Shown: in pieces, positions 1-43,220 of the stretch | Position numbering within the stretch: the first letter of the stretch is position 1 | Layout of the letters: every line of letters starts with the position of its first letter | From: a virus | Taxonomy: Duplodnaviria; Heunggongvirae; Uroviricota; Caudoviricetes | Reading direction: 5' to 3' (one strand) | IMG/VR virus record: IMGVR_UViG_2563366806_000003 | Length of the DNA: 43,220 nt | Notes under the pieces: model-generated | What the model saw: the letters and a program-made list of their open reading frames with translations, nothing else | What the model was told of the DNA's origin: nothing | Databases searched by the model: none | Made by a program: the position numbers and the translations under genes

Positions 1-708
1 ATGTGGGTCAATAAGTATATTGACGATTGCACTGATGAGGATTTAAACGATCGTGACTTTATTGCATCAGTTGTTGACCGGGCTATTTTTCATTTCGCGA
101 TTAATAGTATATGTAATCTTGGGGATAATAAAGATGCAATGCCCATTGAACAATGTACTTTTGATGTAGAAACTAAGAATGACCTTCCCTCCACGGTTCA
201 GCTATTTTATGAGGAATCTAAGGATAATGAACCTTTAGCGAATATACATTTTCAAGCAATAGGTTCTGGTTTTTTAACGTTTGTTAATGCCTGCCAGGAA
301 CATGATGACAACAGCTTAAAATTATTTGCTTCGCTGTTAATTTCACTTTCATATTCTAGTGCCTACGCAGATTTATCAGAAACAGTGTATATTAATGAAA
401 ATAATGAGAGCTACCTGAAAGCTCAGTTTGAAAAATTATCTCAACGTGATATGAAGAAGTACCTGGGAGAGATGAGGCGTCTGGCTGATGGGGGAGAAAT
501 GAATTTTGATGGCTATCTGGATAAGATGTCACATCTGGTGAATGAAGGAACGCTCGATCCTGATATTTTAAGCAAAATGCGAGATGCTGCACCACAATTA
601 ATTAGCTTCGCGAAGTCGTTTGACCCAACCTCAAAGGAAGAGATTAAAATACTTACAGTCACTTCTAAATTAATTTATGATTTGTTCGGGGTTAAATCGG
701 AGAAATAA
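1..708 (+). CDS. yjbM: Uncharacterized host protein, 235 aa (YjbM-like), outside the prophage
   Basis: Complete ORF starting at base 1 and followed by an intrinsic terminator; position upstream of dusA and the 235-aa length match my recollection of E. coli K-12 yjbM. Protein sequence itself not independently recognised. Confidence 0.5.
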   Translation: MWVNKYIDDCTDEDLNDRDFIASVVDRAIFHFAINSICNLGDNKDAMPIEQCTFDVETKNDLPSTVQLFYEESKDNEPLANIHFQAIGSGFLTFVNACQEHDDNSLKLFASLLISLSYSSAYADLSETVYINENNESYLKAQFEKLSQRDMKKYLGEMRRLADGGEMNFDGYLDKMSHLVNEGTLDPDILSKMRDAAPQLISFAKSFDPTSKEEIKILTVTSKLIYDLFGVKSEK

Positions 709-748
709 TATGTGAAGTTCTTCGATAGTATGGAAGGCATTATATAAA

Positions 749-778
749 AGGACCCAATATTTATTGGGTTCTTTTTTC
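749..778 (+). terminator. Rho-independent terminator after the yjbM-like gene
   Basis: Hairpin gacccaata/tattgggt followed by a T-run (cttttttctc). Confidence 0.6.
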
Positions 779-1070
779 TCTATCAATGCTATTAGCAGGG
801 AGATATATCACCAGAGTTTAATGTGTGATTTTTTATTTATCGTCGAACCTGGATTGTTTATCATTGGCCTTAACAAAGTTAACGGCTAATAAGATTATTT
901 CCATCACTTCGTGAGAGCTTCATGCCTTGAGAGGATCTCAATTTTCTTTTGCAATGAGACAGGCGCTTCCTGTTGTTATGGTATAGTACCTCGCTATTGA
1001 GCCTCCTGAACAGTGATGCTGAATAACATAACCCCATGATATATCGATAAAATAATCTCTACATTTGAAA

Positions 1071-1193
1071 ATGCACGGTAATTCTGAAATGCAAAAAATC
1101 AACCAAACCAGCGCAATGCCTGAAAAAACTGACGTTCACTGGAGTGGTCGGTTTAGCGTTGCACCAATGCTCGATAGGATGTACCGTTTTTGA
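1071..1193 (+). pseudogene. dusA: Displaced native 5' fragment of dusA (first ~35 codons, then out-of-frame phage DNA and stop); attL side
   Basis: Translates MHGNSEMQKINQTSAMPEKTDVHWSGRFSVAPMLD, paralogous to the N-terminus of the intact dusA at 41807; similarity ends after atgctcga (1167-1174). Confidence 0.8.
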
Positions 1194-1318
1194 AAAACAA
1201 GTAGTTATACACTTTGTGGGAGCCTATTGGGAACCCGGTGTTTTCATTTCAAGGTGTAATCCATGCCGGGCATCAGAATGAGATATAATGAGATTTTTAG
1301 TGTTCCGCTTGAGAGTCT

Positions 1319-1855
1319 ATGATGCTTACCCTAGACGAGATAGGTCAATCTGTACGTAACAATATCCAGTTGATTATTGATCATGTCGGCTTACCTCTTG
1401 CTGTTGGTCCGCTCAGTGATGATGATTACAAGATTCTGTGTGGTGGCTATGGTGAGCTTGAATGGGACTATGCGTTAAGCACCTATGGCAACTCCAGAGA
1501 AAAGTATGAGTTCTGCATAAAACTTGTTCAGCAAGGTCGGGTTCAGGGAATACCATCAGGAGCAGCAATTTGTGTTTATGGGGTTGAAGAAAACATCTTT
1601 CGTATCCATATGATCGAAAGGTTTTCTAGAGAAGATGAATCTCACCCATTGAAAGGGCGCATGGTTTTACTCACTCTTATGAGTGCTTTTATATTTTGTA
1701 AAGCTGTTGAATGTAAAGTTGTCCACATTGTAGAGCCAGTACCAGAACTGGTGCAGTATTACGAGTCTTTTGGTTTCCGCATGGAACAGTGCGGTTATGT
1801 GATGTCTGCAGTCATTGATGAGCTGCAGGATATCTTTCTTAAATTTGCTCAGTAG
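1319..1855 (+). CDS. Hypothetical cargo protein, 178 aa, weak GNAT-fold-like C-terminus (…YYESFGF…)
   Basis: AT-rich ORF just inside attL, opposite in orientation to the adjacent phage early genes; function not recognised. Confidence 0.5.
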   Translation: MMLTLDEIGQSVRNNIQLIIDHVGLPLAVGPLSDDDYKILCGGYGELEWDYALSTYGNSREKYEFCIKLVQQGRVQGIPSGAAICVYGVEENIFRIHMIERFSREDESHPLKGRMVLLTLMSAFIFCKAVECKVVHIVEPVPELVQYYESFGFRMEQCGYVMSAVIDELQDIFLKFAQ

Positions 1856-2051
1856 GTATAGACGAGAAGGGTCTACAAATTGTAGGATACCCGTCCAGAT
1901 TACCTTAAAGGTACATCTATGGCAGTCGTTTTGTGCTTAAACTACTAAGAAACGATGTCACCAATCGACATGATCGATTGGCATAAGTTAGCGAAACAAG
2001 CTAGCTTTAAAGAGAGGGTTAGAGACGCCTTTACTGTCTCGGGAGTTTTCT

Positions 2052-2225
2052 ATGAAAGATCAAAAAGCAACCAAGCCACAGGTTAAGTTCGACACAATGA
2101 AAGCATTCGCAGGTATGGGTGCTGCTGTTGAAGTTCTGATGAAGGCTGCTCCTAATGCGTTCACTCACGCTACTGTCTCTGGTAAAGAGCAGCAGGGTAA
2201 GCTTCGTCGTCGCAAAGCAGCATGA
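2052..2225 (+). CDS. Small hypothetical protein, 57 aa, basic C-terminus
   Basis: ATG preceded by GGAG at about -8; followed directly by a strong intrinsic terminator; upstream perfect palindrome ccaatcga-N5-tcgattgg (1961-1981). Below the 60-aa cutoff of the ORF track. Confidence 0.4.
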   Translation: MKDQKATKPQVKFDTMKAFAGMGAAVEVLMKAAPNAFTHATVSGKEQQGKLRRRKAA

Positions 2226-2244
2226 TCATAGCTGGTGCTTTTTG

Positions 2245-2272
2245 AAAACCCGCCTTTAGGCGGGTTTTTTCT
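2245..2272. terminator. Bidirectional intrinsic terminator (acccgcc-ttta-ggcgggt) between the small + gene and the leftward early operon
   Basis: GC hairpin flanked by an A-run upstream and a T-run downstream. Confidence 0.65.
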
Positions 2273-2554
2273 TTAGTGATGTTCTTTGCCCTTCTGTTTG
2301 CTTGTTCTGACCTGTTCCCACTCGATACGTCCTTCTTCTCGTCTTTTGTCTATGTATTCCGCAAGATCCTGAATATTGATGCAACGTTTTGCTTTTTGTG
2401 ATGTGCCGATGCGATATGTTGGAACGGGCAACTTACAAGCGTTTGCTTTTGCTTCTGCCGTGGCTGGACTCATGCCAAAGTACTTTTGGCTAACTGCTGA
2501 GAGTTCAATGTTAGGGGTATTGAATTCAGCCATCAGTAAAAACAAGGTGTTCAT
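2273..2554 (-). CDS. PrtN-family DNA-binding protein (excisionase-like / pyocin-activator-like regulator)
   Basis: MNTLFLLMAEFNT… resembles PrtN-family proteins; internal ATG at 2552-2554 preceded by GGAG; the track ORF extends to a GTG at 2581. Confidence 0.55.
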   Translation of the reverse strand: MNTLFLLMAEFNTPNIELSAVSQKYFGMSPATAEAKANACKLPVPTYRIGTSQKAKRCINIQDLAEYIDKRREEGRIEWEQVRTSKQKGKEHH

Positions 2555-2590
2555 AATTTTCTCCATCAAAACCGGCTGCACCCGGGAAAA

Positions 2591-3163
2591 TCATAATTCT
2601 GTGCTGGTGGCAGGAATTAATTTCTGCCAGATAGCGGAAACATATTTTGCCTGATGACGAGCATCAGCCAGGGCGTTGTGCCGTTCGCCATCGAAAGGCA
2701 TGTCCATTTTGGGGGCGAATCCGATGGAACGCCCAAGCGTAACGATCGTGCGTACATCGTGGTCATTCCAGTATGCCCACGGGCAGATTTGTCCTGCTCG
2801 CTCATAAGCTCCACGTAAAATTACGTTGTCGAAGGTGGCCCCGTTACCCCAGACTTTTAAATATTTTGTATTGTCTGCATGCTGATTAATGAAATGGCTC
2901 AGTTCAGAGAGTGCATCGCTGATCGACAAAGTATCATCAATACAGATTGCAGCTCGTGCTTCAGGGCTCTGTTTCAACCACCACAGGATGGTATCGCCGT
3001 CAGGTGTGGCCCCTTGCTCCATAGCACTTTCCAGGCTGACAACCGTATAGAATTCTTGTCCGATGTCTCCGGTTTCTGGGGTGAAGAACACCGCGCCAAT
3101 GGAAACGATTGGTGCATCCTTATTTTTCCCCATCGTCTCAAGGTCGATCATTAAGTTGTTCAT
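2591..3163 (-). CDS. DnaQ-like 3'-5' exonuclease
   Basis: MIDLETMG…GAV…, WGNG…FD and H…ALADA motifs typical of DEDDh exonucleases; AGGAGG 7 nt upstream of the ATG. Confidence 0.7.
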   Translation of the reverse strand: MNNLMIDLETMGKNKDAPIVSIGAVFFTPETGDIGQEFYTVVSLESAMEQGATPDGDTILWWLKQSPEARAAICIDDTLSISDALSELSHFINQHADNTKYLKVWGNGATFDNVILRGAYERAGQICPWAYWNDHDVRTIVTLGRSIGFAPKMDMPFDGERHNALADARHQAKYVSAIWQKLIPATSTEL

Positions 3164-3645
3164 CACTTCACCTCCTGCTGTGGTGCTGCTGCAATCATCG
3201 CGCGGTATGCAGCCTGCATGTCGTTGTCATCATCGTCTGTGTACGGAGCCGAATCCCATGCTGCACGCATATCCGGAGTAAGCTCAACCGGCACCATCAC
3301 CCAACCATCCGGAATCACCGGACAGTTGCCGCTCACAGCCTCCTGAAAGCGTCCAAGCTCCACGTACTCCTGACATGACCACCCGCCATCAATAAAATCG
3401 CGAGCTTCAACAGCGTCGAAAGTGAACGATGTTACACCTCCAGTTGGTGAGGTTAAGCCGTACAGGTCTGCTACCAGCTTAAACTGTGTGGCTGTTATGG
3501 TGCCCTCATTGGCGAGGGTACCATCCGCTTCGAGTGATGCCAGCGCGATACGCGCCAGTGCAGAAGCCTCACCACATTGAACGTGGTCAGTTTCGATAAT
3601 TTGCTGTAACTGCTCTTTGGTGAATTCTTTGGTGATAGTGCTCAT
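3163..3645 (-). CDS. Hypothetical phage early protein, 160 aa
   Basis: ORF in operon context with coupled start/stop overlaps; no recognised motif. Confidence 0.5.
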   Translation of the reverse strand: MSTITKEFTKEQLQQIIETDHVQCGEASALARIALASLEADGTLANEGTITATQFKLVADLYGLTSPTGGVTSFTFDAVEARDFIDGGWSCQEYVELGRFQEAVSGNCPVIPDGWVMVPVELTPDMRAAWDSAPYTDDDDNDMQAAYRAMIAAAPQQEVK

Positions 3646-3646
3646 A

Positions 3647-4783
3647 TCACTCCCCCTTCACGCCAATGCCAGCGGCGCGGTCAATACGTTCAATTTCTGC
3701 CAGAATAAGAGCGCCAGCTTTTACTAAGTCGCGGCGTGCTCCTGATTGCTTCCACCAGTCAGGAGACCACGGCCAATGTGCTGGAGTGGAGAAACCTTGG
3801 TTGTGCGCATGAATTGCGTAACAAGCCGCTGCATCTGCTAATTCGCTATTTTGATATGCGTTGTCATGTTCAGGAGTCCATCCTTCAACCGACTGTTGCC
3901 GCTGGCGTTCTGCTACCACATCAAGAATTGCGGGATTGAATGCGCCCCCCTCCAGTTCTGCTATGCGCTTCTCTGCGGCTTCCAACTCATCCAGCATCGC
4001 CAGCACGGTAGTGGGGTTTGCTGCGGAGTTCAGCGCGTTCAAGGCAGTGATATCTGCATCAAGCTGAGTTCCTTCTGCCAGTGAGATATCGAAAATGTCA
4101 TCAGGCGGCATAACACTAAGGCGCTCATGTTCGCCAACTGCTGCCGCTGCGATTTCACGCAGCGCCTGTTTGTCGATGTTGCTCATTGGACTGCCTCCTT
4201 TACGAAGCTGTTCGGCGATATCTTCGAGAACGCCATCAGAGAATGAGCGATCAAAATGGCTTTCCGGCGCATTAGTCATAAACTCAGTAGAGGTAAGGAT
4301 CATCCGGGCAATATCCGCGGCGTTCTTCGCAGTATCATCAATAAAACCAGCTTTCCAGGCTGCCAACATTCTGTTCGCCACAAAATAAGCGCCTTCCTTG
4401 CGTGCTTCAGTCTTCCCTTCAGCCAGAAAAGCATCGGTGGCTGGGGTTTTGATTTCGTTAAGCGCATCACTGAATCCACCACGCTCCATACCTAGCTCTG
4501 CTTCGTAATCGGCATCGAATGCAGCGTCTTTGCAGAACTTCTTCAGCTTTGCATTCTCCGCAGCCAGCGCTGAAAACTTCTCGTGTGCCAACTTAACAGC
4601 TGCATCAGCCTGCTTAATTGACTCAATCGCTTTCTGGTGGTCTTCGTACAGAGCCGAAATCTTGGCCTCCGCTTCAGCAAATTTACGCACCAGATATTCA
4701 GCGTTTGTTTCGTTCACTTTCAGATCTCGCGGTACACATTTCCCGCGAAGAAACCCTTCCATTTCGAAAACATTCATGCGCAT
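3647..4783 (-). CDS. Ead/Ea22-like early protein with coiled-coil region and DUF550-like (possible nucleotide pyrophosphohydrolase) C-terminal domain
   Basis: 378-aa ORF; C-terminal …EGWTPEHDNAYQNSELADAAACYAIHA… resembles the DUF550 family common in lambdoid early-left regions (recalled, not searched). Confidence 0.5.
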   Translation of the reverse strand: MRMNVFEMEGFLRGKCVPRDLKVNETNAEYLVRKFAEAEAKISALYEDHQKAIESIKQADAAVKLAHEKFSALAAENAKLKKFCKDAAFDADYEAELGMERGGFSDALNEIKTPATDAFLAEGKTEARKEGAYFVANRMLAAWKAGFIDDTAKNAADIARMILTSTEFMTNAPESHFDRSFSDGVLEDIAEQLRKGGSPMSNIDKQALREIAAAAVGEHERLSVMPPDDIFDISLAEGTQLDADITALNALNSAANPTTVLAMLDELEAAEKRIAELEGGAFNPAILDVVAERQRQQSVEGWTPEHDNAYQNSELADAAACYAIHAHNQGFSTPAHWPWSPDWWKQSGARRDLVKAGALILAEIERIDRAAGIGVKGE

Positions 4784-5337
4784 TTGCGTAACTCCGATAA
4801 CTCGTTAAAACGTTCCATAAACATCCCATAGGCATGGCCTGGCGACAGTGGAATAACTTTGAACATCTCTGTTGCCGGGATACCTTCCAGTACAGGCCAG
4901 AAAGAGCCATCATCAAGCCCGAGATCGCGGCGTTCGGTTGCCAGCATGATGAGATCGGCATATTTCACGGGCGTACTCATAACCGGGGGTAACCCGTATT
5001 TCTCACGGATTACGGCGTCTATTTTTTCTTCCATCCGTTTATAGTCAGGAAGAAGGCGTTTCAGTGGTGCGGGAATGTCCTGGCAATACGCTTCTGTTGC
5101 ATCATGCATTAACGCTTCAAAAGCAAATTCGTGCGGTACCAGCTGGCTGCAAAGCACCGCATGTTGGGCGACGCTGTAGAAGTGTGAAAGATGTCCTGCA
5201 AAGCGACAGATATTTGAAAGGGAAACCGCGATATCGTTAATAACGATGTCATCTTTATTTATCCTGTCATAATAAAAATGCTTCCCGGAAAAAGTTTTAA
5301 TAAATGACATTTTGTTCTCCACGTATATGCGCTGCAC
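4774..5337 (-). CDS. HD-domain phosphohydrolase (YfdR-like 5'-deoxynucleotidase)
   Basis: …AQHAVLCSQL…EALMHDATEAY… HD-type motif pattern; same position and order as yfdR in the CPS-53 yfdP-yfdQ-yfdR cluster. Confidence 0.65.
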   Translation of the reverse strand: MQRIYVENKMSFIKTFSGKHFYYDRINKDDIVINDIAVSLSNICRFAGHLSHFYSVAQHAVLCSQLVPHEFAFEALMHDATEAYCQDIPAPLKRLLPDYKRMEEKIDAVIREKYGLPPVMSTPVKYADLIMLATERRDLGLDDGSFWPVLEGIPATEMFKVIPLSPGHAYGMFMERFNELSELRKCA

Positions 5338-5437
5338 CGCGCTGAATTCTGGTAAAAAGAATCCCTCACCATCCGGCGATTATTGAGTAAATTACGTTTC
5401 CATAAATGCCCCCGCAGGGGCATTTGCAGTAATGAAA

Positions 5438-6262
5438 TCAGGCGGTGAAAGTACCAATAAAGGTTTCTACTTTGCTGTCCTTGAATTTCTCAACAAGCAG
5501 ATCACGAAATTCGTTAGCCATTTCTTCCTGCACCGCCTCCAGCTGAATAATGCGCAGAACCAGTACCGGACGATCGCCAGTGATAATGCTGAGGCGTAAT
5601 TTAAACGGACGTTCTTTCAGACCTTCAAACGGAATGCATTTAAATTCAAATGCCACTGGCATAATGTCTTTGGTCTTCGCTTCGACAGACTCCATCAGGG
5701 AGCGTTTGCCGCTGAAGTCATTATCTTCAAAATCAGCGGTCTGGTTTGCTTCAATCGTGATTTTACGGACCGCCGCAGCCGCTTTTGTTGCCTGAATGGT
5801 GTCACCATTAGCATCAAAGCCCACAAGGTAGTCGGCCCAGTCTTCAATCCATTCTGCCAGTGATTTCTGGGAGTTACGCTCGCCATTAACAGACAACAGA
5901 GCAGAGAACGGTGCTGTCTTTTTCAGTTTGAGAGTGGCGGTGTTATCTGCGTGACCTGGTTCATCAATAGTACCCAGGTTAAGCACACTGACGGCACGCA
6001 TATTATCAGCATCGATAAAGCAGCGGGTGCCTTCATCTGCAAGATCTTTAGAATAACGGGTAAAGTCATCGATGCTGGCAGTGGAAAGCGCACCACGGAA
6101 ACGGAAGCGATTTAAATTAAATTTTTCCAGATCATGAATGCGGAAATTCTCAGGCAATGCCACAGCATCGGCACCAATCTTACTGATAATTTCATTAACA
6201 CCCTGAGCAGAAATAAGGGCATGGATTTGATTAATTGCGGTTGCGTCTAAGTTCTGAGACAT
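5438..6262 (-). CDS. YfdQ-family (DUF2303) phage protein
   Basis: 274-aa ORF of the same length and context as E. coli prophage YfdQ. Confidence 0.6.
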
Positions 6263-6327
6263 AATAAGTCCTCACTATATAAAGATATTCAGTGATGAGA
6301 TAAATAATCAGTTAATTAAGAACGATA

Positions 6328-6690
6328 TTAATGACCTGCTGCGCGGAGTTTTCCGTCAGGTTCACCGGCAAGAGTCAGCAACTGTCCCTGGTCTTCCTGC
6401 AGAATAGTCAGGCGACCACCGCGATTGACATACATCGGCGTTTCGGTGGTGTCTTCTTCGGAAATTTTCCCGCGGTTAGTCGGGCGAACATATGAGAGTT
6501 TGTGTTTGATTTTCACTCGGTTCTCATCAAACGGTTCGATTTCCAGGTTGAGCGAGACCTTACCTTTGGTTTTCGTGTTCATCACACCGGAAGCGACTTC
6601 ACTGAGAACTGCGCCGATTTTGGTTTCAAATACGCCGCCGTCCAGCTCCCCGATAAATGCCTGCACATCAGTACTGCGTTCGCTAGCCAT
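6328..6690 (-). CDS. Hypothetical phage protein, 120 aa (YfdP-like by size and position)
   Basis: Start MASERSTDV… preceded by GAGGAG; the 226-aa track ORF upstream extension runs into GC-rich structured non-coding DNA and is not credible. Confidence 0.5.
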   Translation of the reverse strand: MASERSTDVQAFIGELDGGVFETKIGAVLSEVASGVMNTKTKGKVSLNLEIEPFDENRVKIKHKLSYVRPTNRGKISEEDTTETPMYVNRGGRLTILQEDQGQLLTLAGEPDGKLRAAGH

Positions 6691-6719
6691 TTTGCTGCTC
6701 CTCATCATATCGACCCTGC

Positions 6720-7125
6720 AAGGTCGGTTAGTTTCTCCACAAAACAGAGAAGAACACCTGCGGTGACTGCCGCCCGGATGGATTGGGTTATGAGCCCGTC
6801 GTCCGGTGATGCTCTTCTCTGTTTTGTAAAAAGGACGGTACCAGCCGGAAGCAATGGTACAAGCTGGTACCGCCAAGACTACACACAGCATAAAGTTGTG
6901 GTGCCGGGTGCCTCCCGGTGCCTGGCGAAGGTTGCACACCAGGCGGGTGGGTATCCACAGAAGGTCGACTGTCAGCCTCAACCTTAACCCGCGTGCGCTG
7001 AGCCGCATTCACCACAACGCTAAGGATTCTCTCTGGTTGAAAATACTTAGCTGTTATGTGCCTGTCTTTTCACCACTTCAGGCTCGGTGGTATCCTTTTA
7101 AGCCCGTATACATAAAAGGAAAATC
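6720..7125 (-). other. GC-rich, highly structured non-coding region (candidate ncRNA or cis-regulatory RNA structure)
   Basis: 15-bp perfect inverted repeat caaaacagagaaga (6739-6753 / 6813-6827), second stem ggtaccagc/gctggtacc (6837-6871), further GC-rich palindromes; ORFs here on both strands have non-protein-like composition. Confidence 0.3.
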
Positions 7126-7127
7126 AA

Positions 7128-7373
7128 ATGACTTTTGATGAAAAAGAACTTGATAATGCAATTAATAAAATCATCGTAACGTCGCTCTTTTCCTGTCTCA
7201 GCGACACTCAGCAGAAACAGTTCTACGAATCGGCTTTCAACATGATCGAGCGTTGTTGTTTCTGCGATGCCGACGAGTTACCTGAAAAAATCAGGAAACA
7301 GTTGGCTGATGCTCTTCGAGTGCGACTTTCTGACCAATTTTCTGAAATGTGCTCTCCGAATTTGGACAAATAG
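7128..7373 (+). CDS. Hypothetical small protein, 81 aa
   Basis: Strong RBS (aaaaggaaaatcaaATG), protein-like sequence; overlaps convergently with the 7291-7566 ORF, so only one may be real. Confidence 0.35.
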   Translation: MTFDEKELDNAINKIIVTSLFSCLSDTQQKQFYESAFNMIERCCFCDADELPEKIRKQLADALRVRLSDQFSEMCSPNLDK

Positions 7374-7566
7374 AAAAAGGCCATTTCCATTCAGGGTCTG
7401 ATGGAAATACTTCAGCCTGTTCCAAAGCACGGCGTAAAGAGAATACAACTCCAGCCATAATCTGATGTTTCCCATTGGTCCAGCTATCGCCGCTCTGATC
7501 TACAGGAGCGGCTATGTCGTATGACCAAACGACTTCACCACTATTGTTTAAAATCTGGACTTTCAT
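7291..7566 (-). CDS. Hypothetical protein, 91 aa, first ORF downstream of the leftward early promoter
   Basis: GGAGG about 12 nt upstream; position equivalent to the first pL gene; its 3' part overlaps the + ORF and contains a terminator-like hairpin. Confidence 0.35.
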   Translation of the reverse strand: MKVQILNNSGEVVWSYDIAAPVDQSGDSWTNGKHQIMAGVVFSLRRALEQAEVFPSDPEWKWPFSICPNSESTFQKIGQKVALEEHQPTVS

Positions 7567-7684
7567 TTTGTTCTTTAACCTCCAGATACGGGCGTTTAAT
7601 GGCCCCGCCGAACAGCTCTTTTCCGCAATAGCTGCAATGTCTTTCGCGCATCAGCCTGCGCATTCACCACAACTCTAAAAACAA

Positions 7685-7737
7685 ATGTAGGATATCCAAC
7701 ATGTGAGTGTCAAGAGTTTATGTTGGTTATCCTACAT
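7685..7737 (-). promoter_or_regulatory. Left operator/promoter region (OL/pL-like): two 18-bp palindromic operators flanking a TTGACA -35 on the minus strand
   Basis: atgtaggatatccaacat (7685-7702) and atgttggttatcctacat (7720-7737); same operator/-35 arrangement as the rightward promoter at 8488-8516. Confidence 0.55.
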
Positions 7738-7753
7738 AAAAAGATAGGCTCAT

Positions 7754-7779
7754 AAAAAAACCGGGGATACCCCGGTTTT
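7754..7779 (-). terminator. Intrinsic terminator downstream of the repressor gene
   Basis: ccgggg-atac-cccgg hairpin with a T-run on the minus strand. Confidence 0.65.
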
Positions 7780-7799
7780 GCGATAGTGAGGAAGATGTG

Positions 7800-8453
7800 T
7801 CAAAAATCCATTATTACTTGTTTGACAAGACCAACTATTCTGCAGTTCTCACCGCATTCAATAGTTTTATAGTTAGGATTTAGTGGGACGAGATACCTGT
7901 TCGGCCAGTCCTCAACAAATTTTTTGAGTGTCGCTTCTTGCCCACCATTGATATGGGCAACAACGATTTTTCCGTTAATACACTCTGTATCAATAATATC
8001 TGGCTCTACGATAACGATAGAACCTTCTGGTATCGATGGTGAGCCGAGGGGATTGGTCATTGAATCACCACGGACCCGTAGTGCAAATGCCATTTCTGAT
8101 ACAAGGGCGGTAGTATAAACCCACTCTTCAGCATCTTCTTTCCTGACACCAGGCTCCGTCATTGTCCATGAACCCGCCTGAACCCACGAGATGAGGGGGA
8201 CTTTTTTAACTGCGAATATTTCAGGTTTTAGATTTATCTTTGGTTCAGGCGAGCCTTTTCCGCTAACAAGCCACAGAGGATCGCATTTAAGTGCGTTGGC
8301 TAGGGCTTGAAGGTTGGCTCCATTTGGTTGGTAGTCGTCCTTTTCCCATCCAGTAACCGTGACACGGTTCACACCAGTCAAATCAGCCAGTGCTTGTTGT
8401 GTCAGGTTCAGTTCTTTTCGCCTTTGGCGAATACGATCACTCATGTTCATCAT
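7800..8453 (-). CDS. CI-like prophage repressor (N-terminal XRE-type HTH, C-terminal S24 LexA-like peptidase domain)
   Basis: …LNLTQQALADLTGVNRVTVTGWE… HTH; C-terminal …LRVRGDSMTNP… and …KKF… S24 self-cleavage motifs; divergent from the Cro-like gene with operators between. Confidence 0.85.
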   Translation of the reverse strand: MMNMSDRIRQRRKELNLTQQALADLTGVNRVTVTGWEKDDYQPNGANLQALANALKCDPLWLVSGKGSPEPKINLKPEIFAVKKVPLISWVQAGSWTMTEPGVRKEDAEEWVYTTALVSEMAFALRVRGDSMTNPLGSPSIPEGSIVIVEPDIIDTECINGKIVVAHINGGQEATLKKFVEDWPNRYLVPLNPNYKTIECGENCRIVGLVKQVIMDF

Positions 8454-8476
8454 GTAGGCAATCCTACCACATGCCC

Positions 8477-8517
8477 ATGTAGGATTCTTGACATTGGTAT
8501 GTTGGATATCCTACATT
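8477..8517 (+). promoter_or_regulatory. Right operator/promoter region (OR/pR-like)
   Basis: TTGACA at 8488-8493; 18-bp palindromic operator atgttggatatcctacat (8499-8516) over the -10 region; degenerate half-site copy at 8477-8494. Confidence 0.55.
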
Positions 8518-8548
8518 TCTGCTTAACGTAATTTAACGGGAGACAGAA

Positions 8549-8746
8549 ATGCGGAAATCCGACGTGATTAATTATTTCGGCGGAGTTTGTAAAACCGCCG
8601 AAGCCCTAGGTATTAAGCATCCGTCTGTTTCAGAGTGGCCTGAGATTATTCCTGAAGGCCGAGCGTACCAGTTAGAAAAAATTACTAACGGGAAACTGAA
8701 AGTTGACGTGTCTTTATATCAAAAGACTAACAGTGCTGCGGCATAA
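8549..8746 (+). CDS. Cro-like DNA-binding protein
   Basis: 65-aa protein divergent from the repressor; …GGVCKTAEALGIKHPSVSEW… HTH typical of Cro/YdaS-like proteins. Confidence 0.7.
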   Translation: MRKSDVINYFGGVCKTAEALGIKHPSVSEWPEIIPEGRAYQLEKITNGKLKVDVSLYQKTNSAAA

Positions 8747-8773
8747 AAACACCACAGAAATGAGGAATTAACC

Positions 8774-9358
8774 GTGGGTAAAGAACCTGAATGGAAAGTT
8801 GATAAACAACCAGCATGGCTGGTGGCAGCAATACGAAGAACGATTGCTGATTTACCTCATGGCTATGAGGAAGCAGCAGAAATTCTTGGTTTGTATAAAT
8901 CTGATGATATCACCCCAGCAAAAGATCAATTGCATAACAGACTGCGTAGCGGTGGGGATCAAATTTTTCCACTTGAGTGGGCCATGGTTTTACAGGATGC
9001 CAGTGGTACCAGGCATGTAACAGATGCAATAGCCCGTCGTAGTAATGGGGTGTTTGTGCCGCTGGTGGTCATTGATGACATTGACAATGGTGACATTAAT
9101 CAGCGGCTGATGGAGTCAATAGAATGGATTGGCAAGCATTCCCAGTACTTACGCAAGGCAACTGCTGATGGAGTTATTGACCAAGCTGAGCGTGAGCAAA
9201 TCGAAGAGAACAGCTACCAAGTAATGGCGAAGTGGCAGGAGCATTTAACACTGTTATTTCGTGTTTTTTGTGCGCCGGAAAAGAGTAACGCCCGCGAGTG
9301 TGCAGCTCCGGGCGTCGTGGCGTCGATTGCTTCTGGTTGTGGAGAAACTAACGCATGA
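8774..9358 (+). CDS. CII-like / YmfL-like early regulatory protein
   Basis: 194-aa ORF directly after cro; size and position match e14 YmfL / CP76-type CII-like regulators (recalled). Confidence 0.45.
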
Positions 9359-9693
9359 ACAGTTTAACAACACACTACCGTCGCTCGCAACTGATTGCGC
9401 TTCCTGTACCGGGTGGAAAAGCGAAGGTGGAGTATTGCTATGCAGTGAATGTACCAGGTGACAGGGAAATTGTAACCCACAGCTTTGCAGAGTGGGCTGT
9501 GGGGGATTTCAACCGGCAGAAGGAGACAGTCCTTTGCGACAAGTTAACCGCTGGTTCAAAGATCACTACGGAGTGCCCGTCAGAGTCATTCGTTGGGAAC
9601 CGGAAACACAACGGGTTATCTACCTCCGCGAAGGCTATGAGTATGAGTGCTTCAGCCCGCTCGAACAGTTTCGTCGTAAATTCAGGGAAATAG
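9355..9693 (+). CDS. Hypothetical early protein, 112 aa (YmfM-like by size and position)
   Basis: ATGA start/stop overlap with the upstream gene; C-terminal third is low-complexity and overlaps a protein-like alternative frame (9492-9713). Confidence 0.4.
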
Positions 9694-9702
9694 AGGTCGG
9701 TC

Positions 9703-10644
9703 ATGAGCACTAAATTAACCGGCTATGTATGGGATGGTTGCGCAGCGTCAGGCATGAAATTATCCAGCGTGGCAATTATGGCCCGCCTGGCTGATTTCAG
9801 TAATGACGAAGGTGTGTGCTGGCCATCAATTGAAACCATTGCCCGCCAGATTGGCGCGGGGATGAGTACCGTCAGAACGGCTATCGCACGGCTGGAAGCA
9901 GAAGGCTGGTTAACGCGTAAGGCGCGTCGCCAGGGTAACCGCAATGCGTCGAATGTTTATCAGCTTAACGTTGCGAAGCTTCAGGCAGCGGCATTTTCTC
10001 AACTGTCAGATTCTGACCAGTCAAAATCTGACGCATCAAAATCTGACCCGTCAAAATTTGATGCGTCGAAATCTGGCAAAAAAGCGGGTTTTCACCCGTC
10101 AGAATCTGGCGGGGATCCGTCAGTAAAATCAAAACATGATCCGTCAGATAAAAAACCTTCTCGTCCGGACGCTTCGCAACCGGACACGCAGACGGCTGAA
10201 CAGGATTTTTTAACTCGCCATCCTGATGCGGTTGTATTCAGCCCTAAAAAACGCCAGTGGGGGACGCAGGATGATTTGACCTGCGCACAGTGGCTCTGGA
10301 AAAAAATCATCGCCCTGTACGAGCAGGCCGCCGAATGTGACGGCGAGGTGGTTCGTCCCAAAGAACCGAACTGGACAGCCTGGGCAAACGAAATTCGCCT
10401 GATGTGTGTGCAGGATGGTCGTACTCATAAACAAATCTGCGAGATGTACAGCCGCGTCAGTCGCGATCCGTTCTGGTGCCGTAACGTGCTCAGCCCGTCG
10501 AAGCTGCGGGAAAAATGGGATGAGCTTTCCCTGCGCTTATCGCCGTCCGTCAGCACATACACAGAAAAACGTGAAGATCCGTACTTCAAATCCAGTTACG
10601 ACAACGTGGACTACAGCCAGATCCCGGCAGGATTCAGGGGGTGA
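9703..10644 (+). CDS. Replication initiator (O-like, N-terminal HTH) with internal iteron-encoded repeat region
   Basis: N-terminal HTH (…MSTVRTAIARLEAEGWL…); central SKSD/PS repeats encoded by iterons at 10005-10160. Confidence 0.65.
   Translation: MSTKLTGYVWDGCAASGMKLSSVAIMARLADFSNDEGVCWPSIETIARQIGAGMSTVRTAIARLEAEGWLTRKARRQGNRNASNVYQLNVAKLQAAAFSQLSDSDQSKSDASKSDPSKFDASKSGKKAGFHPSESGGDPSVKSKHDPSDKKPSRPDASQPDTQTAEQDFLTRHPDAVVFSPKKRQWGTQDDLTCAQWLWKKIIALYEQAAECDGEVVRPKEPNWTAWANEIRLMCVQDGRTHKQICEMYSRVSRDPFWCRNVLSPSKLREKWDELSLRLSPSVSTYTEKREDPYFKSSYDNVDYSQIPAGFRG
10005..10160. repeat. Putative replication origin iterons inside the initiator gene
   Basis: At least 7 direct repeats of about 15 bp (tcaaaatctgac / ccgtcagaatctg variants) followed by an A-rich stretch. 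Confidence 0.5.
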
Positions 10645-11135
10645 TCATGAGTCTTTTGAATGAAGTTCAGAAATTCATTGAAGCCCATCCGGGGTGTACT
10701 TCCGGAGACATTGCGGATGCTTTTGCAGGTTACTCACGGCAGCGCGTTCTGCAGTCAGCAAGCAAGTTACGTCAGAGTGGGCGTGTGGCTCACCGTTGTG
10801 AAGGAGATACACGCAGACATTTCTCGCGCCTGACTGAGAGAGCGCAGGAGCCGGAACCACAACCAGTTTGTGAAACCAGACCTGTGCGCAAGTTCTATGT
10901 CGGCACTAACGCCCCCCGGGTGATTTTGTGCCTGACCCGCCAGGCTGAAGAACTGGAGTCGAGGGGCTTATACCGTCGTGCTGCAACGGTGTGGATGGAG
11001 GCATTCCGTGAAAGCCACTCCCAGCCAGAACGAAACAATTTTCTGGCGCGTCGTGAACGGTGTTTACGGAAAAGCAGCAAGCGCGCTGCATCGGGTGAAG
11101 AGTGGTATCTGTCAGGGAATTACGTGGGGGCTTAA
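10641..11135 (+). CDS. PerC-family-like regulatory protein with N-terminal extension
   Basis: C-terminal …AEELESRGLYRRAATVWMEAF… matches the PerC signature as recalled. Confidence 0.45.
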   Translation: MIMSLLNEVQKFIEAHPGCTSGDIADAFAGYSRQRVLQSASKLRQSGRVAHRCEGDTRRHFSRLTERAQEPEPQPVCETRPVRKFYVGTNAPRVILCLTRQAEELESRGLYRRAATVWMEAFRESHSQPERNNFLARRERCLRKSSKRAASGEEWYLSGNYVGA

Positions 11136-11461
11136 TGACTACGTTAACTCAATGCCAGCAGCAGGTGCTGGATATGCTGATTTCTTATCAGAAAGAACGT
11201 GGCTTCCCGCCAACCAATCAGGAGGTGGCAACCATGCTGGGATACCGTTCAGTGAATGCAGCGGTGGAGCATCTTCGCGCACTGGAGAAAAAAGGCGTCA
11301 TCACGATAAAGCGTGGCGTGGCCCGGGGCATCACGCTTCATACCGCGGTGAAGGACGACGACAGCGAGGCGGTCGGGATTATCCGCGCACTGCTTGCCGG
11401 TGAGGCAAACGCCAGGCTGCGTGCAGCCCACTGGTTACATGAGAGGGGCCTGAAAGTATGA
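11135..11461 (+). CDS. LexA N-terminal DNA-binding-domain-only protein (winged HTH, no S24 peptidase domain)
   Basis: LTQCQQQVLDMLISYQKERGFPPTNQEVATMLGYRSVNAAVEHLRALEKKGVITIKRGVARGITL aligns residue-by-residue with the E. coli LexA N-terminal domain; protein ends after about 108 aa. Confidence 0.65.
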   Translation: MTTLTQCQQQVLDMLISYQKERGFPPTNQEVATMLGYRSVNAAVEHLRALEKKGVITIKRGVARGITLHTAVKDDDSEAVGIIRALLAGEANARLRAAHWLHERGLKV

Positions 11462-11847
11462 AGCTAATACTGCCTTTTCCGCCCAGCGTGAACACGTACT
11501 GGCGACACCCCAACAAAGGGGCGCTTGCAGGTAAGAGCCTGATAAGCGCGGCGGGGCGAAAATTCCAGAGCGCAGCGTGTGCAGCCATCATTGAGCAGTT
11601 ACGTCGTCTGCCGAAACCAACGTCGGCACCAGCTTCAGTGGAGATCGTGTTGTTTCCTCCGGATAACCGGCTTCGCGATCTGGACAACTATAACAAGGCG
11701 CTGTTTGACGCCCTGACCCACGCGGGTGTGTGGGTGGACGACAGCCAGGTGAAAAGAATGCTGGTGGAGTGGGGGCCGGTTATCCCGGAAGGGAAGGTCG
11801 AAATCACTATCAGTAAGTACGAGAAAACGGCGGGTGCAGCCGCCTGA
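11458..11847 (+). CDS. rusA: RusA Holliday-junction resolvase
   Basis: MKLILPFPPSVNTYWR… and …RDLDNYNKALFDALTHAGVWVDDSQV… are hallmark RusA motifs. Confidence 0.9.
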   Translation: MKLILPFPPSVNTYWRHPNKGALAGKSLISAAGRKFQSAACAAIIEQLRRLPKPTSAPASVEIVLFPPDNRLRDLDNYNKALFDALTHAGVWVDDSQVKRMLVEWGPVIPEGKVEITISKYEKTAGAAA

Positions 11848-11866
11848 TTAAGAGGAGAAACGAAGT

Positions 11867-12676
11867 ATGAATAATCTGATGGTTATTGATGGTATTGAAG
11901 TTCGTCGTGATGCTTATGGGCGTTACAGCCTGAACGATCTGCATCGCGCAGCAGTAGCATCTGGTGCAAATGCCAGAACCAAGGAGCCAGGAAAGTTTCT
12001 TTCCAGCCAACAAACTGTTGAGCTTGTTCATGAATTAACCAACACCCAGAATTTGGGTGTTGACCCGGTGAGTGTGATTCATGGGGGAAATGAACGGGGA
12101 ACGTATGTCTGTAAGGAACTGGTGTATGCCTATGCAATGTGGATCAGCCCGTCATTCCATCTGAAGGTGATCCGTACTTTCGATATGGTAACCAGCGCAC
12201 CGGAAAAATTATCCGGACAGGCTGCTGACAAGATGCAGGCTGGCGTGATTCTGCTGGACTTTATGCGCCGGGAGTTAAATCTGTCTAACTCATCTGTGCT
12301 TGGGGCCTGTCAGAAACTCCAGGAGGCTGTTGGCTTACCGAATCTGGCACCGCGCTATGCCATTGATGCACCTGCTGACGCGCCTGATGGCTCAAGCCGC
12401 CCGACGCTGTCGCTGAGTGCACTGCTGAAGCAGTATGGTATCCGCCTGACGGCTAATCAGGCATATCACCAGATGGTGAAGCTGGGGATCGTCGAGCAGC
12501 GCGAACGATACAGCCGTACCGGGATTAACAACATCAAAAAATTCTGGTCGCTGACGGCGAAAGGCTGCATGTTCGGCAAGAACATCACCAGTCCCGCAAA
12601 TCCGCGTGAGACGCAGCCGCATTTCTTCGAATCCCGATTCCCTGAGCTGTTAAAGCTGCTCGATACCGTTCATTGA
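11867..12676 (+). CDS. KilA-N domain protein (putative antirepressor-like)
   Basis: N-terminal KilA-N pattern (…IDGIEVRRDAYGRYSLNDLHRAA…). Confidence 0.6.
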   Translation: MNNLMVIDGIEVRRDAYGRYSLNDLHRAAVASGANARTKEPGKFLSSQQTVELVHELTNTQNLGVDPVSVIHGGNERGTYVCKELVYAYAMWISPSFHLKVIRTFDMVTSAPEKLSGQAADKMQAGVILLDFMRRELNLSNSSVLGACQKLQEAVGLPNLAPRYAIDAPADAPDGSSRPTLSLSALLKQYGIRLTANQAYHQMVKLGIVEQRERYSRTGINNIKKFWSLTAKGCMFGKNITSPANPRETQPHFFESRFPELLKLLDTVH

Positions 12677-12677
12677 G

Positions 12678-13673
12678 GTGACCGTGAGAGCACTACTGAC
12701 CCCTGAAATAGCCCCGCGTATGGGGATTGTATTGTTCAGACCAGGTTCAGAGCTGATGCCCCTGTTTATGCAGGGGCGTGTCCTGCTGGAGCCTGAGCCG
12801 GAACGTTATTCATCTTTCGCCAGTGGTGCCGTTCCGGCGGCATCACAACCGCTGGCGGATGATCCTGCCGTTAGGGCCGTGTTCCGCAATGAGGCAGTGA
12901 TCCGTCGTGCTGGTGGCGTGGAATGTCTTGAAAGCTGGTTACTTCGTGAAAAAGGCTGCCAGTGGCCTCATTCCGACTGGCACAGCGAGAACATGACCAC
13001 AATGCGACACGCGCCGGGCGCGATCCGTCTGTGCTGGCACTGCGATAACCAGCTGCGCGATCAGTTCACGGAACGGCTGGAATCAATGGCAACGGATAAC
13101 TGTGCCCGCTGGGTGTTGTCTGTAGTCCGTCTGGATCTCGGTTTTGATGATAACCATGCCGTGACAATGCCGGAACTGTGCTGGTGGCTGATTCGTAATG
13201 ACCTGGCGGATGCCTTACCGGAAAGTGCAGCCCGTAAGGCACTGAGATTACCGAAGCCTGTTGTGCCGTCTGTCACCCGGGAAAGTGACCTTGTGCCTTC
13301 GGTTCCTGCCACCAGCATCATCCAGGATAAGGCGAAAAAGGTGCTGGCGCTGAAAGTGGATCCGGAGTCGCCGGAGTCTTTTATGTTACGCCCAAAACGC
13401 CGCCGCTGGGTTAATGAAAAGTACACGCGCTGGGTTAAGACACAGCCGTGTGCATGTTGTGGAAAGCCTGCTGATGATCCCCACCACCTGATAGGCCACG
13501 GTCAGGGTGGAATGGGTACAAAAGCGCATGACCTCTTTGTGTTGCCTTTGTGCAGAAAGCATCACGACGAGCTGCATGCGGATACCGTGGCATTTGAAGA
13601 GAAGTATGGCTCTCAGCTGGAGCTGATATTTCGTTTTATCGATCGTGCGCTGGCAATTGGCGTATTGGCGTAA
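12678..13673 (+). CDS. DUF968-family lambdoid protein with C-terminal HNH-like Zn-binding motif
   Basis: …CACCGKPADDPHHL… and …LPLCRKHHDELH… in the C-terminus; typical nin-region position. Confidence 0.55.
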   Translation: MTVRALLTPEIAPRMGIVLFRPGSELMPLFMQGRVLLEPEPERYSSFASGAVPAASQPLADDPAVRAVFRNEAVIRRAGGVECLESWLLREKGCQWPHSDWHSENMTTMRHAPGAIRLCWHCDNQLRDQFTERLESMATDNCARWVLSVVRLDLGFDDNHAVTMPELCWWLIRNDLADALPESAARKALRLPKPVVPSVTRESDLVPSVPATSIIQDKAKKVLALKVDPESPESFMLRPKRRRWVNEKYTRWVKTQPCACCGKPADDPHHLIGHGQGGMGTKAHDLFVLPLCRKHHDELHADTVAFEEKYGSQLELIFRFIDRALAIGVLA

Positions 13674-13686
13674 GTGGAGAACGAGC

Positions 13687-14439
13687 ATGAACCTTGAAGC
13701 CTTACCAAAATATTACTCCCCAAAATCTCCAAAATTGAGCGATGACGCACCGGCGACAGGCTCAGGTGGTTTAACGATTACGGATGTGATGGCTGCGCAG
13801 GGGATGGTGCAGTCGAAAGCACCGCTTGGGTTTGCCTTATTCCTGGCAAAAGTTGGTGTTCAGGATCCTCAATTTGCGATTGAAGGTCTGCTCAATTACG
13901 CGATGGCACTGGATAACCCGACATTGAACAAATTGAGTGAAGAAACCCGGTTACAGATCATCCCTTACCTTGTGAATTTTGCCTTTGCTGATTATTCCAG
14001 GTCTGCGGCAAGTAAGGCTCGCTGTGAGCATTGTGCTGGTACTGGATTTCATAATGTATTGCGCGAAGTGGTGAAACACTCCAGAAGCGGGGAATCTGTT
14101 ATCAAGGAAGAGTGGGTGAAGGAACTATGTCAGCATTGTCATGGTAAGGGAGAAGTCAGCACAGCGTGCAGAGGGTGTAAGGGTAAAGGTATTGTCCTGG
14201 ATGAAAAAAGGACCCGGCTTCATGGCACGCCTGTTTATAAGATTTGTGGGCGTTGCAATGGAAACCGGTTTAGCCGTTTACCAACCACGCTGGCACGACG
14301 TCATGTCCAGAAGCTGGTACCAGACCTGACCGATTATCAGTGGTATAAGGGGTATGCGGACGTCATTGGTAAACTGGTAACAAAGTGCTGGCAGGAAGAA
14401 GCATACGCGGAAGCGCAATTGAGGAAGGTGACGAGATAA
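13687..14439 (+). CDS. Q: Late-gene antiterminator Q (lambdoid)
   Basis: Cys-rich Zn-finger region (CEHCAGTG…CQHCHGKG…CRGCKGKG); immediately upstream of a late promoter and short-transcript terminator. Confidence 0.8.
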   Translation: MNLEALPKYYSPKSPKLSDDAPATGSGGLTITDVMAAQGMVQSKAPLGFALFLAKVGVQDPQFAIEGLLNYAMALDNPTLNKLSEETRLQIIPYLVNFAFADYSRSAASKARCEHCAGTGFHNVLREVVKHSRSGESVIKEEWVKELCQHCHGKGEVSTACRGCKGKGIVLDEKRTRLHGTPVYKICGRCNGNRFSRLPTTLARRHVQKLVPDLTDYQWYKGYADVIGKLVTKCWQEEAYAEAQLRKVTR

Positions 14440-14470
14440 ATGATTTTTGCTGAAGATGGCGACATGATGC

Positions 14471-14499
14471 TTGCATTTTTCAAAAAATATGGATAAGAT
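14471..14499 (+). promoter_or_regulatory. Late promoter (pR'-like)
   Basis: TTGCAT -35, 17-bp spacer, TAAGAT -10, located 30 bp after Q. Confidence 0.5.
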
Positions 14500-14544
14500 T
14501 TTCCCAACGATGGGCTTTGTATGTCTACCGTTGATAAGATTTAG

Positions 14545-14571
14545 GAACCCGCCACTGAGCGGGTTTTTTGT
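14545..14571 (+). terminator. tR'-like intrinsic terminator (Q-antiterminated)
   Basis: acccgc-cactga-gcgggt hairpin followed by T6, about 65 nt downstream of the late promoter. Confidence 0.7.
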
Positions 14572-14667
14572 ACCTGTAAACTTGGTGCAGTACAGTAAAC
14601 ACGCTGGTGGTCGTGAATACTGACTTTTTATCTTGCTGGATTTTTAGACAAGAGTTATTGGTATGTC

Positions 14668-14895
14668 ATGTTAACCAGAAGGGAAAAAGACATGCTAAAA
14701 CAGCAAGATATGACAGAAACCGCCGCCGCAGTCCTTCATTTCTTACCTGCTGACAAGTGGGTAACGCCACGCATGATGACGAGAACTACCGGAGTAAGCG
14801 AAGCCCGGTGCCAGTTAATACTGACTCAGTTAGTTCTGGCGGGTCTGGCGAAGGATAACGGCGGGTACGGGAATAAATTCAGACGCTGCCAGTAA
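14668..14895 (+). CDS. Hypothetical small late protein, 75 aa
   Basis: First ORF of the late transcript; no recognised motif. Confidence 0.35.
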   Translation: MLTRREKDMLKQQDMTETAAAVLHFLPADKWVTPRMMTRTTGVSEARCQLILTQLVLAGLAKDNGGYGNKFRRCQ

Positions 14896-15045
14896 TGGCG
14901 GTTTCCTGCTGTGAAAATGGGCGGCTGGTGGGTGTTGGTAGCACCTGCCAGCCATTCGCTCATGCTTACTGGTCACAAGCGAACCACGGCCCACTGCTTT
15001 AGCGCAAAAGCAGAGTGAGCCTACCAGAGTTACGCTTACTGATCC

Positions 15046-16098
15046 ATGAAAAATACTGTAAAAATAAACAGTGTTGATTTAATCAACGCTGATTGCCTGC
15101 ATTTTATTCAGTCCCTGCCTGATGATTCCATTGACCTGATTGTTACCGATCCGCCTTACTTCAAGGTGAAACCTAACGGTTGGGACAATCAGTGGAAAGG
15201 GGACGAAGATTACCTTAAGTGGCTGGACCACTGTCTGGCCCAGTTCTGGCGGGTGTTGAAACCTGCCGGAAGCCTTTACCTGTTCTGTGGGCATCGCCTG
15301 GCATCTGATATTGAGATCATGATGCGTGAACGTTTCAACGTGCTTAACCATATCATCTGGGCGAAGCCGTCCGGACGTTGGAATGGGTGTAATAAAGAAA
15401 GTCTGCGCGCATATTTTCCTGCCACAGAGCGCGTTCTGTTTGCTGAACATTACCAGGGGCCATATCGCGGCAAAAGTGACGGCTATGCGGCAAAAGAAAG
15501 GGAACTCAAACAGCACATAATGGCACCGCTGATATCGTATTTCAGGGATGCTCGTGCCGAACTGGGTATAACGGCAAAACAAATTGCCGAAGCCACAGGT
15601 AAGAAAAATATGGTTTCCCACTGGTTTGGTGCCAGTCAGTGGCAGTTGCCGAATGAGGCTGACTATCGGAAGTTACAGGCACTGTTTTCCCGTATAGCGG
15701 CAGAGAAGTTTCAGGAACAACAACTGGAACAACCACACCACCAGCTGGTGGCATCTTATGATTCACTGAATCGCAAATATTCTGAATTGCTGGATGAGTT
15801 TAAATCTCTCCGGCGCTATTTCTCCGTATCAGTTTCCGTGCCTTATACCGATGTCTGGACGCATAAGCCCGTTCAGTTCTATCCGGGTAAACATCCGTGC
15901 GAGAAACCGGCGGATATGCTCCGGCAAATAATCAATGCCAGTAGTCGACCTGGTGATCTGGTTGCTGATTTCTTTATGGGATCCGGTTCCACAATAAAAG
16001 CAGCAATGGCGCTGGGGCGTCGGGCGTTAGGTGTTGAACTTGAGTCAGAGCGGTTTAATCAGACGGTGAAAGAGGTAAGTGAACTGGTGGGGAAATAA
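15046..16098 (+). CDS. Orphan DNA N6-adenine/N4-cytosine methyltransferase (beta-class)
   Basis: DPPY motif (…IVTDPPYF…) near the N-terminus and FxGxG (…DFFMGSGST…) near the C-terminus; no adjacent restriction endonuclease. Confidence 0.8.
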   Translation: MKNTVKINSVDLINADCLHFIQSLPDDSIDLIVTDPPYFKVKPNGWDNQWKGDEDYLKWLDHCLAQFWRVLKPAGSLYLFCGHRLASDIEIMMRERFNVLNHIIWAKPSGRWNGCNKESLRAYFPATERVLFAEHYQGPYRGKSDGYAAKERELKQHIMAPLISYFRDARAELGITAKQIAEATGKKNMVSHWFGASQWQLPNEADYRKLQALFSRIAAEKFQEQQLEQPHHQLVASYDSLNRKYSELLDEFKSLRRYFSVSVSVPYTDVWTHKPVQFYPGKHPCEKPADMLRQIINASSRPGDLVADFFMGSGSTIKAAMALGRRALGVELESERFNQTVKEVSELVGK

Positions 16099-16174
16099 TT
16101 CTGGTGGCCACGTTGCGTGGCCTTTTTATTTCCAACACAGCACCCGCAAATATCGCGAGGTGAGAGATGACGAA

Positions 16175-16510
16175 ATGCCTCATAACCCAAATACCTGGCC
16201 GGACTGGCTGGAGTTGTTTCAGAGCTGGTGGCGTGGAGACACACCGCTGGGTGCAGTGATTATGTCGATCGTTATGGCTGGTTTGCGCATCGCCTATTTT
16301 GGCGGTGGTGGTGGCTGGAAGCGAAAAACGCTCGAGATTTTGCTATGTGGCGCTCTGACGCTGACCTTTGCATCCGCTCTTGAGTATGTCGGATGGCCTA
16401 AATCGCTTTCTGTTGCCATTGGTGGTGGCGTGGGGCTGATCGGTGTCGATGCTATTCGTGGGGCTGCAATGCGAGTAATCGGTAACAAATTTGGTAGCTC
16501 GAAGGAGTAA
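16175..16510 (+). CDS. Holin
   Basis: Small protein with predicted transmembrane segments immediately upstream of endolysin R; internal ATG after the gaggtgagag RBS; the track ORF extends upstream into the methyltransferase gene. Confidence 0.65.
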   Translation: MPHNPNTWPDWLELFQSWWRGDTPLGAVIMSIVMAGLRIAYFGGGGGWKRKTLEILLCGALTLTFASALEYVGWPKSLSVAIGGGVGLIGVDAIRGAAMRVIGNKFGSSKE

Positions 16511-16513
16511 TTT

Positions 16514-16990
16514 ATGCAGGCACTAAATTCCCAGCGTAAAGCTTTCCTGGATATGGTGGCATGGTCAGAAGGAACGGATAACGGGCGACAACCGACACGT
16601 AACCACGGTTATGATGTTATTGTTGGTGGCGAACTGTTCACTGATTACTCCGATCACCCTCGCAAACTTGTCACGCTAAACCCCAAACTCAAATCAACAG
16701 CCGCCGGACGTTACCAGCTTCTTTCACGCTGGTGGGATGCTTACCGTAAACAGCTTGGCCTGAAAGATTTTTCTCCAGAAAGCCAGGACGCTGTAGCTCT
16801 GCAACAGATTAAAGAGCGTGGCGCTTTACCGATGATTGACCGCGGTGATATTCGTCAGGCAATCGACCGTTGCAGCAATATCTGGGCTTCACTGCCGGGC
16901 GCTGGTTATGGCCAGTTCGAGCATAAGGCTGACAGCCTGATTGCAAAATTCAAAGAGGCTGGCGGAACGGTCAGAGAGATTGAGGTATGA
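16514..16990 (+). CDS. R: Endolysin, lambda R-type lytic transglycosylase
   Basis: Near-identical over most of its length to lambda R as recalled (…[22 protein letters not shown]…[35 protein letters not shown]…). Confidence 0.95.
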
Positions 16991-17424
16991 GCAGAGTCAC
17001 CGCGATTATCTCCGCTCTGGTTATCTGCATCATCGTCTGCCTGTCATGGGCTGTTAATCATTACCGTGATAACGCCATGACCTACAAAGAGCAGCGCGAT
17101 AAAGCCACATCCATAATCGCTGACATGCAGGAGCGTCAACGTGACGTAGCAGAACTCGACGCCAGATACACAAAGGAGCTTGCTGATGCTAACTCGACTA
17201 TCGAAAGTCTTCGTGCTGATGTTTCTGCTGGGCGTAAGCGCCTGCAAGTCGCCGCCACCTGTGCAAAGTCAACGACCGGAGCCAGCAGCATGGGCGATGG
17301 AGAAAGCCCAAGACTTACAGCAGATGCTGAACTCAATTATTACCGTCTCCGAAGTGGAATCGACAAGATAACCGCGCAGGTTAACTACCTGCAGGAATAC
17401 ATCAGGACGCAATGCCTGAAATAA
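16987..17424 (+). CDS. Rz: Rz i-spanin
   Basis: [30 protein letters not shown]… matches the lambda Rz N-terminus; ATGA overlap with R. Confidence 0.9.
17180..17371 (+). CDS. Rz1: Rz1 o-spanin lipoprotein, embedded in the +1 frame of Rz
   Basis: Lipobox LLGVSAC followed by a Pro-rich segment ([13 protein letters not shown]), wholly inside Rz in another frame. Confidence 0.85.
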
Positions 17425-17629
17425 TTTTTTTGCAAATCACAAAGTCAATTTAATGAGCCTCGCGATGCGGGGCTTTTTTTACATCTGAATTTCACAGCGC
17501 ATCTCACGCGCATATTACATCACCCGAGCCTTTCAGAAAGTTGAGCCTGAGAACTGCCGTATATGGTGGCGACCATCTCGGGGCGGCTTTTCTGTGAGAC
17601 AGGCTCACTTTCTAAAAGGTAAAGACGCT

Positions 17630-18148
17630 ATGAATCATCAATTGGCTAATCTCGATTTCCGGGACATGGTGGTTGTTTCTGGTGATCGCGTGATCACAAC
17701 CTCCCGCAAGGTAGCAGCTTACTTCGACAAGCAGCATCACCACATCATTCAGAAAATCGAAAAGCTAGACTGTTCGGATGAATTTCTAACCAGCAACTTT
17801 TCGCGGGTTACCTATGAACACAAGGGTAATCAGTATGTTGAATATGAAATTTCCAAAGACGGTGCGATGTACATCATCATGTCGTTTACCGGCAAAAAAG
17901 CTGCCGCCATCAAAGAGGCGTTTATCAAAGCATTTAATTGGATGCGTGACAGGCTGATGGAGATGGCTCACTCATACCAAAGAGAGCACAACGAGTTAAT
18001 GCTGGAGTTCATGAAGGAAAAGGATGTTGCCAGTATGTCAGGACGCTTGCTGAACCGCTGGGGCAGGATCAAAAAACCGCAACTCATAGCAAGAATAGAA
18101 AGGCTTGAGCAGCAGGCGCAAATATCGATCCCCGGACTGCCAAAGTGA
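17630..18148 (+). CDS. Rha-family phage regulatory protein (antirepressor-like)
   Basis: MNHQLANLDFRDMVVVSGDRVITTSRKVAAYFDKQHHHIIQKIEKL… is a typical Rha N-terminal domain. Confidence 0.7.
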   Translation: MNHQLANLDFRDMVVVSGDRVITTSRKVAAYFDKQHHHIIQKIEKLDCSDEFLTSNFSRVTYEHKGNQYVEYEISKDGAMYIIMSFTGKKAAAIKEAFIKAFNWMRDRLMEMAHSYQREHNELMLEFMKEKDVASMSGRLLNRWGRIKKPQLIARIERLEQQAQISIPGLPK

Positions 18149-18381
18149 CCATTCCAAAGCCCAACGGTGATGTTCTCAGAAAAATCGAGCAGGTTAAGGA
18201 TGATTGCTCGCGTGAGTTTAGCCAACGCAATTTTGCGTCGGCTTATTATATCGATGAGCAGACCAAAGAGTTCTTAGCCGAGCTGGAGAAAAACCACGAA
18301 TCTGTGGTTTTTACTGAGCGCGGCGCCCAAGCCAGTTTTTTTTGCATTACGGCAGTACTTCGAAACAACCCAAGCCAGTAA
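18145..18381 (+). CDS. Hypothetical protein, 78 aa
   Basis: ATGA-coupled to the Rha-like gene. Confidence 0.4.
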   Translation: MTIPKPNGDVLRKIEQVKDDCSREFSQRNFASAYYIDEQTKEFLAELEKNHESVVFTERGAQASFFCITAVLRNNPSQ

Positions 18382-18635
18382 GTGGGGAAATAACACTGGC
18401 AGCCACTGAAAGATGAACCTCCAGCCTTATGGCAAAAAAGATTCTTTGTGGTGGCGGACTGATGGAAAGACATCGGTTATTGCAGAGACCATTCAATGAG
18501 TGGTCTCGACAATGGCTTATACCCTACACGGGATAACTTAACTGATATCCCTTTTAACGGATAAACGGAGCCAACAATGGCAGAGAATGTCGGCATTATG
18601 GCAGTGAAATTTGGATAAATCGGAGATTAGTACAT

Positions 18636-18986
18636 ATGCCGCCACGAATCCCAAAAGCCTGCCGTGTTCGCGGTTGCCGCCATACCACCACAGATCCGTC
18701 AGGCTATTGTGAAAGCCACAAAAGCGAAGGCTGGACGCAATATAAGCCAGGTCAGTCCCGTCACCAGCGCGGTTATGGTTCGAAGTGGGACGTTATCCGC
18801 GCGCGTGTGCTGAAGCGTGACAAAGGCCTGTGCCAGTTGTGCCTGCGTGCCGGTGTGGTACGTGAGGCGAAAACCGTTGACCACATCATCCCTAAAGCGC
18901 ATGGCGGCACAGATGCCGACAGCAATCTGCAGAGCCTGTGCTGGCCGTGCCATAAGGCGAAGACGGCCCGTGAACGGCTAAAGTGA
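18636..18986 (+). CDS. HNH endonuclease (terminase-associated)
   Basis: …VDHIIPKAHGGTDADSNLQSLCWPCHKAK… HNH motif; immediately upstream of the terminase small subunit as in HK97-like cos phages. Confidence 0.85.
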   Translation: MPPRIPKACRVRGCRHTTTDPSGYCESHKSEGWTQYKPGQSRHQRGYGSKWDVIRARVLKRDKGLCQLCLRAGVVREAKTVDHIIPKAHGGTDADSNLQSLCWPCHKAKTARERLK

Positions 18987-19111
18987 TAATAATTCTCAAC
19001 TGTCTGAGGGGAGGGGCGGGTCAAATCCCTGTGACCTGACGTCTTCCGGACTGCCCGCCCCATCGTTTTTTTATACCCGCGAAAAATGAAATTTAACCAG
19101 GAGTGCCGCAT
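18987..19111. other. HNH-TerS intergenic region, candidate cos site / terminator
   Basis: GC-rich inverted repeat ggggcggg (19013-19020) / cccgcccc (19054-19061) followed by a T-run; this is the position of cos in HK97-like genomes. Confidence 0.3.
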
Positions 19112-19606
19112 ATGGCTGGAACGGCGGGGCGTTCCGGGCGTCGCCCCAAGCCAACGGCGCGCAAGGCGCTGTCCGGAAACCCCGGCAAGCGAGCCCTGAA
19201 CAAAGATGAACCTGTTTTTACGCCCATCAAAGGTGTTGAGCCACCGGAGTGGTTCGCTGAAGAGGATCTCCCTCTCGCCACGATCATGTGGCAACTGACA
19301 ACCAAAGAACTCTGCGGTCAGGGCCTGCTGTGCGTGACTGACCTGGCGGTACTTGAGCGGTGGTGCGTGGCCTATGAGTTCTGGCGACGTGCCGTGAAAA
19401 ATATTGCCAGACAGGGCAACACCATCACCGGTGCAATGGGCGGTATGGTCAAAAATCCGGAGCTGACCGCCAAGAAAGAACAGGAGTCCGAGATGAGCAG
19501 CACGGGGGCAATGCTCGGACTCGACCCCAGCAGCCGCCAGCGTCTGATTGGCCTGGCGGGGCAGAAGAAAGCCGCTAACCCGTTTCTGAAAATCAGAGAA
19601 TCATGA
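19112..19606 (+). CDS. Terminase small subunit (P27 family)
   Basis: [14 protein letters not shown]… N-terminus typical of P27-family TerS; AGGAG 8 nt upstream of the ATG. Confidence 0.8.
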
Positions 19607-21336
19607 GCCGGAAATCTTACCCCAACGTAAATGCTGCCAATCAGTATGCCCGGGATGTCGTGCGCGGAAAGATTGTGGCCTGCCAGTTTGTGATTCAGTC
19701 CTGCCAGCGCCATCTTGATGACCTGATGGCGGAAAAAAGTAAGTCGTTTCGTTACCGCTTCGACAAGGACCTGGCTGAACGGGCCGCAAAATTTATTCAG
19801 CTGTTGCCGCACACCAAGGGGGAGTGGGCATTCAAACGGATGCCCATCACGCTGGAGCCGTGGCAGCTCTTTGTGATCTGCTGTGCGTTTGGCTGGGTCA
19901 ATAAAGGTACCCGGCTGCGCCGCTTCCGGGAGGTGTATACCGAAATCCCCCGTAAGAACGGCAAATCGGCAATCTCTGCCGGTGTCGCCCTGTATTGTTT
20001 TGCCTGTGATAACGAGTTTGGCGCGGAAGTGTATTCCGGTGCCACGACAGAGAAACAGGCGTGGGAAGTCTTTCGCCCGGCGCGACTGATGTGTAAACGC
20101 ACGCCCATGCTGACGGAAGCGTTCGGGATTGAGGTTAACGCCTCAAACATGAACCGTCCGGAGGATGGCGCGCGGTTTGAACCGCTGATCGGTAACCCCG
20201 GTGATGGTTCATCGCCCCACTGTGCGGTGGTGGATGAATATCACGAGCACGCCACCGATGCGCTTTATACCACGATGCTTACCGGGATGGGGGCGCGACG
20301 TCAGCCACTGATGTGGGCTATCACCACCGCCGGGTACAACATTGAGGGGCCGTGCTACGACAAGCGGCGGGAAGTTATCGAGATGCTCAACGGTTCGGTA
20401 CCCAACGATGAACTGTTCGGGATCATCTATACCGTTGATGAAGGTGACGACTGGACCGACCCGCAGGTGCTGGAAAAAGCCAATCCAAATATTGGCGTGT
20501 CGGTTTATCGCGAATTTTTGTTAAGTCAGCAGCAGCGTGCGAAAAATAACGCCCGTCTGGCAAACGTCTTTAAAACAAAACACCTCAATATCTGGGTGTC
20601 GGCGCGTTCGGCGTATTTCAACCTGGTGAGCTGGCAGAGCTGCGAGGATAAATCACTGTCCCTTGAGCAGTTCGAGGGGCAGCCATGCATTCTGGCCTTT
20701 GACCTGGCGCGTAAGCTGGATATGAACAGCATGGCGCGACTTTATACCCGCGAGATTGACGGTAAAACGCATTACTACAGTGTGGCCCCGCGTTTCTGGG
20801 TACCGTATGACACGGTGTACAGCGTCGAGAAAAATGAAGATCGACGGACAGCCGAACGCTTTCAGAAATGGGTGGAAATGGGCGTTCTGACCGTTACCGA
20901 TGGTGCGGAAGTGGATTATCGCTACATCCTCGAGGAGGCCAAAGCGGCGAACAAAATCAGCCCGGTCAGTGAGTCACCCATCGACCCCTTCGGGGCGACC
21001 GGGTTGTCACATGACCTTGCTGATGAAGACCTGAATCCCGTCACTATCGTCCAGAACTTCACCAATATGTCCGACCCGATGAAAGAGCTGGAAGCGGCGA
21101 TTGAATCGGGACGTTTTCATCATGACGGCAATCCCATCATGACCTGGTGTATCGGCAACGTGGTCGGCAAAACCATTCCGGGTAACGATGATGTGGTGAA
21201 GCCCGTCAAAGAGCAGGCGGAAAACAAAATCGATGGTGCAGTTGCGCTGATTATGGCGGTTGGCAGAGCCATGCTGTACGAGAAAGAAGACACGCTGTCT
21301 GACCACATTGAGTCCTATGGGATCCGCTCGCTTTAA
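19603..21336 (+). CDS. Terminase large subunit
   Basis: 577-aa protein with ATPase Walker-type region (…IPRKNGKSA…), a …AVVDEYHEH… motif and a C-terminal nuclease region; coupled to TerS. Confidence 0.9.
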
Positions 21337-21347
21337 CTGAGGTAATT

Positions 21348-21530
21348 ATGATCATGCTGATTCTCGCGCCTCTGGTGGGCGTGCTGGGGGCGCTTTTGCT
21401 GGCGTATGGTGCCTGGCTGATTTATCCCCCGGCGGGGTTTGTTGTTGCCGGGGCGTTGTGCCTGTTCTGGTCGTGGCTGGTGGCGCGATATCTCGACCGT
21501 ACACAGTCGTCTGCCGGCGGAGGTAAATAG
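21348..21530 (+). CDS. Small hydrophobic protein, 60 aa
   Basis: GAGGT RBS; predicted membrane helices; between terminase and portal. Confidence 0.3.
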
Positions 21531-22771
21531 TGTTCTTTTCGGGATTATTTCAACGAAAAAGTGACGCACCGGTGACCACGCCAGCAGAGCTGGCGGATGC
21601 TATCGGGTTGTCCTACGACACCTATACCGGAAAGCAGATCAGCAGCCAGCGGGCCATGCGACTGACGGCGGTTTTTTCCTGTGTCAGGGTGCTGGCGGAG
21701 TCGGTCGGGATGTTGCCCTGCAACCTGTATCACCTGAACGGCAGCCTGAAGCAGAGAGCCACTGGCGAACGTCTGCATAAGCTGATCTCCACGCATCCCA
21801 ATGGCTATATGACGCCGCAGGAGTTCTGGGAGCTGGTGGTCACCTGTCTGTGCCTGCGGGGAAACTTTTACGCCTACAAAGTGAAAGCATTTGGCGAAGT
21901 GGCTGAACTGCTGCCCGTCGATCCCGGCAGTGTGGTACCGAAGCTTAACAGTAGCTGGGAGCCGGTCTATCAGGTCACATTCCCGGATGGCTCCACGGAT
22001 GTACTGAGCCAGGAGGATATCTGGCATGTGCGCACGCTGACGCTGGACGGACTGGTGGGGCTGAATCCCATCGCCTATGCCCGCGAGGCAATATCGCTGG
22101 CGGCAGCGACCGAAGAGCACGGGGCCAGACTGTTCAGCAATGGCGCGGTGACGTCGGGTGTGTTGCGTACAGAGCAGACGCTGTCAGATCAGGCTTATGA
22201 GCGCCTGAAGAAAGATTTTGAGGAGCGTCACACCGGGCTTGGCAATGCTCACCGCCCGATGATCCTTGAGATGGGGCTGGACTGGAAGTCGATGGCGCTG
22301 AACGCCGAGGACAGCCAGTTCCTGGAAACCCGCAAGTTTCAGCTTGAAGAAATCTGTCGTCTGTTCCGGGTGCCGTTGCACATGGTGCAGAACACCGATC
22401 GCGCCACCTTCAACAATATCGAAGAGCTGGGGCTGGGATTTATCAACTATTCACTGGTGCCGTATCTGACCCGCATCGAACAGCGGATCAACACCGGACT
22501 GGTACGAAAAAGTAAGCAGGGCGTTTATTACGCCAAATTTAACGCCGGGGCGTTACTGCGCGGGGATATGAAGTCCCGTTTTGAAGCCTACGCCACCGGG
22601 ATTAACTGGGGAATTTACTCTCCCAATGACTGCCGCGACCTGGAAGATATGAATCCGCGTCCCGGTGGTGATGTCTATCTCACACCGATGAACATGACCA
22701 CGAAACCCTCCGATGGCAGTAAAGCCGGTAAGCAGAAGGATAACGCCAATGCAGACGAAACAACGTCTTGA
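21530..22771 (+). CDS. Portal protein (HK97 family)
   Basis: 413-aa protein, size, position and sequence character of HK97-type portals; GTG start after GGAGG. Confidence 0.85.
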   Translation: MFFSGLFQRKSDAPVTTPAELADAIGLSYDTYTGKQISSQRAMRLTAVFSCVRVLAESVGMLPCNLYHLNGSLKQRATGERLHKLISTHPNGYMTPQEFWELVVTCLCLRGNFYAYKVKAFGEVAELLPVDPGSVVPKLNSSWEPVYQVTFPDGSTDVLSQEDIWHVRTLTLDGLVGLNPIAYAREAISLAAATEEHGARLFSNGAVTSGVLRTEQTLSDQAYERLKKDFEERHTGLGNAHRPMILEMGLDWKSMALNAEDSQFLETRKFQLEEICRLFRVPLHMVQNTDRATFNNIEELGLGFINYSLVPYLTRIEQRINTGLVRKSKQGVYYAKFNAGALLRGDMKSRFEAYATGINWGIYSPNDCRDLEDMNPRPGGDVYLTPMNMTTKPSDGSKAGKQKDNANADETTS

Positions 22772-23399
22772 TGTACCGCTGAGTCTGAAATCTGTCAGTG
22801 ACTCCGGTGAGTTTGAAGGGTATGGCTCCGTCTTTGGTGTAAAGGACAGCCACGATGATGTGGTGATGTCCGGGGCATTTGCTGCTTCCCTGCGGGCGTG
22901 GAGTGACAGAAAAGCGTTACCTGCGCTGCTCTGGCAGCACCGCATGGATGAGCCCATCGGAGTTTACACCGAAATGAAGGAAGACGATGTCGGGCTTTAC
23001 GTCAGGGGGCGGTTGCTCATTGATGATGATCCCCTGGCAAAACGCGCACATGCACACATGAAGGCCGGTTCGTTAACCGGCCTTTCTATTGGGTACGTCC
23101 TGAAAGACTGGGAATACGACCGGACGAAAGAAGCCTTTTTGCTGAAAGAAATCGACCTCTGGGAAGTCAGTCTGGTGACGTTTCCGTCTAACGACGAGGC
23201 GCGGATCAGCGACGTCAAGAACGCGCTGGCCCGCGGGGAAATCCCTGAACAGAAAAAAATCGAAAGAGTCCTGCGTGATGTCGGACTCTCCCGTACCCAG
23301 GCCAAAGCATTCATGGCCGGGGGCTATGGCGCACTGTCCCTGCGCGACGCTGAGGATGTGGGCTCTGCACTGAATGCACTGAAAAATCTGAACTTCTAA
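22749..23399 (+). CDS. Prohead protease (HK97 family)
   Basis: …GYGSVFGVKDSHDDVVMSGAF… pattern; between portal and major capsid genes; internal ATG after an AAGGA RBS. Confidence 0.8.
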   Translation: MQTKQRLDVPLSLKSVSDSGEFEGYGSVFGVKDSHDDVVMSGAFAASLRAWSDRKALPALLWQHRMDEPIGVYTEMKEDDVGLYVRGRLLIDDDPLAKRAHAHMKAGSLTGLSIGYVLKDWEYDRTKEAFLLKEIDLWEVSLVTFPSNDEARISDVKNALARGEIPEQKKIERVLRDVGLSRTQAKAFMAGGYGALSLRDAEDVGSALNALKNLNF

Positions 23400-23413
23400 T
23401 CAGGAGAAATACG

Positions 23414-24619
23414 ATGGCGGTTGATATTAAAGATGTGGAACAGGTCGCGCAGGAGCTGCAGCAGAAGTTTGACGACTTCAAGGCAAAGAACGACAAGCGC
23501 GTGGATGCGATTGAGCAGGAAAAAGGCAAACTTGCCGGGCAGGTGGAAACCCTGAACGGGAAACTCAGCGAGCTGGAAAATCTCAAAAGCGATCTTGAAA
23601 AAGAGCTGCTTGAGCTGAAACGTCCGGCAGGTGGTGTGCAAAATAAACTGGCCACTGAGCATAAAGAAGCGTTTGTGGGCTTTCTGCGTAAAGGCCGTGA
23701 AGACGGTCTGCGCGATCTGGAGCGCAAGGCATTACAGGTGGGCACCGATGAAGACGGTGGCTATGCCGTGCCGGAAGCACTGGATCGCAACATTCTCACC
23801 CTGCTGAAAGATGAAGTGGTGATGCGCCAGGAAGCTACGGTGATCACTGTTGGCGGTTCCGACTACAAAAAACTGGTGAATCTGGGCGGTACGGCTTCCG
23901 GATGGGTGGGGGAAACGGATACGCGATCCCAGACTGCCACCTCCAGACTGGAGCTGATTGAACCTCTCATGGGGGAAATTTACGGCAACCCGCAGGCTAC
24001 CCAGAAAATGCTGGACGATGCCTTCTTCAACGTGGAGGCCTGGATCAACAGCGAGCTGGCAACCGAATTTGCCGAACAGGAAGAAATTGCCTTTACCTCA
24101 GGCGATGGCACCAAGAAGCCGAAAGGGTTCCTGGCGTATGAATCCACTGATGAAAACGACAAGGTCCGGGCGTTCGGCAAACTTCAGCATATTGTATCCG
24201 GCGAAGCGACCGCGGTGACCGCAGACGCCATTATCAAACTGATTTACACGCTGCGTAAGGCACACCGCACTGGCGCGAAGTTCATGATGAACAACAACAG
24301 CCTGTTTGCCATCCGTCTGCTGAAAGACACCGAGGGTAACTATCTGTGGCGTCCGGGGCTGGAACTGGGGCAGCCGTCCTCTCTGGCGGGTTACGGTATC
24401 GCTGAAAACGAACAGATGCCGGATATCGCCGCTGATGCGAAAGCCATTGCATTTGGTAACTTCAAACGGGGTTACACCATCGTTGACCGTATCGGCACCC
24501 GCATTCTGCGTGACCCGTACACCAATAAACCGTTTGTCGGTTTTTATACCACCAAGCGCACCGGCGGGATGCTGGTCGATTCGCAGGCCATCAAACTGCT
24601 GAAGATTGCAGCGGCGTAA
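23414..24619 (+). CDS. Major capsid protein (HK97 fold) with N-terminal coiled-coil delta domain
   Basis: 401 aa; N-terminal coiled coil followed by a capsid domain; follows the prohead protease. Confidence 0.9.
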   Translation: MAVDIKDVEQVAQELQQKFDDFKAKNDKRVDAIEQEKGKLAGQVETLNGKLSELENLKSDLEKELLELKRPAGGVQNKLATEHKEAFVGFLRKGREDGLRDLERKALQVGTDEDGGYAVPEALDRNILTLLKDEVVMRQEATVITVGGSDYKKLVNLGGTASGWVGETDTRSQTATSRLELIEPLMGEIYGNPQATQKMLDDAFFNVEAWINSELATEFAEQEEIAFTSGDGTKKPKGFLAYESTDENDKVRAFGKLQHIVSGEATAVTADAIIKLIYTLRKAHRTGAKFMMNNNSLFAIRLLKDTEGNYLWRPGLELGQPSSLAGYGIAENEQMPDIAADAKAIAFGNFKRGYTIVDRIGTRILRDPYTNKPFVGFYTTKRTGGMLVDSQAIKLLKIAAA

Positions 24620-24668
24620 TCACTCAGGGGCGTGGAACCGCGCCCCCTGTTCTGACGGGTGAAGAATC

Positions 24669-24860
24669 ATGATCCTGAAACAAGATCTGAAATGGTCACC
24701 GGACGGTATGCGTGTTGAGGTCATTCGGGCCGGTGAGTATGACGACGGGGCGCTTCCTGCCCGGGTGCAGGAGATTGCACTTCAGGCCGGGTTAGCAGAG
24801 CGCGGAACCAGTGCAAAAAGCAGTAAAGCGACAAAAGAGAAAAAAAGCCACGACCAGTAA
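24669..24860 (+). CDS. Hypothetical small head-module protein, 63 aa
   Basis: ORF after a GC hairpin downstream of the capsid gene. Confidence 0.3.
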   Translation: MILKQDLKWSPDGMRVEVIRAGEYDDGALPARVQEIALQAGLAERGTSAKSSKATKEKKSHDQ

Positions 24861-24872
24861 AGAGGGCTGAGT

Positions 24873-25196
24873 ATGCTTCTGACAATGGAAGAGATTAAAG
24901 CCCAACTCAGGCTGGATGAGGATTTCGATGCTGATGACCGCCATCTGCAACTGCTGGCCTGTGCGGCGCAAAAGCGGACGGAAACGTATCTGAACCGGAA
25001 GCTCTATGCTCCGGATGAAACCATTCCGGACAGCGATCCGGACGGGCTGCACCTGCCGGATGATATTCGTCTGGGGATGCTGATGCTTATCAGCCATTTT
25101 TACGAAAACCGCTCGTCGGTTACGGAAGTGGAGAAACTCGACATGCCGCAGAGTTTTGGCTGGCTTGTCGGCCCGTACAGGTACTTTCCGCAATGA
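24873..25196 (+). CDS. Head-tail connector (gp6-like)
   Basis: MLLTMEEIKAQLRLDEDFDADD… is typical of gp6-like head-tail connector proteins. Confidence 0.6.
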   Translation: MLLTMEEIKAQLRLDEDFDADDRHLQLLACAAQKRTETYLNRKLYAPDETIPDSDPDGLHLPDDIRLGMLMLISHFYENRSSVTEVEKLDMPQSFGWLVGPYRYFPQ

Positions 25197-25603
25197 AAAT
25201 TCGTCAGGCGCAGACCAGCGCAACCTACATTCTGCCGGACCCCGGTGAACTGAATAAACGCGTCCTGATCCGCCAGCGGGTGGATATGCCCGCGGATAAC
25301 TTTGGCGTGGATCCTCAATACCCGGTTGCGTTCCGGACATGGGCGAAGGTTGTCCAGACCAGTGCCACCACCTGGCAGGAAACCGCGCAGACCGGGGACG
25401 CCATCACCCATTACATCACCATTCGTTACCGCCGGGGGATCACCGCTGATTATGAGGTGGTCTGCGGTGACAGTGTGTACCGGGTGAAACGTCAGCGCGA
25501 TCTGAACGGGGCGCGGCGCTTTCTGCTGCTGGAGTGTACGGAACTGGGCGAATTTACGCAGAGTCACGGAGGCAGCAATGGCGACTCCCTTTTTTCACGT
25601 TGA
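25193..25603 (+). CDS. Head closure / head-tail adaptor protein
   Basis: Size and position after the gp6-like gene; ATGA coupling. Confidence 0.5.
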   Translation: MKIRQAQTSATYILPDPGELNKRVLIRQRVDMPADNFGVDPQYPVAFRTWAKVVQTSATTWQETAQTGDAITHYITIRYRRGITADYEVVCGDSVYRVKRQRDLNGARRFLLLECTELGEFTQSHGGSNGDSLFSR

Positions 25604-26084
25604 TGTTCAGCAGCCCGCGGAGATGCGCTTTAACCGTGCCCGTGTCCGGCGGGCGTTTGTCACGATTGGGCAGCGTCATATGCGTGATGCCCGTCGGCTG
25701 GTGATGCGCCGTGCGCGGTCGGCACCGGGTGAAAACCCCGGTTATCAGACCGGACGCCTGGCTCGTTCGATTGGTTACATGGTGCCGAGAGCCAGTAAAA
25801 AGCGAGCCGGTTTTATGACACGCATTGCCCCTAACCAGCGCAACGGGAAGGGGAACCGGATGATCTCTGGTGACTTCTATCCGGCGTTTCTGTTTTTTGG
25901 TGTCCGGGGAGGAGCAAAGCGTCGTCGCAGCCATCATCGTGGTGCATCCGGTGGCAGCGGCTGGCGACTGGCTCCACGTAATAACTTTATGGTGGAAACG
26001 CTTGAAAAGAACCGCAGCTGGACACGCTATTTTCTGGCGCGGGAATTACGTAAATCACTGAAGCCGGAGCGACGACACAGATGA
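25578..26084 (+). CDS. HK97 gp10-like tail-component protein
   Basis: Basic, about 170 aa, position consistent with this family. Confidence 0.45.
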   Translation: MATPFFHVDVQQPAEMRFNRARVRRAFVTIGQRHMRDARRLVMRRARSAPGENPGYQTGRLARSIGYMVPRASKKRAGFMTRIAPNQRNGKGNRMISGDFYPAFLFFGVRGGAKRRRSHHRGASGGSGWRLAPRNNFMVETLEKNRSWTRYFLARELRKSLKPERRHR

Positions 26085-26641
26085 AACTGACGCCTGTTAT
26101 TGCTGCGCTGCGTGCCCGCTGCCCGTATTTTGAAAACCGGGTGGCAGGCGCGGCACAGTTCAAAAATCTGCCGGAGGTCGGAAAGCTGAGACTCCCGGCG
26201 GCGTATGTGGTACCGGGTGATGACTCTCCGGGAGAAAACAAAAGCCAGACCGACTACTGGCAGGAGCTGAAAGAGGGCTTCTCCGTGGTTGTCATACTGA
26301 GTAACGGGCGTGATGAGCGCGGTCAGTTTGCTTCGTATGATGTGGTGGACGATGTCCGGCAGATGCTCTTTAAGGCCCTGCTGGGCTGGAACCCGGAAGC
26401 GTGCGGTAACCCGATTACCTATGACGGCGGCACGCTGCTGGATCTGAATCGTCATGAACTGATTTATCAGTTCGATTTTTCGGTCATCAGCGAGCTGACC
26501 GAAGACGATACCCGCCAGCAGGATGACCTGAACAGTCTGGATGAACTGCGAACGCTGGCGATTGATGTTGATTATCTCGATCCCGGTAACGGGCCTGACG
26601 GCGATATCGAACATCACACCGAAATAACCCTTCCTTCCTGA
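26081..26641 (+). CDS. Tail completion / tail-associated protein (Mu-like module)
   Basis: ATGA-coupled; precedes the DUF2635-like and sheath genes. Confidence 0.4.
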   Translation: MKLTPVIAALRARCPYFENRVAGAAQFKNLPEVGKLRLPAAYVVPGDDSPGENKSQTDYWQELKEGFSVVVILSNGRDERGQFASYDVVDDVRQMLFKALLGWNPEACGNPITYDGGTLLDLNRHELIYQFDFSVISELTEDDTRQQDDLNSLDELRTLAIDVDYLDPGNGPDGDIEHHTEITLPS

Positions 26642-26649
26642 GAATCTTC

Positions 26650-26819
26650 ATGTTTGTGAAACCTGTTAAAGGGCGGTCAGTGCCTGACCCTGCCCGCGGT
26701 GACCTTTTGCCCACCGAAGGGCGAAATGTTGATGAGAACAACTACTGGCTGCGCCGTGAAGCAGCGGGTGATATCCGGCGCGTGAATAAAAAGGTGAACA
26801 CCGATGACGATAAGCTTTA
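26650..26819 (+). CDS. DUF2635-like small protein preceding the tail sheath gene
   Basis: MFVKPVKGRSVPDPARGDLLPTEGRNVDENNYWLRR… resembles DUF2635 proteins found before Mu-like sheath genes; 56 aa, below the track cutoff. Confidence 0.45.
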
Positions 26820-28300
26820 ACACCATTCCGTCGAATACGCTGGTTCCGCTGTTTTATGCGGAAATGGATAACCAGGCGGCGAATACTGCACAGGACAGCG
26901 GAGCATCGCTGCTGATTGGTCATGCCAATAACGGTGCAGAGATTGTTGCCAACAGTCTGGTGCTGATGCCGTCGGCAGACTATGCACGCCAGATTTGTGG
27001 TGCGGGAAGTCAGCTGGCGCGTATGGTCGAGGCTTATCGCCAGACCGACCCGTTTGGTGAGCTGTATGTGATTGCCGTTCCTGAATCCACGGGCGCGGCG
27101 GCAACGGTTACGCTGACGGTGACCGGGGCGGCAACCGAAACCGGCACGGTTAATGTTTATGTGGGACGTACCCGCGTACAGGCACCGGTGACCAACGGCG
27201 ATAACGTTGCGACGATTGCCAGCAGTATCAAAGATGCCATCAATGCCGTTCCGGCCCTGCCGTTTACGGCTTCATCTTCGGCAGGCGTGGTCACACTGAC
27301 CGCGCGTCATAAGGGGCTTTGCGGGAATGAAATTCCTGTCAGCCTCAATTACTACGGGTTTGGTGGGGGCGAAGTGCTGCCAGCGGGCGTACAGATTGCC
27401 GTGGCGACGGGTACCGCCGGAACGGGCGCTCCGGTTCTCACCGGCGCGGTGGCTGCAATGGCGGATGAGCCGTTTGATTATATCGGCCTGCCGTTCAACG
27501 ACACGGCCTCCGTTAACACGCTGGTGACCGAGATGAACGATACCAGCGGTCGCTGGAGCTATGCGCGTCAGCTGTATGGTCATGTGTATACGGCAAAGAT
27601 CGGCACGCTGTCAGAACTGGTGACCGCAGGTGACCAGTTTAACCAGCAGCACATTACCCTGGCGGGATACGAAAAAGACACTCAGACGCCAGCCGACGAG
27701 CTGGCGGCAAGCCGTACCGCCCGCGCAGCGGTGTTTATTCGCAACGATCCGGCACGTCCCACGCAGACCGGTGAGCTGGTGGGTATGCTGCCTGCGCCGA
27801 AGGGGAAACGGTTCACGATGACCGAGCAACAGACCCTGCTGTCTCATGGCGTGGCAACGGCGTATGTCGAAAGTGGGGTACTGCGCATTCAGCGTGATGT
27901 CACCACGTACAGGAAAAACGCTTACGGGGTTGCGGATAACAGCTACCTCGACAGTGAGACGCTGCATACCAGCGCGTATGTACTGCGCAAACTGAAATCC
28001 GTCATTACCAGTAAGTACGGGCGTCACAAGCTTGCCAGTGACGGTACCCGCTTTGGTCCCGGTCAGGCGATTGTCACCCCGGCGGTGATCAAAGGGGAAC
28101 TGCTGGCAACCTACCGTCAGCTCGAGCGTGCGGGGATCGTGGAAAACTACGAACTGTTTAAGCAGTACCTGGTTGTGGAGCGTGATGCCAGCGATCCGAA
28201 CCGCCTGAACACGCTGTTCCCGCCTGACTATGTTAACCAGTTGCGTGTCTTTGCCGTGGTTAACCAGTTCCGTCTTCAGTATTCAGAGGAGTCTGCATAA
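26804..28300 (+). CDS. Contractile tail sheath protein (Mu L-like)
   Basis: 498 aa, immediately upstream of a 118-aa tube gene; Mu-like order. Confidence 0.8.
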   Translation: MTISFNTIPSNTLVPLFYAEMDNQAANTAQDSGASLLIGHANNGAEIVANSLVLMPSADYARQICGAGSQLARMVEAYRQTDPFGELYVIAVPESTGAAATVTLTVTGAATETGTVNVYVGRTRVQAPVTNGDNVATIASSIKDAINAVPALPFTASSSAGVVTLTARHKGLCGNEIPVSLNYYGFGGGEVLPAGVQIAVATGTAGTGAPVLTGAVAAMADEPFDYIGLPFNDTASVNTLVTEMNDTSGRWSYARQLYGHVYTAKIGTLSELVTAGDQFNQQHITLAGYEKDTQTPADELAASRTARAAVFIRNDPARPTQTGELVGMLPAPKGKRFTMTEQQTLLSHGVATAYVESGVLRIQRDVTTYRKNAYGVADNSYLDSETLHTSAYVLRKLKSVITSKYGRHKLASDGTRFGPGQAIVTPAVIKGELLATYRQLERAGIVENYELFKQYLVVERDASDPNRLNTLFPPDYVNQLRVFAVVNQFRLQYSEESA

Positions 28301-28656
28301 TGGCCCGTATCGGGGGAACCTGTTATTTCAAAATTGACGGTCAGCAGCTATCGCTGACCGGCGGCATTGAGGTGCCCATGAACAAAACGGTTAACGATGA
28401 CATCATCGGCCTGGACGGTTCAGTGGACCGCAAGGAAACTCACCGTGCACCTTATGTCAAAGGGACCTTCAAGGTGCCGAAGAATTTTCCGGTGAGCAAA
28501 ATCACCTCGTCTGATGAGATGACCATCACTGCCGAGCTGGCGAACGGTCAGGTCTATGTACTGTCGTCTGCCTGGCTGCACGGCGAAGCGAACCATAATG
28601 CCGAAGAAGGCACGGTCGATCTTGAGTTCCACGGTGAAGAAGGGGATTACCAGTAA
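28300..28656 (+). CDS. Tail tube protein (Mu M-like)
   Basis: 118 aa, ATGA-coupled to the sheath gene. Confidence 0.75.
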   Translation: MARIGGTCYFKIDGQQLSLTGGIEVPMNKTVNDDIIGLDGSVDRKETHRAPYVKGTFKVPKNFPVSKITSSDEMTITAELANGQVYVLSSAWLHGEANHNAEEGTVDLEFHGEEGDYQ

Positions 28657-28925
28657 TGAAAGAGCTTGAGTTAAAGAAACCGATTACCGCTCATGGCGAG
28701 ACACTCTCCGTACTGGAGTTTGATGAGCCCACCGGGAAAGATGTCCGCGAGCTGGGATATCCCTACCAGATGAATCAGGATGAGTCCGTCAGACTTCTGG
28801 CGCATGTGGTATCGAAATACATCGTGCGGCTGGCGAAAGTGCCGCAAAGCTCTGTCGACCAGATGTCTCCGGCAGACCTGAATGCAGCGGCGTGGCTTGT
28901 GGCCGGTTTTTTCCTCCAGGCCTGA
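28656..28925 (+). CDS. Tail assembly chaperone
   Basis: Small acidic protein before the tape-measure gene; overlapped at its 3' end by an alternative-frame ORF (28892-29074). Confidence 0.6.
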   Translation: MKELELKKPITAHGETLSVLEFDEPTGKDVRELGYPYQMNQDESVRLLAHVVSKYIVRLAKVPQSSVDQMSPADLNAAAWLVAGFFLQA

Positions 28926-29074
28926 CGGCTGAATACCTCACTGATCGCTTCTTTGACTGCGCCAGTTACTGGCGCATTAATCCCTTCGAATTGCTGAATA
29001 TGCCGATCAGTGAAATTCCCTTGCTGGTCAGTCAGGCAAACAGGATAGAGCAGGAGAAACGCACACATGGCTGA
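28892..29074 (+). CDS. Putative frameshift extension of the tail assembly chaperone
   Basis: Overlapping ORF in another frame between chaperone and tape measure; ggttttttcc slippery-like run in the overlap. Confidence 0.35.
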   Translation: MACGRFFPPGLTAEYLTDRFFDCASYWRINPFELLNMPISEIPLLVSQANRIEQEKRTHG

Positions 29075-31022
29075 ATTTGAGCTTAAGGCGTTGATCACCG
29101 GTGTCGACAGGCTTTCTCCCGCGCTGTCGAAAATGCAAAAGAAAATCCGGGGATTTAAACGCCAGGCGGAAGAAGCGTCACAGGGTGGGCTGGCGCTTGG
29201 TGGCGGACTGGCAGCGGGTCTGACGCTTTCCCTGAAATCTTATGCCGATCAGGAAAACGCCGCCACCGGGCTGAAAGTCGCCATGATGGATGCGAACGGC
29301 GAGGTTGGAAAGAGCTTTCAGGACATCAATAAACTGGCTATTGGCCTGGGTAACCAGCTACCCGGTACAACGGCTGATTTCCAGAACATGATGCAGATGC
29401 TGGTGCGTCAGGGGATCCCGGCAGAAAACATTCTTGGTGGTGTGGGTAAAGCGACAGCTTATCTTGCGGTACAACTGAAAAAAACACCGGAAGCGGCTGC
29501 TGAGTTTGCTGCAAAGATGCAGGATGCTACCGGAACGGCGTCAGAAGACATGATGGGGCTGTTCGACACTATCCAGAAGGCGTTTTATCTGGGCGTTGAC
29601 GATACCAACATGTTGTCCTTCTTCACTAAAACCAGTTCTGTTCTGAAGATGGTGAACAAGGACGGTCTTCAGGCTGCACAGAGCCTTGCCCCCATCAGCG
29701 TCATGATGGATCAGATGGGGATGAACGGGGAGTCGGCAGGTAATGCCCTGCGAAAAGTTATCCAGTCCGGATTAAGCGTTAAGAAAATCAGGGACGTCAA
29801 TAAAGTCATGGCCCGCCAGAGACTCGGGGTACAGCTCGATTTTACTGACGGCAAAGGAAGTTTTGGCGGTCTTGATAACATGTTCAGGCAACTGGCAAAG
29901 CTGCGAAAACTGACCGACGTTAAGCGAACAGGTGTACTTAAGGCAATATTTGGTGATGATGCCGAAACCCTTCAGGTGGTCAATGCACTAATCGATAAAG
30001 GAAAGGATGGCTACGATCAGATCCAGCAGAAGATGAATAAACAGGCCAGCCTGAATAAACGTGTTCAGGCACAGCTTGGTACGCTGTCCAACCTGTGGGA
30101 GGCAATGACGGGGACCGCAACTAACGGCCTTGCGGCTATTGGCGGCGCATTTTCTGGTGACGCCAAAAATATCACGCAATGGCTGGGGGAGTTGGGGGAA
30201 AAATTCACGAAGTTTGCGGATGAAAATCCCCGGGTTATTCGCGGCGTCGTCGGGCTTGCTGCCGGTCTTGCGATTCTGAAACTGGGATTGATGGGCGTGG
30301 GCAGTGCCATCAGTATCGTCAGCAGGATCATGTCGATGACGCCGATTGGCATGATTGCGACGGCGATTGCCTTGGCTGCGGGATTAATTATCACTAACTG
30401 GGATGTTGTTGGACCTTATTTCAAGAAGCTCTGGGAAACCATTGGTCCTTATTTTGAGGCTGGCTGGGAACTTCTGAAGAAGGTTTTTGCCTGGTCGCCG
30501 CTGGGGATGGTAATCAATAACTGGGGACCGGTTGTTAAGTGGTTTCAGGATATGTGGGACAAGCTGAAGCCAATTATTGAGTGGTTTACCGACAGTTCCG
30601 GTGACACGGTCGATGCCATTAACTCGGCGCAGTGGGGCGCGGGTGCTTATGATGCTTATGGGACGGGAATACCGCCACGGGGATACACTCCTTATCCGGC
30701 GCAGTCAAACAACGCCTCCGGTGACACGGTCGATGCCATTAACTCTGCGCAGTGGGGCGCGGGTGCTTATGATGCTTATGGGACGGGAATACCGGCGCGG
30801 GGATACACACCTTATCCGGCGGTAGATCCGGCTCAGTCAAACAACGCCTCCGATGCTACAGGCCCGAATCCCTTCATGATTAACAAAGCTTCTGCGCCAA
30901 AAGTTGACGGTGAGATCAAGGTCTCTTTTGTGAATTCGCCTCCGGGTATGCGGGTTATGGAAACGCGATCCAGCGGTTTTGATATAAATCACGATGTTGG
31001 CTATACGCATATTGGCAGATGA
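29067..31022 (+). CDS. Tail tape measure protein
   Basis: 651 aa, helical/Gly-Ala-rich with hydrophobic segments; contains a tandem duplication. Confidence 0.85.
   Translation: MAEFELKALITGVDRLSPALSKMQKKIRGFKRQAEEASQGGLALGGGLAAGLTLSLKSYADQENAATGLKVAMMDANGEVGKSFQDINKLAIGLGNQLPGTTADFQNMMQMLVRQGIPAENILGGVGKATAYLAVQLKKTPEAAAEFAAKMQDATGTASEDMMGLFDTIQKAFYLGVDDTNMLSFFTKTSSVLKMVNKDGLQAAQSLAPISVMMDQMGMNGESAGNALRKVIQSGLSVKKIRDVNKVMARQRLGVQLDFTDGKGSFGGLDNMFRQLAKLRKLTDVKRTGVLKAIFGDDAETLQVVNALIDKGKDGYDQIQQKMNKQASLNKRVQAQLGTLSNLWEAMTGTATNGLAAIGGAFSGDAKNITQWLGELGEKFTKFADENPRVIRGVVGLAAGLAILKLGLMGVGSAISIVSRIMSMTPIGMIATAIALAAGLIITNWDVVGPYFKKLWETIGPYFEAGWELLKKVFAWSPLGMVINNWGPVVKWFQDMWDKLKPIIEWFTDSSGDTVDAINSAQWGAGAYDAYGTGIPPRGYTPYPAQSNNASGDTVDAINSAQWGAGAYDAYGTGIPARGYTPYPAVDPAQSNNASDATGPNPFMINKASAPKVDGEIKVSFVNSPPGMRVMETRSSGFDINHDVGYTHIGR
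30596..30835 (+). repeat. Tandem duplication (about 120 bp x2) inside the tape measure gene
   Basis: ggtgacacggtcgatgccattaactc…ccttatccggcg occurs twice consecutively, encoding SGDTVDAINSAQWGAGAYDAYGTGIP(P/A)RGYTPYPA twice. Confidence 0.85.
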
Positions 31023-31074
31023 CGGAACCAGATATAATTTGTCTTTAAGTTTGTTATCAACTGAAGGGAAATCT

Positions 31075-31452
31075 ATGGGTCTGTTACATGCCATTATAGG
31101 TAATGCCGGTGAAATTAATGCATCAGATGCACAACAGGAATTAGGGGCTGTTTTAGGTGAGGGAGAAAATGTCGAACTTGCCTATAAACTCATTCGTGAC
31201 CAAATTATTCTGACTAACAGAAGGTTAATTTTTATTGATAAGCAGGGTGTCACAGGGAAAAAAGTAGAGTATCGTTCGATTCCTTATAAATCTGTGACAA
31301 ACTTTTCTATTGAAACCGCCGGGCATCTTGATCTTGATGCTGAAATGAAGATATGGATTTCTGGTATTGCAGAACCGATAAAAAAACAGTTCAGTAAAGG
31401 AGCAAACATTTATAAATTGCAGGCTCATCTGGCTCAAAAAATAGCAGGGTAA
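31075..31452 (+). CDS. Bacterial PH-domain-like protein (moron in the tail operon)
   Basis: AT-rich 125-aa ORF (…ILTNRRLIFIDKQGVTGKKVEYRSIPYKSVTNFSIETAG…) with its own sigma70-like promoter and terminator. Confidence 0.5.
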   Translation: MGLLHAIIGNAGEINASDAQQELGAVLGEGENVELAYKLIRDQIILTNRRLIFIDKQGVTGKKVEYRSIPYKSVTNFSIETAGHLDLDAEMKIWISGIAEPIKKQFSKGANIYKLQAHLAQKIAG

Positions 31453-31478
31453 ACCTTACATTAATTTATGTCTTTCAT

Positions 31479-31501
31479 GCCCACTTCGGTGGGCTTTTTT
31501 A
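31479..31501 (+). terminator. Intrinsic terminator after the PH-domain-like moron
   Basis: gcccac-ttcg-gtgggc hairpin plus T6. Confidence 0.7.
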
Positions 31502-31515
31502 TATCCGGAGTTTAT

Positions 31516-32844
31516 ATGACGTGGAAAGACAGGCTTCAGGACGCGTCATTTCGCGGTGTGCCGTTTAAGGTTGAAGAAGAAAGTGCGGGAACAGGTCGCC
31601 GTGTGGAAACACACGAATATCCGAACCGCGACAAACCCTATACCGAAGATCTGGGAAAAGTCACTTTCCGCCCGTCCATCACGGCTTATGTGGTGGGCGA
31701 TGACTGCTTTGACCAGCGCGATCGCCTGATTGACGCGCTGAATAAACCCGGTCCCGGCACGCTTGTCCACCCGACTTACGGTGAGCTGAAAGTCTGTGTT
31801 GACGGAGAGGTTCGGGTCAGCACATCGAAAAGTGAAGGGCGTATTGTCCGCTTTGACCTGAAGTTTGTCGAAGCGGGAGAACTCTCTTACCCCACATCAG
31901 GTGCGGCGACGGCGCAGACGCTGATGTCATCCTGTTCTGCACTGGATGACTGCATCAGTGACAGCTTCAGCGGTTTCAGTATCGATGGTGTGGCGGATTT
32001 CGTGCAGAACGACGTTATCGGTAATGCCAGCATAATGCTGGGGTATGTTTCTGATGCGATGAAAGTGGTGGATTCTGCCGTATCGGATGCCGCCAGGCTG
32101 TTGCAGGGGGATATCTCGGTACTTCTGCCGCCGCCATCGTCAGGCAAAAATTTCGTTGAGCAGGTGCAGAAAATGTGGCGTACCGGGAAACGCCTTTATG
32201 GTAACGCCAGCGACCTGGTCACCATGATCAAAACGCTTTCCGGTGTCAGCCTCGGCAGCGATCTGCAACCGCGCGGCGTCTGGAAAACGGACAGTAAAAC
32301 CACCGCCACGGCGACGCAGCAGCGTAACGTGGTTGCCAGCACCCTTCGTGCGACCGCAATCAGCGAAGCGGCGTATGCCGTCACCCGATTGCCTGCGCCA
32401 ACAACTTCCGCGGTGATGCAGAATGCCGCAGTGGGGCAGTCAACAACTTCCGCGCAGAGCAACAACTGGCCTTCCGTCACGCATCCGGCACTGAACAATG
32501 CACCGGCGGTGAAAAACACGGTTGACCTGCCAACGTGGGAAGAACTGACTGACATTCGCGACACACTGAATACGGCAATTGATAAGGAGTTGTCCCGTAC
32601 AACCAGTGATGCGCTGTTTCTGGCGCTGCGCCGGGTGAAAGCAGATCTGAATGCGGATATCAACACGCGCCTTGAACAGTCTGCTCGGATCATTCAGCGC
32701 ACGCCGGATGAGGTCTTACCCGCGCTGGTGCTGGCGGCGACCTGGTTTGATAACGCGGCGCGTGACGCGGACATTATCCGGCGTAATGCCATTACGCATC
32801 CCGGCTTTGTGCCGGTGATCCCTCTGAAGGTGCCAGTGCAATGA
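31516..32844 (+). CDS. DNA circularization protein (Mu N-like)
   Basis: MTWKDRLQDASFRGVPFKVEEES… is the typical N-terminus of this family; follows the tape measure. Confidence 0.75.
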   Translation: MTWKDRLQDASFRGVPFKVEEESAGTGRRVETHEYPNRDKPYTEDLGKVTFRPSITAYVVGDDCFDQRDRLIDALNKPGPGTLVHPTYGELKVCVDGEVRVSTSKSEGRIVRFDLKFVEAGELSYPTSGAATAQTLMSSCSALDDCISDSFSGFSIDGVADFVQNDVIGNASIMLGYVSDAMKVVDSAVSDAARLLQGDISVLLPPPSSGKNFVEQVQKMWRTGKRLYGNASDLVTMIKTLSGVSLGSDLQPRGVWKTDSKTTATATQQRNVVASTLRATAISEAAYAVTRLPAPTTSAVMQNAAVGQSTTSAQSNNWPSVTHPALNNAPAVKNTVDLPTWEELTDIRDTLNTAIDKELSRTTSDALFLALRRVKADLNADINTRLEQSARIIQRTPDEVLPALVLAATWFDNAARDADIIRRNAITHPGFVPVIPLKVPVQ

Positions 32845-33920
32845 ACGATAACGTCACGCTACGGGTAAATGGCCGGGAGTGGAATGGCTGGACATCGGTG
32901 CGCATCGGTGCCGGTATTGAACGGCTGGCGCGGGATTTCAGCGTGGAGATCACCCGCCAGTGGCCGGGAGATGAGGGTATCACCACGCTTCAGCCGCGCA
33001 TTAAAAATGGTTCAAAAGTGGAAGTGCTGATTGGTGATGAGCTGGTGATCACCGGCTGGGTGGAGGCGACCCCCGTTCGTTACGATGCCCGTTCGGTCAG
33101 CACCGGTATTGCCGGACGTAGTCTGACGGCTGACCTGATTGACTGTGCAGCCGAACCGACACAGTTTAACGGACGCTCGCTGGTGCAGATTGCGCAGGCG
33201 CTTGCTGCGCCTTTCGGCATTGAGGTGGTGAACAGCGATGCGCCGTCGGGTGTTATTCCGGATGTCCAGCCTGATCACGGTGAAACGGTGATCGAGGTGA
33301 TCAACAAAATACTCGGTCAGCAGCAGGCGCTGGCTTATGACGACCCGCACGGCAGGCTGGTGATTGGTGGTATTGGCTCAACGCGGGCACATACCGCGCT
33401 GGTACTTGGGGAAAACATCCTTTCCTGTGATACGGAGAAGAGTATCCGGGAGCGGTTTTCAGTTTACCAGGTGGCGGGGCAGCGTGCCGGAAACGACGAT
33501 GATTTCGGTGAGGCCACCACCACCGCGCTGCGGGCCCGCACAGAGGACGCATTTATTGCCCGTTACCGTCCGATGTATATCAGGCAGACAGGGCAGGCTA
33601 CGGGGGCAGGCTGTATTGCCCGTGCGGACTTTGAAGCCCGACAACGGGCGGCGCGGACGGATGAAACCACCTATGTGGTGCAGGGCTGGCGACAGGGTAA
33701 CGGTACGCTGTGGCAGCCCAACCAGCGGGTGATTGTCTTTGATCCGGTCTGTGGTTTCGACAATACCGAACTGCTTGTTTCGGAAGTCACGTTTACTCAG
33801 GACCAGAACGGCACCCTGACGGAAATCCGTGTCGGCCCACCTGATGCTTATCTGCCTGAACCCGAAGCCCCCGGCGCGCGGAAAAAGAAAAAAGCCAGAG
33901 TACAGGAGGAGCCGTTCTGA
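32841..33920 (+). CDS. Mu P-like tail/baseplate hub protein
   Basis: 359 aa; gene order N-P-V-W-J as in Mu-like tails. Confidence 0.65.
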   Translation: MNDNVTLRVNGREWNGWTSVRIGAGIERLARDFSVEITRQWPGDEGITTLQPRIKNGSKVEVLIGDELVITGWVEATPVRYDARSVSTGIAGRSLTADLIDCAAEPTQFNGRSLVQIAQALAAPFGIEVVNSDAPSGVIPDVQPDHGETVIEVINKILGQQQALAYDDPHGRLVIGGIGSTRAHTALVLGENILSCDTEKSIRERFSVYQVAGQRAGNDDDFGEATTTALRARTEDAFIARYRPMYIRQTGQATGAGCIARADFEARQRAARTDETTYVVQGWRQGNGTLWQPNQRVIVFDPVCGFDNTELLVSEVTFTQDQNGTLTEIRVGPPDAYLPEPEAPGARKKKKARVQEEPF

Positions 33921-34468
33921 TGAGGACGATTGAAGCCATGCAGCGACAACTCCTCGGCCTGATTGGGCGGGCCGTGGTGAAAAGCATCAGTGCCGCCACG
34001 AAATGTCAGACCGTGGATGTGTCCCTGATTGCCGGTGAACCCAAAGCCGGGGTTGAACATCTTGAACCCTACGGTTTTACCGCAAGGGCAAACAGCGGTG
34101 CGGAAGCGGTGGTGTTGTTTCCGGATGGCGACCGTTCTCATGCGGTGGTTGTTACGGTGTCGGACCGTCGCTACCGCCTGAAAGGGCTGCAAACGGGGGA
34201 GGTGGCTGTCTATGACGATCAGGGGCAGTCCGTGACGCTGACCAGGGAGGGGATCGTGGTGGACGGTGCAGGTAAAACGATCACGTTTCGCAATGCGCCC
34301 AGAGCACGCTTTGAAATGGACCTGGAAGTGACAGGACAGGTGAAAGACCTGTGCGACTCCGGCGGCACCACCATGTCAGCGATGCGGCTTGCCTATAACG
34401 GGCATCGTCACAGAGAGAACGGTCAGGGAAGTAACACCGACAAACCTGATAAAGCGATGGAGGCATGA
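33920..34468 (+). CDS. Baseplate assembly protein V (spike)
   Basis: 182 aa, position and size. Confidence 0.6.
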   Translation: MRTIEAMQRQLLGLIGRAVVKSISAATKCQTVDVSLIAGEPKAGVEHLEPYGFTARANSGAEAVVLFPDGDRSHAVVVTVSDRRYRLKGLQTGEVAVYDDQGQSVTLTREGIVVDGAGKTITFRNAPRARFEMDLEVTGQVKDLCDSGGTTMSAMRLAYNGHRHRENGQGSNTDKPDKAMEA

Positions 34469-34893
34469 TGGAACTGTGGCTGACGGTGAACGGTAAACGC
34501 ACCTGCGCCAGCGCACCGCTGGATCCGCTGCCCCGCGCCGTGGTGATTTCCCTGTTCACCTGGCGGCGGGCGGAGCCTGATGACAACGCCGACGTCCCGA
34601 TGGGATGGTGGGGGGATACCTGGCCTGCGGTACAGAATGACCGTTACGGCTCCCGACTGTGGCTGCTTCAGCGCAGCAAACTGACCAATCAGCTGGTGCA
34701 GACGGTAAGGGGGTATATCCGCGAATGCCTGCAATGGATGATTGATGACGGCGTGGTGTCCCGTATTGATCTGGATATCCGCCGCACCGGGATTAATGAG
34801 CTTGGTAACAGTATCACTCTCTGGCGTCGTGACGGACCGGTAATGATTTCTTTTGATGATCTGTGGAGTGCGATAACGCATGGCGGACAGTGA
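34465..34893 (+). CDS. Mu gp46-like baseplate protein
   Basis: 142 aa, between V-like and J-like genes. Confidence 0.55.
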   Translation: MMELWLTVNGKRTCASAPLDPLPRAVVISLFTWRRAEPDDNADVPMGWWGDTWPAVQNDRYGSRLWLLQRSKLTNQLVQTVRGYIRECLQWMIDDGVVSRIDLDIRRTGINELGNSITLWRRDGPVMISFDDLWSAITHGGQ

Positions 34894-35938
34894 ATTTCAG
34901 CGCCCGACGCTGGCAGAAAATATCAGTATGCTCCGTAACGATTTATTCGCCAGGCTGGACGTCAGCGACACGCTCCGGCGCATGGATGAAGACGTGCGGG
35001 CAAAGGTGTATGCGGCGGCGCTGCATACGGTTTACGGGTACATCGATTATCTGGCAATGAATATGCTGCCTGACCTGTGCGATGAGTCCTGGCTGGCGCG
35101 ACATGCTGCGATGAAACGGTGTCCGCGCAAGGGGGCCACGGCTGCCAGCGGGTATATGCGCTGGGAAGGTGTCAGCGATGGCCTGAAGGTGACTGCCGGG
35201 AGCGTGATTCAGCGCGATGACCTGGTTCAGTACACGGCAACTGCCGATGCAACCAGCTCCGGTGGTGTCCTGCGTGTGCCGATCACTTGCTCAACTACAG
35301 GCGCGGTCGGTAACGCTGACGACGGTACGGCATTAATCCTGGTCACGCCGGTGAATGGTCTGCCGTCTTCCGGTGTTGCAGATACCCTGACTGGCGGATT
35401 CGATACTGAAGATCTGGAAACGTGGCGCGCCCGCGTCATTGAGCGGTATTACTGGACGCCGCAGGGCGGGGCTGACGGGGACTATGTCGTCTGGGCTAAA
35501 GAAGTGCCCGGCATTACCCGCGCATGGACATACCGTCACTGGATGGGAACGGGAACTGTCGGTGTGATGATTGCCAGCAGTGACCTGATTAATCCCATTC
35601 CGGAAGAATCAACGGAAACGGCGGCAAGACAACATATCGTGCCACTGGCCCCGGTGGCAGGCTCTGATTTGTATGTGTTCAGGCCGGTGGCACATACGGT
35701 GGATTTTCATATCCGCGTGACGCCGGACACACCGGAAATACGGGCTGCCATCACCGCGGAGTTGCGTTCGTTCCTGCTGCGTGATGGTTATCCGCAGGGA
35801 GAACTGAAGGTATCGCGTATCAGTGAGGCGATTTCCGGTGCGAACGGGGAATACAGCCATCAGTTGTTTGCACCGGCAGACAATATCTCCATTGCAAAAA
35901 ATGAACTGGCGGTACTGGGGACGATTTCATGGACGTGA
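34880..35938 (+). CDS. Baseplate J-like protein (Mu gp47-like)
   Basis: 352 aa, position. Confidence 0.7.
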
Positions 35939-36513
35939 CAAACGATGATTACATCCGTCTGTTGTCGGCACTGTTGCCCCCCGGTCCGGCGTGGTCAGCC
36001 AGCGATCCGGCGATTGCCGGTGCGGCACCGTCATTAACCCGCGTTCATCAGCGTGCGGATGCCCTGATGCGGGAGCTGGATCCGCGCACCACCACCGAAC
36101 TGATAAATCGCTGGGAGCGTCTGTGCGGCCTGCCGGATGAATGTATTCCCGCAGGGACACAGACCCTTCGCCAGCGTCAGCAACGACTGGATGCGAAGGT
36201 TAACCTGGCGGGCGGCATCAATGAGGATTTTTACCTTGCACAGCTTGCTGCCCTGGGCAGACCAGACGCCACCATCACGCGATACGACAAAAGCACGTTC
36301 ACCTGCTCATCGGCCTGTACTGACGCGGTGAATGCGCCGGAATGGCGGTATTACTGGCAGGTCAACATGCCAGCCGCCACCAACACCACCTGGATGACAT
36401 GTGGCGATCCCTGTGATTCCGCACTGCGTATCTGGGGCGACACCGTTGTCGAGTGTGTGCTTAACAAACTCTGCCCGTCGCATACCTACGTAATTTTTAA
36501 ATATCCGGAGTAA
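35929..36513 (+). CDS. Mu gp48-like / YmfQ-like (DUF2313) tail protein
   Basis: 194 aa, directly upstream of the tail fibre gene, as in e14. Confidence 0.55.
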
Positions 36514-36516
36514 TCC

Positions 36517-37266
36517 ATGCATCGTATAGACACGAAAACCGCGCAGAAGGATAAGTTCGGCGCGGGTAAGAACGGTTTTACCCGTGGTAATCCCCAGACT
36601 GGTACGCCTGCCACCGATCTGGATGATGACTACTTTGACATGTTGCAGGAGGAGCTTTGCAGCGTTGTGGAGGCATCCGGTGCCAGCCTGGAGAAGGGGC
36701 GGCATGACCAGTTGCTTACCGCACTTCGCGCACTGCTGTTAAGCCGCAATAATCCGTTTGGTGATATCAAATCGGACGGCACGGTACCAACGGCTCTCGA
36801 AAACCTTGGTTTGGGAGAAGGTTCGGCATTACCCGTTGGTGTGCCTGTTCCGTGGCCTTCCGCCACTCCGCCAACAGGCTGGCTGAAATGCAACGGTGCG
36901 GCTTTTTCTGCTGAAGAATACCCGGAACTGGCAAAGGCTTACCCGACAAATAAATTGCCTGATTTACGTGGTGAGTTCATTCGTGGCTGGGATGACGGAA
37001 GAGGAATTGATACTAACCGTAGCTTGCTTTCATCACAGGGCGATGCCATTCGAAATATAATTGGTGCATTAGTGGATGTCAGGTTTAATACCTACCCTTC
37101 TGATTCTGGCGTTTTTACAACCAGCGTCATCGGAGATGCTTCATCTGATTCAATTAAAGGTGGTTATGCAAAGCGAGTAACATTCGATGCTTCCAGAGTT
37201 GTTCCAACTGCAAACGAAAACCGACCTCGTAACATTGCCTTTAATTATATCGTGAGGGCTGCCTGA
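36517..37266 (+). CDS. Tail fibre protein (constant N-terminus + variable C-terminus inside the invertible segment)
   Basis: N-terminus [44 protein letters not shown]… is typical of e14/Mu-type tail fibres; recombination site lies at codons [10 protein letters not shown]. Confidence 0.8.
36795..36821. repeat. Left recombination site of the invertible segment (gix/hix-like)
   Basis: tctcgaaaaccttggtttgggagaagg; the 15-mer ttggtttgggagaag recurs inverted at 38604-38618. Confidence 0.7.
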
Positions 37267-37868
37267 TGAATAAAGCCGTATTAAATAACGAACTCATTGC
37301 CATAAAAGCGGGAGACATTACCATTTATAATTATGATGGTGAAACGCGGGAATATATTTCCACATCAACTGAATATCTTGCGGTTGGCGTCGGTATACCG
37401 GCATGTTCTTGTTTAGATGCACCAGTTACACATAAAGCTGGTTATGCAATCTGCCGTTCTGCAGATTTTAACTCATGGGAATATGTGCCAGACCATCGCG
37501 GTGAAATCATCTATAGCACCGAAACAGGAGAATCAAAAGAAATCACAGCTCCGGGTGATTACCCTGAAAATACAACCACTATCGCCCCGTTAACGCCATT
37601 CGATAAATGGGATGGTGAGAAATGGGTGACCGATACTGAGGCACAGCATCGCGCCGCAGTAGACGCGGCAGAAGCACAGCGTCAGTCACTGATTGATACT
37701 GCAATGGCTTCCATTAGTCTGATTCAACTGAAATTACAGGCCGGGCGGAAACTGACGCAGGCAGAAACAACCCGGCTTAACGCTGTGCTGGATTACATTG
37801 ACGCGGTGACGGCAACAGATACCAGCACCGCGCCGGATGTCATCTGGCCTGAACTGCCGGAGGAGTAG
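37266..37868 (+). CDS. Tail fibre assembly protein (expressed orientation)
   Basis: ATGA-coupled to the tail fibre gene; C-terminal conserved Tfa motif also present in the inverted paralog. Confidence 0.75.
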   Translation: MNKAVLNNELIAIKAGDITIYNYDGETREYISTSTEYLAVGVGIPACSCLDAPVTHKAGYAICRSADFNSWEYVPDHRGEIIYSTETGESKEITAPGDYPENTTTIAPLTPFDKWDGEKWVTDTEAQHRAAVDAAEAQRQSLIDTAMASISLIQLKLQAGRKLTQAETTRLNAVLDYIDAVTATDTSTAPDVIWPELPEE

Positions 37869-38280
37869 GCCATTCAATATCTGGTGCACTGGAAGTATCG
37901 ACCAGCTCCAGTGCGTCCAGATAATCCAGCCACAAATTATATTGCGCCAGTTCCTCACCTTTCAGACGACCAATAGCCGCTTTACCAACCCATTGTCTAC
38001 TGTTCATATAATCGTTGGCCTGATTAATCAATTGCTGCTTTTTAGTTTCGGCTGATGCAATTTGTTCTTCACGTGTTGGCGGTGGAACATCTGCCCATGC
38101 TGGCATTCCATCGTCTCCGGTAATTCTGTACTTACCGTCAGGCGGCGTATCATGGAAATATTCCCTGAAAATAGCTTCGTCTATATCCACGCCTTTACCT
38201 TCGGGCCATTGGCCTTTTGCAGCGTAAACAGACTGGAGGGCATAAGGGTACGCCAGATTATCAACATACAAATATTTCAT
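37840..38280 (-). CDS. Alternative tail fibre assembly protein (silent orientation)
   Basis: Convergent with the first Tfa; similar C-terminal end (…DTSSAPDIEWPTPP… vs …DTSTAPDVIWPELP…). Confidence 0.7.
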   Translation of the reverse strand: MKYLYVDNLAYPYALQSVYAAKGQWPEGKGVDIDEAIFREYFHDTPPDGKYRITGDDGMPAWADVPPPTREEQIASAETKKQQLINQANDYMNSRQWVGKAAIGRLKGEELAQYNLWLDYLDALELVDTSSAPDIEWPTPPAVQAR

Positions 38281-38282
38281 AA

Positions 38283-38615
38283 TTAACGCCCTTTCGCGTA
38301 GAAGGCTCCACCTTCAAAGCCATAGTTACAATGAGCAACGAAACCTGTTTTCGTCCAGTTAGTTGCGCCCCACATATTCCCACCACCAAAACCGCCGTCA
38401 TATACAATCACTACGTCTGGCTCCTGCGTAAAAGGAATGGTGAAAGTCACATTTGTAGATACCGCCGCGGCGTTATTCGGGAAATTAATTCTTCCCCACT
38501 GTTCAATTGAACCATCAGGCAATTTTTGCCAGCCAGATCCTGATGAATAAGCTGACATATCAGGTATCTGATTTTCCCCTGTTCCCACATTCCGTTTTGC
38601 CGCTTCTCCCAAACC
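38283..38615 (-). CDS. Alternative tail fibre variable C-terminal segment (promoterless until inversion)
   Basis: Begins at the right recombination site with the same N-x-G-L-G-E junction codons as the tail fibre gene. Confidence 0.7.
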   Translation of the reverse strand, partial: GLGEAAKRNVGTGENQIPDMSAYSSGSGWQKLPDGSIEQWGRINFPNNAAAVSTNVTFTIPFTQEPDVVIVYDGGFGGGNMWGATNWTKTGFVAHCNYGFEGGAFYAKGR

Positions 38616-38628
38616 AACGTTTATGAAA
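38602..38628. repeat. Right recombination site of the invertible segment (inverted copy)
   Basis: Reverse complement tttcataaacgttggtttgggagaagc matches the left site. Confidence 0.7.
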
Positions 38629-38683
38629 ATGCAGAAATAGCGCGCAAATGGCATCGTTCCTGTTTTTGTCAGGAGGAGCTATC

Positions 38684-39240
38684 ATGCTTATTGGCTATGT
38701 TCGCGTATCAACAAATGACCAGAACACCGATCTACAACGTAATGCGTTGAACTGTGCAGGATGTGAGCTGATTTTTGAAGACAAGATAAGCGGTACAAAG
38801 TCCGACAGACCAGGACTGAAAAAGCTGCTCAGGACATTATCGGCAGGTGACACGCTGGTGGTCTGGAAACTGGACCGACTGGGGCGCAGTATGCGGCATC
38901 TTGTCGTGCTGGTGGAAGAGTTGCGCGAACGTGGCGTTAATTTTCGCAGCCTGACGGATGCTATTGATACCAGCACACCAATGGGGCGCTTTTTCTTTCA
39001 TGTGATGGGTGCCCTGGCTGAAATGGAGCGAGAGTTTATTGTCGAACGTACTAGGGCGGCTTTGCCGCAGCACGACAAGAAGGGAGGAACGGTGGGCGAA
39101 AGCCAAAGCTGACAGTAGAACAATGGGGGCAGGCTGGCAGGTTGATTGAATCGGGAATATATCAGCAGCAAGTCGCACTGATTTATGATCTGGGTATTTC
39201 AACGGTGTATAAAAAATTCCCTGTAGCAAGTAAACCATAG
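38684..39240 (+). pseudogene. Gin/Pin/Hin-family serine DNA invertase, disrupted by a single-base frameshift
   Basis: MLIGYVRVSTNDQNTDLQ… catalytic domain runs to 39112; the HTH domain (GRKPKLTVEQWGQAGRLIE…VALIYDLGISTVYKKFP) continues in another frame to 39240; join point at agggcggctttgcc (about 39052-39062) consistent with loss of one G. Confidence 0.75.
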
Positions 39241-39266
39241 CCTTACGCCACATTGATGATCGCGGA

Positions 39267-39962
39267 TTATGCACTATTTTTAGGTCTTGTAACCCGAGGT
39301 GGGAGTTGTTTGGTTATATGTTCAAGTGATTTTTTGCCCAAGATAGTTCTTTGGACAAAACTTTCTATAGCTTCTAGCATTTGTTCGAACTCACTTTTAT
39401 TCGGGCTCCAACTGCGATGTGCGGCGGCGTTTCCTGCATCAATTACTGAAGATATAACGCATGCCTCAGTGTCGCCTATGACTCCATCTTGTTTTAATTT
39501 TTCAACTTTTTCACCAAGCGGCAAACCGGGGTGAATTTGTAACAGTTCAGCAGTTCGATCAAAAATCGTCCGTAAACCGATGGACGAAAGAATGAAATGG
39601 TCAGAAGTATATGAAGAATACATTTCATTAAATATTTGAAAGAGCTGACGATCAACTGATTCAAGCTTGGATAACCATATCGGAGCTTGAAATGTTTCAG
39701 CGGCAGGATAGGTAGTGATCATATCTATAGGCGTTTCTACAAATTCACCATCACGATATTCGTGGGTAGTATGCTCACTGAAGTGTTCGTTGTGGTGATA
39801 GAAGACAGTATCACAGCCATTGCATTGGAGTAGGTGATGGTAATGGTACCCATAAACTGGATATTGGGAATCCTCCCAGCTAGTGGTTAGCTTCCCATGC
39901 ACAGTGCAGTTACGTAACCCACCGCATGTAGGGCAAAGAGCCTTGAGTATTTCCTTTTTCAT
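39267..39962 (-). CDS. Hypothetical Zn-ribbon protein (231 aa), candidate defence/exclusion cargo; function not recognised
   Basis: AT-rich ORF antisense to the tail operon; N-terminal CPTCGG…C and CNGC cysteine pairs; the rest matches nothing I recognise. Confidence 0.55.
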   Translation of the reverse strand: MKKEILKALCPTCGGLRNCTVHGKLTTSWEDSQYPVYGYHYHHLLQCNGCDTVFYHHNEHFSEHTTHEYRDGEFVETPIDMITTYPAAETFQAPIWLSKLESVDRQLFQIFNEMYSSYTSDHFILSSIGLRTIFDRTAELLQIHPGLPLGEKVEKLKQDGVIGDTEACVISSVIDAGNAAAHRSWSPNKSEFEQMLEAIESFVQRTILGKKSLEHITKQLPPRVTRPKNSA

Positions 39963-40029
39963 AAAGTCTCTGATTCTATATGTAGGTTAAGACCACTATT
40001 AGCTATACGGACCTAATAATCAATCGTGT

Positions 40030-40056
40030 GCAGATACAAAAAAGCCCGTATAGCGG
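40030..40056 (-). terminator. Intrinsic terminator between the dinI-like gene and the 231-aa gene
   Basis: cccgctatacggg hairpin followed by a T-run on the minus strand. Confidence 0.45.
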
Positions 40057-40310
40057 GATTTCATGTCACTAAGGGCCGCGGCTACTTTGCGTATCTTTTT
40101 TGTCTTCTCACCGTCTGGCCGGTATTTTGCTGAGACTGCTTATTTCCAGTTTTTACTAGTGCTGTACTGGTACTGCCCAATCATGATTGGTGGGGGACGG
40201 AGTTGAGACCGCAGCCACGTCGTATGCAAGAACGCGCTGCGGTTGGCTGGTGAACTTTCGATAGTGCGAGTATTGAATGATTTCCAGCCGTTACAGATTT
40301 TACGTGTTTA

Positions 40311-40559
40311 TTAGTGAACAAACCACTCGTCAGCAGATTCCCAGGTATCTTTCAGAGTCTCCTGAACAAAAGTTTTTGCAGAATCCTTATCTGCGGTGCG
40401 TGTAACAGAAAGGCCATCATTGCTGGTGGCTTTTACTAACACCTCAACATCGTCATAACGCTTACTGATGCGTCGGGTTAATTCTTCCTTTAACGCATCC
40501 ACAGCACCGGTTGGCATTTTAGTCATTTTTTCTTTGGCTATGCAGATTTCAATACGCAT
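40311..40559 (-). CDS. dinI: DinI-family protein
   Basis: MRIEICIAK…, and C-terminal …[15 protein letters not shown]… match host DinI; two LexA boxes immediately upstream. Confidence 0.85.
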
Positions 40560-40572
40560 AAAAGTCCCTCCA

Positions 40573-40620
40573 TACTGTGTTTGTATACAGCATTATTTTT
40601 AACTGTATGGATAAACAGTG
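40573..40620. promoter_or_regulatory. Two tandem LexA (SOS) boxes upstream of the dinI-like gene
   Basis: tACTGTgtttgtatACAGca (40573-40592) and aaCTGTatggataaACAGtg (40601-40620), both CTGT-N8-ACAG. Confidence 0.7.
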
Positions 40621-41718
40621 TCAAGAGGTCTTATTTCTGCTCCTTTGGAGCTCTTCAAAACGATTATGTAAAGATTTCGGATACAGTTCGGTATATACCT
40701 GCCATAGCACGTTTAATGAACGATGCCCTGTAACTTGGGCGACTTCCTCAATACTAAAACCAGCCTCAAATAAGCGACTTGCCCCTTCTCTACGCAAATC
40801 ATGGTATCGCAGATCCTTAATACCTAATTTGCTTCTTACTCTCTGAAATCCCGCAGTAACAGAAGTGCTGTTATATGGAAAAATGAATTCCGATTTTTGG
40901 GGCTGTCGTTGGACGATATCCCAGGCTTCCCCAAGCAAGGCTACTTTCATGTGGTTGCCTTCCTTTTTGCGTGGATCTTTCCTGTCTCTTACGAGTATAG
41001 ATTTTTGTTCCTGGTCGAGATCTTCCCATCGTAACCGGCATACTTCTCCGATTCGCATACAGGACCATACAGAAAATTTGAGGATATCAACGAACGGAAT
41101 TTTTGAGCATTTATGAGTAGATCGTTGTTGAAGGCCTGCAATGAGCATGTCCAGTTCATCAGATGCTGGTCTACGATTACGACGGTTTGATTTACCAATC
41201 AAACCAAGTTTAAGTAGATATGGGCGAGCGCTTTTCGCCGGGTTTGATGTGTAATTAATTCCGTATACAGGTTTGGCCGCATCCAGAACACTGCCAAGAT
41301 AACTAACATCGTGGCTGACTGTTGCAGGACCTGCACCAGCGTTGTTTCTTAGCCTGCAATGTTCAATTACGTCATTTTCTGTCAGTTCAGATAGTTTGAT
41401 CGCGGAGATGTCACTATCCATAAGCAGTTCCAGCACATATCTTTTAGTACGGCCTGCTTTACCTCCGGCATTTGGGTCATTTAAATATTTGTGTAGTAAG
41501 TCACGGACTGTAAGTCCGTCAACTGCATTTGATGATGGAATACCATATAGATCTAATTCCATCACTTTCTGTGTGCCCCATGTTTTGGCATGAGCATGTT
41601 TAGGGAATGTTTTGCTTTCCCTGTAAGTGATAACACCTTTTTCTTTGATAATCACATTACAGCGATAGCGTGGTGTGCCATCGGATTTTAGTCGTTTCTC
41701 TATGTTATAGTACGCCAT
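40621..41718 (-). CDS. int: Tyrosine integrase (dusA-specific type)
   Basis: 365 aa with C-terminal catalytic region (…HDLRREGASRLFEAG…VTGHRSLNVLWQVY…); adjacent and divergent to dusA. Confidence 0.9.
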   Translation of the reverse strand: MAYYNIEKRLKSDGTPRYRCNVIIKEKGVITYRESKTFPKHAHAKTWGTQKVMELDLYGIPSSNAVDGLTVRDLLHKYLNDPNAGGKAGRTKRYVLELLMDSDISAIKLSELTENDVIEHCRLRNNAGAGPATVSHDVSYLGSVLDAAKPVYGINYTSNPAKSARPYLLKLGLIGKSNRRNRRPASDELDMLIAGLQQRSTHKCSKIPFVDILKFSVWSCMRIGEVCRLRWEDLDQEQKSILVRDRKDPRKKEGNHMKVALLGEAWDIVQRQPQKSEFIFPYNSTSVTAGFQRVRSKLGIKDLRYHDLRREGASRLFEAGFSIEEVAQVTGHRSLNVLWQVYTELYPKSLHNRFEELQRSRNKTS

Positions 41719-41806
41719 TACACGACCTCGTTATTTCGGGTTCCCATAAAACGTGGGAACCTGTGCGGGAACCTAACGCGAGAAAAATAGCCTGAAATGT
41801 TCAAAA

Positions 41807-42844
41807 ATGCACGATAATCATGAAACACAAAAAATTAATCAAACCAGCGTGATGCCTGAAAAAACTGGTGTTTACTGGAATTCTCGGTTTAGCATTGCTC
41901 CTATGCTCGACTGGACGGACAGACATTGCCGCTATTTCTTGCGTCTGCTTTCCCGCAATACGTTGCTGTATACTGAAATGGTAACTACAGGGGCGATTAT
42001 TCACGGTAAAGGTGATTACCTGGCGTATAGTGAAGAAGAACATCCGGTAGCGTTGCAACTCGGCGGTAGCGATCCGGCGGCGCTGGCGCAGTGTGCGAAG
42101 CTGGCAGAAGCGCGTGGATATGATGAGATCAACCTGAATGTCGGCTGCCCGTCTGACCGGGTGCAGAACGGCATGTTTGGTGCGTGTCTGATGGGTAATG
42201 CGCAGCTGGTTGCCGACTGCGTGAAAGCGATGCGCGATGTGGTGTCGATTCCGGTGACGGTGAAAACGCGTATTGGCATCGACGACCAGGACAGCTATGA
42301 ATTTCTCTGCGATTTCATCAACACCGTTTCCGGCAAAGGCGAGTGTGAGATGTTCATCATCCATGCACGTAAAGCCTGGCTTTCGGGGTTAAGTCCGAAA
42401 GAAAACCGTGAGATCCCGCCGCTCGATTATCCGCGTGTGTATCAACTGAAGCGTGACTTTCCGCATCTGACAATGTCGATTAACGGTGGTATCAAGTCGC
42501 TGGAAGAGGCCAAAGCACACCTGCAACATATGGATGGCGTGATGGTCGGGCGCGAGGCGTATCAGAATCCGGGTATTCTGGCGGCGGTAGACCGGGAGAT
42601 CTTTGGTTCCTCGGATATCGATGCCGATCCGGTGGCGGTAGTGCGCGCCATGTATCCGTACATTGAGCGTGAACTCAGCCAGGGGACGTATCTCGGTCAT
42701 ATTACCCGGCATATGTTGGGCTTGTTCCAGGGTATTCCTGGCGCGCGGCAGTGGCGGCGTTATTTAAGTGAAAACGCCCATAAAGCGGGTGCAGACATTA
42801 ATGTGCTGGAACACGCGCTCAAACTGGTGGCGGATAAGCGTTAA
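41807..42844 (+). CDS. dusA: tRNA-dihydrouridine(20/20a) synthase DusA; first ~32 codons supplied by the prophage
   Basis: 345 aa Dus-family protein; N-terminus [35 protein letters not shown] differs from the displaced native N-terminus at 1071-1175. Confidence 0.9.
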
Positions 42845-42977
42845 CTTTTCACCAAAAAATAGTCAAATTCACCACGCCCTGCGCACCGTCGCGGGGCGTT
42901 TTGCTGTTAAATCAATAGATTATTTTTGGCATGATTCTTGTAATGCCAGCAAGAGATTTCATATTTGGGAGTGCATC

Positions 42978-43220
42978 ATGCTGGAACTACTTTTTGTGAT
43001 TGGCTTTTTTGTCATGCTGATGGTCACCGGCGTTTCGTTGCTGGGCATTATCGCCGCGCTGGTTGTGGCGACGGCCATTATGTTCCTCGGCGGTATGCTG
43101 GCATTGATGATTAAGTTGCTGCCGTGGTTACTACTGGCGATTGCGGTGGTGTGGGTTATTAAGGCGATTAAAGCACCAAAAGTGCCGAAATATCAGCGTT
43201 ATGACCGCTGGCGTTACTAA
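42978..43220 (+). CDS. pspG: Phage shock protein G
   Basis: 80-aa hydrophobic protein MLELLFVIGFFVMLMVTGVS… directly downstream of dusA as in E. coli; GGGAG RBS; the track ORF's upstream extension is not credible. Confidence 0.8.
   Translation: MLELLFVIGFFVMLMVTGVSLLGIIAALVVATAIMFLGGMLALMIKLLPWLLLAIAVVWVIKAIKAPKVPKYQRYDRWRY

Follow-up and report, generated by a model that had tools for sequence, protein, structure and literature searches.

The window analysed here is a stretch of 43,220 nucleotides, catalogued in IMG/VR as the Caudoviricetes record IMGVR_UViG_2563366806_000003. Its outer parts are host DNA around the gene dusA, and what lies between them is prophage. The features that bear on the integration site are listed below, with arm-repeat offsets counted from the first core base in the reconstructed attP.

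1-708, plus strand: host flank, the DUF2713 (yjbM-type) gene upstream of dusA (PF10897, E 1.3e-164), the same neighbour as at the empty-site locus
1071-1193, plus strand: attL, the displaced native dusA 5′ end (codons 1-35 at 1071-1175) followed by phage DNA and a stop after 40 codons; it matches uninterrupted dusA up to 1174
1167-1174, plus strand: core ATGCTCGA at attL, the strand-exchange region and the sole block identical in attL, attR, attB and attP
1175-41910: prophage of 40,736 bp, a lambdoid regulatory module plus a contractile-tail morphogenesis module (junctions; PHROG matches)
1218-1235, plus strand: predicted P′ arm-type sites, GGGAGCC at 1218-1224 (+51) and GGGAACC at 1229-1235 (+62); YeP1 has identical offsets and EKP1 offsets that deviate by no more than 1 nt, both with different 7-mers
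1319-1855, plus strand: phage cargo ORF of 178 aa, co-oriented with the native dusA promoter (phrog_4350, unknown function; homologue mEp460_023)
2052-2225, plus strand: phage cargo ORF of 57 aa (phrog_2741; homologue mEp460_024)
2244-2269, plus strand: terminator-like hairpin (11-pair stem, then a T run) between the cargo ORFs and the convergent PrtN/RdfN-like gene
2273-2581, minus strand: PrtN/RdfN-family protein of 102 aa, a probable recombination directionality factor (RDF, excisionase) (PF11112, E 4.1e-23; phrog_1300 'excisionase', E 8.3e-40)
40311-40559, minus strand: DinI-like gene downstream of int (PF06183, E 1.1e-19)
40575-40618: two SOS-box-like CTGT-N8-ACAG sites (40575-40590 and 40603-40618, from a motif count) upstream of the dinI-like gene
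40621-41718, minus strand: dusA-associated tyrosine integrase (Int) of 365 aa (PF00589, E 8.4e-21; catalytic residues; Int homology)
41739-41773: predicted P arm-type sites in the int/dusA′ divergent intergenic region, GGGAACC inverted at 41739-41745 (-164) and direct at 41755-41761 (-148) and 41767-41773 (-136)
41807-41902, plus strand: phage-borne dusA′ (codons 1-32) in place of the native start; in the attP of mEp460 it is continuous with phage DNA
41807-42844, plus strand: chimeric dusA of 345 aa, made of phage codons 1-32, the core and host codons 36-345 (alignment; NF008774)
41903-41910, plus strand: core ATGCTCGA at attR, placed by alignment with the empty site and by the mEp460 attP

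The original prediction held that two copies of the dusA 5′ coding region lie about 40.7 kb apart, share only short identical blocks and mark the ends of a prophage. The two copies are indeed there as 105-nt imperfect direct repeats, at 1071-1175 and 41807-41911, with 19 differences (~82% identity) and no gap over 35 codons. Their similarity starts ~10 nt upstream of the ATG and is gone within ~12 nt past the core; it goes well past anything chance would give. Identity is as patchy as had been proposed, the longest identical block being 16 nt (ATGCCTGAAAAAACTG); the 8-bp block ATGCTCGA is also identical in both, at 1167-1174 and 41903-41910. At the left end, the ORF at 1071-1193 translates as MHGNSEMQKINQTSAMPEKTDVHWSGRFSVAPMLDRMYRF*, 40 codons in all. 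In the related lysogen EC09, the equivalent remnant is called an incomplete tRNA-dihydrouridine synthase pseudogene by PGAP.

Joining window positions 600-1174 to 41911-42500 yields the predicted empty site, which was searched against 5,426 complete E. coli genomes. A contiguous match is found in 3,609 of them, with a best identity of 99.8%; in these uninterrupted genomes the 1071-1174 fragment runs directly into dusA codon 36 and onward, as it should if the native 5′ end has been displaced. E. coli 504239 illustrates the uninterrupted locus, in which zur, the DUF2713 gene, dusA, pspG and qorA follow one another with no insert. In a three-way alignment, its empty site equals the left copy of the window through ATGCTCGA and the right-hand sequence of the window from ATGCTCGA on, which puts the junction switch inside that block. 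The free phage mEp460 has the reciprocal joint, with the equivalent of window 41637-41910 directly followed by that of 1175-1340. Three further IMG/VR contigs carry the same attP, and 49 show attR joined to E. coli dusA. An origin of the two dusA 5′ copies by simple tandem or segmental duplication was considered and rejected, because free phages carry the reciprocal attP.

The empty site and the mEp460 attP thus bear out ATGCTCGA as the crossover core. The bases that bound it tell host from phage on both sides (A in the host and T in the phage at 1166/41902; T in the phage and C in the host at 1175/41911), and strand exchange is therefore confined to these 8 bases, giving an insert of 40,736 bp from 1175 to 41910. 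attL (GTTGCACCAATGCTCGATAGGAT) and attR (ATTGCTCCTATGCTCGACTGGAC) form semi-conserved direct repeats within dusA that have ATGCTCGA in common, and they align with the attL and attR printed for A. baumannii in the Farrugia supplement (PMC4482086).

The integrase starts at 41718, 88 bp from the chimeric dusA ATG at 41807, in divergent orientation and at one end of the insert. Its catalytic residues R222, H306, R309, H332 and Y342 are conserved in a five-integrase alignment and were aligned to XerA (5hxy). The original prediction had pointed to its position beside the restored dusA and to dusA-associated integrases as its likely kin. Such a comparison gives 98.6% identity to the Int of mEp460, a named homologue of the DAI family, and 99.2% to that of phage 1720a-02; across 1720a-02, Lys8385Vzw, phiSTEC1575-Stx2k and PhiR40_1 the range is 99.2-99.5%. 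Identity is 68% to the Yersinia phages YeP1-3, ~55% to Vibrio, Salinivibrio and Pseudoalteromonas phages, and 34-37% to the Burkholderia, Ralstonia and Pseudomonas phages listed by Farrugia as DAI homologues. Over at least 93% of its length, it is 34-36% identical to the integrases of BcepIL02, DC1, AH2, BcepMigl and H66, all DAI homologues in PMC4482086. Five of the features that define DAI membership are present: an RHRH-Y tyrosine recombinase, family homology, an int gene beside the dusA 5′ end, att repeats and in-frame replacement. The empty site, the free-phage attP and integrase homology thus agree on a prophage in the dusA 5′ end with the native fragment displaced.

One mark of RdfN is a small PF11112 protein encoded in a dusA-specific element, and the product of 2273-2581 is such a protein. 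By analogy it is the probable recombination directionality factor of this prophage. RdfN has been shown experimentally to be the RDF of dusA-specific elements, and its requirement for excision was shown for IMEVchUSA3 only (Durand 2021, PMC8409611). The PrtN-like gene of YeP1 and EKP1 lies immediately beside attP and is oriented towards int.

The window almost certainly comes from a lysogen: a temperate phage has entered codons 33-35 of E. coli dusA through site-specific recombination catalysed by a tyrosine recombinase. The steps are as follows. The phage attP holds a diverged, in-frame copy of dusA codons 1-35 ending at the core ATGCTCGA, within which Int exchanges strands. The native dusA start is then stranded at attL, where it runs into phage DNA and ends after 40 codons. 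At attR, the phage copy is joined to dusA codon 36 onward, giving a full-length DusA whose changes are confined to the first 30 residues, a part of low conservation. To leave the chromosome, the prophage would need Int together with the PrtN/RdfN-type factor, and native dusA would be restored.

Whether this last step is still open to the prophage is where an alternative survives best. The element could be a defective remnant, unable to excise, whose att sites are fossils; the related lysogen EC09 does have several pseudogenes in its early and tail-fibre regions. This is unlikely for the window itself: nothing is missing from int, the rdfN-like gene, the two cores or the five arm repeats, each head, tail, lysis and regulatory ORF tested has its full length, and the close relatives are deposited as complete phage genomes. 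One may infer that the prophage is still excision-competent.

The prophage as a whole has PHROG matches to a repressor, a Cro-like regulator, Q, the large terminase, portal, major head, tail sheath, tape measure and baseplate. Window 1175-25000 is 98.4% identical to phage vB_EcoM-720R4 over 82%, and 43% of it matches mEp460. The prophage is a mosaic, which couples an mEp460-type integration and early region to a contractile-tail virion module of the SfV / vB_EcoM-720R4 type. Near its right end, both LexA-box-like sites fall in the 61 bp that separate the stop codon of int from the dinI-like gene. The motif CTGT-N8-ACAG has three matches in the window against 0.64 expected, and the third, at 15056-15071, is found where a methyltransferase ORF begins.

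The second half of the original prediction, that the phage supplies an in-frame replacement with its own start codon, is substantiated by the intact ORF at 41807-42844 and by the contiguous mEp460 attP. Chimeric and native DusA are identical at 336 of 345 positions, and all 9 changes fall within residues 3-30. The full-length chimeric protein lies above the curated equivalog thresholds for DusA, with 559 bits against NF008774 (cutoff 269) and 580 bits against TIGR00742 (cutoff 397). Since the NF008774 match begins at residue 19, the replaced part consists chiefly of an N-terminal extension of low conservation, together with strand beta1, whose residues RFS(I/V)APMLD are kept. Comparison of the phage dusA 5′ end with that of the host gives a dS of 0.55 and a dN of 0.15 (dN/dS ~0.27, over only 35 codons), which is modest evidence that the phage dusA′ is kept as coding sequence.

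A scan of 41300-42000, the int/dusA′ region, gave no matches to the sigma-70 consensus, and one of 700-2700 gave weak matches only, no better than shuffles. By analogy with related elements, it is plausible, as the original prediction has it, that the chimeric dusA is transcribed from a phage promoter. At E. coli K-12 dusA, IMEVchUSA3 brings a new, weaker promoter, and a dusA′-lacZ fusion stays active at a reduced level (PMC8409611). In Acinetobacter, -10 and -35 boxes were predicted by Farrugia 2015 (PMC4482086).

The lack of a consensus promoter upstream of 41807 could also be read differently, with integration inactivating dusA, the chimeric ORF silent or non-functional and the lysogen left without D20/D20a. 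The reduced expression that follows integration of the related element (Durand 2021, PMC8409611) points the same way, and dusA loss had no detectable phenotype in A. baumannii phenotype arrays (PMC4482086), so that selection to keep dusA working may be weak. Inactivation is nonetheless improbable: the frame is intact, the equivalog score is far over threshold, the beta1 residues are kept, the dN/dS of the dusA′ segment indicates purifying selection, and for IMEVchUSA3, integrated at this very E. coli site, expression has been shown (PMC8409611).

The phage copy of the dusA start is itself variable. Among 53 IMG/VR loci, whose integrases are nearly all 98-100% identical, 13 different dusA′ N-terminal peptides occur, and 12 of these 13 variants keep the open frame. 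One variant has its first 8 codons shifted and is intact from M16 onward. The first ~15 residues of DusA appear dispensable, and the functional start may be M16. Two IMG/VR lysogens carry a hybrid attR, with phage alleles at nt 1-45 and native E. coli alleles at nt 62-99; in both, the alleles change over within the identical 16-nt stretch. The two dusA 5′ copies therefore do undergo homologous exchange or gene conversion. RecA recombination needs a minimal length of homology, and RecA-mediated deletion of the prophage is probably limited, because the longest identical run is only 16 nt.

That the phage dusA 5′ copy is an accidental passenger from one imprecise excision, and not a maintained part of attP, is highly improbable: the copy is clearly homologous to Escherichia dusA (82% nucleotide identity) and the hybrid versions attest to exchange with the host copy, but an in-frame dusA-like start ending in the core recurs in 10 of 10 attP lineages checked (Int 34-99% identical), with a different sequence in every lineage, synonymous change outweighs non-synonymous change, the frame survives in all but one of the IMG/VR peptide variants, and the same pattern extends across more than 90 islands (Farrugia 2015, PMC4482086; Durand 2021, PMC8409611).

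Integration with replacement of the dusA start has close counterparts among phages. The attP of mEp460 (JQ182728) has the same structure and a near-identical sequence, including dusA′, the core and the arm repeats, and this phage also shares the two cargo ORFs, the PrtN-like gene and the DinI-like gene, besides its 98.6% identical Int. The dusA′ peptides of the two differ at 5 positions. Unlike the window prophage, whose contractile tail (sheath, tube, baseplate) resembles that of SfV and vB_EcoM-720R4, mEp460 has an annotated lambda-type side tail fibre, which points to lambda-like virion genes.

For the Stx2 phage 1720a-02 (phi-stx2dact), which resides in Citrobacter rodentium dusA, the integration into dusA, attL, attR, attP, attB and a 7-base core were mapped experimentally, and attP reads were obtained from infected mice (Balasubramanian 2019, PMC6328086). 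Excision, too, was demonstrated by experiment for this phage. It too enters ~100 bp into dusA, with a phage 'dusA-prime' fused in frame, and has a conserved core of ~7 bases within ...CATGCTCGAC... and an Int 99.2% identical to the one described here. Its C. rodentium attB TCCAGTCGAGCATGGGAGC is the reverse complement of GCTCCCATGCTCGACTGGA, which contains ATGCTCGA (PMC6328086). It differs in being a Shiga-toxin phage of another host species with a dusA′ annotated as longer (184 bp); the window prophage has no stx.

Farrugia 2015 (PMC4482086) defined the DAI family by its dusA 5′ target, replacement of the 5′ end and a frequent PrtN homologue, and names the mEp460 Int; eight E. coli DAI islands are in its supplement. 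These islands share with the window an Rci-related tyrosine recombinase beside the dusA 5′ end, semi-conserved attL/attR repeats (~21 bp), a replaced 5′ end and a PrtN homologue, and there is no difference in kind. Arm-type sites are absent from that paper's description. The islands of Acinetobacter and Pseudomonas have the core ATGATGGA, in contrast to ATGCTCGA here.

IMEVchUSA3 and SGI1-like elements exchange 35 residues of E. coli DusA when they integrate, and bring in a promoter (Durand 2021, PMC8409611). They use the same E. coli attB as the window prophage, with 35 N-terminal residues replaced, a new promoter and RdfN as the RDF. Unlike it, they are mobilizable islands under IncC AcaCD control, not phages; compared with IMEVchUSA3, the rdfN-like gene here stands at the end of a phage early-left gene block.

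The feature of the site that goes beyond these accounts is a set of short repeats on either side of the core. In lambda-type heterobivalent integrases (those of lambda, HK022 and P2), a short core is flanked by arm motifs on both sides and excision depends on an RDF. The attP reconstructed here resembles their complex attP, spanning ~240 bp with a short core and predicted arm repeats on both sides. It is unlike theirs in that the integrase family is unrelated in sequence and that the spacer between P arm and core appears to double as host-gene coding sequence. Of the seven exact matches to GGGAACC in the 43-kb window, 4 fall in the ~240-bp attP stretch, a count of modest significance (5 of 500 shuffles); the +51 repeat, GGGAGCC, is a one-mismatch copy. 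A search of IMG/VR with the five-integrase alignment returned only copies 89-100% identical, nearly all at least 98%, and diverse attPs were taken from GenBank phages. Among 53 near-identical IMG/VR copies, the three P-arm 7-mers are invariant and the spacers between them vary. The repeats found in other attPs are these.

YeP1 (Int 68% identical): GGGTGCT at -164, -147, -135, +51 and +62
EKP1 (Int 67% identical): GGTGTAC at -163, -148, -136, +50 and +61
Marinobacter AS1: GGAGCAC at -189 and -167 (inverted), -148 and -137, +71 and +82
Burkholderia BcepIL02: GTAGCAA at -197 and -173 (inverted), -158, -146 and -123, +81, with the 6-mer GTAGCA at +70
Ralstonia GP4: GTAGCAA at -199 (inverted), -159 and -147, +71 and +82
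Pseudomonas E220: GTAGCAA at -169 and -148 (inverted), -105, +71 and +82
Vibrio prophage (ends joined): AGTACG (6-mer) at -145 and -134, +53
Pseudoalteromonas C5a: AGGGTGA at -149 and -138, +93 (inverted)
Rhizobium RHph_Y3_1: GTACGA (6-mer) at -147, +50 and +62

In 7 of the 10 attPs, whose Int are 34-99% identical, no more than 5 of 500 dinucleotide shuffles equalled or surpassed the commonest 7-mer. A comparable layout is printed in the Farrugia supplement for an Acinetobacter sequence, with TTACACC and then GGTGTAA-N4-GGTGTAA beside the integrase start (PMC4482086). The five GGGAACC-type repeats are probably arm-type binding sites of the integrase, because the motif changes while its position stays constant, as a heterobivalent integrase would produce. 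No description of arm-type sites for dusA integrases was found in the searchable literature, coverage of which is incomplete, so that this absence is not proof.

In such a complex attP, a direct pair of repeats may lie at about -148/-136 in most lineages and about -158/-146 in BcepIL02 and GP4, E220 being less regular. One or two inverted copies may stand at -164 to -199 and a further direct pair at +50/+61 or +71/+82. The 7-mer may be specific to each lineage (GGGAACC, GGGTGCT, GGTGTAC, GGAGCAC, GTAGCAA) while the positions hold, and the dusA′ coding segment may serve at the same time as the spacer between P arm and core. The dusA′ ORF varies in length, from 35 codons in the enteric phages to 21 in the Vibrio element, and the arm-to-core distance is constant; the coding segment therefore sits in a geometrically constrained attP.

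A putative arm-binding domain would occupy the N-terminus of the integrase. Residues 1-100 have no Pfam match at E up to 10, and the single-sequence AlphaFold2 model of Int has a pLDDT of 42. When the N-terminal 80 residues of ten integrases are aligned, those of the three GTAGCAA phages are alike, but that of the Rhizobium phage, which has a different repeat, is also alike. In Pseudoalteromonas phage C5a (NC_047790), the int CDS is annotated from locus position 917, and homology to the window Int begins at 701. That annotation probably omits the N-terminal ~72 residues, the very part that would form the arm-binding domain. OM284015, deposited as 'Elizabethkingia phage EKP1', carries an enterobacterial-type module of int, dusA′, PrtN and DinI, with the core ATGCTCGA and a dusA′ that ends in RFSIAPMLD; judged by this module, its stated Flavobacteriia host looks doubtful.

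A second and weaker lead is that integration may also swap promoters. A phage promoter may drive host dusA at one end, while at the other the native dusA promoter may read through the 40-codon remnant into the cargo ORFs. No terminator-like site was found between the stop codon of the dusA remnant and the first cargo ORF, and the hairpin behind the second is strong. The 178-aa cargo protein has no Pfam, NCBIfam, PADLOC or PDB sequence match, and its single-sequence AlphaFold2 model (pLDDT 51) is too poor for a fold search. Both cargo ORFs are absent from YeP1 and EKP1. If the promoter swap is true, the two cargo genes would form a lysogen-specific operon. Taken jointly, a lambda-like complex attP of fixed geometry in dusA-specific integrases and a promoter swap on integration are evenly balanced between right and wrong.

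The same int-dusA attR junction occurs in 741 of the 5,426 complete E. coli genomes (~14%), and the same attL junction, at the cargo end, in only 337. With 3,609 genomes empty and 741 carrying the junction, ~1,000 remain that have different DNA at dusA or upstream of it, for instance other elements, IS1 (strain J2) or a variable DUF2713 region. Descriptions of the arrangement go back to 2015 (PMC4482086), and a 2026 DusA paper gives it as background. A prophage in dusA is thus already known and common in E. coli, because every element of the arrangement is published and the junction recurs so widely.

What is gained at this locus is an exact annotation: a prophage at 1175-41910 with its attL and attR, an identical 8-base core and a dusA that is chimeric but intact. 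It would be wrong to call the 105-bp fragment at 1071-1175 a separate gene or an assembly error. The locus is a clean case of a mobile element restoring the gene into which it inserts. As ~14% of complete E. coli genomes carry the junction, it is relevant to prophage typing, including that of Stx phages with the same integrase. The five-site arm architecture is the only part with research value beyond annotation, and a modest new prediction. If confirmed, it would define a minimal attP for a widespread integrase family and make attP and integrase specificity predictable from sequence.

Follow-up and report, generated by a model that had tools for sequence, protein, structure and literature searches.

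The window, i.e. the whole stretch of 43,220 nucleotides that was analysed, appears to harbour at positions 1175-41902 a single SfV-like "lambdoid myovirus" genome, that of a temperate phage inserted in the 5′ end of the Escherichia coli dusA gene; we assign this reading, made from sequence comparison, a probability of about 90%. Within the 40.7-kb prophage, the att pair, integrase, cos site, immunity region, lysis cassette, head module and tail module are each present once. The order runs from lambdoid genes (early, immunity, nin, Q, lysis) through HK97-type packaging and head genes to a Mu-type contractile tail and an invertible fibre segment (Table 1). The sequence-only reading had proposed just this mosaic of lambdoid control and lysis, HK97-type head and Mu-like tail; each of its elements was tested and is upheld, and all the gene classes it named have been recovered, either by Pfam or by comparison. 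Its gene order, starting with int, is valid on the circular phage map only, since in the window the integrase comes last. The homologues are full-length across 40 kb, with E-values from 1e-20 to 1e-150, a chance test being not applicable here.

Table 1 Features of the prophage and its attachment sites (positions in the window)
Feature	Position	Strand	Evidence or remark
attL arm, displaced native dusA 5′ end	1068..1174	+	ATG at 1071; identical to K-12 dusA 5′ end
178-aa cargo ORF, attL end	1319..1855	+	phrog_4350, E=2e-103
PrtN-family small DNA-binding protein	2273..2554	-	PF11112, E=4e-23
Early-left operon	2591..7566	-	Pfam
3′-5′ exonuclease, then hypothetical protein	2591-3166 (exonuclease)	-	early-left operon
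Ea22-like protein	3647-4783	-	early-left operon
YfdR HD hydrolase	4774-5337	-	early-left operon
YfdQ/DUF2303	5438-6262	-	early-left operon
YfdP-like protein	6328-7008	-	early-left operon
SfV orf33 homologue	7291-7566	-	early-left operon
CI-type repressor, HTH_3 and S24 self-cleaving peptidase domains	7800..8453	-	PF01381, PF00717
Divergent control region	8452..8517	.	putative; pattern matches only
Cro	8549..8746	+	PF14549 P22_Cro, E=8e-22
YmfL (CII/CP76-like), YmfM, O-like replication initiator	8774..10644	+	Pfam
O-like replication initiator	9703-10644	+
nin-like region, beginning with PerC/YfdN	10641..13673	+	Pfam
LexA DNA-binding-domain-only protein	11135-11461	+
RusA	11458-11847	+
KilA-N	11867-12676	+
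DUF968	12678-13673	+
Late antiterminator Q	13687..14439	+	PF03589, E=1e-53
DNA methyltransferase between Q and lysis genes	15046..16098	+	PF01555; PADLOC MTase_II
Lysis cassette	16175..17424	+	PF05106, PF03245
Lambda-family holin	16175-16510	+
Endolysin R	16514-16990	+
Rz	16987-17424	+
Rz1, embedded in Rz	17186-17371	+	reading frame with lipobox-like VSAC
Rha/ORF11CD3 regulator-like ORF (184 aa) and 78-aa ORF	17594..18381	+	PF09669, PF10549
HNH endonuclease, packaging accessory protein	18636..18986	+	PF01844
cos cohesive-end sequence TGCCCGCCCC	19052..19061	.	between HNH and TerS
Terminase small subunit (TerS), P27 family	19103-19606	+	PF05119
Terminase large subunit (TerL)	19603-21336	+	PF03354, PF20441
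HK97-type head module	21530..24619	+	families as HK97 gp3-5
Portal	21530-22771	+	PF04860
S78 prohead protease	22713-23399	+	PF04586
Major capsid protein, N-terminal delta-like region	23414-24619	+	PF05065
Head-tail joining: gp6-like connector, head completion, Neck1/tail completion, tail terminator, DUF2635	24873..26820	+
DUF2635, Mu gp38 homologue	26650-26820	+
Contractile tail	26804..31022	+	Pfam families as Mu L, M, gp41
Sheath	26804-28300	+	36% identical to Mu L
Tube	28300-28656	+
Assembly chaperone	28656-28925	+
Tape measure protein	29067-31022	+
152-aa bacterial PH-domain ORF, inside tail operon	30994..31452	+	PF08000, E=6e-48
Mu-type baseplate	31468..36513	+	Pfam families and order as Mu gp43-48
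N/DNA circularisation	31468-32844	+
P hub	32841-33920	+
gp45	33920-34468	+
gp46	34465-34893	+
gp47/J	34880-35938	+
gp48/YmfQ	35929-36513	+
Tail fibre, currently expressed form	36517..37266	+	PF07484
Invertible segment	36801..38622	.	20-nt inverted repeats 36801-36820, 38603-38622
tfa (tail fibre assembly)	37266-37868	+	inside invertible segment; Pfam
Alternative tfa′	37840-38280	-	inside invertible segment; Pfam
Alternative fibre C-terminus	38283-38622	-	inside invertible segment; Pfam
Pin/Gin-family serine invertase pseudogene	38684..39240	+	Resolvase domain only
231-aa cargo gene, N-terminal Cys4 zinc ribbon and C-terminal DUF4145 (HEPN-like)	39267..39962	-	PF13643
DinI-like protein	40311..40559	-	PF06183
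Tyrosine integrase, divergent from dusA	40621..41718	-	PF00589
attR arm, phage-borne replacement dusA 5′ end	41804..41910	+	matches SKA5 attP; differs from K-12 attB
dusA, chimeric, full-length, host gene outside phage	41807..42844	+

Integration into dusA

The 8-bp core ATGCTCGA is found at both prophage boundaries (1167-1174 and 41903-41910), flanking exactly the interval delimited in the sequence-only reading, and each copy ends a 107-nt imperfect repeat, the two arms being 83% identical. Based on a four-way alignment of the K-12 attB, the attP of phage SKA5 and both attL and attR of the window, dusA, already suggested as the attachment site, is proven to be so, with integration into its 5′ end. 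The phage-borne replacement at attR alters nine of the first 35 DusA residues. The tyrosine integrase recombined an attP carrying a dusA 5′-end look-alike with the host dusA at the core, so that the native 5′ end now stands isolated at attL, whereas attR carries a chimeric gene of full length; such a replacement by dusA-specific integrases is known (PMC4482086). The integrase shares 99% amino-acid identity with that of SKA5, the integrase-DinI module is present with 98% nucleotide identity in both SKA5 and mEp460, and, among 5426 complete E. coli genomes, 724 carry the integrase module.

Relationship to known phages

The whole-genome comparison with SfV, e14 and Mu supports the assignment to the SfV type by the coverage figures: the SfV alignment spans 23.7 kb out of 40.7 kb of prophage (58%, at 95.7% nucleotide identity), vB_EcoM-720R4 covers 72% (97.8%), SKA5 66% (96.6%) and e14 15% (94%), whereas lambda covers 2% and Mu 1.3%, the latter restricted to gin. 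The e14 alignment is collinear over 6.1 kb (83-98% identity) and the two fusion genes of e14 correspond to deletions of ~10.3 and 13.2 kb of the prophage layout. The defective e14 thus maps as a two-deletion derivative of the same phage type, in accordance with the proposal that the window holds its intact counterpart. With a cI only 35% identical and unrelated integrases, the prophage should be considered a relative of e14 and not e14 itself; its immunity and integration specificities differ from those of SfV, too. The relatedness of SfV-like phages to e14 has been pointed out in the literature (PMC3603311, PMC3636060, PMC3851460).

Early genes, immunity and lysis

The first genes at the left end are the 178-aa cargo ORF and a Xis-like gene of the PrtN family, whose product is, judging from its position, likely an excisionase or directionality factor. 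In the early-left operon, the proteins from YfdR rightwards (4774-7566) share 96-100% amino-acid identity with SfV orf30-33. The CI repressor is identical (100%) to those of 720R4 and SKA5, while being only 34-35% identical to the repressors of lambda, HK97, SfV and e14. Pattern matches in the putative control region are a PR-like promoter (8488-8517) and two palindromes resembling operators, ATGTAGGCAATCCTACAT and ATGTTGGATATCCTACAT. YmfM (97%) and the N-terminus of the O-like initiator (99%, versus oweE) have their counterparts in e14. From the families present, CI with its LexA-type self-cleaving domain would hold lysogeny, and because of that domain the prophage is expected to be induced by DNA damage, after which Cro and the rightward operon would bring about expression of the replication genes, nin genes and antiterminator Q.

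The nin-like region is 86-99% identical to SfV orf40-45. Between PerC and the LexA-like gene, where SfV, 720R4, SKA5 and EC09 have a Dam methylase, the prophage has none. Q, 99% identical to that of SfV and 34% to that of lambda, would, as its family suggests, extend transcription into the methylase gene, the lysis cassette (holin, endolysin, Rz/Rz1) and the late genes; a terminator-like hairpin (16106-16122) follows the methyltransferase gene. Endolysin R, described previously as nearly identical to its lambda counterpart, indeed exhibits 94% amino-acid identity to it and 96% to HK97 gp71. The two ORFs between the lysis and packaging genes are not present in SfV, but the junction with this insert is seen in six other genomes.

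Packaging, head and contractile tail

The HNH endonuclease has 95% identity to SfV orf53 and the two terminase subunits have 97-98% identity to those of SfV; the C-terminal 378 residues of TerL share 99% identity with e14 aaaE. The 10-nt cos TGCCCGCCCC determined on the virion DNA of SfI (PMC3636060) is identical in the window, and the ends of the linear SfV genome map to 19044/19045. Concerning the proposed HK97-type head, TerL, portal, protease, capsid protein, connector and head-completion protein match the Pfam families of HK97 gp2-gp7, with 25-36% identity where measurable, a range that also applies to the portal-protease-capsid module; the HK97-style capsid cross-linking residues are not alignable in the capsid protein. 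The module, without a separate scaffold gene, is 99% identical to that of 720R4, whereas the SfV portal and capsid share only 25-28% identity with it and for the protease the similarity is undetectable. The N-terminus of the portal is 97% identical to e14 beeE. By analogy with these families, the HNH-assisted terminase would cut concatemers at cos, the DNA would fill an HK97-fold capsid built from the portal, the S78 protease and a capsid protein that brings its own delta-like domain, and a Mu-type contractile tail would be added.

The tail agrees with the Mu-like type claimed for it: all eleven scanned tail proteins share Pfam families and order with their Mu counterparts, seven of them with 25-44% amino-acid identity. 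The baseplate proteins, 25-44% identical to those of Mu, are 97-100% identical to those of SfV. At the DNA level, there is no similarity to Mu in the prophage outside gin, and neither transposase A nor B of Mu was found in it.

Invertible fibre segment and cargo genes

The fibre has a constant N-terminus, up to ~36800, and a C-terminus inside a segment bounded by inverted repeats of the AAACC-TT-GGTTT type; simulated inversion yields an in-frame 207-aa fibre and a 146-aa tfa. The segment, called G-like in the sequence-only reading and lying in the orientation opposite to that in e14, 720R4, SKA5 and HH107, is well formed, but its invertase retains the catalytic domain only. Alignment with the intact alleles of LR-46 and UTAK-14 revealed a 1-nt deletion near 39058 leading to a stop codon at 39110-39112 and leaving the HTH out of frame; HH107 has the same allele, frameshifted according to its annotation. 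Identity over the N-terminal part amounts to 79% with Mu Gin and 89% with e14 PinE. Since the deletion strips the invertase of its DNA-binding domain, the switch is probably frozen in the present orientation, barring another invertase in trans. Host range would depend on this fibre, whose C-terminus and chaperone both lie in the Pin/Gin-type segment.

Variable slots are presumably occupied by cargo: the 178-aa ORF at attL, the PH-domain ORF, the zinc-ribbon/DUF4145 gene and DinI. The first lies in a low-GC stretch (0.41) and has no match in Pfam or PADLOC. At the PH-domain position, SKA5, 720R4 and EC09 carry genes without detectable similarity, the SfV slot being empty. The zinc-ribbon/DUF4145 protein, with homologues at the ends of other prophages, exhibits a RAZR-like architecture, an R136-x7-H144 motif invariant in the family alignment, and an AF2 model (pLDDT 83) with weak matches to the HEPN fold.

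Completeness and integrity of the prophage

It could be argued that the prophage, though of the same ancestry, is a cryptic, non-viable one retained only for its cargo genes. Some decay, as read from the sequence, has occurred, as evidenced by the invertase pseudogene, a lesion fixed in several genomes, and by the loss of a Dam methylase that all close relatives have; in addition, the related prophage that EC09 carries at this site has several genes reduced to pseudogenes and its fibre region deleted, and e14 illustrates how such phages decay in place. Related phages form particles, however, without needing either invertase or Dam, SfV itself having no invertase, and the ORFs for integrase, CI, Cro, replication, Q, lysis, terminase, head and all the tail and other structural proteins are full length. 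Nearly all of these are 92-100% identical to at least one of SfV, 720R4 and SKA5—the exception, Rz, matches HK97 Rz at 95%—and both att cores as well as cos are intact, so that a cryptic remnant seems rather improbable.

Still far less probable, to the point of being hardly credible, is an assembly artefact or a pair of adjacent elements, i.e. a lambdoid prophage beside a Mu-like or tailocin tail cluster. The closest relatives do vary by module (lambda/HK97 in the lysis genes, HK97 in the head, Mu in the tail), the GC content changes stepwise between modules and there is a gene of the PrtN "pyocin activator" family; yet the att pair, integrase and cos are single, the Mu transposase is absent, and the capsid genes speak against a tailocin. 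Moreover, the record of the SfV genome, for which the literature gives particle DNA as the source (PMC3636060), is contiguous in the same early-lysis-head-tail order, as are the deposited phage genomes of 720R4 and SKA5, in the latter with both prophage ends joined at attP. The prophage is not a chimera, since independent complete genomes and phages bridge the module junctions. It should be noted that neither half of the window is covered to 80% by any single database record, so the exact mosaic is supported junction by junction and not as a whole.

Conclusions

On the single-phage reading, the element is an ordinary and apparently complete prophage of E. coli, belonging to the SfV type that has been known for long. 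SfV-like phages are defined as lambdoid Myoviridae (PMC3603311), and for SfI and SfIV contractile tails seen by EM, heads of the HK97 family and relatedness to e14 have been reported (PMC3636060, PMC3851460). The interpretation as an SfV-type mosaic is supported as correct, but is not new: "lambdoid Myoviridae" have been in the literature since 2002 and dusA-targeting integrases since 2015, very close relatives have already been sequenced, and nothing in the prophage is new in kind, its sole mildly interesting item being the zinc-ribbon/DUF4145 cargo gene.

Integration site and boundaries of the prophage

The flanks of the window are E. coli chromosome, the genes yjbM and dusA (the latter formerly named yjbN) being neighbours in K-12 and separated here by 40.7 kb of phage DNA. 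The two boundaries lie at an imperfect direct repeat of 107 nt (1068-1174 vs 41804-41910, 83% identity), both copies of which end in ATGCTCGA. The structure of the attachment sites was deduced from an alignment of the K-12 attB, the attL and attR of the window and the attP region of phage SKA5. In this four-way alignment, attL consists of the native dusA 5' end followed by phage DNA, attR consists of a dusA 5' look-alike carried by the phage followed by the remainder of the host dusA, and in the SKA5 attP the look-alike is joined to sequence beginning at window position 1175. This is the pattern of a classical site-specific insertion in the 5' end of dusA, and because of it the prophage can be delimited as 1175-41902, i.e. 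exactly the DNA between both cores, just as the sequence-only reading had placed it. The same alignment, together with the integrase adjoining dusA, upholds the choice of dusA as the attachment site; a tRNA in that role was rejected, since a scan of the window found no tRNA or tmRNA genes. The proposed gene order starting with the integrase, however, is valid for the circular map only, because in window order the integrase, encoded on the minus strand beside dusA, is the last phage gene.

The chimeric dusA remains full length, with nine of its first 35 codons altered (41807-41911 vs 1071-1175). It should be noted that the region upstream of the native dusA has also been replaced by the phage-supplied 5' end. 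Given the phage-encoded N-terminus and upstream region, the expression or function of DusA may differ in the lysogens.

Integrases specific for dusA insert in its 5' end, the element bringing a new 5' end with it (Farrugia et al. 2015, PMC4482086), and the supplement of that study lists E. coli phage lysogens at dusA; yjbN is also among the genes struck by prophage integration (Bobay et al., PMC3603311). As in the dusA-specific elements, the integrase of the prophage is located next to and divergent from dusA and a new 5' end is supplied; the assignment is based on the integrase position and the att pattern, the module being carried here by an SfV-like myovirus body. Among 5426 complete E. coli genomes, 724 contain the integrase-DinI module at a query coverage of at least 80%; its copies in several Stx phages and in the lambdoid phage mEp460 are 98% identical, and SKA5 has the same integrase, DinI and dusA-mimicking attP.

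Gene map and mosaic composition

The gene map, compiled from Pfam, PHROG and pairwise comparisons, is summarized in the table below. It is a lambdoid map with divergent cI and cro, replication and nin genes, Q, and holin-endolysin-Rz/Rz1 upstream of the packaging genes, the order in the SfV record being equal. Packaging from a cos site with a 10-nt end is predicted from the presence of TGCCCGCCCC, which is the SfI cos as established with DNA from virions (PMC3636060); in SfV, the linear genome has its ends at the place corresponding to window position 19044/19045.

Features of the prophage and its flanks (window coordinates)
Feature	Position	Strand	Remarks
yjbM	1-708		Host gene, left flank
attL	1068-1174		Core 1167-1174
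178-aa cargo ORF	1319-1855	+	phrog_4350, function unknown; just inside attL, low-GC DNA
PrtN-family Xis-like gene, then 3'-5' exonuclease, Ea22-like, YfdR, YfdQ, YfdP-like		-	Left end/early-left operon
CI repressor	7800-8453		HTH and S24 domains
Two operator-like palindromes, PR-like promoter			Beside CI, immunity region
Cro, CII-like YmfL, YmfM, O-like initiator			Early-right, in that order
PerC, LexA DNA-binding-domain protein, RusA, KilA-N, DUF968, Q			After the O-like initiator
DNA methyltransferase, then lambda-family holin, endolysin, Rz with embedded Rz1			Late region
Rha/ORF11CD3 regulator-like ORF (184 aa) and 78-aa ORF with Rha-like fragment	17594-18381	+	Between Rz and HNH
HNH, P27-type TerS, TerL			After the Rha-like ORF, between lysis genes and head
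cos, SfI type TGCCCGCCCC	19052-19061		Identical to the sequence determined on SfI virion DNA
Portal	21530-22771		Head
S78 protease	22713-23399		Head
HK97-family capsid protein	23414-24619		Head
Four connector proteins			Head
DUF2635, sheath, tube, chaperone			Tail
Tape measure	29067-31022		Tail
PH-domain ORF (152 aa)	30994-31452	+	PF08000; between tape measure and DNA-circularisation genes, low GC
DNA-circularisation protein, P hub, gp45, gp46, gp47/J, gp48			Baseplate
Fibre, tfa, opposed tfa' and alternative fibre C-terminus			Right end
Invertase	38684-39240	+	Right end
Zinc-ribbon/DUF4145 cargo ORF (231 aa)	39267-39962	-	N-terminal Cys4 zinc ribbon (CxxC...CxxC, residues 10-50) and C-terminal HEPN-like DUF4145 (PF13643)
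DinI			Right end, between the preceding ORF and integrase
Tyrosine integrase	40621-41718	-	PF00589; last phage gene, 88 nt from the dusA start codon at 41807
attR	41804-41910		Core 41903-41910
dusA	41807-42844		Host gene, right flank, then start of pspG

Coverage of the prophage by related phages and prophages (DNA level)
Genome	Prophage coverage (%)	Identity (%)
SfV	58	95.7
vB_EcoM-720R4	72	97.8
SKA5	66	96.6
EC09 prophage, same site	75	97.7
e14	15	94
HK97 (R/Rz and fibre genes)	6	90.3
lambda	2	84.6
Mu (gin only)	1.3	70.7

At the DNA level, the SfV likeness that had been proposed is evident from the genome comparison, and over the right 25 kb SfII and SfI cover 69% at 97.5% identity. At the protein level, the endolysin R is 94% identical to lambda R—close to it, as had been suspected—and 96% identical to that of HK97, and the Rz proteins of HK97 and the prophage share 95% identity. 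Identity is 34% between Q and its lambda counterpart, and 34-35% between the CI repressor and those of lambda, HK97, SfV and e14. The portal, protease and capsid protein share only 32%, 36% and 25% identity, respectively, with HK97 gp3-5. For the sheath, N, P, gp45, gp46, gp47 and gp48, identity with the corresponding Mu proteins ranges from 25 to 44%. When the Mu and HK97 proteins were scanned against the same Pfam library as those of the window, the families and their order were identical for the tail and head proteins. By these comparisons, the three-part description—lambdoid control and lysis, HK97-type head and Mu-like contractile tail—is correct.

Concerning the head, the label HK97-type refers solely to the genes present and their families (PF04860 portal, S78 protease and PF05065 capsid). 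The prophage further agrees with this type in the delta-like region at the N-terminus of its capsid protein, in the lack of a scaffold gene of its own between the protease (end at 23399) and the capsid gene (start at 23414), and in the HNH gene beside the terminase; of the chainmail cross-link residues K169, N356 and E363 of HK97, the latter two fall in an 11-residue gap of an alignment with only 17-23% identity. HK97 shares the HNH, TerL, portal, S78 protease and capsid families, homologues of gp6 and gp7, and the near-identical R/Rz, and lambda shares the regulatory logic (cI 34% identical), but both are siphoviruses and only 2-6% of the DNA aligns. With Mu, the prophage has in common gp38, L, M, gp41 and N/P/gp45-48 in the same order and of the same Pfam families, as well as a fibre switch of the G-segment type with a Gin homologue (79% identity over 134 aa). 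There is, however, no DNA similarity to Mu outside gin, the head, lysis control and regulation are unrelated, and, with no tblastn match to the MuA/MuB transposases in the window at E<=1, the prophage lacks transposase A/B, thus not transposing but using site-specific att sites instead.

A single element related to SfV

A composition of this kind could also arise from an assembly joining two elements, but independent records bridge each junction: EC09 and VG48B2 from attL to the early-left genes, 720R4 from the early region through head and tail, six genomes containing R-Rz-Rha-HNH-TerS in one piece, and HH107, at 99.5-99.9% identity, from the tail to dusA, while both prophage ends are joined in SKA5 via attP. 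The prophage is therefore not a chimera. For neither half of the window is a coverage of 80% reached by any single database record, which makes this particular combination a novel mosaic of modules already known; likewise, the whole window at 100% had no match among the 5426 complete E. coli genomes.

The overall map and most genes are common to SfV (NC_003444), SfI, SfII and SfIV, with SfV matching over 23.7 kb at about 96% nucleotide identity. SfV shares early-left genes, the nin region, Q, methylase, holin, R, HNH, terminase, connectors and the whole tail, and the cos of SfI is identical to that of the prophage. On the other hand, the immunity of SfV is different (cI 35% identical), its Rz is not of the HK97 type found in the prophage, it integrates at thrW rather than in dusA by means of an unrelated integrase (21% identity over a fragment), and it lacks the Rha-like, PH-domain and DUF4145 ORFs as well as the invertible fibre segment. 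The gtrABC O-antigen modification cassette of the SfV group is missing from the prophage; no gtr genes were found in the window, where the hallmark of the Shigella serotype-converting phages, gtrABC beside attP at a tRNA-thrW site, is thus absent. SfV-like phages have been defined by Bobay et al. (PMC3603311) as lambdoid Myoviridae, and contractile tails have been seen by electron microscopy in SfI and SfIV (PMC3636060, PMC3851460). The prophage, judged here from its genes alone, is thus assigned to the SfV-like lambdoid myovirus type.

The closest deposited phage genomes are 720R4 (ON470603) and SKA5 (OR670062), the CI and Cro of both being identical to those of the prophage. They differ from it in possessing Dam and in the other orientation of the fibre segment; moreover, 720R4 has another tail chaperone and tape measure, its record lacking the integrase end, whereas SKA5 has an SfV-type head allele, a different lysis cassette and, with its invertible fibre region, an intact but divergent invertase (47% identical). 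A literature search found no publication on vB_EcoM-720R4. The 654-nt Dam gene lies at the junction of the PerC and LexA-like genes in SfV, 720R4, SKA5 and the EC09 prophage and is cleanly absent from the window at 11135. EC09 is identical to the window over 1-4000 and 99.9% identical over 1-7023, its prophage being about 2.3 kb shorter. At EC09 5984-7616, the dusA prophage has lost most of the fibre/invertase region, and several of its early genes are frameshifted.

Head allele and relation to e14

The portal-protease-capsid block (21276-24871) is of the SfI/SfII/SfIV/e14 allele type and not of the SfV type: it is 99% identical to 720R4 and 97% to the portal remnant of e14, its proteins being only 25-28% identical, where detectable, to the block of SfV, SKA5 and EC09. 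The whole head module has thus been exchanged inside an otherwise 96-98% identical genome; the same swap has already been reported for SfI and SfIV (PMC3636060, PMC3851460).

The cryptic prophage e14 is collinear with the window at 83-98% nucleotide identity in ymfH, ymfL/M, oweE, aaaE, ymfR, beeE, jayE, ymfQ, stfP, tfaE and pinE, and YmfM, ymfR and stretches of TerL, portal, YmfQ and the fibre N-terminus share 96-99% amino-acid identity. Two joins are seen in e14: at 10402-10404, window position 9936 (replication gene) is joined to 20200 (TerL), and at 12136-12139, position 21937 (portal gene) is joined to 35151 (gp47/J). Because of both joins, e14 can be described as the layout of the prophage minus about 10.3 kb and 13.2 kb, the deletions to which its oweE/aaaE and beeE/jayE fusions respectively correspond. 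The view of the prophage as an intact counterpart of e14 is therefore right for the collinear layout but not for the immunity and integration modules, since e14 sits in icd with its own integrase, to which pairwise comparison found no match in the window, and has a cI only 35% identical. It also carries lit, mcrA and ymfD/E as cargo, an invertible segment of opposite orientation and an intact pinE.

Invertible fibre segment

Crossover sites of the Din family have the consensus AAACC-NN-GGTTT. Inverted repeats of 20 nt (36801-36820 and 38603-38622, 95% complementary), with AAACC-TT-GGTTT and an imperfect partner, flank a segment with two opposed cassettes of fibre C-terminus and tfa. The DNA between them is opposite in orientation to that of e14, 720R4, SKA5 and HH107, both flanks being collinear, and simulated inversion brings the constant fibre N-terminus in frame with a 207-aa alternative fibre followed by a 146-aa tfa'. 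The G-like invertible segment of the sequence-only reading is thus well supported with regard to its repeats and alternative fibre, but it lacks an intact invertase. The first 134-146 residues of the invertase share 89% identity with PinE and 79% with Gin; near 39058, however, one G of a GGG run is lost (GGGCGGGC to GGGCGGC), so that the protein ends at 39112 after the catalytic domain (PF00239 only), with the HTH in another frame. The PGAP annotation of the same allele in HH107 also marks the gene as frameshifted, and an intact 185-aa allele is present in LR-46 and UTAK-14.

That the frameshift is a sequencing error would be an alternative, but HH107, 47-1826 and 20KM0223N—three independent complete genomes—are 100% identical to the window across the invertase region, a 1.7-kb stretch including the lesion, which is seen directly in HH107, and the explanation was rejected. 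Because of the frameshifted invertase, the fibre switch of this prophage lineage is probably locked unless complemented in trans; other Pin-family invertases in the cell could still flip it. At first sight, HH107, having both the lesion and the other orientation, speaks for an inversion that took place after the frameshift. It was not accepted as proof, since the contents of the segment have diverged: HH107 4124-6020 is inverted against window 36801-38622 at 87-94% identity and partly non-homologous, whereas the flanks share 99.5-99.9% identity. Owing to this divergence, replacement of the cassette by recombination explains the HH107 orientation equally well, and the near-identical flanks around an inverted and diverged cassette indicate that fibre cassettes are exchanged as units.

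Variable slots and a candidate defence gene

The 178-aa ORF just inside attL is without a Pfam or PADLOC match; it is transcribed opposite to the early-left operon, and SKA5 has different genes there. The Rha-like and 78-aa ORFs are absent from SfV, 720R4 and SKA5, their arrangement being found in six other E. coli genomes; in HK97, the corresponding place is taken by a KilA-N gene. Where the window has its PH-domain ORF, SKA5, 720R4 and EC09 have genes without detectable similarity to it and without a Pfam match, and the place is empty in SfV; the tail operon thus seems to have a variable cargo slot at this position. The last part of the tape measure gene (30717-31018) matches SfV and EC09 twice, at overlapping positions, i.e. 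it is an internal repeat, and the protein is consequently 651 aa long here vs about 611 aa in SfV.

In a PADLOC defence scan of ten accessory ORFs, only the methyltransferase and, weakly, a DEDDh exonuclease were matched. The 231-aa cargo ORF between the invertase and DinI deserves attention by its architecture, a zinc ribbon with DUF4145 being that of RAZR/PD-T7-4, an abortive-infection RNase that is triggered by phage proteins forming rings, portals for example (PMC13017515). The motif R136-x7-H144 is invariant in sixteen homologues of the ORF and has the spacing of R146/H154 in RAZR (PMC13017515), and Enterobacter homologues occur at the ends of three different, unrelated prophages. The ORF had no PADLOC match at E<=10 and no PDB sequence match, and its AlphaFold2 (AF2) model (pLDDT 83) gave weak Foldseek matches to a generic HEPN fold. 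A divergent relative of RAZR is thus a tentative and rather unlikely identity for this protein. If true, it would mean that a widespread lineage of dusA prophages gives its host a defence missed by the current defence-gene models, and the prophage would need an HK97-type portal of its own that does not set this defence off.

Based on the above results, SfV-like temperate myovirus prophage at dusA is a secure label for the window, in which the att and cos sites are placed exactly and the gene map is complete. Though correct, the finding describes anew a phage type that is already established, its importance beyond correct annotation being small. Within this type, the EC09 prophage provides an example of decay in place, and the present prophage serves as a worked example of the origin of e14 by two deletions. 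The integrase/att module, immunity, head allele, lysis genes, fibre cassettes and cargo slots are thus swapped independently among the lambdoid phages of E. coli.

Follow-up and report, generated by a model that had tools for sequence, protein, structure and literature searches.

Gene layout of the early-left operon

The interval studied here lies in a window of 43,220 nucleotides (IMG/VR record IMGVR_UViG_2563366806_000003, Caudoviricetes) and holds two overlapping minus-strand open reading frames (ORFs), one of 378 aa at 3647-4783 and the other at 4774-5337, adjacent to each other as an earlier, sequence-only reading had said. The overlap, which joins yfdR to an Ea22-like ORF, is 10 nt long (ATGCGCATGA). 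That reading had the Ea22-like gene followed by the HD-domain gene, which reverses the order of transcription, in which the HD gene comes first. Its placement of both genes in the early-left operon stands, as this operon spans from a candidate pL (7713-7684) at its start to a PrtN-type excisionase gene (2273-2581) at its end, with no minus-strand terminator-like site of more than five stem pairs between the two.

The conserved yfdP-yfdQ-yfdR block opens with a yfdP-like gene (6328-6690, minus strand; PHROG 204, E 4e-50), and the gene that occupies this place in strain EC09 is annotated by PGAP as 'protein YfdP'. The cassette partner upstream of yfdR is yfdQ (5438-6262, minus strand), which matches Pfam DUF2303 (E 8e-92) and whose product is identical to K-12 YfdQ at 270 of 274 residues (99%). 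On the other side of the interval, the next operon gene, orf160 (3163-3645, minus strand; 160 aa; PHROG 60, E 3e-23), starts 1 nt past the stop of the Ea22-like ORF. As a YfdT equivalent, orf160 was considered and set aside, the resemblance being weak and confined to 42 N-terminal residues (E 0.05). A gene for a DEDDh 3'-5' exonuclease lies two genes downstream, and neither tRNA genes nor Rfam families were found in the window. The locus is the early-left operon of a lambdoid prophage, apparently a complete one, and the interval itself holds the 3' part of a CPS-53-type yfdP-yfdQ-yfdR cassette, with a recombinant Ea22-like gene behind it.

YfdR, a near-identical copy of a K-12 HD-domain protein

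The longest ORF of the HD gene begins with GTG at 5337, while an ATG at 5310, with GGAG 6 nt upstream, is the likely true start, which gives a yfdR of 178 codons (4774-5310, minus strand) for an HD-domain phosphohydrolase (5'-deoxynucleotidase YfdR). The proposal that this is a phosphohydrolase of the YfdR type was borne out: the protein aligns with K-12 YfdR over its full length and without gaps, with 173 of 178 residues identical (97%), and it matches PHROG 318 ('deoxyribonucleoside 5' monophosphate phosphatase'; E 9e-111) and PDB 2GZ4, the HD protein Atu1052 (E 3e-13). The H...HD...D metal-binding motif of the HD superfamily is complete, H50, H69-D70, E73 and D78 being the same in YfbR and in both DatZ proteins aligned with it, and K-Y-A-D119 aligns with K-K-A-D of Atu1052. 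On these residues, the enzyme appears catalytically intact. In Pfam, the protein has a weak match to the YfbR-like family PF12917, with a score just below the gathering threshold (23.6 bits, cut-off 25.9). Likewise, the protein scores 19.7 against NCBIfam NF003009 (5'-deoxynucleotidase), for which the cut-off is 122, both models being of YfbR and not of YfdR. Exact copies of the protein occur on 318 contigs, in a cluster of 5,391 members. Neither YfdR nor the Ea22-like protein matches a PADLOC defence model. Dmp of phage T5 was rejected as a YfdR homologue (BLASTP E 3.7; it belongs to a different PHROG, 415).

A mosaic ORF created by a frameshift fusion

The 378-aa ORF (3647-4783, minus strand) is a mosaic, in which the first 45 codons of yfdS are followed by two unrelated early-left coiled-coil genes, here called gene A and gene B, that were fused by a one-base insertion. 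Among its PHROG matches, PHROG 14548 covers all 378 positions, PHROG 614 residues 1-198 and PHROG 19550 residues 200-378. The exact protein occurs on at least 50 contigs and a variant of it on 60. In an AF2 full-length model (mean pLDDT 68) it is all-helical, with long helices at 18-99 and 257-281.

The first 45 residues (4649-4783, minus strand) are identical to the N-terminus of K-12 YfdS at 40 positions, and on viral contigs this module opens 69 of the 78 genes directly downstream of yfdR, regardless of what comes next. By this distribution, the module is the part that is genetically linked to yfdR. Because these 45 yfdS codons overlap the yfdR stop, translational coupling of the 378-aa ORF to yfdR is probable. 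The remainder of gene A (4190-4648, minus strand), which matches PHROGs 614, 368 and 492, is predicted to consist of a coiled-coil helix extending to about residue 99 (pLDDT 75-88 for helix 18-99) and a poorly predicted helical module at 100-198 (pLDDT 35-59 for residues 99-200). Unfused relatives are P0448 (206 aa) and Bas106 gp27 (214 aa).

At the fusion junction (4184-4202, minus strand), the sequence AAAGGAGG-N7-ATG comprises the Shine-Dalgarno sequence and start of gene B (M200, ATG 4186-4184), the former being perfect and 7 nt ahead of the ATG at 4186. The corresponding junction in Bas106 reads ...CGC-AAGGAGGCCGCCCAATGA, so that gene A ends in RKEAAQ* and its TGA stop shares bases with the ATG; the unfused P0448 ends in ...LRKGVIQ. 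One extra base at the junction has therefore cost gene A its stop codon and fused genes A and B. More than 100 contigs carry this same fusion junction, which comes behind either of two N-termini and so gives proteins of 378 aa or 357 aa.

Gene B opens with an Ead/Ea22 N-terminal module and coiled-coil stalk (3950-4183, minus strand), and it is to this part of the protein, residues 201-278, that the label 'Ea22-like' properly belongs (Pfam Ead_Ea22 PF13935, E 2e-17, 64.4 bits for a cut-off of 27, model positions 1-87 of 139). What BLASTP finds in common with lambda Ea22 is limited to the N-terminal MSxIxxQALRE and an eight-residue C-terminal tail, AGIxxKGE. No homology to the C-terminal domain of lambda Ea22, the structure of which has been solved, was found in the 378-aa ORF by BLASTP, nor was there any PDB sequence match.

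An abundant helical head domain that is not DUF550

Near its C-terminus, the protein carries a conserved helical domain (residues ~284-372; 3668-3934, minus strand), hereafter the head, with the motif ERxRQ..EGWTPEHD(D/N)..CYA..WPW..WWK..RRDLVKAGALILAEIERxDR. It is widespread, with 15,159 cluster representatives at E<=1e-3 in a 50%-identity library, and copies in alpha-, beta- and gamma-proteobacterial genomes are 44-65% identical. A set of Glu, Asp, Arg and Lys residues and five Trp residues are near-invariant, position 308 being N in this copy and D in 96% of the family. In homologues the head is usually C-terminal (a median of 8 residues lie beyond it), and its AF2 model (pLDDT 90, pTM 0.81) shows three main helices and a Trp-rich loop. 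No Pfam, NCBIfam or PADLOC family matched the head, nor did any PDB entry by sequence or by fold.

The sequence-only reading had seen in this C-terminus a likeness to DUF550 (PF04447), a nucleotide pyrophosphohydrolase-like family, which found no support. A Pfam scan at E<=10 returned no DUF550 for the whole protein or for its C-terminal 100 or 179 residues, and neither PF04447 nor PF18909 was matched at this threshold by any of 47 family members (this copy and 46 relatives), in a scan for which the S-2L MazZ protein served as positive control (PF04447, E 2e-11). In hhalign, an alignment of the head gave a probability of 0.3% (E 0.24, over 23 columns) against 29 PF04447 proteins and no similarity to S-2L MazZ alone. 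Of the two domains proposed for this locus, the HD-type enzyme is thus present in YfdR, and DUF550 is absent by both Pfam and hhalign. Foldseek searches against the PDB retrieved no MazG, HisE or dUTPase structure (all matches had E>3 and TM<=0.35), and the head does not match the all-alpha MazG-HisE fold. For the metal-binding motifs EExxE ... ExxD in canonical order the picture is mixed, as the head has acidic residues (E363-x-E365-x-x-D368 in the last helix; E292, E300, E305 and D307 in the first helix and loop), but with a spacing and order other than those of the MazZ invariants E35, E38, E50 and D53. A search with the Ead N-module for relatives with DUF550 heads returned, among its best 120 matches, short Ead/Ea22 proteins throughout, with no other Pfam domain. 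Kinship of the head with PF18909, for which a motif and weak BFVD matches had spoken, found no support either (hhalign probability 0.1% against gp25 of Burkholderia phage JG068, which was confirmed as a PF18909 protein and a search for whose relatives returned that phage only).

Are the two genes a functional pair?

The two genes had been interpreted as a pair of nucleotide-processing enzymes. The DUF550 assignment failed in the Pfam, hhalign and PDB Foldseek searches, and the adjacency itself is rare: among 5,426 complete E. coli genomes, three have yfdR and this Ea22-like gene contiguously. Among 80 loci with a YfdR at least 98% identical, one has the head domain downstream of yfdR. Conversely, a YfdR-like gene is found near the head domain at five of 80 viral loci and two of 80 bacterial ones, and a YfbR- or DatZ-like HD gene at none of them. 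Since the neighbour is not a DUF550 hydrolase and the genes occur together only rarely, they do not constitute a nucleotide-hydrolase pair: the pairing, a rare product of chance mosaicism, is no conserved module.

We consider it rather likely that the 378-aa ORF is no enzyme partner of YfdR. By analogy with lambda Ea22, we infer that it would form an oligomeric stalk displaying the conserved helical head, whose function, if any, would be to bind a conserved target. Three other readings have to be weighed against this one. That YfdR and a MazG/DUF550-like head act together to change the pools of dNTPs/dNMPs or signalling nucleotides soon after induction, echoing datZ/mazZ of Z-genome phages, would draw on a YfdR that is an HD phosphohydrolase with its ligands in place, on cyanophage S-2L, in which the HD dATPase DatZ adjoins the PF04447 protein MazZ, and on the many invariant acidic and basic residues of the head. 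Foldseek against viral models adds weak matches, one of them labelled 'putative NTP pyrophosphohydrolase' (E 0.13, prob 0.92), several others being PF18909 'dATP/dGTP diphosphohydrolase N-terminal' proteins (E 0.8-3, prob 0.3-0.66, TM 0.37-0.49). However, the profile and PDB fold searches described above oppose it, PF18909 is not the catalytic domain, the head has N308 where almost all of its family has D, the adjacency is unconserved and there is no purZ-like gene, all of which makes it very improbable. Somewhat less remote, but still improbable, is that the head represents a new nucleotide-binding or -hydrolysing fold distantly related to helical PF18909/MazG-like phage domains, or a binder of a universally conserved host protein; the high conservation of its charged residues would fit an enzyme too. 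If it were a nucleotide fold, the spirit of the sequence-only reading would hold for the head family, though not for the partnership with YfdR. The most serious alternative, which we nevertheless regard as unlikely, is that the 378-aa ORF is what remains of a pseudogene in decay, in which only the 179-aa product of gene B (from ATG 4186) is made and functional and 4187-4783 is non-functional debris translated by accident. This is how PGAP treats strain EC09 (99.9% identical to this interval), in which the stretches 4196-4579 and 4649-4783 are called fragments of incomplete pseudogenes while a separate ead/Ea22-like gene spans 3647-4186, and both the intact ribosome-binding site of gene B and the poor model for residues 99-200 agree with it. 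Yet the 1,137-nt frame remains open, its ATG retains the coupled overlap with yfdR, and the same junction recurs behind two N-termini.

A role for the cassette in restraining chromosome initiation?

Published work on K-12 offers a different entry into the function of YfdR, which binds domain I of DnaA directly, through Phe46, in competition with DiaA and DnaB (Noguchi & Katayama, 2016; PMC4776307). Initiation at oriC is inhibited when YfdR, YfdQ and either YfdS or YfdT are supplied in multicopy, and only with such multicopy yfdQRS or yfdQRT, for which the authors allow an overexpression artefact (PMC4776307). The best-supported role of the cassette, and on balance the one we favour, is this published one, in which YfdR binds DnaA and, acting with its neighbours, would restrain initiation at oriC. 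In a live prophage, an early-left cassette of this kind would restrain initiation of the host chromosome after induction or infection, and the phosphohydrolase activity of YfdR would be secondary, or act on some further substrate. Whereas the identities of the genes, the mosaic and fused make-up of the ORF, the lack of DUF550 and the scarcity of the pairing are observed, this in vivo role in the present phage is our proposal, as is any function of the head. Of the minimal yfdQRS(T) set, yfdQ and yfdR are present, YfdS is reduced to its first 45 residues and no convincing YfdT is seen; with no intact YfdS and no clear YfdT, the published gene set is incomplete here. In addition, the conserved catalytic residues argue for selection on the enzymatic activity of YfdR, which could be its main role, and this counts against initiation restraint.

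Taken further, this would make YfdR mainly an early phage 5'-deoxynucleotidase, in function a counterpart of T5 Dmp, acting on dNMPs or on some nucleotide that is modified or serves in signalling, with an incidental DnaA interaction and an unrelated Ea22-like gene. In thousands of prophages the protein has kept every HD catalytic residue at 97% identity, the RefSeq name (5'-deoxynucleotidase) and the PHROG 318 name (dNMP phosphatase) agree, and the DEDDh 3'-5' exonuclease downstream would yield monophosphates. Against this, the 5'-deoxynucleotidase activity of K-12 YfdR is described as weak, its nucleotide affinities as far below those of YfbR and its function as 'elusive', in the account that PMC4776307 gives of Zimmerman (2008). 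T5 Dmp is not homologous to YfdR, so the parallel is a functional one only, and what a temperate phage would gain from wasting dNMPs is not obvious. We hold this reading to be quite unlikely, slightly more so than the pseudogene interpretation of the neighbouring ORF.

Significance

The YfdR of this prophage is a near-identical copy of a K-12 prophage protein that has already been studied, and its supposed enzyme partner is none. As judged from sequence comparison, the conserved genetic unit consists of yfdP-yfdQ-yfdR and no more of the following gene than its first 45 codons, which locates a recombination boundary precisely and points to translational coupling. The frameshift fusion seen in the 378-aa ORF is a natural one, and annotation pipelines differ in how they divide it. 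Finally, in abundance and conservation the head ranks high among prophage domains still without a family model or functional description, and would be a reasonable structural and biochemical target among early-left 'exo-xis' accessory genes.

Comparison with known systems

The closest known system is the yfdP-yfdQ-yfdR-yfdS-yfdT cassette of K-12 CPS-53 (KpLE1) (Noguchi & Katayama, 2016; PMC4776307), which has the same gene order, the same 127-nt yfdQ-yfdR spacer, the same 10-nt overlap between yfdR and the next gene, and a next gene whose opening 45 residues are shared with the ORF described here. In place of the DUF551 body of YfdS, this ORF has coiled-coil/Ea22-like modules and a C-terminal domain of unrelated origin, no clear YfdT is present and the prophage is apparently complete, whereas CPS-53 is a cryptic remnant.

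Ea22 proteins are mosaic, pro-lysogenic proteins with a tetrameric coiled coil and swappable C-terminal domains (PMC10834534; PMC7093339). With those of lambda and Stx phages, the protein described here shares the Ead_Ea22 N-module, the central coiled coil, a swappable head, the AGIxxKGE tail and the early-left position upstream of xis. It differs in carrying an extra upstream gene by fusion, in a C-terminal domain without similarity to that of lambda, and in a head from another family, one that is missing from the variants described in print, such as the lambda CTD and DUF551.

With the MazZ/DUF550 (PF04447) dATP/dGTP pyrophosphohydrolases of Z-genome phages (PMC8342488), the head has in common that both are small, all-helical, acidic-rich conserved phage domains that neighbour an HD enzyme, in S-2L as here. 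There is no detectable sequence or profile similarity and no MazG-HisE fold match between them, the three main helices and Trp-rich loop predicted for the head contrasting with a four-helix bundle. As for YfdR, the H...HD...D ligands and the E/D residues that follow the HD motif are common to it, to the 5'-deoxynucleotidase YfbR and to DatZ, a dATP triphosphohydrolase. It is just 23-30% identical to these two, has an N-terminal extension of 30 residues and differs from them in its C-terminal half, and it is nearer to Atu1052 (PDB 2GZ4) than to either of them.

Genome setting of the interval

ORF calling places two overlapping minus-strand ORFs in 3647-5337: an HD-type ORF, yfdR (4774-5337 counted from a GTG), whose probable start is the ATG at 5310 (GGAG 6 nt upstream; 178-aa product, as K-12 YfdR), and a mosaic Ea22-like ORF of 378 aa (3647-4783). 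They belong to a minus-strand run that also comprises a yfdP-like gene (6328-6690), yfdQ/DUF2303 (5438-6262), a 160-aa ORF (3163-3645), a gene for an Rv2179c-like DEDDh 3'-5' exo(ribo)nuclease (2591-3166; Pfam E 3e-75) and a PrtN-family excisionase gene (2273-2581). The yfdP-like ORF reaches well upstream of the YfdP start (6328-7008). The exonuclease, in the same operon two genes downstream, is the sole other nucleic-acid enzyme close to yfdR.

A promoter-like site (7713-7684), immediately to the left of a LexA/CI-type repressor gene (7800-8453), precedes the run from the yfdP-like gene to the excisionase, and this layout of site, repressor and same-strand genes identifies the run as the early-left operon of a lambdoid E. 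coli prophage, where the sequence-only reading had put it. The order given there, Ea22-like gene then HD gene, is reversed, since transcription reads the HD gene first. Identical, outward-facing promoter-like hexamers (TTGACA-18-TACATT) flank the repressor gene at 7684-7713 (-) and 8488-8517 (+), and are candidates for pL and pR.

Strain EC09, the closest complete genome, matches 88% of the first 12 kb at 99.7% identity. The window carries a surplus of ~656 bp between yfdP and the repressor gene (~6700-7800), the latter lying at 7144-7797 in EC09, with small ORFs on both strands (7128-7373, +; 7291-7566, -). Within window 1-2270, no integrase gene accompanies the PrtN-type excisionase, GC falls to 36-41%, a strong hairpin terminator occupies 2244-2269, and PGAP calls in EC09 include a tRNA-dihydrouridine synthase fragment (1071-1175) and a frameshifted DUF2713 gene (1-708). 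A prophage end or attachment-site scar is probably located there.

The HD gene is yfdR

The HD protein is identical to YfdR of the cryptic K-12 prophage CPS-53 (annotated as a 5'-deoxynucleotidase) at 173/178 positions, and the upstream product to YfdQ at 270/274. K-12 also has the same yfdQ-yfdR spacer, of equal length, and the same 10-nt overlap of yfdR with the next gene (ATGCGCATGA). Aligned with YfbR and two DatZ dATPases, the protein shows no variation at H50, H69-D70, E73 and D78; the fourth metal ligand, D119, sits in K-Y-A-D, opposite K-K-A-D of the HD protein Atu1052 (PDB 2GZ4, E 3e-13). PHROG 318 is matched at E 9e-111, and the Pfam YfbR-like model, which was built around YfbR, scores 23.6 bits, just below its 25.9 cut-off. 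The identity to K-12, the invariant HD residues and the 2GZ4 and PHROG matches confirm the YfdR-type call, and by its sequence this is an already known protein.

The 127-nt yfdQ-yfdR spacer contains a 9-bp GC-rich hairpin, AAAUGCCCC-UGCG-GGGGCAUUU, at 5404-5425 (-), with no T-tract. Folding of the spacer beats that of shuffled sequences (z = -2.5; 6/200 equally good), and the hairpin may act in RNA processing, RNA stability or attenuation.

The downstream ORF is a frame fusion

Residues 1-45 of the 378-aa ORF are 89% identical to the YfdS N-terminus (hereafter N45), where similarity ends. PHROG 614 covers residues 1-198, PHROG 19550 covers 200-378 and PHROG 14548 all 378. Residue 200 is an ATG (4186) at which the Ea22-like gene has kept a perfect AAGGAGG 7 nt ahead (AAGGAGG-N7-ATG). 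Phage CurroJimenez_Bas106 has two separate genes for the equivalent parts, the first ending ...IRKEAAQ* with its TGA overlapping the ATG of the second, and in an unfused E. coli relative the upstream product ends ...LRKGVIQ. The window has one base more than unfused relatives at the junction (4184-4202, -), which reads ...LRKGGSP-MSNIDK..., and therefore the stop of the upstream gene was lost and the two frames were joined. The fusion is real and not a sequencing error, because the exact protein recurs on 50 or more contigs, 60 carry a variant differing by one residue, and the identical junction is seen behind another N-terminus in a 357-aa form. Annotation pipelines treat this region either as a single gene or as a gene with pseudogene fragments beside it; PGAP limits the gene to 3647-4186 and assigns the remainder to pseudogene fragments.

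The full-length AlphaFold model is all-helical, with a long helix (residues 18-99, pLDDT 75-88), a poorly predicted region (99-200), a helix at 257-281 and a compact C-terminal domain. The Ea22-like call is upheld by Pfam PF13935 (Ead/Ea22 N-module; residues 201-278, model positions 1-87 of 139, E 2e-17).

The C-terminal head is not DUF550

The C-terminal domain (the head, residues ~284-372) had been likened to DUF550. However, PF04447 finds no match at E<=10 in the full-length protein, in its last 100 or 179 residues, or in any of 47 diverse family members (the positive control, S-2L MazZ, matches at E 2e-11). Comparing the head-family alignment with an alignment of 29 PF04447 proteins, hhalign returns a probability of 0.3% (E 0.24, 23 columns). 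The head model (pLDDT 90, pTM 0.81) retrieves no MazG-like chain from the PDB, the best chain having E 3.3. Among predicted viral structures, its seven significant matches are all plain homologues, and below them lie weak matches to DUF7768 (E 0.06), to one protein labelled 'putative NTP pyrophosphohydrolase' (E 0.13) and to PF18909 'diphosphohydrolase N-terminal' proteins, of which there are several (E 0.8-3, TM 0.37-0.49); against a verified PF18909 protein hhalign gives only 0.1%, which leaves this candidate unsupported. DUF550 membership therefore fails; very remote kinship with helical phage nucleotide-associated domains is conceivable but unsupported.

The head defines an abundant, strongly conserved family: a library clustered at 50% identity contains 15,159 representatives at E<=1e-3, and the domain is found at 44-65% identity in prophages of Enterobacterales, Pseudomonas, Burkholderiales, Rhizobiales, Rhodobacterales and Sphingomonadales. 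It is almost always C-terminal, in proteins whose length varies widely (99-923 aa), and DUF551 follows it in some cases. Pfam, NCBIfam and PADLOC have no model for it. Its alignment has 16 invariant columns and 24 more that are >=90% conserved, including E292, R293, R295, W302, D307, Y322, W337-P-W339, K345, R350, R366, D368 and R369. An active site could account for this conservation, and so could binding to a conserved host component. Residue 308 (3860-3862, -), within the near-invariant EGWTPEHDD, is N in the window and close E. coli relatives and D in 96% of the family; if the family is enzymatic, the N308 subgroup may be altered or inactive. The function of the head is a question for this family rather than for this locus.

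The pairing with yfdR is rare

In 80 viral contigs encoding YfdR at >=98% identity, the gene directly downstream was typed as YfdS (N45 + DUF551) in 47, N45 plus a coiled-coil module in 17, an unrelated 292-aa protein in eight and the 378-aa fusion in one, the only contig with a head anywhere downstream. N45 follows yfdR in 69/78 loci whatever body comes next (DUF551, coiled coil or fusion). It acts as a separate module (K-12, 9512-9874; viral loci L091-L170). Starting from the head, a YfdR homologue lies within 6 kb in 5/80 viral loci and a YfbR- or DatZ-type HD gene in 0/80, integrase being the only frequent neighbour; a YfdR-like gene lies within 3 kb in two of 80 bacterial species representatives. 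An isolated case, and the only hint that the pairing recurs outside Enterobacteria, comes from a distant alphaproteobacterial genome (Hyphomicrobiales MAG, L187, 849-2040), with a YfdR-like gene (E 4e-27) ~300 bp downstream of a head gene. A survey of 5,426 complete E. coli genomes gives partial matches to the interval in 3,325 and a contiguous copy in only three. On these counts, the conserved unit is yfdP-yfdQ-yfdR plus the first 45 codons of the next gene, whatever that gene is, and the Ea22-like body is a passenger recently brought in by recombination. Of the calls made from sequence, HD/YfdR and Ea22-like stand and DUF550 does not; the proposed two-enzyme nucleotide module is unsupported.

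Comparison with known systems

Multicopy yfdQRS or yfdQRT has been shown to suppress over-initiation mutants and to inhibit oriC initiation in wild-type cells, and purified YfdR binds DnaA, for which DnaA Phe46 is important (Noguchi and Katayama, PMC4776307). These authors proposed that the cassette once aided an ancestral phage by restraining host initiation, and cautioned about possible overexpression artefacts; in their paper, nucleotide affinities of YfdR are far below those of YfbR and its function is termed 'elusive'. Restraint of host replication initiation by the cassette, as published, would be the best available mechanism here, with reservations because neither intact YfdS nor clear YfdT is found in the window and because the catalytic residues are strictly conserved, which suggests that enzymatic activity of YfdR also matters. 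As for the neighbouring gene, similarity between the 378-aa protein and lambda Ea22 is confined to the N-terminal MSxIxxQALRE and the final eight residues. This agrees with published work that describes Ea22 proteins as mosaic, with the N-terminus and coiled coil in common and C-terminal heads that are unrelated and portable (PMC10834534). The locus amounts to an unremarkable prophage cassette of a kind described before, beside a mosaic accessory gene.

Follow-up and report, generated by a model that had tools for sequence, protein, structure and literature searches.

The gap between positions 6700 and 7125 of the phage sequence analysed here does not code for protein, and its minus strand is highly structured, being made up of several leftward-transcribed RNA modules: a pseudoknotted four-helix core, a conserved single-stranded motif, an intrinsic terminator, a long hairpin and a small hairpin. 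By its homology and predicted fold, the core is a divergent early-left member of the known STnc100/PasD family of prophage sRNAs. In our preferred reading, to which we assign a probability of about 0.6 and which draws on the analogies with PasD and DicF, the leftward RNA that ends at the terminator would act as an Hfq-type sRNA, and read-through RNA would be processed at the long hairpin and express the downstream gene, yfdP.

The early-left gap and its RNA modules

The window, meaning the whole 43,220-nt stretch of DNA under analysis, is to judge from its sequence an SfV-like temperate phage or prophage. Positions 6650-7180 are 98.3% identical to Shigella phage SfV, and this stretch was found in 2865 of the 5426 complete E. 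coli genomes searched. The gap stretch is also carried by SfII, SfIV, ST64B and many Stx phages, as well as by SfV itself. Past the gap, the leftward gene order is a yfdP-like gene, a DUF2303 gene and an HD-type gene, and the gap is best explained as a central, non-coding segment of the PL (early-left) transcription unit in a temperate phage of the SfV type. Its features and those of its neighbours, in the order of leftward transcription, are:

7800-8453, minus: cI-type repressor
7713-7684, minus: PL-like promoter (sigma-70-like consensus scan)
7291-7566, minus: 91-aa ORF, first leftward; phrog_3195, function unknown
7128-7373, plus: 81-aa ORF adjoining the right edge of the gap; phrog_3311
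7052-7127, strand not assigned: spacer between the RNA modules and the plus-strand ORF
7019-7051, minus: 5' flanking hairpin, GCUAAGUAUUUUC / GAGAAUCCUUAGC (inverted repeat, MFE fold)
6895-7018, minus: pseudoknotted four-helix core, 124 nt (Rfam, family model, covariation)
7018-7010 with 6903-6895, minus: P1, closing helix of the core
7009-7007, minus: AAU junction
7006-6991, minus: P2 hairpin
6985-6979 with 6934-6928 in the P4 loop, minus: pseudoknot, AAGGUUG/CAACCUU
6944-6937 with 6927-6920, minus: P4
6918-6914 with 6908-6904, minus: P5 hairpin, CCGGG-AGGCA-CCCGG
6875-6890, minus: conserved single-stranded motif UGCUGUGUGUAGUCUU, candidate seed region 5' of the terminator
6828-6872, minus: intrinsic terminator, stem CGGUACCAGC / GCUGGUACCG, then UCCUUUUU (inverted repeat, fold, terminator scan)
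6739-6827, minus: long hairpin, 89 nt (inverted repeat, fold z -5.5, compensatory changes)
6710-6727, minus: small hairpin CGACC-UUGCAG-GGUCG (fold)
6698-6703, minus: yfdP Shine-Dalgarno sequence GAGGAG, with the small hairpin immediately upstream
6328-6690, minus: yfdP-like 120-aa gene downstream of the gap, start codon at 6690

The initial annotation had placed this gap between the 120-aa leftward gene and the first leftward ORF. The left boundary holds, and the right edge is instead the start of the plus-strand 81-aa ORF at 7128. The gap had also been called much more GC-rich than its surroundings; it is richer, but only moderately so (0.52-0.58 over 6600-7100, with flanks at 0.39-0.49). 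Both inverted repeats that had been reported are present. The 15-bp repeat extends to 25-nt arms (6739-6763 / 6803-6827, 84% complementary) and forms the long hairpin, a downstream 5'-UTR element, while the 9-bp second stem is part of a perfect 10-bp repeat (6836-6845 / 6863-6872) and corresponds to the terminator. A third, long-range 9-bp repeat (6895-6903 / 7010-7018) had been missed. It is the closing helix of the core at 6895-7018, the most conserved part of the gap, which the initial annotation had covered solely under the phrase "further GC palindromes".

Minus-strand folding, one of the checks proposed at the outset, gave -97.2 kcal/mol for 6820-7060 (z -3.96) and -60.6 kcal/mol for 6691-6835 (z -5.5), and in neither case was any of 200 dinucleotide shuffles as stable. 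The RNA signal, which includes G-U pairs and a U-tract, is specific to the minus strand. This strand specificity, the terminator at the second stem and covariation in more than 120 relatives bear out the suggestion of a structured RNA on the leftward transcript.

The edges of the modules are in part mosaic. A junction lies at ~6876, and Stx phages have only 6650-6876 in common with the window. At the other end, a 45-nt stretch (7051-7096) has ~96% identity with Klebsiella phages. The spacer at 7052-7127 contains a hairpin, ACCACTTCAGGCTCGGTGGT, that is terminator-like on the plus strand, and a consensus scan found no sigma-70-like promoter in it on either strand.

The pseudoknotted core and its relatives

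The core and its flanks align with the entire Rfam model of STnc100 (RF02076), from 7048 to 6825 on the minus strand and over model positions 1-206 of 206, so that the match takes in the closing helix, the internal hairpins and the 3' terminator hairpin. At 43.4 bits (E = 6e-8 in a 901-nt search, 2.9e-6 over the whole window) it falls just under the curated gathering score of 47 bits, and an Rfam scan at gathering thresholds accordingly returned no match in the searched region; it is nevertheless the only Rfam match at E<=0.05 in the 43-kb window. The initial annotation had been unable to match the region to a known phage RNA, a statement overturned by this homology and by that to the validated sRNA PasD1. 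Both conserved blocks of STnc100, UGGUGAAU ... CACCGGGAGGCACCCGGCACCA, are identical in the window, and GGUGAAU and CACCGGGAGGCACCCGGCACC of the window are identical to the canonical STnc100 copy downstream of stx2B. The same sub-threshold match was obtained at the same position in SfV, ST64B, 118970_sal3 and phiES15, between cI and the first downstream early-left genes. An alignment of these early-left copies has near-invariant blocks, UUGUGGUGAAUGCGGCU.AGCGCACGCGG and CACCGGGAGGCACCCGGCACCACAA, and flanks that are otherwise unalignable. The 5' flanking hairpin at 7019-7051 lies within the Rfam match and is found only in SfV-like relatives, the corresponding sequence being unalignable in ST64B and phiES15. 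A family model built in this work, R1, scores the window element at 84.0 bits (E = 5e-21) as its sole match in the window, a score that is partly by construction, since the window sequence is in the R1 seed alignment. A T-arm-like sequence in some relatives, GGTTCGAATCC, had suggested a tRNA or tmRNA; ARAGORN found none in the window or the early-left loci.

Across the family, P1 consists of GGUG/CACC plus three to six variable pairs, P2 has five pairs, a bulge and a UNNGC loop, and P5 abuts the 3' strand of P1; about 30 nucleotides of the core are invariant. Covariation supports this core fold, including the pseudoknot. When 38 diverse sequences were aligned with MAFFT, 81.9% of cells were paired, compared with 72.9% in shuffles, and none of 500 shuffles reached any observed measure; P2 was 100% paired, using CG, GC, UA and AU pairs, and the inner pairs of P1 covary. 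MAFFT alone failed on the P4 and pseudoknot columns (P4 46% paired), and per-sequence and model-guided analyses were used there. In 124 model-aligned matches, an alignment that leans towards structure because it was fitted to the model, 87.9% of cells were paired, as against 70.6% when shuffled and 40-47% with partners slid, and changes on both sides were seen in 23 of the 26 pairs. The pseudoknot strands paired with their own partners over a mean of 6.57 nt, compared with 5.38 (sd 0.14) when partners were swapped between sequences. Many sequences can form it with different letters: AAGGCUGG/UCAGCCUU in phiES15 and AGACUGACA/UGUCAGUCU, AAGUCACA/UGUGACUU or AGGCUAC/GUAGCCU elsewhere. The covariation check and the Rfam scan, both of which the initial annotation had suggested, thus yielded a supported fold and a full-length match.

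Scanning viral contigs with the 5' block, and one genome per species with the 3' block, yielded 123 unique cores (81 after clustering at 88% identity). They span the Enterobacterales, from Escherichia, Shigella, Salmonella, Citrobacter, Enterobacter and Klebsiella to Kosakonia, Pantoea, Erwinia, Rahnella and others. E. coli K-12 itself has one in its Qin prophage, where it separates the DicF terminator from dicB. Additionally, a sister form, which we call type B as opposed to the type A core of the window, keeps the closing helix, the AAU junction and the GC-rich first and last hairpins, and has a hypervariable insert of roughly 40-110 nt; R1 scores it at 23-29 bits. A kissing loop of GCUGAU with AUCAGC is plausible in type B, where there is too little variation for a covariation test. 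In two type B relatives an alternative, riboswitch-like pairing of the 3' strand of P1 with the terminator was noted by eye; it is not general. In phages of the Stx2a_1447 type, the same terminator and hairpin are preceded by type B instead of type A. In Stx2a_1447, ~780 nt between cI and yfdP are without an annotated gene, and the whole 586-nt leader is not unusually stable (z -0.97).

The genetic settings of the family are varied. Early-left copies are those of the window, ST64B, phiES15, Stx2a_1447 and Qin; a distinctive GCGGC-type P2 is shared by those of the window, ST64B, phiES15 and Qin. Late-region copies lie between the Q antiterminator genes (PF06530, PF03589) and holins or moron genes, and some lie directly after stx2B; the KdgM porin gene is an example of a moron gene beside such copies. 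Stand-alone copies have the terminator of the preceding gene on one side and their own on the other, some with promoter-like hexamers as read by eye. Some loci are arrays of three to five copies within 8 kb. One family member is found directly in a dicB leader, and tRNA genes follow some cores, an adjacency that is occasional and not the rule. A terminator-like site was found within 200 nt downstream of 69 of 140 cores, and 56 of those 69 end 20-79 nt, mostly 40-79 nt, past the 3' motif, with 26 in the antisense control; about half of the family members are without a nearby terminator.

From candidate seed to yfdP leader, and the known RNAs

The single-stranded motif UGCUGUGUGUAGUCUU begins 12 nt after P1 and is a candidate seed on the strength of its likeness to a 6-nt motif of PasD. 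PasD1 of EPEC E2348/69 is a 173-nt Hfq-dependent sRNA detected by Northern blot and RIL-seq (Pearl Mizrahi et al. 2021; PMC8550237); the PasD1 and PasD2 RNAs are 172-173 nt long, and their RIL-seq-derived predicted seed, UGUGAG, is complementary to CUCACA of the target RNAs (PMC8550237). PasD UUGUGAGUUCUGGCUG can be aligned with GUGUGUAGUCUUGGCGG of the window motif, and in place of the PasD seed the window has GUGUGUAG and ST64B has GUGUGAAG, similar and not identical, the window having one extra nucleotide. Furthermore, the sequence GCUGUGUG(U/A)AG(U/A)CUU recurs after type A and type B cores with unrelated linkers, in 21 of 144 downstream regions compared with 2 on the antisense strand. The terminator that follows the motif has a GC-rich 10-bp stem, extending to ~13 bp in the MFE fold.

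PasD and the window RNA are collinear: P1, the AAU junction, P2, a pseudoknot with the P4 loop, the 3' strand of P1, a linker, UGUG(A/U)AG and the terminator. The PasD1 sequence starts at P1 and runs through AAU, P2, the pseudoknot AAUGAUC/GAUCAUU, a degenerate P5, a linker of ~45 nt (12 nt in the window), the seed and a terminator. It scores 37.7 bits on the Rfam STnc100 model, below the window element. A common ancestor of PasD and STnc100 has already been proposed (Zhu, Shabalina and Storz 2026 preprint). From the layout of PasD1, its lower STnc100 score and this proposal, we conclude that the window RNA is a collinear, divergent member of the group. It differs from PasD in location, PasD being encoded in the late region near Q and a holin gene, and in its 5' end: PasD appears to start at P1 with promoter-like sequence upstream (read by eye), whereas no sigma-70-like site was found on the minus strand upstream of 7018-7051, where only poor hexamers are seen by eye; the nearest such site is the PL-like promoter at 7713-7684.

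Similar differences separate the window copy from STnc100, with which it shares helix order and prophage origin. Three of the five P2 pairs are changed (GCGGC/GCaCGC in the window, CCCCC/GGaGGGG in STnc100), and the pseudoknot is not marked in the consensus structure line of Rfam. Canonical STnc100 copies lie in the late region, after stx2B or between Q and holin genes, and the window copy departs from this usual context, lying in the early-left operon between cI/PL and yfdP and having no evident promoter of its own, unlike STnc100.

DicF offers a parallel in arrangement, as both RNAs belong to the early-left operon of a lambdoid prophage and have an intrinsic terminator that makes (or, for the window, would make) the 3' end of an sRNA ahead of downstream genes. 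The 53-nt form of DicF is generated by early termination and RNase E trimming, and the 72-nt form by RNase III cleavage of read-through RNA (PMC9438474). In Qin the same core immediately follows DicF, so that the order of modules is reversed: core, seed and terminator in the window, and DicF with its terminator, core and dicB in Qin. By coordinate arithmetic, the 3' end of the 72-nt DicF, at about position 2054 of locus L131, falls inside the 12-bp P1 helix of the Qin core. Sequence similarity is weak (window UCUUGGCGGUACCAG, DicF UUUGGCGGUAUCAG). On the DicF model (RF00039), positions 6887-6833 of the minus strand score a weak 19.3 bits (E = 0.18), compared with a gathering score of 48 and 76.7 bits for genuine DicF, and membership in that family was rejected. 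In RNAduplex calculations with ftsZ the window module did no better than shuffles; nor did DicF itself, so the comparison has no power.

Other phage RNAs resemble the window in concept. Lambda PreS and StxS are likewise Hfq-dependent sRNAs from within, or from early termination of, a phage operon, their sources being early-left transcripts or late transcripts that end prematurely; they have no sequence relationship to the window RNA and are short and simple, without a pseudoknotted domain. The lambda N/nut arrangement is not reproduced, since the first PL gene here is the 91-aa phrog_3195 ORF, for which a Pfam search gave no match, and Pfam found no N-family protein among the ORFs upstream of the core on either strand. 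Like the put RNA of HK022, the core is a structured RNA in a PL transcript, ahead of terminators, in a phage without a detectable N protein. Unlike the core, put is ~70 nt and occupies the extreme 5' end of its transcript. Homology to put was rejected, as the HK022 immunity region yielded no match of more than 10 nt.

Beyond the terminator, the long hairpin (6827-6739) starts directly after the U-tract and has a lower stem of ~20 continuous pairs and a branched top. Relative to Salmonella ST64B and 118970_sal3, a G-C pair of the lower stem is replaced by A-U, and in the apical sub-hairpin GCGG/CCGC becomes GCUG/CAGC. Judged by its dimensions and position, the long hairpin is a candidate RNase III site in the yfdP leader of read-through transcripts. 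In place of the small hairpin, Salmonella relatives have a different sequence, GGCGG...CCGCC, that also folds as a hairpin.

A probable sRNA and the alternatives

In the pathway that we propose, transcription would proceed leftward from 7713-7684 through the 91-aa ORF into the core (7018-6895), and then through the single-stranded motif (6890-6875) to the terminator (6872-6828). Transcripts that stop there would have the hairpin and U-tail typical of Hfq-binding sRNAs. Because no sigma-70-like promoter was found just upstream of the core, the sRNA would need 5' processing from a PL RNA of ~850 nt, and trimming would leave an RNA of ~190-225 nt, collinear with PasD1 and STnc100. Its single-stranded motif is expected, from the RIL-seq seed of PasD and the biogenesis of DicF, to base-pair with host or phage mRNAs. 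Read-through RNA would enter the long hairpin (6827-6739) and the small hairpin near the yfdP ribosome-binding site, most likely an RNase III cleavage and translation-control element that parts the sRNA from the yfdP-yfdQ-yfdR mRNA. The homology, fold, covariation and terminator, and the absence of coding, are direct results of the analysis; expression, Hfq binding, targets and RNase III cleavage we infer.

Against the sRNA reading stand this missing promoter, an Rfam score under the gathering threshold, a seed assignment based on a 6-nt likeness, and the family members, about half of them, without a near terminator, together with the copy in the dicB leader and the copies before tRNA genes. 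With its pseudoknot and about 30 invariant nucleotides, the core also exceeds in complexity what an Hfq sRNA normally requires, a hint that it has another partner or function. A possible alternative, though one we hold only tentatively, is that the core is a cis-acting RNA that controls downstream terminators and so sets the PL transcription that reaches yfdPQR, xis and int, either by processive modification of RNA polymerase, as in HK022 put and Bacillus EAR, or as a riboswitch-like or protein-dependent attenuator. Several features fit such a role: the core sits in antitermination-dependent operons, whether early-left or between Q genes and holins; a terminator commonly ends ~40-80 nt downstream; an N-family protein goes undetected by Pfam, and Stx2a_1447 has its long cI-yfdP interval without an annotated gene; and a pseudoknot with invariant junction and loop nucleotides resembles ligand- or protein-binding RNA. 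Yet we know of no antitermination activity in the STnc100/PasD family, and the core has no sequence similarity to HK022 putL or putR, R1 giving no match in the HK022 immunity region (L006). In architecture, put consists of a pair of stem-loops (PMC9378689), unlike the pseudoknotted core with its four helices. The RNAs that accumulate from PasD1 and, by report, from STnc100 have their 3' ends at the terminator immediately following the core, so the core does not abolish termination there; moreover, half of the copies lack a nearby terminator, and arrays of three to five copies fit independent genes better than a leader element. Somewhat more speculatively, the core might be more than the body of an Hfq sRNA: an unrecognised class of functional RNA domain, in types A and B, that spread in temperate phages of the Enterobacterales as a partner-binding module. 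With the same rather low expectation, this class would occur joined to a seed and its terminator, to the leader of dicB or to tRNA genes, or repeated in arrays of as many as five; its partner, no less conjecturally, could be a small molecule, RNA polymerase or a protein of phage or host, and it may set early-left read-through in N-less lambdoid phages.

It is unlikely that the region is mere punctuation for RNA processing or stability, with no role in trans, uncoupling the upstream ORF from the yfdP mRNA. The 20-bp stem at 6739-6827 does have the size of an RNase III substrate and belongs to the yfdP leader, and the 72-nt DicF species that RNase III generates (PMC9438474) would end, in Qin, inside the P1 helix of the core; but punctuation leaves unexplained the invariant nucleotides, a pseudoknot kept from Escherichia to Pantoea and Erwinia, the conserved single-stranded motif, and the stand-alone, terminator-flanked copies, some with promoter-like hexamers. 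That the region codes for small proteins is highly improbable. The candidates are ORFs of 49 aa (6705-6854, minus), 75 aa (6788-7015, minus) and 94 aa (6854-7138, plus), of which the first matches phrog_33599 (E = 1e-16) and the last, weakly, phrog_36251, and one sense frame runs through the hairpin without a stop in the E. coli version and the Salmonella version alike. However, several frames are open there simultaneously in both versions, and in the stop-poor sequence of the gap three of six frames are open together; a Pfam search gave nothing for any ORF that covers the gap, comparison of the window with relatives shows no conserved start codon, and the ORFs traverse the terminator and the pseudoknotted core. 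The 17 substitutions between the window and ST64B fall 4/7/6 by codon phase, without codon periodicity, alter about half of the residues and are compensatory in RNA stems. The PHROG matches are most likely miscalled genes in related phages, inherited by these families because they are built from predicted ORFs, and the non-coding status that the initial annotation assigned to the gap stands. We give equally little credence to the idea that the conserved sequence works as DNA, be it a protein-binding site, a recombination or module boundary or a replication-related structure. The mosaic junction at ~6876 and invariant blocks that could be binding sites would agree with it; against it, the helices are kept through G-U pairs, for which the opposite strand would have A-C mismatches, and by changes that are fully compensatory, the orientation is fixed relative to terminator U-tracts and flanking genes, and the relatives PasD1 and STnc100 were detected as RNAs.

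The analysis identifies a 400-bp stretch that is present in more than half of the complete E. coli genomes searched and that has gone without annotation or been miscalled as small ORFs. It also links STnc100, PasD and the dicF-dicB region of K-12, which have been treated separately in the literature, and adds to a known family the related type B and a covariation-supported pseudoknot missing from the Rfam consensus line. In the literature searched, neither of these nor the K-12 copy appears to have been described; a search for literature on EcOnc13 found nothing. If the terminated RNA regulates, SfV-type phages would deliver an immediate-early sRNA on induction, a parallel to DicF and to lambda PreS; if, on the other hand, it is the terminator that the core controls, lambdoid phages without N would have in it a means of early-left regulation based on RNA. 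The copy in K-12 makes the question easy to test genetically.

Type B elements and arrays of core copies

A sister element, designated type B, has the layout GUGGUGAAUGCGCAGGCUGAUGCGC ... GCCGGAGAUCAGCACCGGCCACCAC; the insert that it carries is hypervariable and about 40-110 nt long. It is represented by:

L004 1590-1880, minus strand: type B element; others lie in the compared loci L013, L021, L048, L080 and L091, among others

The first loop of type B is complementary to the last (GCUGAU/AUCAGC), which suggests a kissing interaction between the two. Type A, the form of the pseudoknotted STnc100/PasD core present in the window, and type B stand in tandem in L126 and L128. Some type B inserts hold strings resembling a tRNA T-arm.

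In six loci from Pantoea, Superficieibacter and other genomes (L165, L177, L181, L205, L209 and L227), the core is repeated 3-5 times within 8 kb. By eye, tRNA-like sequence follows each of the L227 copies at 4069 and 4625. ARAGORN called only the one after the 4625 copy (tRNA-Met, 4749-4824), together with a further tRNA-Thr at 4998-5073. Linkage of the core to tRNA is not general.

Reading frames and mosaic sequence around the RNA region

Two PHROG entries, phrog_33599 and phrog_36251, seem to consist of ORFs called across the RNA region in related phages (window 6705-6854, minus strand, and 6854-7138, plus strand), and neither is likely to be a genuine protein family. To the right of this region lie two convergent ORFs, which overlap by 83 nt:

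7128-7373, plus strand: ORF with a full-length match to phrog_3311 (81 aa)
7291-7566, minus strand: ORF with a full-length match to phrog_3195 (98 aa)

Pfam gave no match for either ORF, and a search for a promoter of the plus-strand ORF found none.

A 45-nt stretch at window 7051-7096, with the hairpin ACCACTTCAGGCTCGGTGGT, has ~96% identity to several Klebsiella phages. There it is located in the early-left region (L253 1490-1540), where a small ORF, preceded by its ribosome-binding site, begins directly downstream of it. The product of that small ORF resembles, by eye, a membrane protein. The sequence common to the window and the Stx2 and Stx2c phages is only 6650-6876, comprising the yfdP start, the long hairpin and the terminator. 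This limit to the sharing places the recombination junction of the mosaic at 6876, with the candidate seed motif on one side and the terminator module on the other.

Immunity modules

In SfV (L001 6028-6216), the "immunity region" contains isrK (64 bits) and the C4 antisense RNA (82 bits), which points to antirepressor control of the P1/P7 type. Neither RNA was matched in the window at gathering or E<=0.05 thresholds, and its immunity module thus differs from that of SfV. At 7680-7740 in the window, the PL-like promoter is enclosed by an inverted repeat that resembles an operator (TGTAGGATATCCAACAT / ATGTTGGTTATCCTACA), and at 7757-7785 a strong terminator hairpin (CCGGGGTATCCCCGG and a T run) lies downstream of cI.

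The core copy in prophage Qin

E. coli K-12 carries a type A copy in the dicB leader:

L131 (NC_000913.3) 2049-2190: type A core of prophage Qin, between dicF and dicB

It scores 70.6 bits with R1, our own family model, and 34.4 bits with Rfam STnc100, and has a compensatory change in the P5 hairpin (CCUGG/CCAGG). The 72-nt DicF species published as an RNase III product would have its 3' end inside the P1 helix of this core.

Follow-up and report, generated by a model that had tools for sequence, protein, structure and literature searches.

The two identical boxes on the leftward transcript of this 43,220-nt window (the whole stretch of DNA that we analyzed) very probably mark one and the same segment in two homologous copies of a widespread structured phage RNA of the STnc100/PasD family, copy 1 lying in a complete element and copy 2 in a truncated relic. 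Because the boxes are strands of one complete and one broken-off RNA, they do not represent a lambda-style nut site, and a suspected pair of nut-like sites resolves instead into one complete and one truncated RNA of a kind already known from prophages.

The 14-mer GCATTCACCACAAC occurs exactly on the plus strand at 7005–7018 (copy 1) and 7660–7673 (copy 2), as the first-pass annotation had described, and no third copy with up to two mismatches was found in the window. The repeat is longer than the 14-mer; CGCATTCACCACAAC[G/T]CTAA at 7004–7023 and at 7659–7678 is 19/20 identical. The annotation was also right to place both copies on one leftward transcript (same strand, 655 nt apart) and to see a GC hairpin beside each: in RNA letters, GCGGC-UCAGC-GC-a-CGC at 6991–7006 adjoins copy 1 and GCGCA-GGCUGA-UGCGC at 7646–7661 adjoins copy 2. 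Taken by itself, the bare 14-mer repeat is within chance for a 43-kb window: 0.54 matches with up to two mismatches were expected, two were reached in 11/100 shuffles, block shuffles of the window gave 0–4 exact 14-mer pairs, and several unrelated exact 14-mer pairs are also present in the window. The repeat is nonrandom by virtue of its context, since the two copies occupy equivalent places in two homologous RNA elements. Read as leftward RNA, each box is GUUGUGGUGAAUGC, consisting of the 5′ strand of a helix termed P1 and an invariant GGUGAAU, and the GC hairpins beside both boxes are helix P2 of the structured phage RNA; the piece common to both copies runs from the P1 5′ strand through the invariant GGUGAAU junction to the start of P2. 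The proposal that the boxes are nut-like or factor-binding sites gives way to the finding that both boxes supply the 5′ strand of a closing helix that covaries. They are not two equivalent single-stranded sites, and copy 2 sits in a truncated element that has lost its pairing partner.

Copy 1 is contained in a complete type-A, STnc100-like element at 6895–7018 on the minus strand. Its P1 5′ strand (7018–7010), which overlaps the copy 1 box, is followed by an AAU junction (7009–7007), P2 (7006–6991), a pseudoknot between AAGGUUG (6985–6979) and CAACCUU (6934–6928), the latter in the loop of P5 (6943–6921), then P6 (6918–6904; CCGGG-AGGCA-CCCGG), and finally the P1 3′ strand (6903–6895), which pairs with 7018–7010. 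By pairing with CACCACAAC at 6903–6895, the copy 1 box encloses P2, the pseudoknot, and the hairpin CCGGGAGGCACCCGG. The minimum-free-energy fold of the element has −56.6 kcal/mol (z = −3.1). Among 84 distinct type-A instances, P1 pairs in 78 compared with 61.8 in shuffles; at position +1 of P1, 44 instances have G-C and 27 have A-U, and at position +2 there are 29 U-A and 22 C-G pairs. The longest complementary run of the pseudoknot averages 7.3 nt as against 5.7 nt for shuffled strands, and the partner lies within a predicted hairpin loop in 73/86 instances.

The Rfam STnc100 model aligns to copy 1 over its full length (7048→6825, model positions 1–206) with 43.4 bits (E = 1.2e-7); the SfV element scores 39.5 bits against the same model. 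Since 43.4 bits is significant yet below the curated gathering score of 47 bits for RF02076 STnc100, we regard the copy 1 element as a divergent STnc100 relative. As in STnc100, a GGUG/CACC helix closes the element and is followed by AAU and a hairpin, the alignment placing GUGGUG/CACCAC as the closing helix; the 3′ hairpin CCGGGAGGCACCCGG is present exactly at 6918–6904, directly before the 3′ strand; and a Rho-independent terminator (12-bp stem plus U5, 6874–6826) stands at the 3′ end. The type-A element leads, through a 20-nt spacer, into an intrinsic terminator. The spacer, single-stranded UUUAUGCUGUGUGUAGUCUU at 6875–6894 (minus strand), differs between types A and B; should the RNA work as an Hfq-type sRNA, this stretch would be its candidate seed. 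The terminator-like hairpin at 6826–6874 (minus strand) combines a 12-bp stem, GGCGGUACCAGC/GCUGGUACCGUC, with a 17-nt loop and a following CUUUUUAC, has about −21 kcal/mol, and is common to phages with type A or type B. A search for further copies in the window (for example, a putR-like one in the rightward or late operon) returned only the copy 1 element from Rfam at E ≤ 0.01. Weaker Rfam matches to DicF (E = 0.36), ftsZ-DE (E = 1.9), and Termite-leu (E = 0.099, on the repressor terminator) were not significant.

Copy 2 lies in a truncated type-B element at 7588–7673 on the minus strand, comprising its 5′ 86 nt. The relic keeps the P1 5′ strand GUUGUGGUG (7673–7665), AAU, P2 (7661–7646), and part of the variable center, and it is without the 3′ hairpin P6 and the P1 3′ strand. 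Positions 7591–7800 are 209/210 identical to Lys8385Vzw, in which the element is complete. Identity to Lys8385Vzw begins at 7588 and identity to SfV ends at 7568; the 19 nt between them (7569–7587, minus strand) form a mosaic joint common to neither, within which lies the GGAGG ribosome-binding site of the next gene (7579–7583). The remainder of the type-B element has been replaced from 7587 leftwards, and copy 2 is therefore a truncated copy. Rfam gave no match for type B, the type of copy 2. Model R1, a covariance model that we built from type B only, matches the relic over 7673–7631 alone (37.5 bits, E = 4.7e-7), where it covers no more than the first 32 positions of the model and closes spuriously at 7639–7631, and it adds nothing else in the window; a full-length type-B match, with P6 (GCCGG-AGAUCAGCA-CCGGC) and the P1 3′ strand, was not obtained for copy 2. 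We conclude that copy 2 most likely survives as a nonfunctional relic where the pL transcript begins. Its lack of function is something that we infer, because the relic box can in principle pair with the downstream 3′ strand over 13 bp (−19.9 compared with −19.0 kcal/mol for copy 1). A 40-aa ORF at 7541–7663 (N terminus MRRLMRER, arginine-rich), considered as a coding explanation, matches no family; its AUG lies inside the invariant GGUGAAUG, directly after the only SD-like bases, and the ORF overlies the covarying P2.

The two types share a fold of P1, P2, and P6 that covaries in both. In type B, 97.7% of P1 plus P2 cells are paired compared with 87.5% in shuffled alignments, and 59 double-change cells compare with 18.5 shuffled, a number reached in 0/500 shuffles; slid controls were 31–53% paired. 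The pseudoknot is found in type A, and loop–loop complementarity in type B, where the P2 loop GCUGA is complementary to a UCAG(C/U) kept in the 8–12-nt P6 loops. R1 also matches the type-A element over its full length (27.4 bits, E = 1e-4). Canonical CCCCC-type STnc100 members were not found by R1, so that the A–B relationship depends on the SfV subtype as the bridge between the two models. An exact 23-mer is present in 102 species-representative genomes from several bacterial lineages, and in the literature searched we found no paper containing signature sequences of type B, the sister type.

STnc100 relatives are expressed, Hfq-associated small RNAs (PMC5331693, PMC8550237, PMC12711010). EDL933 has 11 annotated STnc100 copies with RNA-seq reads, one of them Northern-verified (PMC5331693); the stability of PasD is Hfq-dependent (PMC8550237); and a common ancestor has been proposed for PasD and STnc100 (bioRxiv 10.64898/2026.05.13.724894). 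The literature treats STnc100/PasD as an Hfq sRNA of unknown function; here it is joined by a sister type that has no Rfam model. The fold of both types is more elaborate than a seed-plus-terminator sRNA needs. This elaborate conserved fold, the exact 23-nt identity across many bacterial lineages, and the terminator-free copies in tRNA arrays of virulent phages are all unusual for a plain Hfq sRNA, and taken together they suggest that the family's real function may lie beyond this role.

The predicted leftward promoter pL is σ70-like and lies at 7684–7713 on the minus strand (−35 TTGACA, 18-nt spacer, −10 TACATT at 7689–7684), flanked and overlapped by operator-like 18-nt palindromes at 7685–7702 and 7720–7737. 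Transcription probably starts at about 7676; counted from there, copy 2 spans approximately +4 to +17 of the pL RNA, which agrees with its having been placed just past pL, where nutL or putL would sit. Upstream are the repressor gene (7800–8453, minus strand; annotated as a LexA family protein) and cro (8549–8746, plus strand; match to P22_Cro). The first ORF of the leftward operon is a 91-aa SfV orf33-like gene (7291–7566, minus strand; phrog_3195, function unknown), which is not N-like; the SfV-type module separating the boxes also contains an 81-aa ORF (7128–7373, plus strand; phrog_3311, function unknown). These first ORFs had no Pfam match, and their phrog assignments bear out the earlier remark that no N-like protein is evident. 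A terminator-like hairpin within orf33 (7376–7410) could limit the pL transcription that reaches copy 1, and no promoter-like site that would serve copy 1 was found on the minus strand at 7140–7020. The first gene past the leader and terminator is yfdP (6328–6690, minus strand), with yfdQ and yfdR after it; the interval from the terminator to the yfdP start contains a second long hairpin (6739–6827, minus strand; 25-nt arms, 84% complementary) that is conserved in SfV, mEp460, and Lys8385Vzw.

Comparison with related prophages suggests how this layout arose. Recombination probably brought in an SfV-type module (orf33, the 81-aa ORF, and the type-A element), cutting the type-B element at 7588. 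SfV carries copy 1 only, and prophages with the same repressor have either an intact type-B element or a complete type-A element directly at pL, the complete type B sitting at +4 of pL. As predicted, pL and box occur fused to the type-A body, over 126/126 nt, in nine Escherichia coli genomes, one of which has the identical repressor, WP_000981537.1. Given these fusions, the box is also a module boundary, and the 15–20 nt common to both types acts as a recombination joint between modules. The three alternative arrangements, like the homology, the covarying helices, and the truncation, are direct observations. The refuting condition set in the annotation, lack of conservation in related phages, gave a mixed outcome: the box is conserved there, though as a part of the RNA, SfV has only copy 1, and the nine genomes have a merged copy. 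In the window, the complete element would be transcribed from pL after induction, ending at the terminator (6826–6834). By the example of its relatives, it may yield a stable, Hfq-associated small RNA with a structured 5′ domain followed by the single-stranded spacer and terminator.

We considered whether the whole structured RNA might instead be a cis-acting leader for terminator read-through, an analog of nutL or putL working alone or with a phage or host factor, and we think this rather unlikely. The arrangement of the locus speaks for it: in 5/5 arrangements examined, the intact element lies 11–20 nt upstream of the same terminator, ahead of yfdP-yfdQ-yfdR, and in two of the five nothing else lies between pL and the terminator. 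More widely, 30/102 type-A instances come right after a σ70 promoter, with a fixed 10 nt from the −10 hexamer to GGUGAAU, and a terminator-like hairpin follows 74/102. In other bacteria, the element recurs in the order S24 repressor, element, early-left genes, and also between a Q-position gene and the lysis genes. At the latter kind of position, however, antitermination could come from elsewhere: PasD is reported near Q genes, and loci such as L258 and L263 have a Q-position gene upstream, so that Q could supply late antitermination at such loci. The relatives, moreover, build up in lysogens as discrete RNAs. This points to termination after the element and argues against an autonomous, efficient antiterminator, and the copies in the tRNA arrays of virulent phages have no terminator after them.

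Nor did we find similarity to boxA, boxB, or putL. No boxA (up to one mismatch) lies at the elements on the leftward strand; over 7680–6700 of that strand, the boxA sequences CGCUCUUA and UGCUCUUUA matched at this threshold only UUCUCUUUA inside orf33 (7443–7435). An apparent boxA, UGCUCUU(U/A)CC, ahead of many virulent-phage copies is the 3′ strand of the long stem of a neighboring tRNA-like module, GGUAAGAGCA...UGCUCUUACC. No boxB GNRNA hairpin occurs on the leftward strand, the only G+C-rich 5-bp/5-nt hairpin being P6, with loop AGGCA. The window yielded no N-like protein, which would suit a leader that needs none, and an arginine-rich N protein just downstream was not found; with no boxA, no boxB, and no N, membership in the lambda nut class was rejected. 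Membership in the HK022 put class was likewise rejected, as local alignment scores to putL (22, 14, and 14) did not exceed those of shuffles (mean ∼14–15, maxima 25–28); no Rfam model for put matched, even in HK022.

It is still less likely that the element imitates the shape of a tRNA and works as a processing signal or decoy for tRNA-handling machinery such as RNase P, serving to cut or stabilize phage transcripts or to divert tRNA-targeting defenses. In this reading, P1 stacked on the 5-bp 3′ hairpin would resemble the acceptor and T arms, and the 5′ hairpin the D arm. P1 (mostly 7–9 bp) and P6 are indeed contiguous on the 3′ strand as 7 + 5 bp, and the loop–loop complementarity of type B fits such a shape. 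Yet the elements go unrecognized by ARAGORN and by the Rfam tRNA model (ARAGORN reports no gene in the window, and the tRNA model has no match on the elements), and their loops are of neither the canonical D nor the canonical T type. The tRNA clusters of T1-like, N4-like, Vi1-like, and P1-like phages contain copies, some of them 5–6 nt from a tRNA, and a same-strand tRNA is found <400 nt away in 13% of instances compared with 3.5–6% for random positions; most instances, however, are not near tRNAs. The four bases past P1 are CCAA, ACCA, or ACCC in 18/67 elements with a recognizable P6, while CCA is missing from most copies, including both in the window. T4 rnaC and rnaD were examined as relatives and rejected, the best R1 score (filters off) being 7.5 bits (E = 0.76) and located elsewhere in the locus.

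An immunity system of the P4/P1 type, in which the direct repeats would be targets of a processed antisense RNA (compare seqA/seqC and a1b1/a2b2), is very improbable. Two direct copies and one complementary copy (6895–6903) do lie on one transcript, and copy 2 could pair with that 3′ strand; the complementary sequence, however, pairs with copy 1 as the opposite strand of its covarying closing helix, SfV lacks copy 2, and nine genomes have the copies merged. C4, isrK, and c4-a1b1 had no match in the window, and SfV has its C4 elsewhere. Equally far-fetched is a chance repeat or a purely DNA-level protein-binding or recombination site: the bare 14-mer pair is within chance and the box coincides with recombination joints, but as a sole explanation this is refuted by the covariation at the RNA level and by the model matches, which place both copies in homologous elements, and the box is unrelated in sequence to the operator palindromes.

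Beyond the preferred reading of a complete and a truncated copy, we tentatively raise a broader and rather unlikely one, that STnc100/PasD and type B form one pseudoknotted superfamily with a tRNA-like core that works as a cis-acting operon leader and not as an ordinary base-pairing sRNA. Its members would extend from lambdoid prophages to T1-, N4-, Vi1-, and P1-like phages. If true, elements that sit in untranslated tRNA arrays or at +1 to +4 of transcripts, early-left as well as late, would act on the transcription or processing machinery, through factor-dependent or autonomous read-through of the adjacent terminator, protection from Rho, or RNase P-type processing. In SfV-like phages, where N is lacking, they would then fill the vacant place of nutL/putL. 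In these phages the intact element always lies directly before the first early-left terminator, which makes it a concrete candidate for how they get past that terminator.

Among known systems, lambda nutL resembles the window in lying just past pL on the leftward transcript, with a conserved box, a GC hairpin, and a second copy further along; unlike in nutL, the box here is base-paired and not single-stranded, and boxA at the element, a GNRNA loop, and N are lacking. HK022 putL is a structured RNA that starts at about +3/+4 of the pL transcript (PMC9378689), and like put the RNA studied here is structured, stands at the start of the pL transcript ahead of terminators, and needs no N. Put, however, packs two stem-loops and a triple helix into ∼70 nt, compared with a closed multihelix fold and pseudoknot here, and relatives of the window RNA, unlike put, accumulate as discrete small RNAs. 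The P1 C4 and P4 CI systems share repeated boxes and a complementary box on one phage transcript, whereas the complementarity in the window is an intramolecular closing helix. With tRNA and with T4 rnaC and rnaD, the element shares a P1 of 7–9 bp on a 5-bp hairpin, a 5′ hairpin at the D-arm position, and copies in phage tRNA clusters; it differs in escaping tRNA finders and, for the window copies, in being without CCA. STnc100 (PasD1/PasD2 of EPEC and EcOnc27/sRNA103 of EHEC) differs in having CCCCC/GGGGG for P2 where the window has GCGGC.../...GCCGC, and its Rfam consensus marks neither the pseudoknot nor the link to tRNA arrays. The window element lies in a repressor-controlled early-left leader, whereas the reported sites are near Q genes for PasD and downstream of stx2B for EcOnc27; the pL of this prophage is repressed in the lysogen, whereas the STnc100/PasD relatives are constitutively expressed. 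With these differences, STnc100 matches the window element in its full-length alignment, its GGUG/CACC helix followed by AAU and a hairpin, the exact CCGGGAGGCACCCGGCACCA, the 3′ terminator, and the location in a lambdoid prophage.

The two identical boxes on the leftward transcript were shown to be 5' strands of the closing helix (P1) of two homologous RNA elements, one complete and one truncated. A search of the window confirmed the 14-mer GCATTCACCACAAC as exact plus-strand copies at 7005-7018 (copy 1) and 7660-7673 (copy 2), with no third copy at up to two mismatches, inside a longer repeat, CGCATTCACCACAAC[G/T]CTAA, identical at 19/20 positions (7004-7023 versus 7659-7678). The GC hairpin that the first-pass annotation had noted next to each box was found at 6991-7006 and 7646-7661. 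The bare repeat is within chance (0.54 matches expected; two reached in 11/100 shuffles), block shuffles of the window contain 0-4 exact 14-mer pairs, and unrelated pairs are also present in the real window; the significance of the repeat derives from its context. Separately, exact 14-mer blocks at 30597-30625 and at 30627-30653 or beyond recur 120 bp downstream (window 30597-30760), which points to a ~120-bp tandem duplication that presumably falls within a structural gene.

The window, an SfV-like lambdoid prophage, carries a LexA-family repressor (7800-8453, minus strand), a P22-Cro-like gene (8549-8746, plus strand) and, after it, a CII-like gene. A leftward promoter, pL, was predicted from sequence at 7713-7684 on the minus strand (TTGACA, 18 nt, TACATT), flanked by operator-like palindromes of 18 nt each; a predicted pR at 8488-8517 (plus strand) has the same hexamers and spacing. 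Because pL is predicted there, copy 2 would start at about +4 of its transcript, with copy 1 655 nt farther on along the same strand, in agreement with the earlier placement of copy 2 just after the early leftward promoter and copy 1 ~650 bp beyond.

Read leftward as RNA, the box is GUUGUGGUGAAUGC. An Rfam E-value scan returned a full-length match to STnc100 (RF02076) at 7048->6825, minus strand (43.4 bits, E=1.2e-7), which falls slightly short of the curated gathering cut-off of 47. The STnc100 alignment pairs GUGGUG with CACCAC, and the box is therefore the 5' strand of P1, whose 3' strand CACCACAAC (6903-6895, minus strand) was also found as an inverted repeat. The element around copy 1 is a divergent representative of this known family and is here termed type A. 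The 124-nt element folds at -56.6 kcal/mol (z=-3.1) and reads, all on the minus strand, P1, AAU, the 5' hairpin P2 (7006-6991), a central region, the penultimate hairpin P5 (6943-6921), the 3' hairpin P6 (CCGGG-AGGCA-CCCGG, 6918-6904) and the P1 3' strand. Beyond this strand, a spacer of 20 nt leads to a terminator-like hairpin (12-bp stem, then CUUUUUAC; 6874-6826, minus strand). After its U-run comes a second long hairpin (6827-6739, minus strand; 25-nt arms, 84% complementary, 39-nt loop) just 5' of the yfdP ribosome-binding site; it is kept in SfV, mEp460 and Lys8385Vzw and might serve either as another terminator or as a site of RNase III-type processing.

Copy 2 belongs to a sister type without an Rfam model (type B), of which only a fragment is present. 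Lys8385Vzw shares the repressor and pL region of the window (209/210 identical over window 7591-7800) and has, directly at pL, a 135-nt type-B element that differs from type A yet is similarly built (GUUGUGGUGA-AU-GCGCAGGCUGAUGCGC ... GCCGGAGAUCAGCACCGG-U-CACCACAAC), followed by the same terminator and yfdP as in the window; mEp460 also carries a type-B element, but farther from its own pL. The window retains a relic, the first 86 nt of type B (7673-7588, minus strand), and the sequence switches at 7587 to 19 unique bases with a ribosome-binding site and, from 7568 leftwards, to an SfV module comprising orf33, an 81-aa ORF on the opposite strand and the type-A element. In SfV, copy 1 is present and copy 2 absent. 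R1, a covariance model built from type-B sequences only, matched the relic in its 5' part only (7673-7631; 37.5 bits, E=4.7e-7), and copy 2 therefore lies in a truncated element without P6 and the 3' strand. R1 also aligned along the whole type-A element in each of the window, SfV and ST64B (27-29 bits, E about 1e-4), setting CCGGGAG----GCACCCGG against GCCGGAGAUCAGCACCGG; the SfV subtype of type A is therefore homologous to type B. The relic itself is probably non-functional. Pairing of its box with the downstream 3' strand is conceivable on energy (-19.9 versus -19.0 kcal/mol for copy 1), but it would have to span 770 nt, whereas the local partner is 106 nt away, and a local fold is predicted for the relic.

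A 40-aa ORF at 7541-7663 (minus strand), with an arginine-rich start (MRRLMRER) and an AUG that falls within the relic's invariant GGUGAAUG, was judged fortuitous: it has no family match, its Shine-Dalgarno spacing is unusable and it overlies the covarying P2. The convergent ORFs 7291-7566 (minus strand) and 7128-7373 (plus strand) overlap by 83 nt and match phrog_3195 and phrog_3311, respectively, over their full length, both PHROG families of unknown function; the former contains a terminator-like hairpin (AUUUCCAU...AUGGAAAU, then GGCCUUUUUCUAUUU; about 7410-7366, minus strand). The SfV rightward operon (L001, 5478-5666) carries isrK (64 bits) and C4 antisense RNA (82 bits), and Lys8385Vzw (L005, 4364-4440) carries isrK; neither was found in the window at the Rfam thresholds used.

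The fusion expected from recombination between the two boxes, in which pL and the flank upstream of copy 2 continue into the type-A sequence that follows copy 1, was constructed as a query and found at 126/126 nt in nine complete E. coli genomes, and strain 2012EL-2448 has, in order, an identical repressor (WP_000981537.1), pL, type-A element, terminator and yfdP. One immunity region is therefore combined with three different leaders: Lys8385Vzw has type B alone, the nine E. coli genomes have type A alone, and the window has the type-B relic, the orf33 module and type A. For the third, at least 80% of a 1.1-kb query was covered in 92 E. coli genomes and the phage records vB_EcoM-720R4 and SKA5. 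All three leaders place an intact element immediately 5' of the same terminator. These comparisons show the box to be a recombination joint.

The family is a genuinely structured RNA. Scanning viral contigs for the sequence patterns yielded at least 120 stretches for each type. With GGUGAAU and CACC as type-A anchors, flanking position +1 was G-C in 44 and A-U in 27 and position +2 U-A in 29 and C-G in 22 among the matches listed, where flanking pairing reached 78/84 versus 61.8 in shuffles; RNAalifold recovered P1, P2 and P6. The type-A strand after P2 is complementary to the P5 loop through varied sequences (CCAGUC/GACUGG, UGAUACCA/UGGUAUCA, AGACUGACAAA/UUUGUCAGUCU; AAGGUUG/CAACCUU in the window), with a mean longest run of 7.3 versus 5.7 for shuffled strands and the partner inside a predicted hairpin loop in 73/86 instances, both among the matches listed. 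Type-B P1 and P2 covaried strongly among the matches listed (cells paired 97.7% versus 87.5% shuffled; 59 double-change cells versus 18.5, reached in 0/500 shuffles), and slid controls paired at 31-53%. P1 of type B is mostly 7-9 bp and contiguous with a 5-bp P6, and the centre spans about 20 to 170 nt among the matches listed. In genomes selected by the 5' 23-mer only, type-B P6 loops of 8-12 nt keep UCAG(C/U), complementary to the P2 loop GCUGA, which is conservation and not covariation. No Rfam family matched type B at E <=0.1, and a literature search found none of its signature strings.

Exact matches to the 23-mer GGTGAATGCGCAGGCTGATGCGC were found in 102 species-representative genomes (L254-L355). 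Most are gamma- and betaproteobacteria (including Enterobacterales, Burkholderiales and Pseudomonadales), some are alphaproteobacteria, and a few are assemblies placed in other phyla or labelled Geobacteraceae, Acidobacteriota, Phycisphaerales or Coriobacteriia. Their outer P1 pairs and centre vary, and the four bases after P1 are CCAA, ACCA or ACCC in 18/67 elements with a recognisable P6. Among the matches listed, 30/102 type-A instances begin directly after a sigma-70 promoter, exactly 10 nt separating the -10 hexamer from GGUGAAU, and 74/102 have a terminator-like hairpin within 120 nt downstream. In bacterial genomes, type B has an S24 repressor ~1.5 kb upstream on the same strand at 11 loci, with yfdP, yfdQ, yfdR and recombination-type genes as recurrent downstream early-left genes. 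Other type-B loci precede lysis genes and follow RusA/NinG-like ORFs and a 229-aa ORF assigned to the Q position by gene order; in one viral contig, promoter, element and terminator stand directly before holin, endolysin and Rz. The T1-like IME207, N4-like IME11, Vi1-like Madison and P1-like 813R1 carry 2-3 copies in or beside tRNA clusters, at least one of which adjoins another tRNA-like module in each of IME207, IME11 and 813R1. Further type-B copies are separated from a tRNA by 5-6 nt, and a same-strand tRNA occurs within 400 nt in 13% of instances among the matches listed versus 3.5-6% for random positions. In virulent and P1-like phages (L008 1420-1500, L009 1420-1500, L011 1419-1500) a structured module with a long closing stem, GGUAAGAGCA...UGCUCUUACC, directly adjoins the element, with a T-arm-like GGGUUCGAAUCCC in 813R1; ARAGORN made no call on these modules. 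L011 has three element copies (1501-1635, 1930-2031, 2191-2315). Weak permuted-tmRNA/alpha-tmRNA matches (E=0.0006-0.05) lie ~150-300 nt upstream of elements in the N4-like L009 (1190-1392) and Vi1-like L010 (1144-1345), where ARAGORN called no tmRNA.

STnc100 is a multi-copy prophage RNA with 11 annotated copies with RNA-seq reads in EDL933, one of them Northern-verified (PMC5331693). Downstream of stx2B a copy is predicted (at 75 nt in PMC12370729), and it partly overlaps EcOnc27, an Hfq-binding sRNA (PMC12711010). EPEC PasD1 and PasD2, found by RIL-seq, depend on Hfq for stability (PMC8550237); a 2026 preprint proposes a common ancestor of PasD and STnc100 and reports that in >98% of cases PasD has a Q gene no more than 10 kb away (bioRxiv 10.64898/2026.05.13.724894). 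The literature searched gave no established function for these relatives. With moderate confidence, induction would start pL transcription and yield an RNA ending at 6826-6834, and, by analogy with the relatives and again with moderate confidence, its structured domain, spacer and terminator would make it an Hfq-type small RNA.

The fold could instead be a cis-acting leader governing read-through or processing, which we think unlikely: the whole RNA lies in the nutL/putL slot and the pL-to-terminator interval is otherwise empty in two arrangements, but the relatives accumulate in lysogens as discrete small RNAs, which argues against an autonomous antiterminator. The proposal that the boxes themselves are nut-like failed on the leftward strand 7680-6700, where boxA at up to one mismatch was absent except for UUCUCUUUA inside orf33, the sole 5-bp/5-nt hairpin with a G+C-rich stem was P6 (loop AGGCA) and similarity to HK022 putL was not beyond shuffles; the first leftward ORFs matched no Pfam family, only PHROG families of unknown function, in line with the earlier remark that no N-like protein is evident, so that neither box qualifies as a nut or put site by these testable criteria. 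A boxA-like UGCUCUU(U/A)CC beside copies in virulent phages proved to be the 3' strand of a neighbouring stem.

The 14-mer repeat is largely explained by a divergent member of a known family (copy 1) and a fragment of its unmodelled sister type (copy 2). Of more interest than the repeat is a by-product, a large structured RNA superfamily with a tRNA-like core, located where phage operons begin and within phage tRNA arrays. The spacer/terminator part of the window (6833-6887, minus strand) gave a weak match to DicF, with UUGGCGGUACCAG against the DicF consensus UUGGCGGuAUCAG, that was not significant (19.3 bits, E=0.36), although both lie in an early-left-type prophage operon. The likeness to nutL and putL is positional: the whole RNA takes their place immediately ahead of the first early-left terminator, and two of the arrangements have nothing else between pL and that terminator.

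Follow-up and report, generated by a model that had tools for sequence, protein, structure and literature searches.

The immunity region described here lies within the window (the whole 43,220-bp stretch of DNA that was analysed). It comprises an S24-type repressor gene and a divergently oriented cro gene, separated by an intergenic region of 95 bp, followed by a CII-like regulator gene in the rightward operon. The genes, terminator, predicted promoters and operator sites of this region are listed below; mismatches were counted against the pattern ATGTWGGATATCCWACAT.

7684..7713, minus strand: PL, predicted leftward early promoter (-35 TTGACA at 7713-7708, 18-nt spacer, -10 TACATT at 7689-7684)
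7685..7702, no strand assigned: OL1, ATGTAGGATATCCAACAT, 0 mismatches; overlaps PL in the spacer and the -10 hexamer
7720..7737, no strand assigned: OL2, ATGTTGGTTATCCTACAT, 1 mismatch (central, A8 to T); upstream of the PL -35 hexamer
7753..7779, minus strand: intrinsic terminator following the repressor gene (10-bp stem and U-run)
7800..8453, minus strand: immunity repressor gene (217 aa; N-terminal HTH_3, C-terminal Peptidase_S24)
8452..8469, no strand assigned: OR3, ATGTAGGCAATCCTACCA, 4 mismatches; includes bases 1 and 2 of the repressor start codon
8477..8494, no strand assigned: OR2, ATGTAGGATTCTTGACAT, degenerate, 5 mismatches; contains the PR -35 hexamer
8488..8517, plus strand: PR, predicted rightward early promoter (-35 TTGACA at 8488-8493, 18-nt spacer, -10 TACATT at 8512-8517)
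8499..8516, no strand assigned: OR1, ATGTTGGATATCCTACAT, 0 mismatches; overlaps PR in the spacer and the -10 hexamer
8549..8746, plus strand: cro gene (65 aa; P22_Cro family PF14549, 8e-22), first gene of the rightward operon
8774..9358, plus strand: CII-like regulator gene (194 aa; Phage_CP76/YmfL family PF06892, 1e-6), second gene of the rightward operon

The repressor contains (i) an HTH_3 domain (PF01381, 1e-15; residues 8-62) and (ii) a Peptidase_S24 domain (PF00717, 4e-25), in agreement with the preliminary description of this DNA, which had placed an S24-type repressor gene between the operators. Its N-terminal domain is closest to the structures of the N-terminal domain of P22 C2 (1ADR and 2R1J; 3e-15), residue i of the window repressor being aligned with residue i+2 of C2. 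The C-terminal domain matches that of lambda cI (1e-22 to 7e-25), and the VQAG, GDSM and LKK motifs of the repressor align with Ala111-Gly112, Ser149 and Lys192 of cI; Ala93-Gly94, Ser131 and Lys177/178 are invariant in the repressor alignment. Judged by its sequence, the protein is a CI-type repressor, which combines a Cro/CI-type helix-turn-helix domain with the residues of an S24 self-cleavage domain. It is labelled in RefSeq as a LexA family protein, while the cro product is named Cro/CI family transcriptional regulator and that of the CII-like gene YmfL family putative regulatory protein. The Cro protein shares 49-57% identity with those of the mEp390, P22-type and imm21 loci.

Direct reading of the sequence revealed the pattern ATGT(A/T)GGATATCC(A/T)ACAT at 7685-7702, 7720-7737 (with one mismatch) and 8499-8516, the three positions at which a palindromic operator had been reported previously. 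A search of all 43,220 bp with ATGTWGGATATCCWACAT, allowing up to 3 mismatches, identified exactly three strong sites (0.06 expected), a number reached in none of 100 shuffles, which confirms that report. OR1 is the exact reverse complement of OL1. The scan was also widened, with the expectation derived from 200 first-order Markov simulations. Five sites were then found at up to 4 mismatches (0.46 expected), four of them in the two intergenic regions flanking the repressor gene. An operator-like site at 16386-16403 (4 mismatches) is located inside an ORF and within the chance expectation of 0.46, and was taken as a chance occurrence.

The degenerate copy at 8477-8494 (OR2), composed of a left half-site and a terminal ACAT, is present as previously described, but with its 5 mismatches it is not significant by sequence alone (8 sites observed versus 3.5 expected); its position, which corresponds to that of OR2 in P22, and its conservation in related phages argue for it. 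The preliminary description had recorded two sites on the right-hand side. Both were found, together with a third (OR3, 8452-8469) which had been missed, and the right operator is therefore tripartite, with gaps of 4 and 7 bp. Inspection by eye and the mismatch scan showed no third OL site on the right of OL2, and no counterpart of OR2 mirrored onto the PL -35 hexamer. The predicted switch operators are five copies of an 18-bp palindrome placed around the repressor gene and overlapping two outward promoters. Their central tetranucleotides are ATAT (OL1 and OR1), TTAT (OL2), ATTC (OR2) and CAAT (OR3), which suggests, by analogy with P22, that OL1 and OR1 may be the tightest sites.

The outer TGT...ACA of these sites resembles the LexA motif CTGT-N8-ACAG, and the RefSeq name of the repressor also points to LexA, as would be expected if the sites were host LexA boxes placing the prophage under direct host LexA control. 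We consider this extremely improbable and reject it on spacing: the window sites have the form ATGT-N10-ACAT (18 bp), whereas a LexA box, whose flanking C and G they lack, spans 16 bp. In addition, the N-terminal domain of the repressor is of the HTH_3 Cro/CI type, closest to P22 C2, not a LexA winged helix.

A consensus scan assigned to PL and PR 10 of 12 consensus matches each. As had been proposed, they are mirror-image, outward-facing predicted leftward and rightward early promoters; both are of the sigma-70 type, with the form TTGACA-18-TACATT. The statement that operators bracket the TTGACA hexamer on each side holds for the left, where the -35 hexamer lies between OL1 and OL2 (whose centres are 35 bp apart), but not for the right, where the hexamer sits inside OR2 rather than between two sites. 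The terminator, overlooked by the consensus scan, was confirmed by folding (-17 kcal/mol, z = -3.95). The mEp390, YeP1 and P22-type loci have similar GC hairpins with T-runs at the corresponding place.

We compared seven related immunity regions, namely those of UAB_Phi20 (P22-type; the N-terminal domain of its C2 matches that of P22 C2 at 9e-44), lambda imm21, coliphage mEp390, Yersinia phage YeP1, Pantoea AH07, Klebsiella ST101-KPC2phi6.3 and a prophage of Enterobacter sp. kpr-6. All seven have (i) three 18-bp symmetric sites in the cro/repressor intergenic region, the third abutting or overlapping the repressor ATG, (ii) a terminator 3′ of the repressor gene, followed by two sites with a centre-to-centre distance of 35 bp, and (iii) a PL -35 hexamer between the two OL sites, with the PL -10 overlapping the promoter-proximal site at its outer end. 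In the P22-type locus the OR sites are separated by 5 and 7 bp, in the window by 4 and 7 bp. Recognition helices and half-sites are distributed as follows.

P22-type and imm21: recognition helix GVSNVAISQWE; half-site ATTTAAG
Window, mEp390 and kpr-6: recognition helix GVNRVTVTGWE; half-site of the ATGTAGG type
YeP1: recognition helix GVSRVTVTGWE; half-site of the ATGTAGG type
AH07 and ST101-KPC2phi6.3: recognition helix GVSRVSVTKWE; half-site (T/A)(G/T)GTA(A/C)C

The half-site word co-varies with the recognition helix of the repressor across these seven regions, which lends indirect support to the earlier proposal that the operators define the immunity specificity of the phage.

Conservation was analysed in alignments of the window, mEp390 and YeP1. 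Invariant positions number 14, 15 and 17 of 18 in OR1, OR2 and OR3, respectively (46/54 in total), versus 1/11 in the spacers. On the left, 15/18 positions of OL1, 11/18 of OL2 and all six of the PL -35 hexamer are invariant, versus 2/11 in the adjacent spacers. OR3 is identical at 18/18 positions in mEp390 and Enterobacter kpr-6, and at 17/18 in YeP1, while its flanks diverge. Of all the in-silico results, these islands of conservation speak most strongly for the palindromes as the probable operators of the repressor and as the basis of its specificity.

Two other readings of the palindromes have to be weighed against this evidence. The first regards the repeats as a duplicated promoter cassette (copies of PL and PR) without operator function, their palindromy being incidental (e.g. 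an EcoRV site GATATC plus a -10 hexamer). The PL/OL1 and PR/OR1 cassettes indeed share 27 of 32 bases, and the TACAT of the -10 hexamer comes from the outer half-site. No outward promoter, however, accompanies the palindromes OL2 and OR3. Across mEp390 and YeP1, conservation is as high in the inner half-sites, which play no part in the promoters, as in the outer ones, and the homologous sites of P22 are proven operators (PMC5175364). We therefore regard this reading as very improbable. According to the second, the palindromes would mainly be bound by Cro or by another phage regulator (e.g. the CII-like YmfL protein), and the S24 protein would recognize something else. Cro, as a dimeric helix-turn-helix protein of the P22_Cro family, is expected on two-fold-symmetric sites in this same region, and the computed evidence does not tell which protein occupies the palindromes. 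Against this stand the co-variation of the half-sites with the repressor recognition helix, the failure to find any further repeated symmetric motif in the two intergenic regions, and the general knowledge that repressor and Cro share operators in every characterised lambdoid system, P22 included (for the P22 operators, see PMC5175364). This reading is improbable, although less so than that of a duplicated cassette.

The comparison with known lambdoid immunity groups that had been suggested for this region showed that its layout matches the experimentally characterised ones of P22 and phage 21 site for site, with a different half-site word. The immunity region of phage 21 is near-identical to P22 immC. 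The features shared by the window with P22 and 21 include (i) a two-domain repressor (217 aa versus 216 aa; 44-46% identity, 44% with P22 C2), (ii) a P22_Cro-family Cro, (iii) 18-bp two-fold-symmetric operators with an A/T-rich central 4 bp, (iv) three OR sites with similar gaps, OR3 abutting the repressor ATG, and (v) a spacing of 35 bp between OL1 and OL2, which enclose the PL -35 hexamer, and an overlap of the PL -10 with the outer end of OL1. By these predicted features, the module is a member of the P22 C2/21 cI layout lineage.

The P22 operator has the consensus ATTTAAGATATCTTAAAT, whose central ATAT is not contacted by the repressor (PMC5175364). The repressor contacts positions 2-7 and 12-17, positions 8-11 being read indirectly with the participation of Asn46 and Glu44 of C2 (PMC4267663), and Val33 packs on the TpA step, against the thymine methyls of TTAA (PMC5175364). 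The window consensus, ATGTAGGATATCCTACAT, is that of P22 except for positions 3 (G in place of the T of P22) and 6 (G in place of the A of P22) of each half-site. The P22/21 half-site ATTTAAG is absent, the window half-sites being ATGTAGG and ATGTTGG. Likewise, the P22/21 recognition helix SNVAISQW is not matched by that of the window repressor, NRVTVTGW, in which only the Val and the Trp are kept.

Gln21, Val33, Trp38 and Asn46 of P22 C2 are retained in the window repressor as Gln19, Val31, Trp36 and Asn44. The C2 residues that differ (with their window counterparts in brackets) are Ser31 (Asn29), Asn32 (Arg30), Ala34 (Thr32), Ile35 (Val33), Ser36 (Thr34), Gln37 (Gly35), Glu44 (Gln42) and Glu48 (Ala46). 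It is possible that Arg30 reads one of the new guanines. Since Glu44 and Glu48, for which a role in the indirect readout of P22 has been implicated, are replaced by Gln42 and Ala46, the details of central-base readout may differ from those of P22.

The window also departs from P22 in the placement of its promoters. Relative to the operators, PR is shifted by approximately 13 bp toward cro: its -35 hexamer lies in the right half of OR2 and its -10 at the outer end of OR1, whereas the P22 hexamers occupy the left edges of these two operators. The window has two recognizable OL sites only, whereas P22 reportedly has six operators in all (PMC5175364). Moreover, unlike in P22, neither an N gene nor a nut site can be discerned downstream of PL. 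A conserved 86-bp segment directly downstream of this promoter was considered as a put-/nut-like structured RNA, but this was not supported by folding (z = -0.61) or by Rfam, which returned nothing relevant for the whole window at gathering thresholds or for positions 7300-9500 at E values up to 1.

With lambda, the window shares the logic of the switch: the divergent arrangement of cI and cro, a tripartite OR over PR and a candidate PRM, OL over PL, and an S24 repressor predicted to cleave itself. The differences from lambda concern (i) the operators, which are 18 bp long in the window versus 17 bp in lambda and unrelated in sequence, (ii) the N-terminal domain of the repressor, which is P22 C2-like and not lambda-like, (iii) Cro, whose P22_Cro fold family is not that of lambda Cro, (iv) the number of OL sites (two in the window versus three in lambda), and (v) the segment between the repressor gene and OL, in which lambda has rexAB and the window a terminator instead.

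The minus strand of OR3 reads TGGTAGGATTGCCTACATG and contains a TGnTAGGAT extended -10 motif at 8469-8461, 7 nt before the repressor ATG, as well as AGGA 8 nt before this ATG. Four phages conserve this entire segment. We propose the extended -10 motif as a candidate PRM; the position of its -10 hexamer, 7 nt from the ATG, is reminiscent of the leaderless lambda cI mRNA.

Taken together, the module very probably serves a temperate enterobacterial phage as its immunity (lysis/lysogeny) switch, built on the P22 immC/phage 21 imm design. Dimers of the S24-type repressor would bind the 18-bp operators through the half-site ATGT(A/T)GG, leaving the A/T-rich central tetranucleotide uncontacted. Binding to OL1 and OR1 would cover the spacer and the -10 hexamer of PL and PR, binding to OR2 would cover the PR -35 hexamer, and OL2 would be occupied just upstream of the PL -35 hexamer. 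As a consequence of this coverage, both early operons would be switched off and the lysogen would be immune to phages with the same operators. OR3 is predicted to hold the maintenance promoter PRM, possibly giving rise to a leaderless mRNA as in lambda, and its occupancy at high repressor levels would result in negative autoregulation. Cro produced from PR is expected on the same sites. Following SOS activation of RecA, self-cleavage at Ala93-Gly94 by the Ser131/Lys177 dyad would lead to prophage induction. Positive autoregulation is uncertain and may differ from that of lambda or be absent, because OR2 would be centred near -32, and not at lambda's -42, if PRM starts at the ATG. The analysis shows the sites and their excess over chance, the promoter matches, the protein families and catalytic residues, the homologous layout and the co-variation of helix with half-site. 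By homology we infer that repressor and Cro bind these sites, as well as where the promoters start, PRM, cooperativity and inducibility through RecA; a literature search found no binding, footprint or transcript-start data for the module.

Among the closest known systems are the uncharacterised immunity regions of coliphage mEp390, Yersinia phages YeP1-3 and the kpr-6 prophage, which resemble that of the window in (i) the recognition helix, GVNRVTVTGWE (GVSRVTVTGWE in YeP1), (ii) the operator consensus core GTAGGATATC(C/T)NACAT and (iii) the promoter/operator geometry. Their repressors are 60-61% identical to that of the window overall (mEp390 60.5%) and 64-74% identical in the N-terminal domain, and Cro shares 57% identity with that of the window. 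Individual half-sites vary (ATGTAAG and AAGTAAG in mEp390, ATGTCAG in YeP1), and the spacers and flanking genes are unrelated to those of the window. mEp390 carries TTGACC-18-TACTAT at the place of PR, and in both mEp390 and the window the PR/OR1 geometry duplicates that of PL/OL1. A profile search of genome contigs with the repressor alignment yielded mostly distant relatives (<40% identity) with unrelated helices and operators; the only informative match was Enterobacter sp. kpr-6.

A broader proposal, which we put forward only tentatively and hold to be somewhat less probable than its opposite, has three parts. With repressors approximately 60% identical and with a near-identical helix and operator word, the module, mEp390, YeP1-3 and the Enterobacter prophage might form one cross-genus immunity group (or be partially cross-immune). 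The module might at the same time be a version of the P22 c2 system, for which structures are solved, whose specificity was swapped in nature by two base changes per half-site matched by about five helix substitutions, and its PRM might be leaderless, of the extended -10 type and embedded in OR3.

Of 5426 complete E. coli genomes, 140 contain the module (881 bp; 7680-8560) with at least 99% identity, among them those of ETEC H10407 and of O157:H7, O111:H8, O121 and O103:H2 strains. It is also found, with 99-100% identity, in six deposited phages, among them Stx1- and Stx2c-converting ones. The repressor itself is 100% identical in six phage records: vB_EcoM-720R4, SKA5, the Stx1 phage Lys8385Vzw and three Stx2c phages. 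According to a genome paper on Lys8385Vzw (PMC7946995), this phage lacks CI and Cro; it nevertheless carries the module at 99.8% identity. Literature searches with the operator string and its cores gave only unrelated primer matches, the operator sequence occurring in no searchable paper, and no operator analysis was found in the literature on mEp390, Lys8385Vzw, 720R4 and SKA5. The kind of system is fully known (the P22/lambda design), while the exact operator word and specificity appear to be undescribed.

As the switch is of a textbook kind, nothing conceptual changes. The practical gain is an operator word, promoter positions and a likely cleavage site for a module carried by these 140 E. 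coli genomes. The module occurs in Stx1- and Stx2c-converting phages, in which loss of the repressor controls toxin release, and, as a close natural variant of the solved P22 c2/operator pair, it is useful for studying shifts in repressor specificity.

The immunity module borders on a mosaic junction located at approximately 7570-7588. The sequence to the left of this junction is similar to orf33 of SfV (96.5% identity to SfV over 7400-7568), while to its right lies the immunity module common to the Stx1-converting phage Lys8385Vzw and to Stx2c phages; the homology of Lys8385Vzw and of the Stx2c phages to the window begins at 7588. The features of this part of the window are as follows:

7588-7676, conserved segment
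7684-7713, minus strand, predicted leftward early promoter PL (-10 hexamer TACATT at 7689-7684)
7685-7702, strong 18-bp operator OL1
7720-7737, strong 18-bp operator OL2
7800-8453, minus strand, S24-type repressor gene
8499-8516, strong 18-bp operator OR1
8549-8746, plus strand, cro
8774-9358, plus strand, CII-like gene

The published account of Lys8385Vzw describes CI, Cro and CII as absent (PMC7946995). The genome of this phage (accession no. MT225100) carries the repressor/cro/CII-like module with 99.8% identity (compared with window 7588-8800), annotated there only as "LexA family transcriptional repressor" and "DNA-binding protein".

On its left side, the module is flanked by genes that vary from carrier to carrier. 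In E. coli ARL09/232 (sequence L009), the same immunity module is accompanied by a gene (8557-8922), the first of the leftward operon, encoding a 121-aa ClpX C4-type zinc-finger protein (PF06689, 8e-6). The L009 prophage adjoins a truncated tRNA-dihydrouridine synthase gene, which, judging from the literature, represents a dusA-type integration site. The leftward early region of the window encodes (5438-6262) a DUF2303 (YfdQ-like) protein (8e-92), which is also present in the CPS-53/KpLE1 prophage and in mEp460.

Directly past the predicted -10 hexamer of PL begins a segment of 86-89 bp (7588-7676). It shows 97-99% identity across otherwise unrelated phages (P1-like phages, mEp460, Stx2a phages and IME207), and in the P1-like phages there is an overlap with the 3′ end of the gene annotated as plp. 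Its minus strand contains a micro-ORF, MRRLMRERHCSYCGKELFGGAIKRP, of 40 aa in the window versus 25 aa in mEp460, which matched no Pfam family. The predicted RNA folding of the segment was unremarkable (z = -0.61) and an Rfam search gave no match.

Away from the module, an operator-like sequence, ATGTCGGATGGCCTAAAT (16386-16403; 4 mismatches to the consensus), is located within an ORF (16079-16510). Since 0.46 such sites are expected by chance, its occurrence is probably fortuitous.

All three strong operators are asymmetric at positions 5 and 14, each pairing an ATGTAGG half with an ATGTTGG half. The half facing the transcribed side in OL1 and OR1 is always ATGTAGG, and its complement, CCTACAT, together with the following T, forms the -10 hexamer TACATT. 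This suggests that the ATGTAGG half-site of OL1 and OR1 is under dual constraint.
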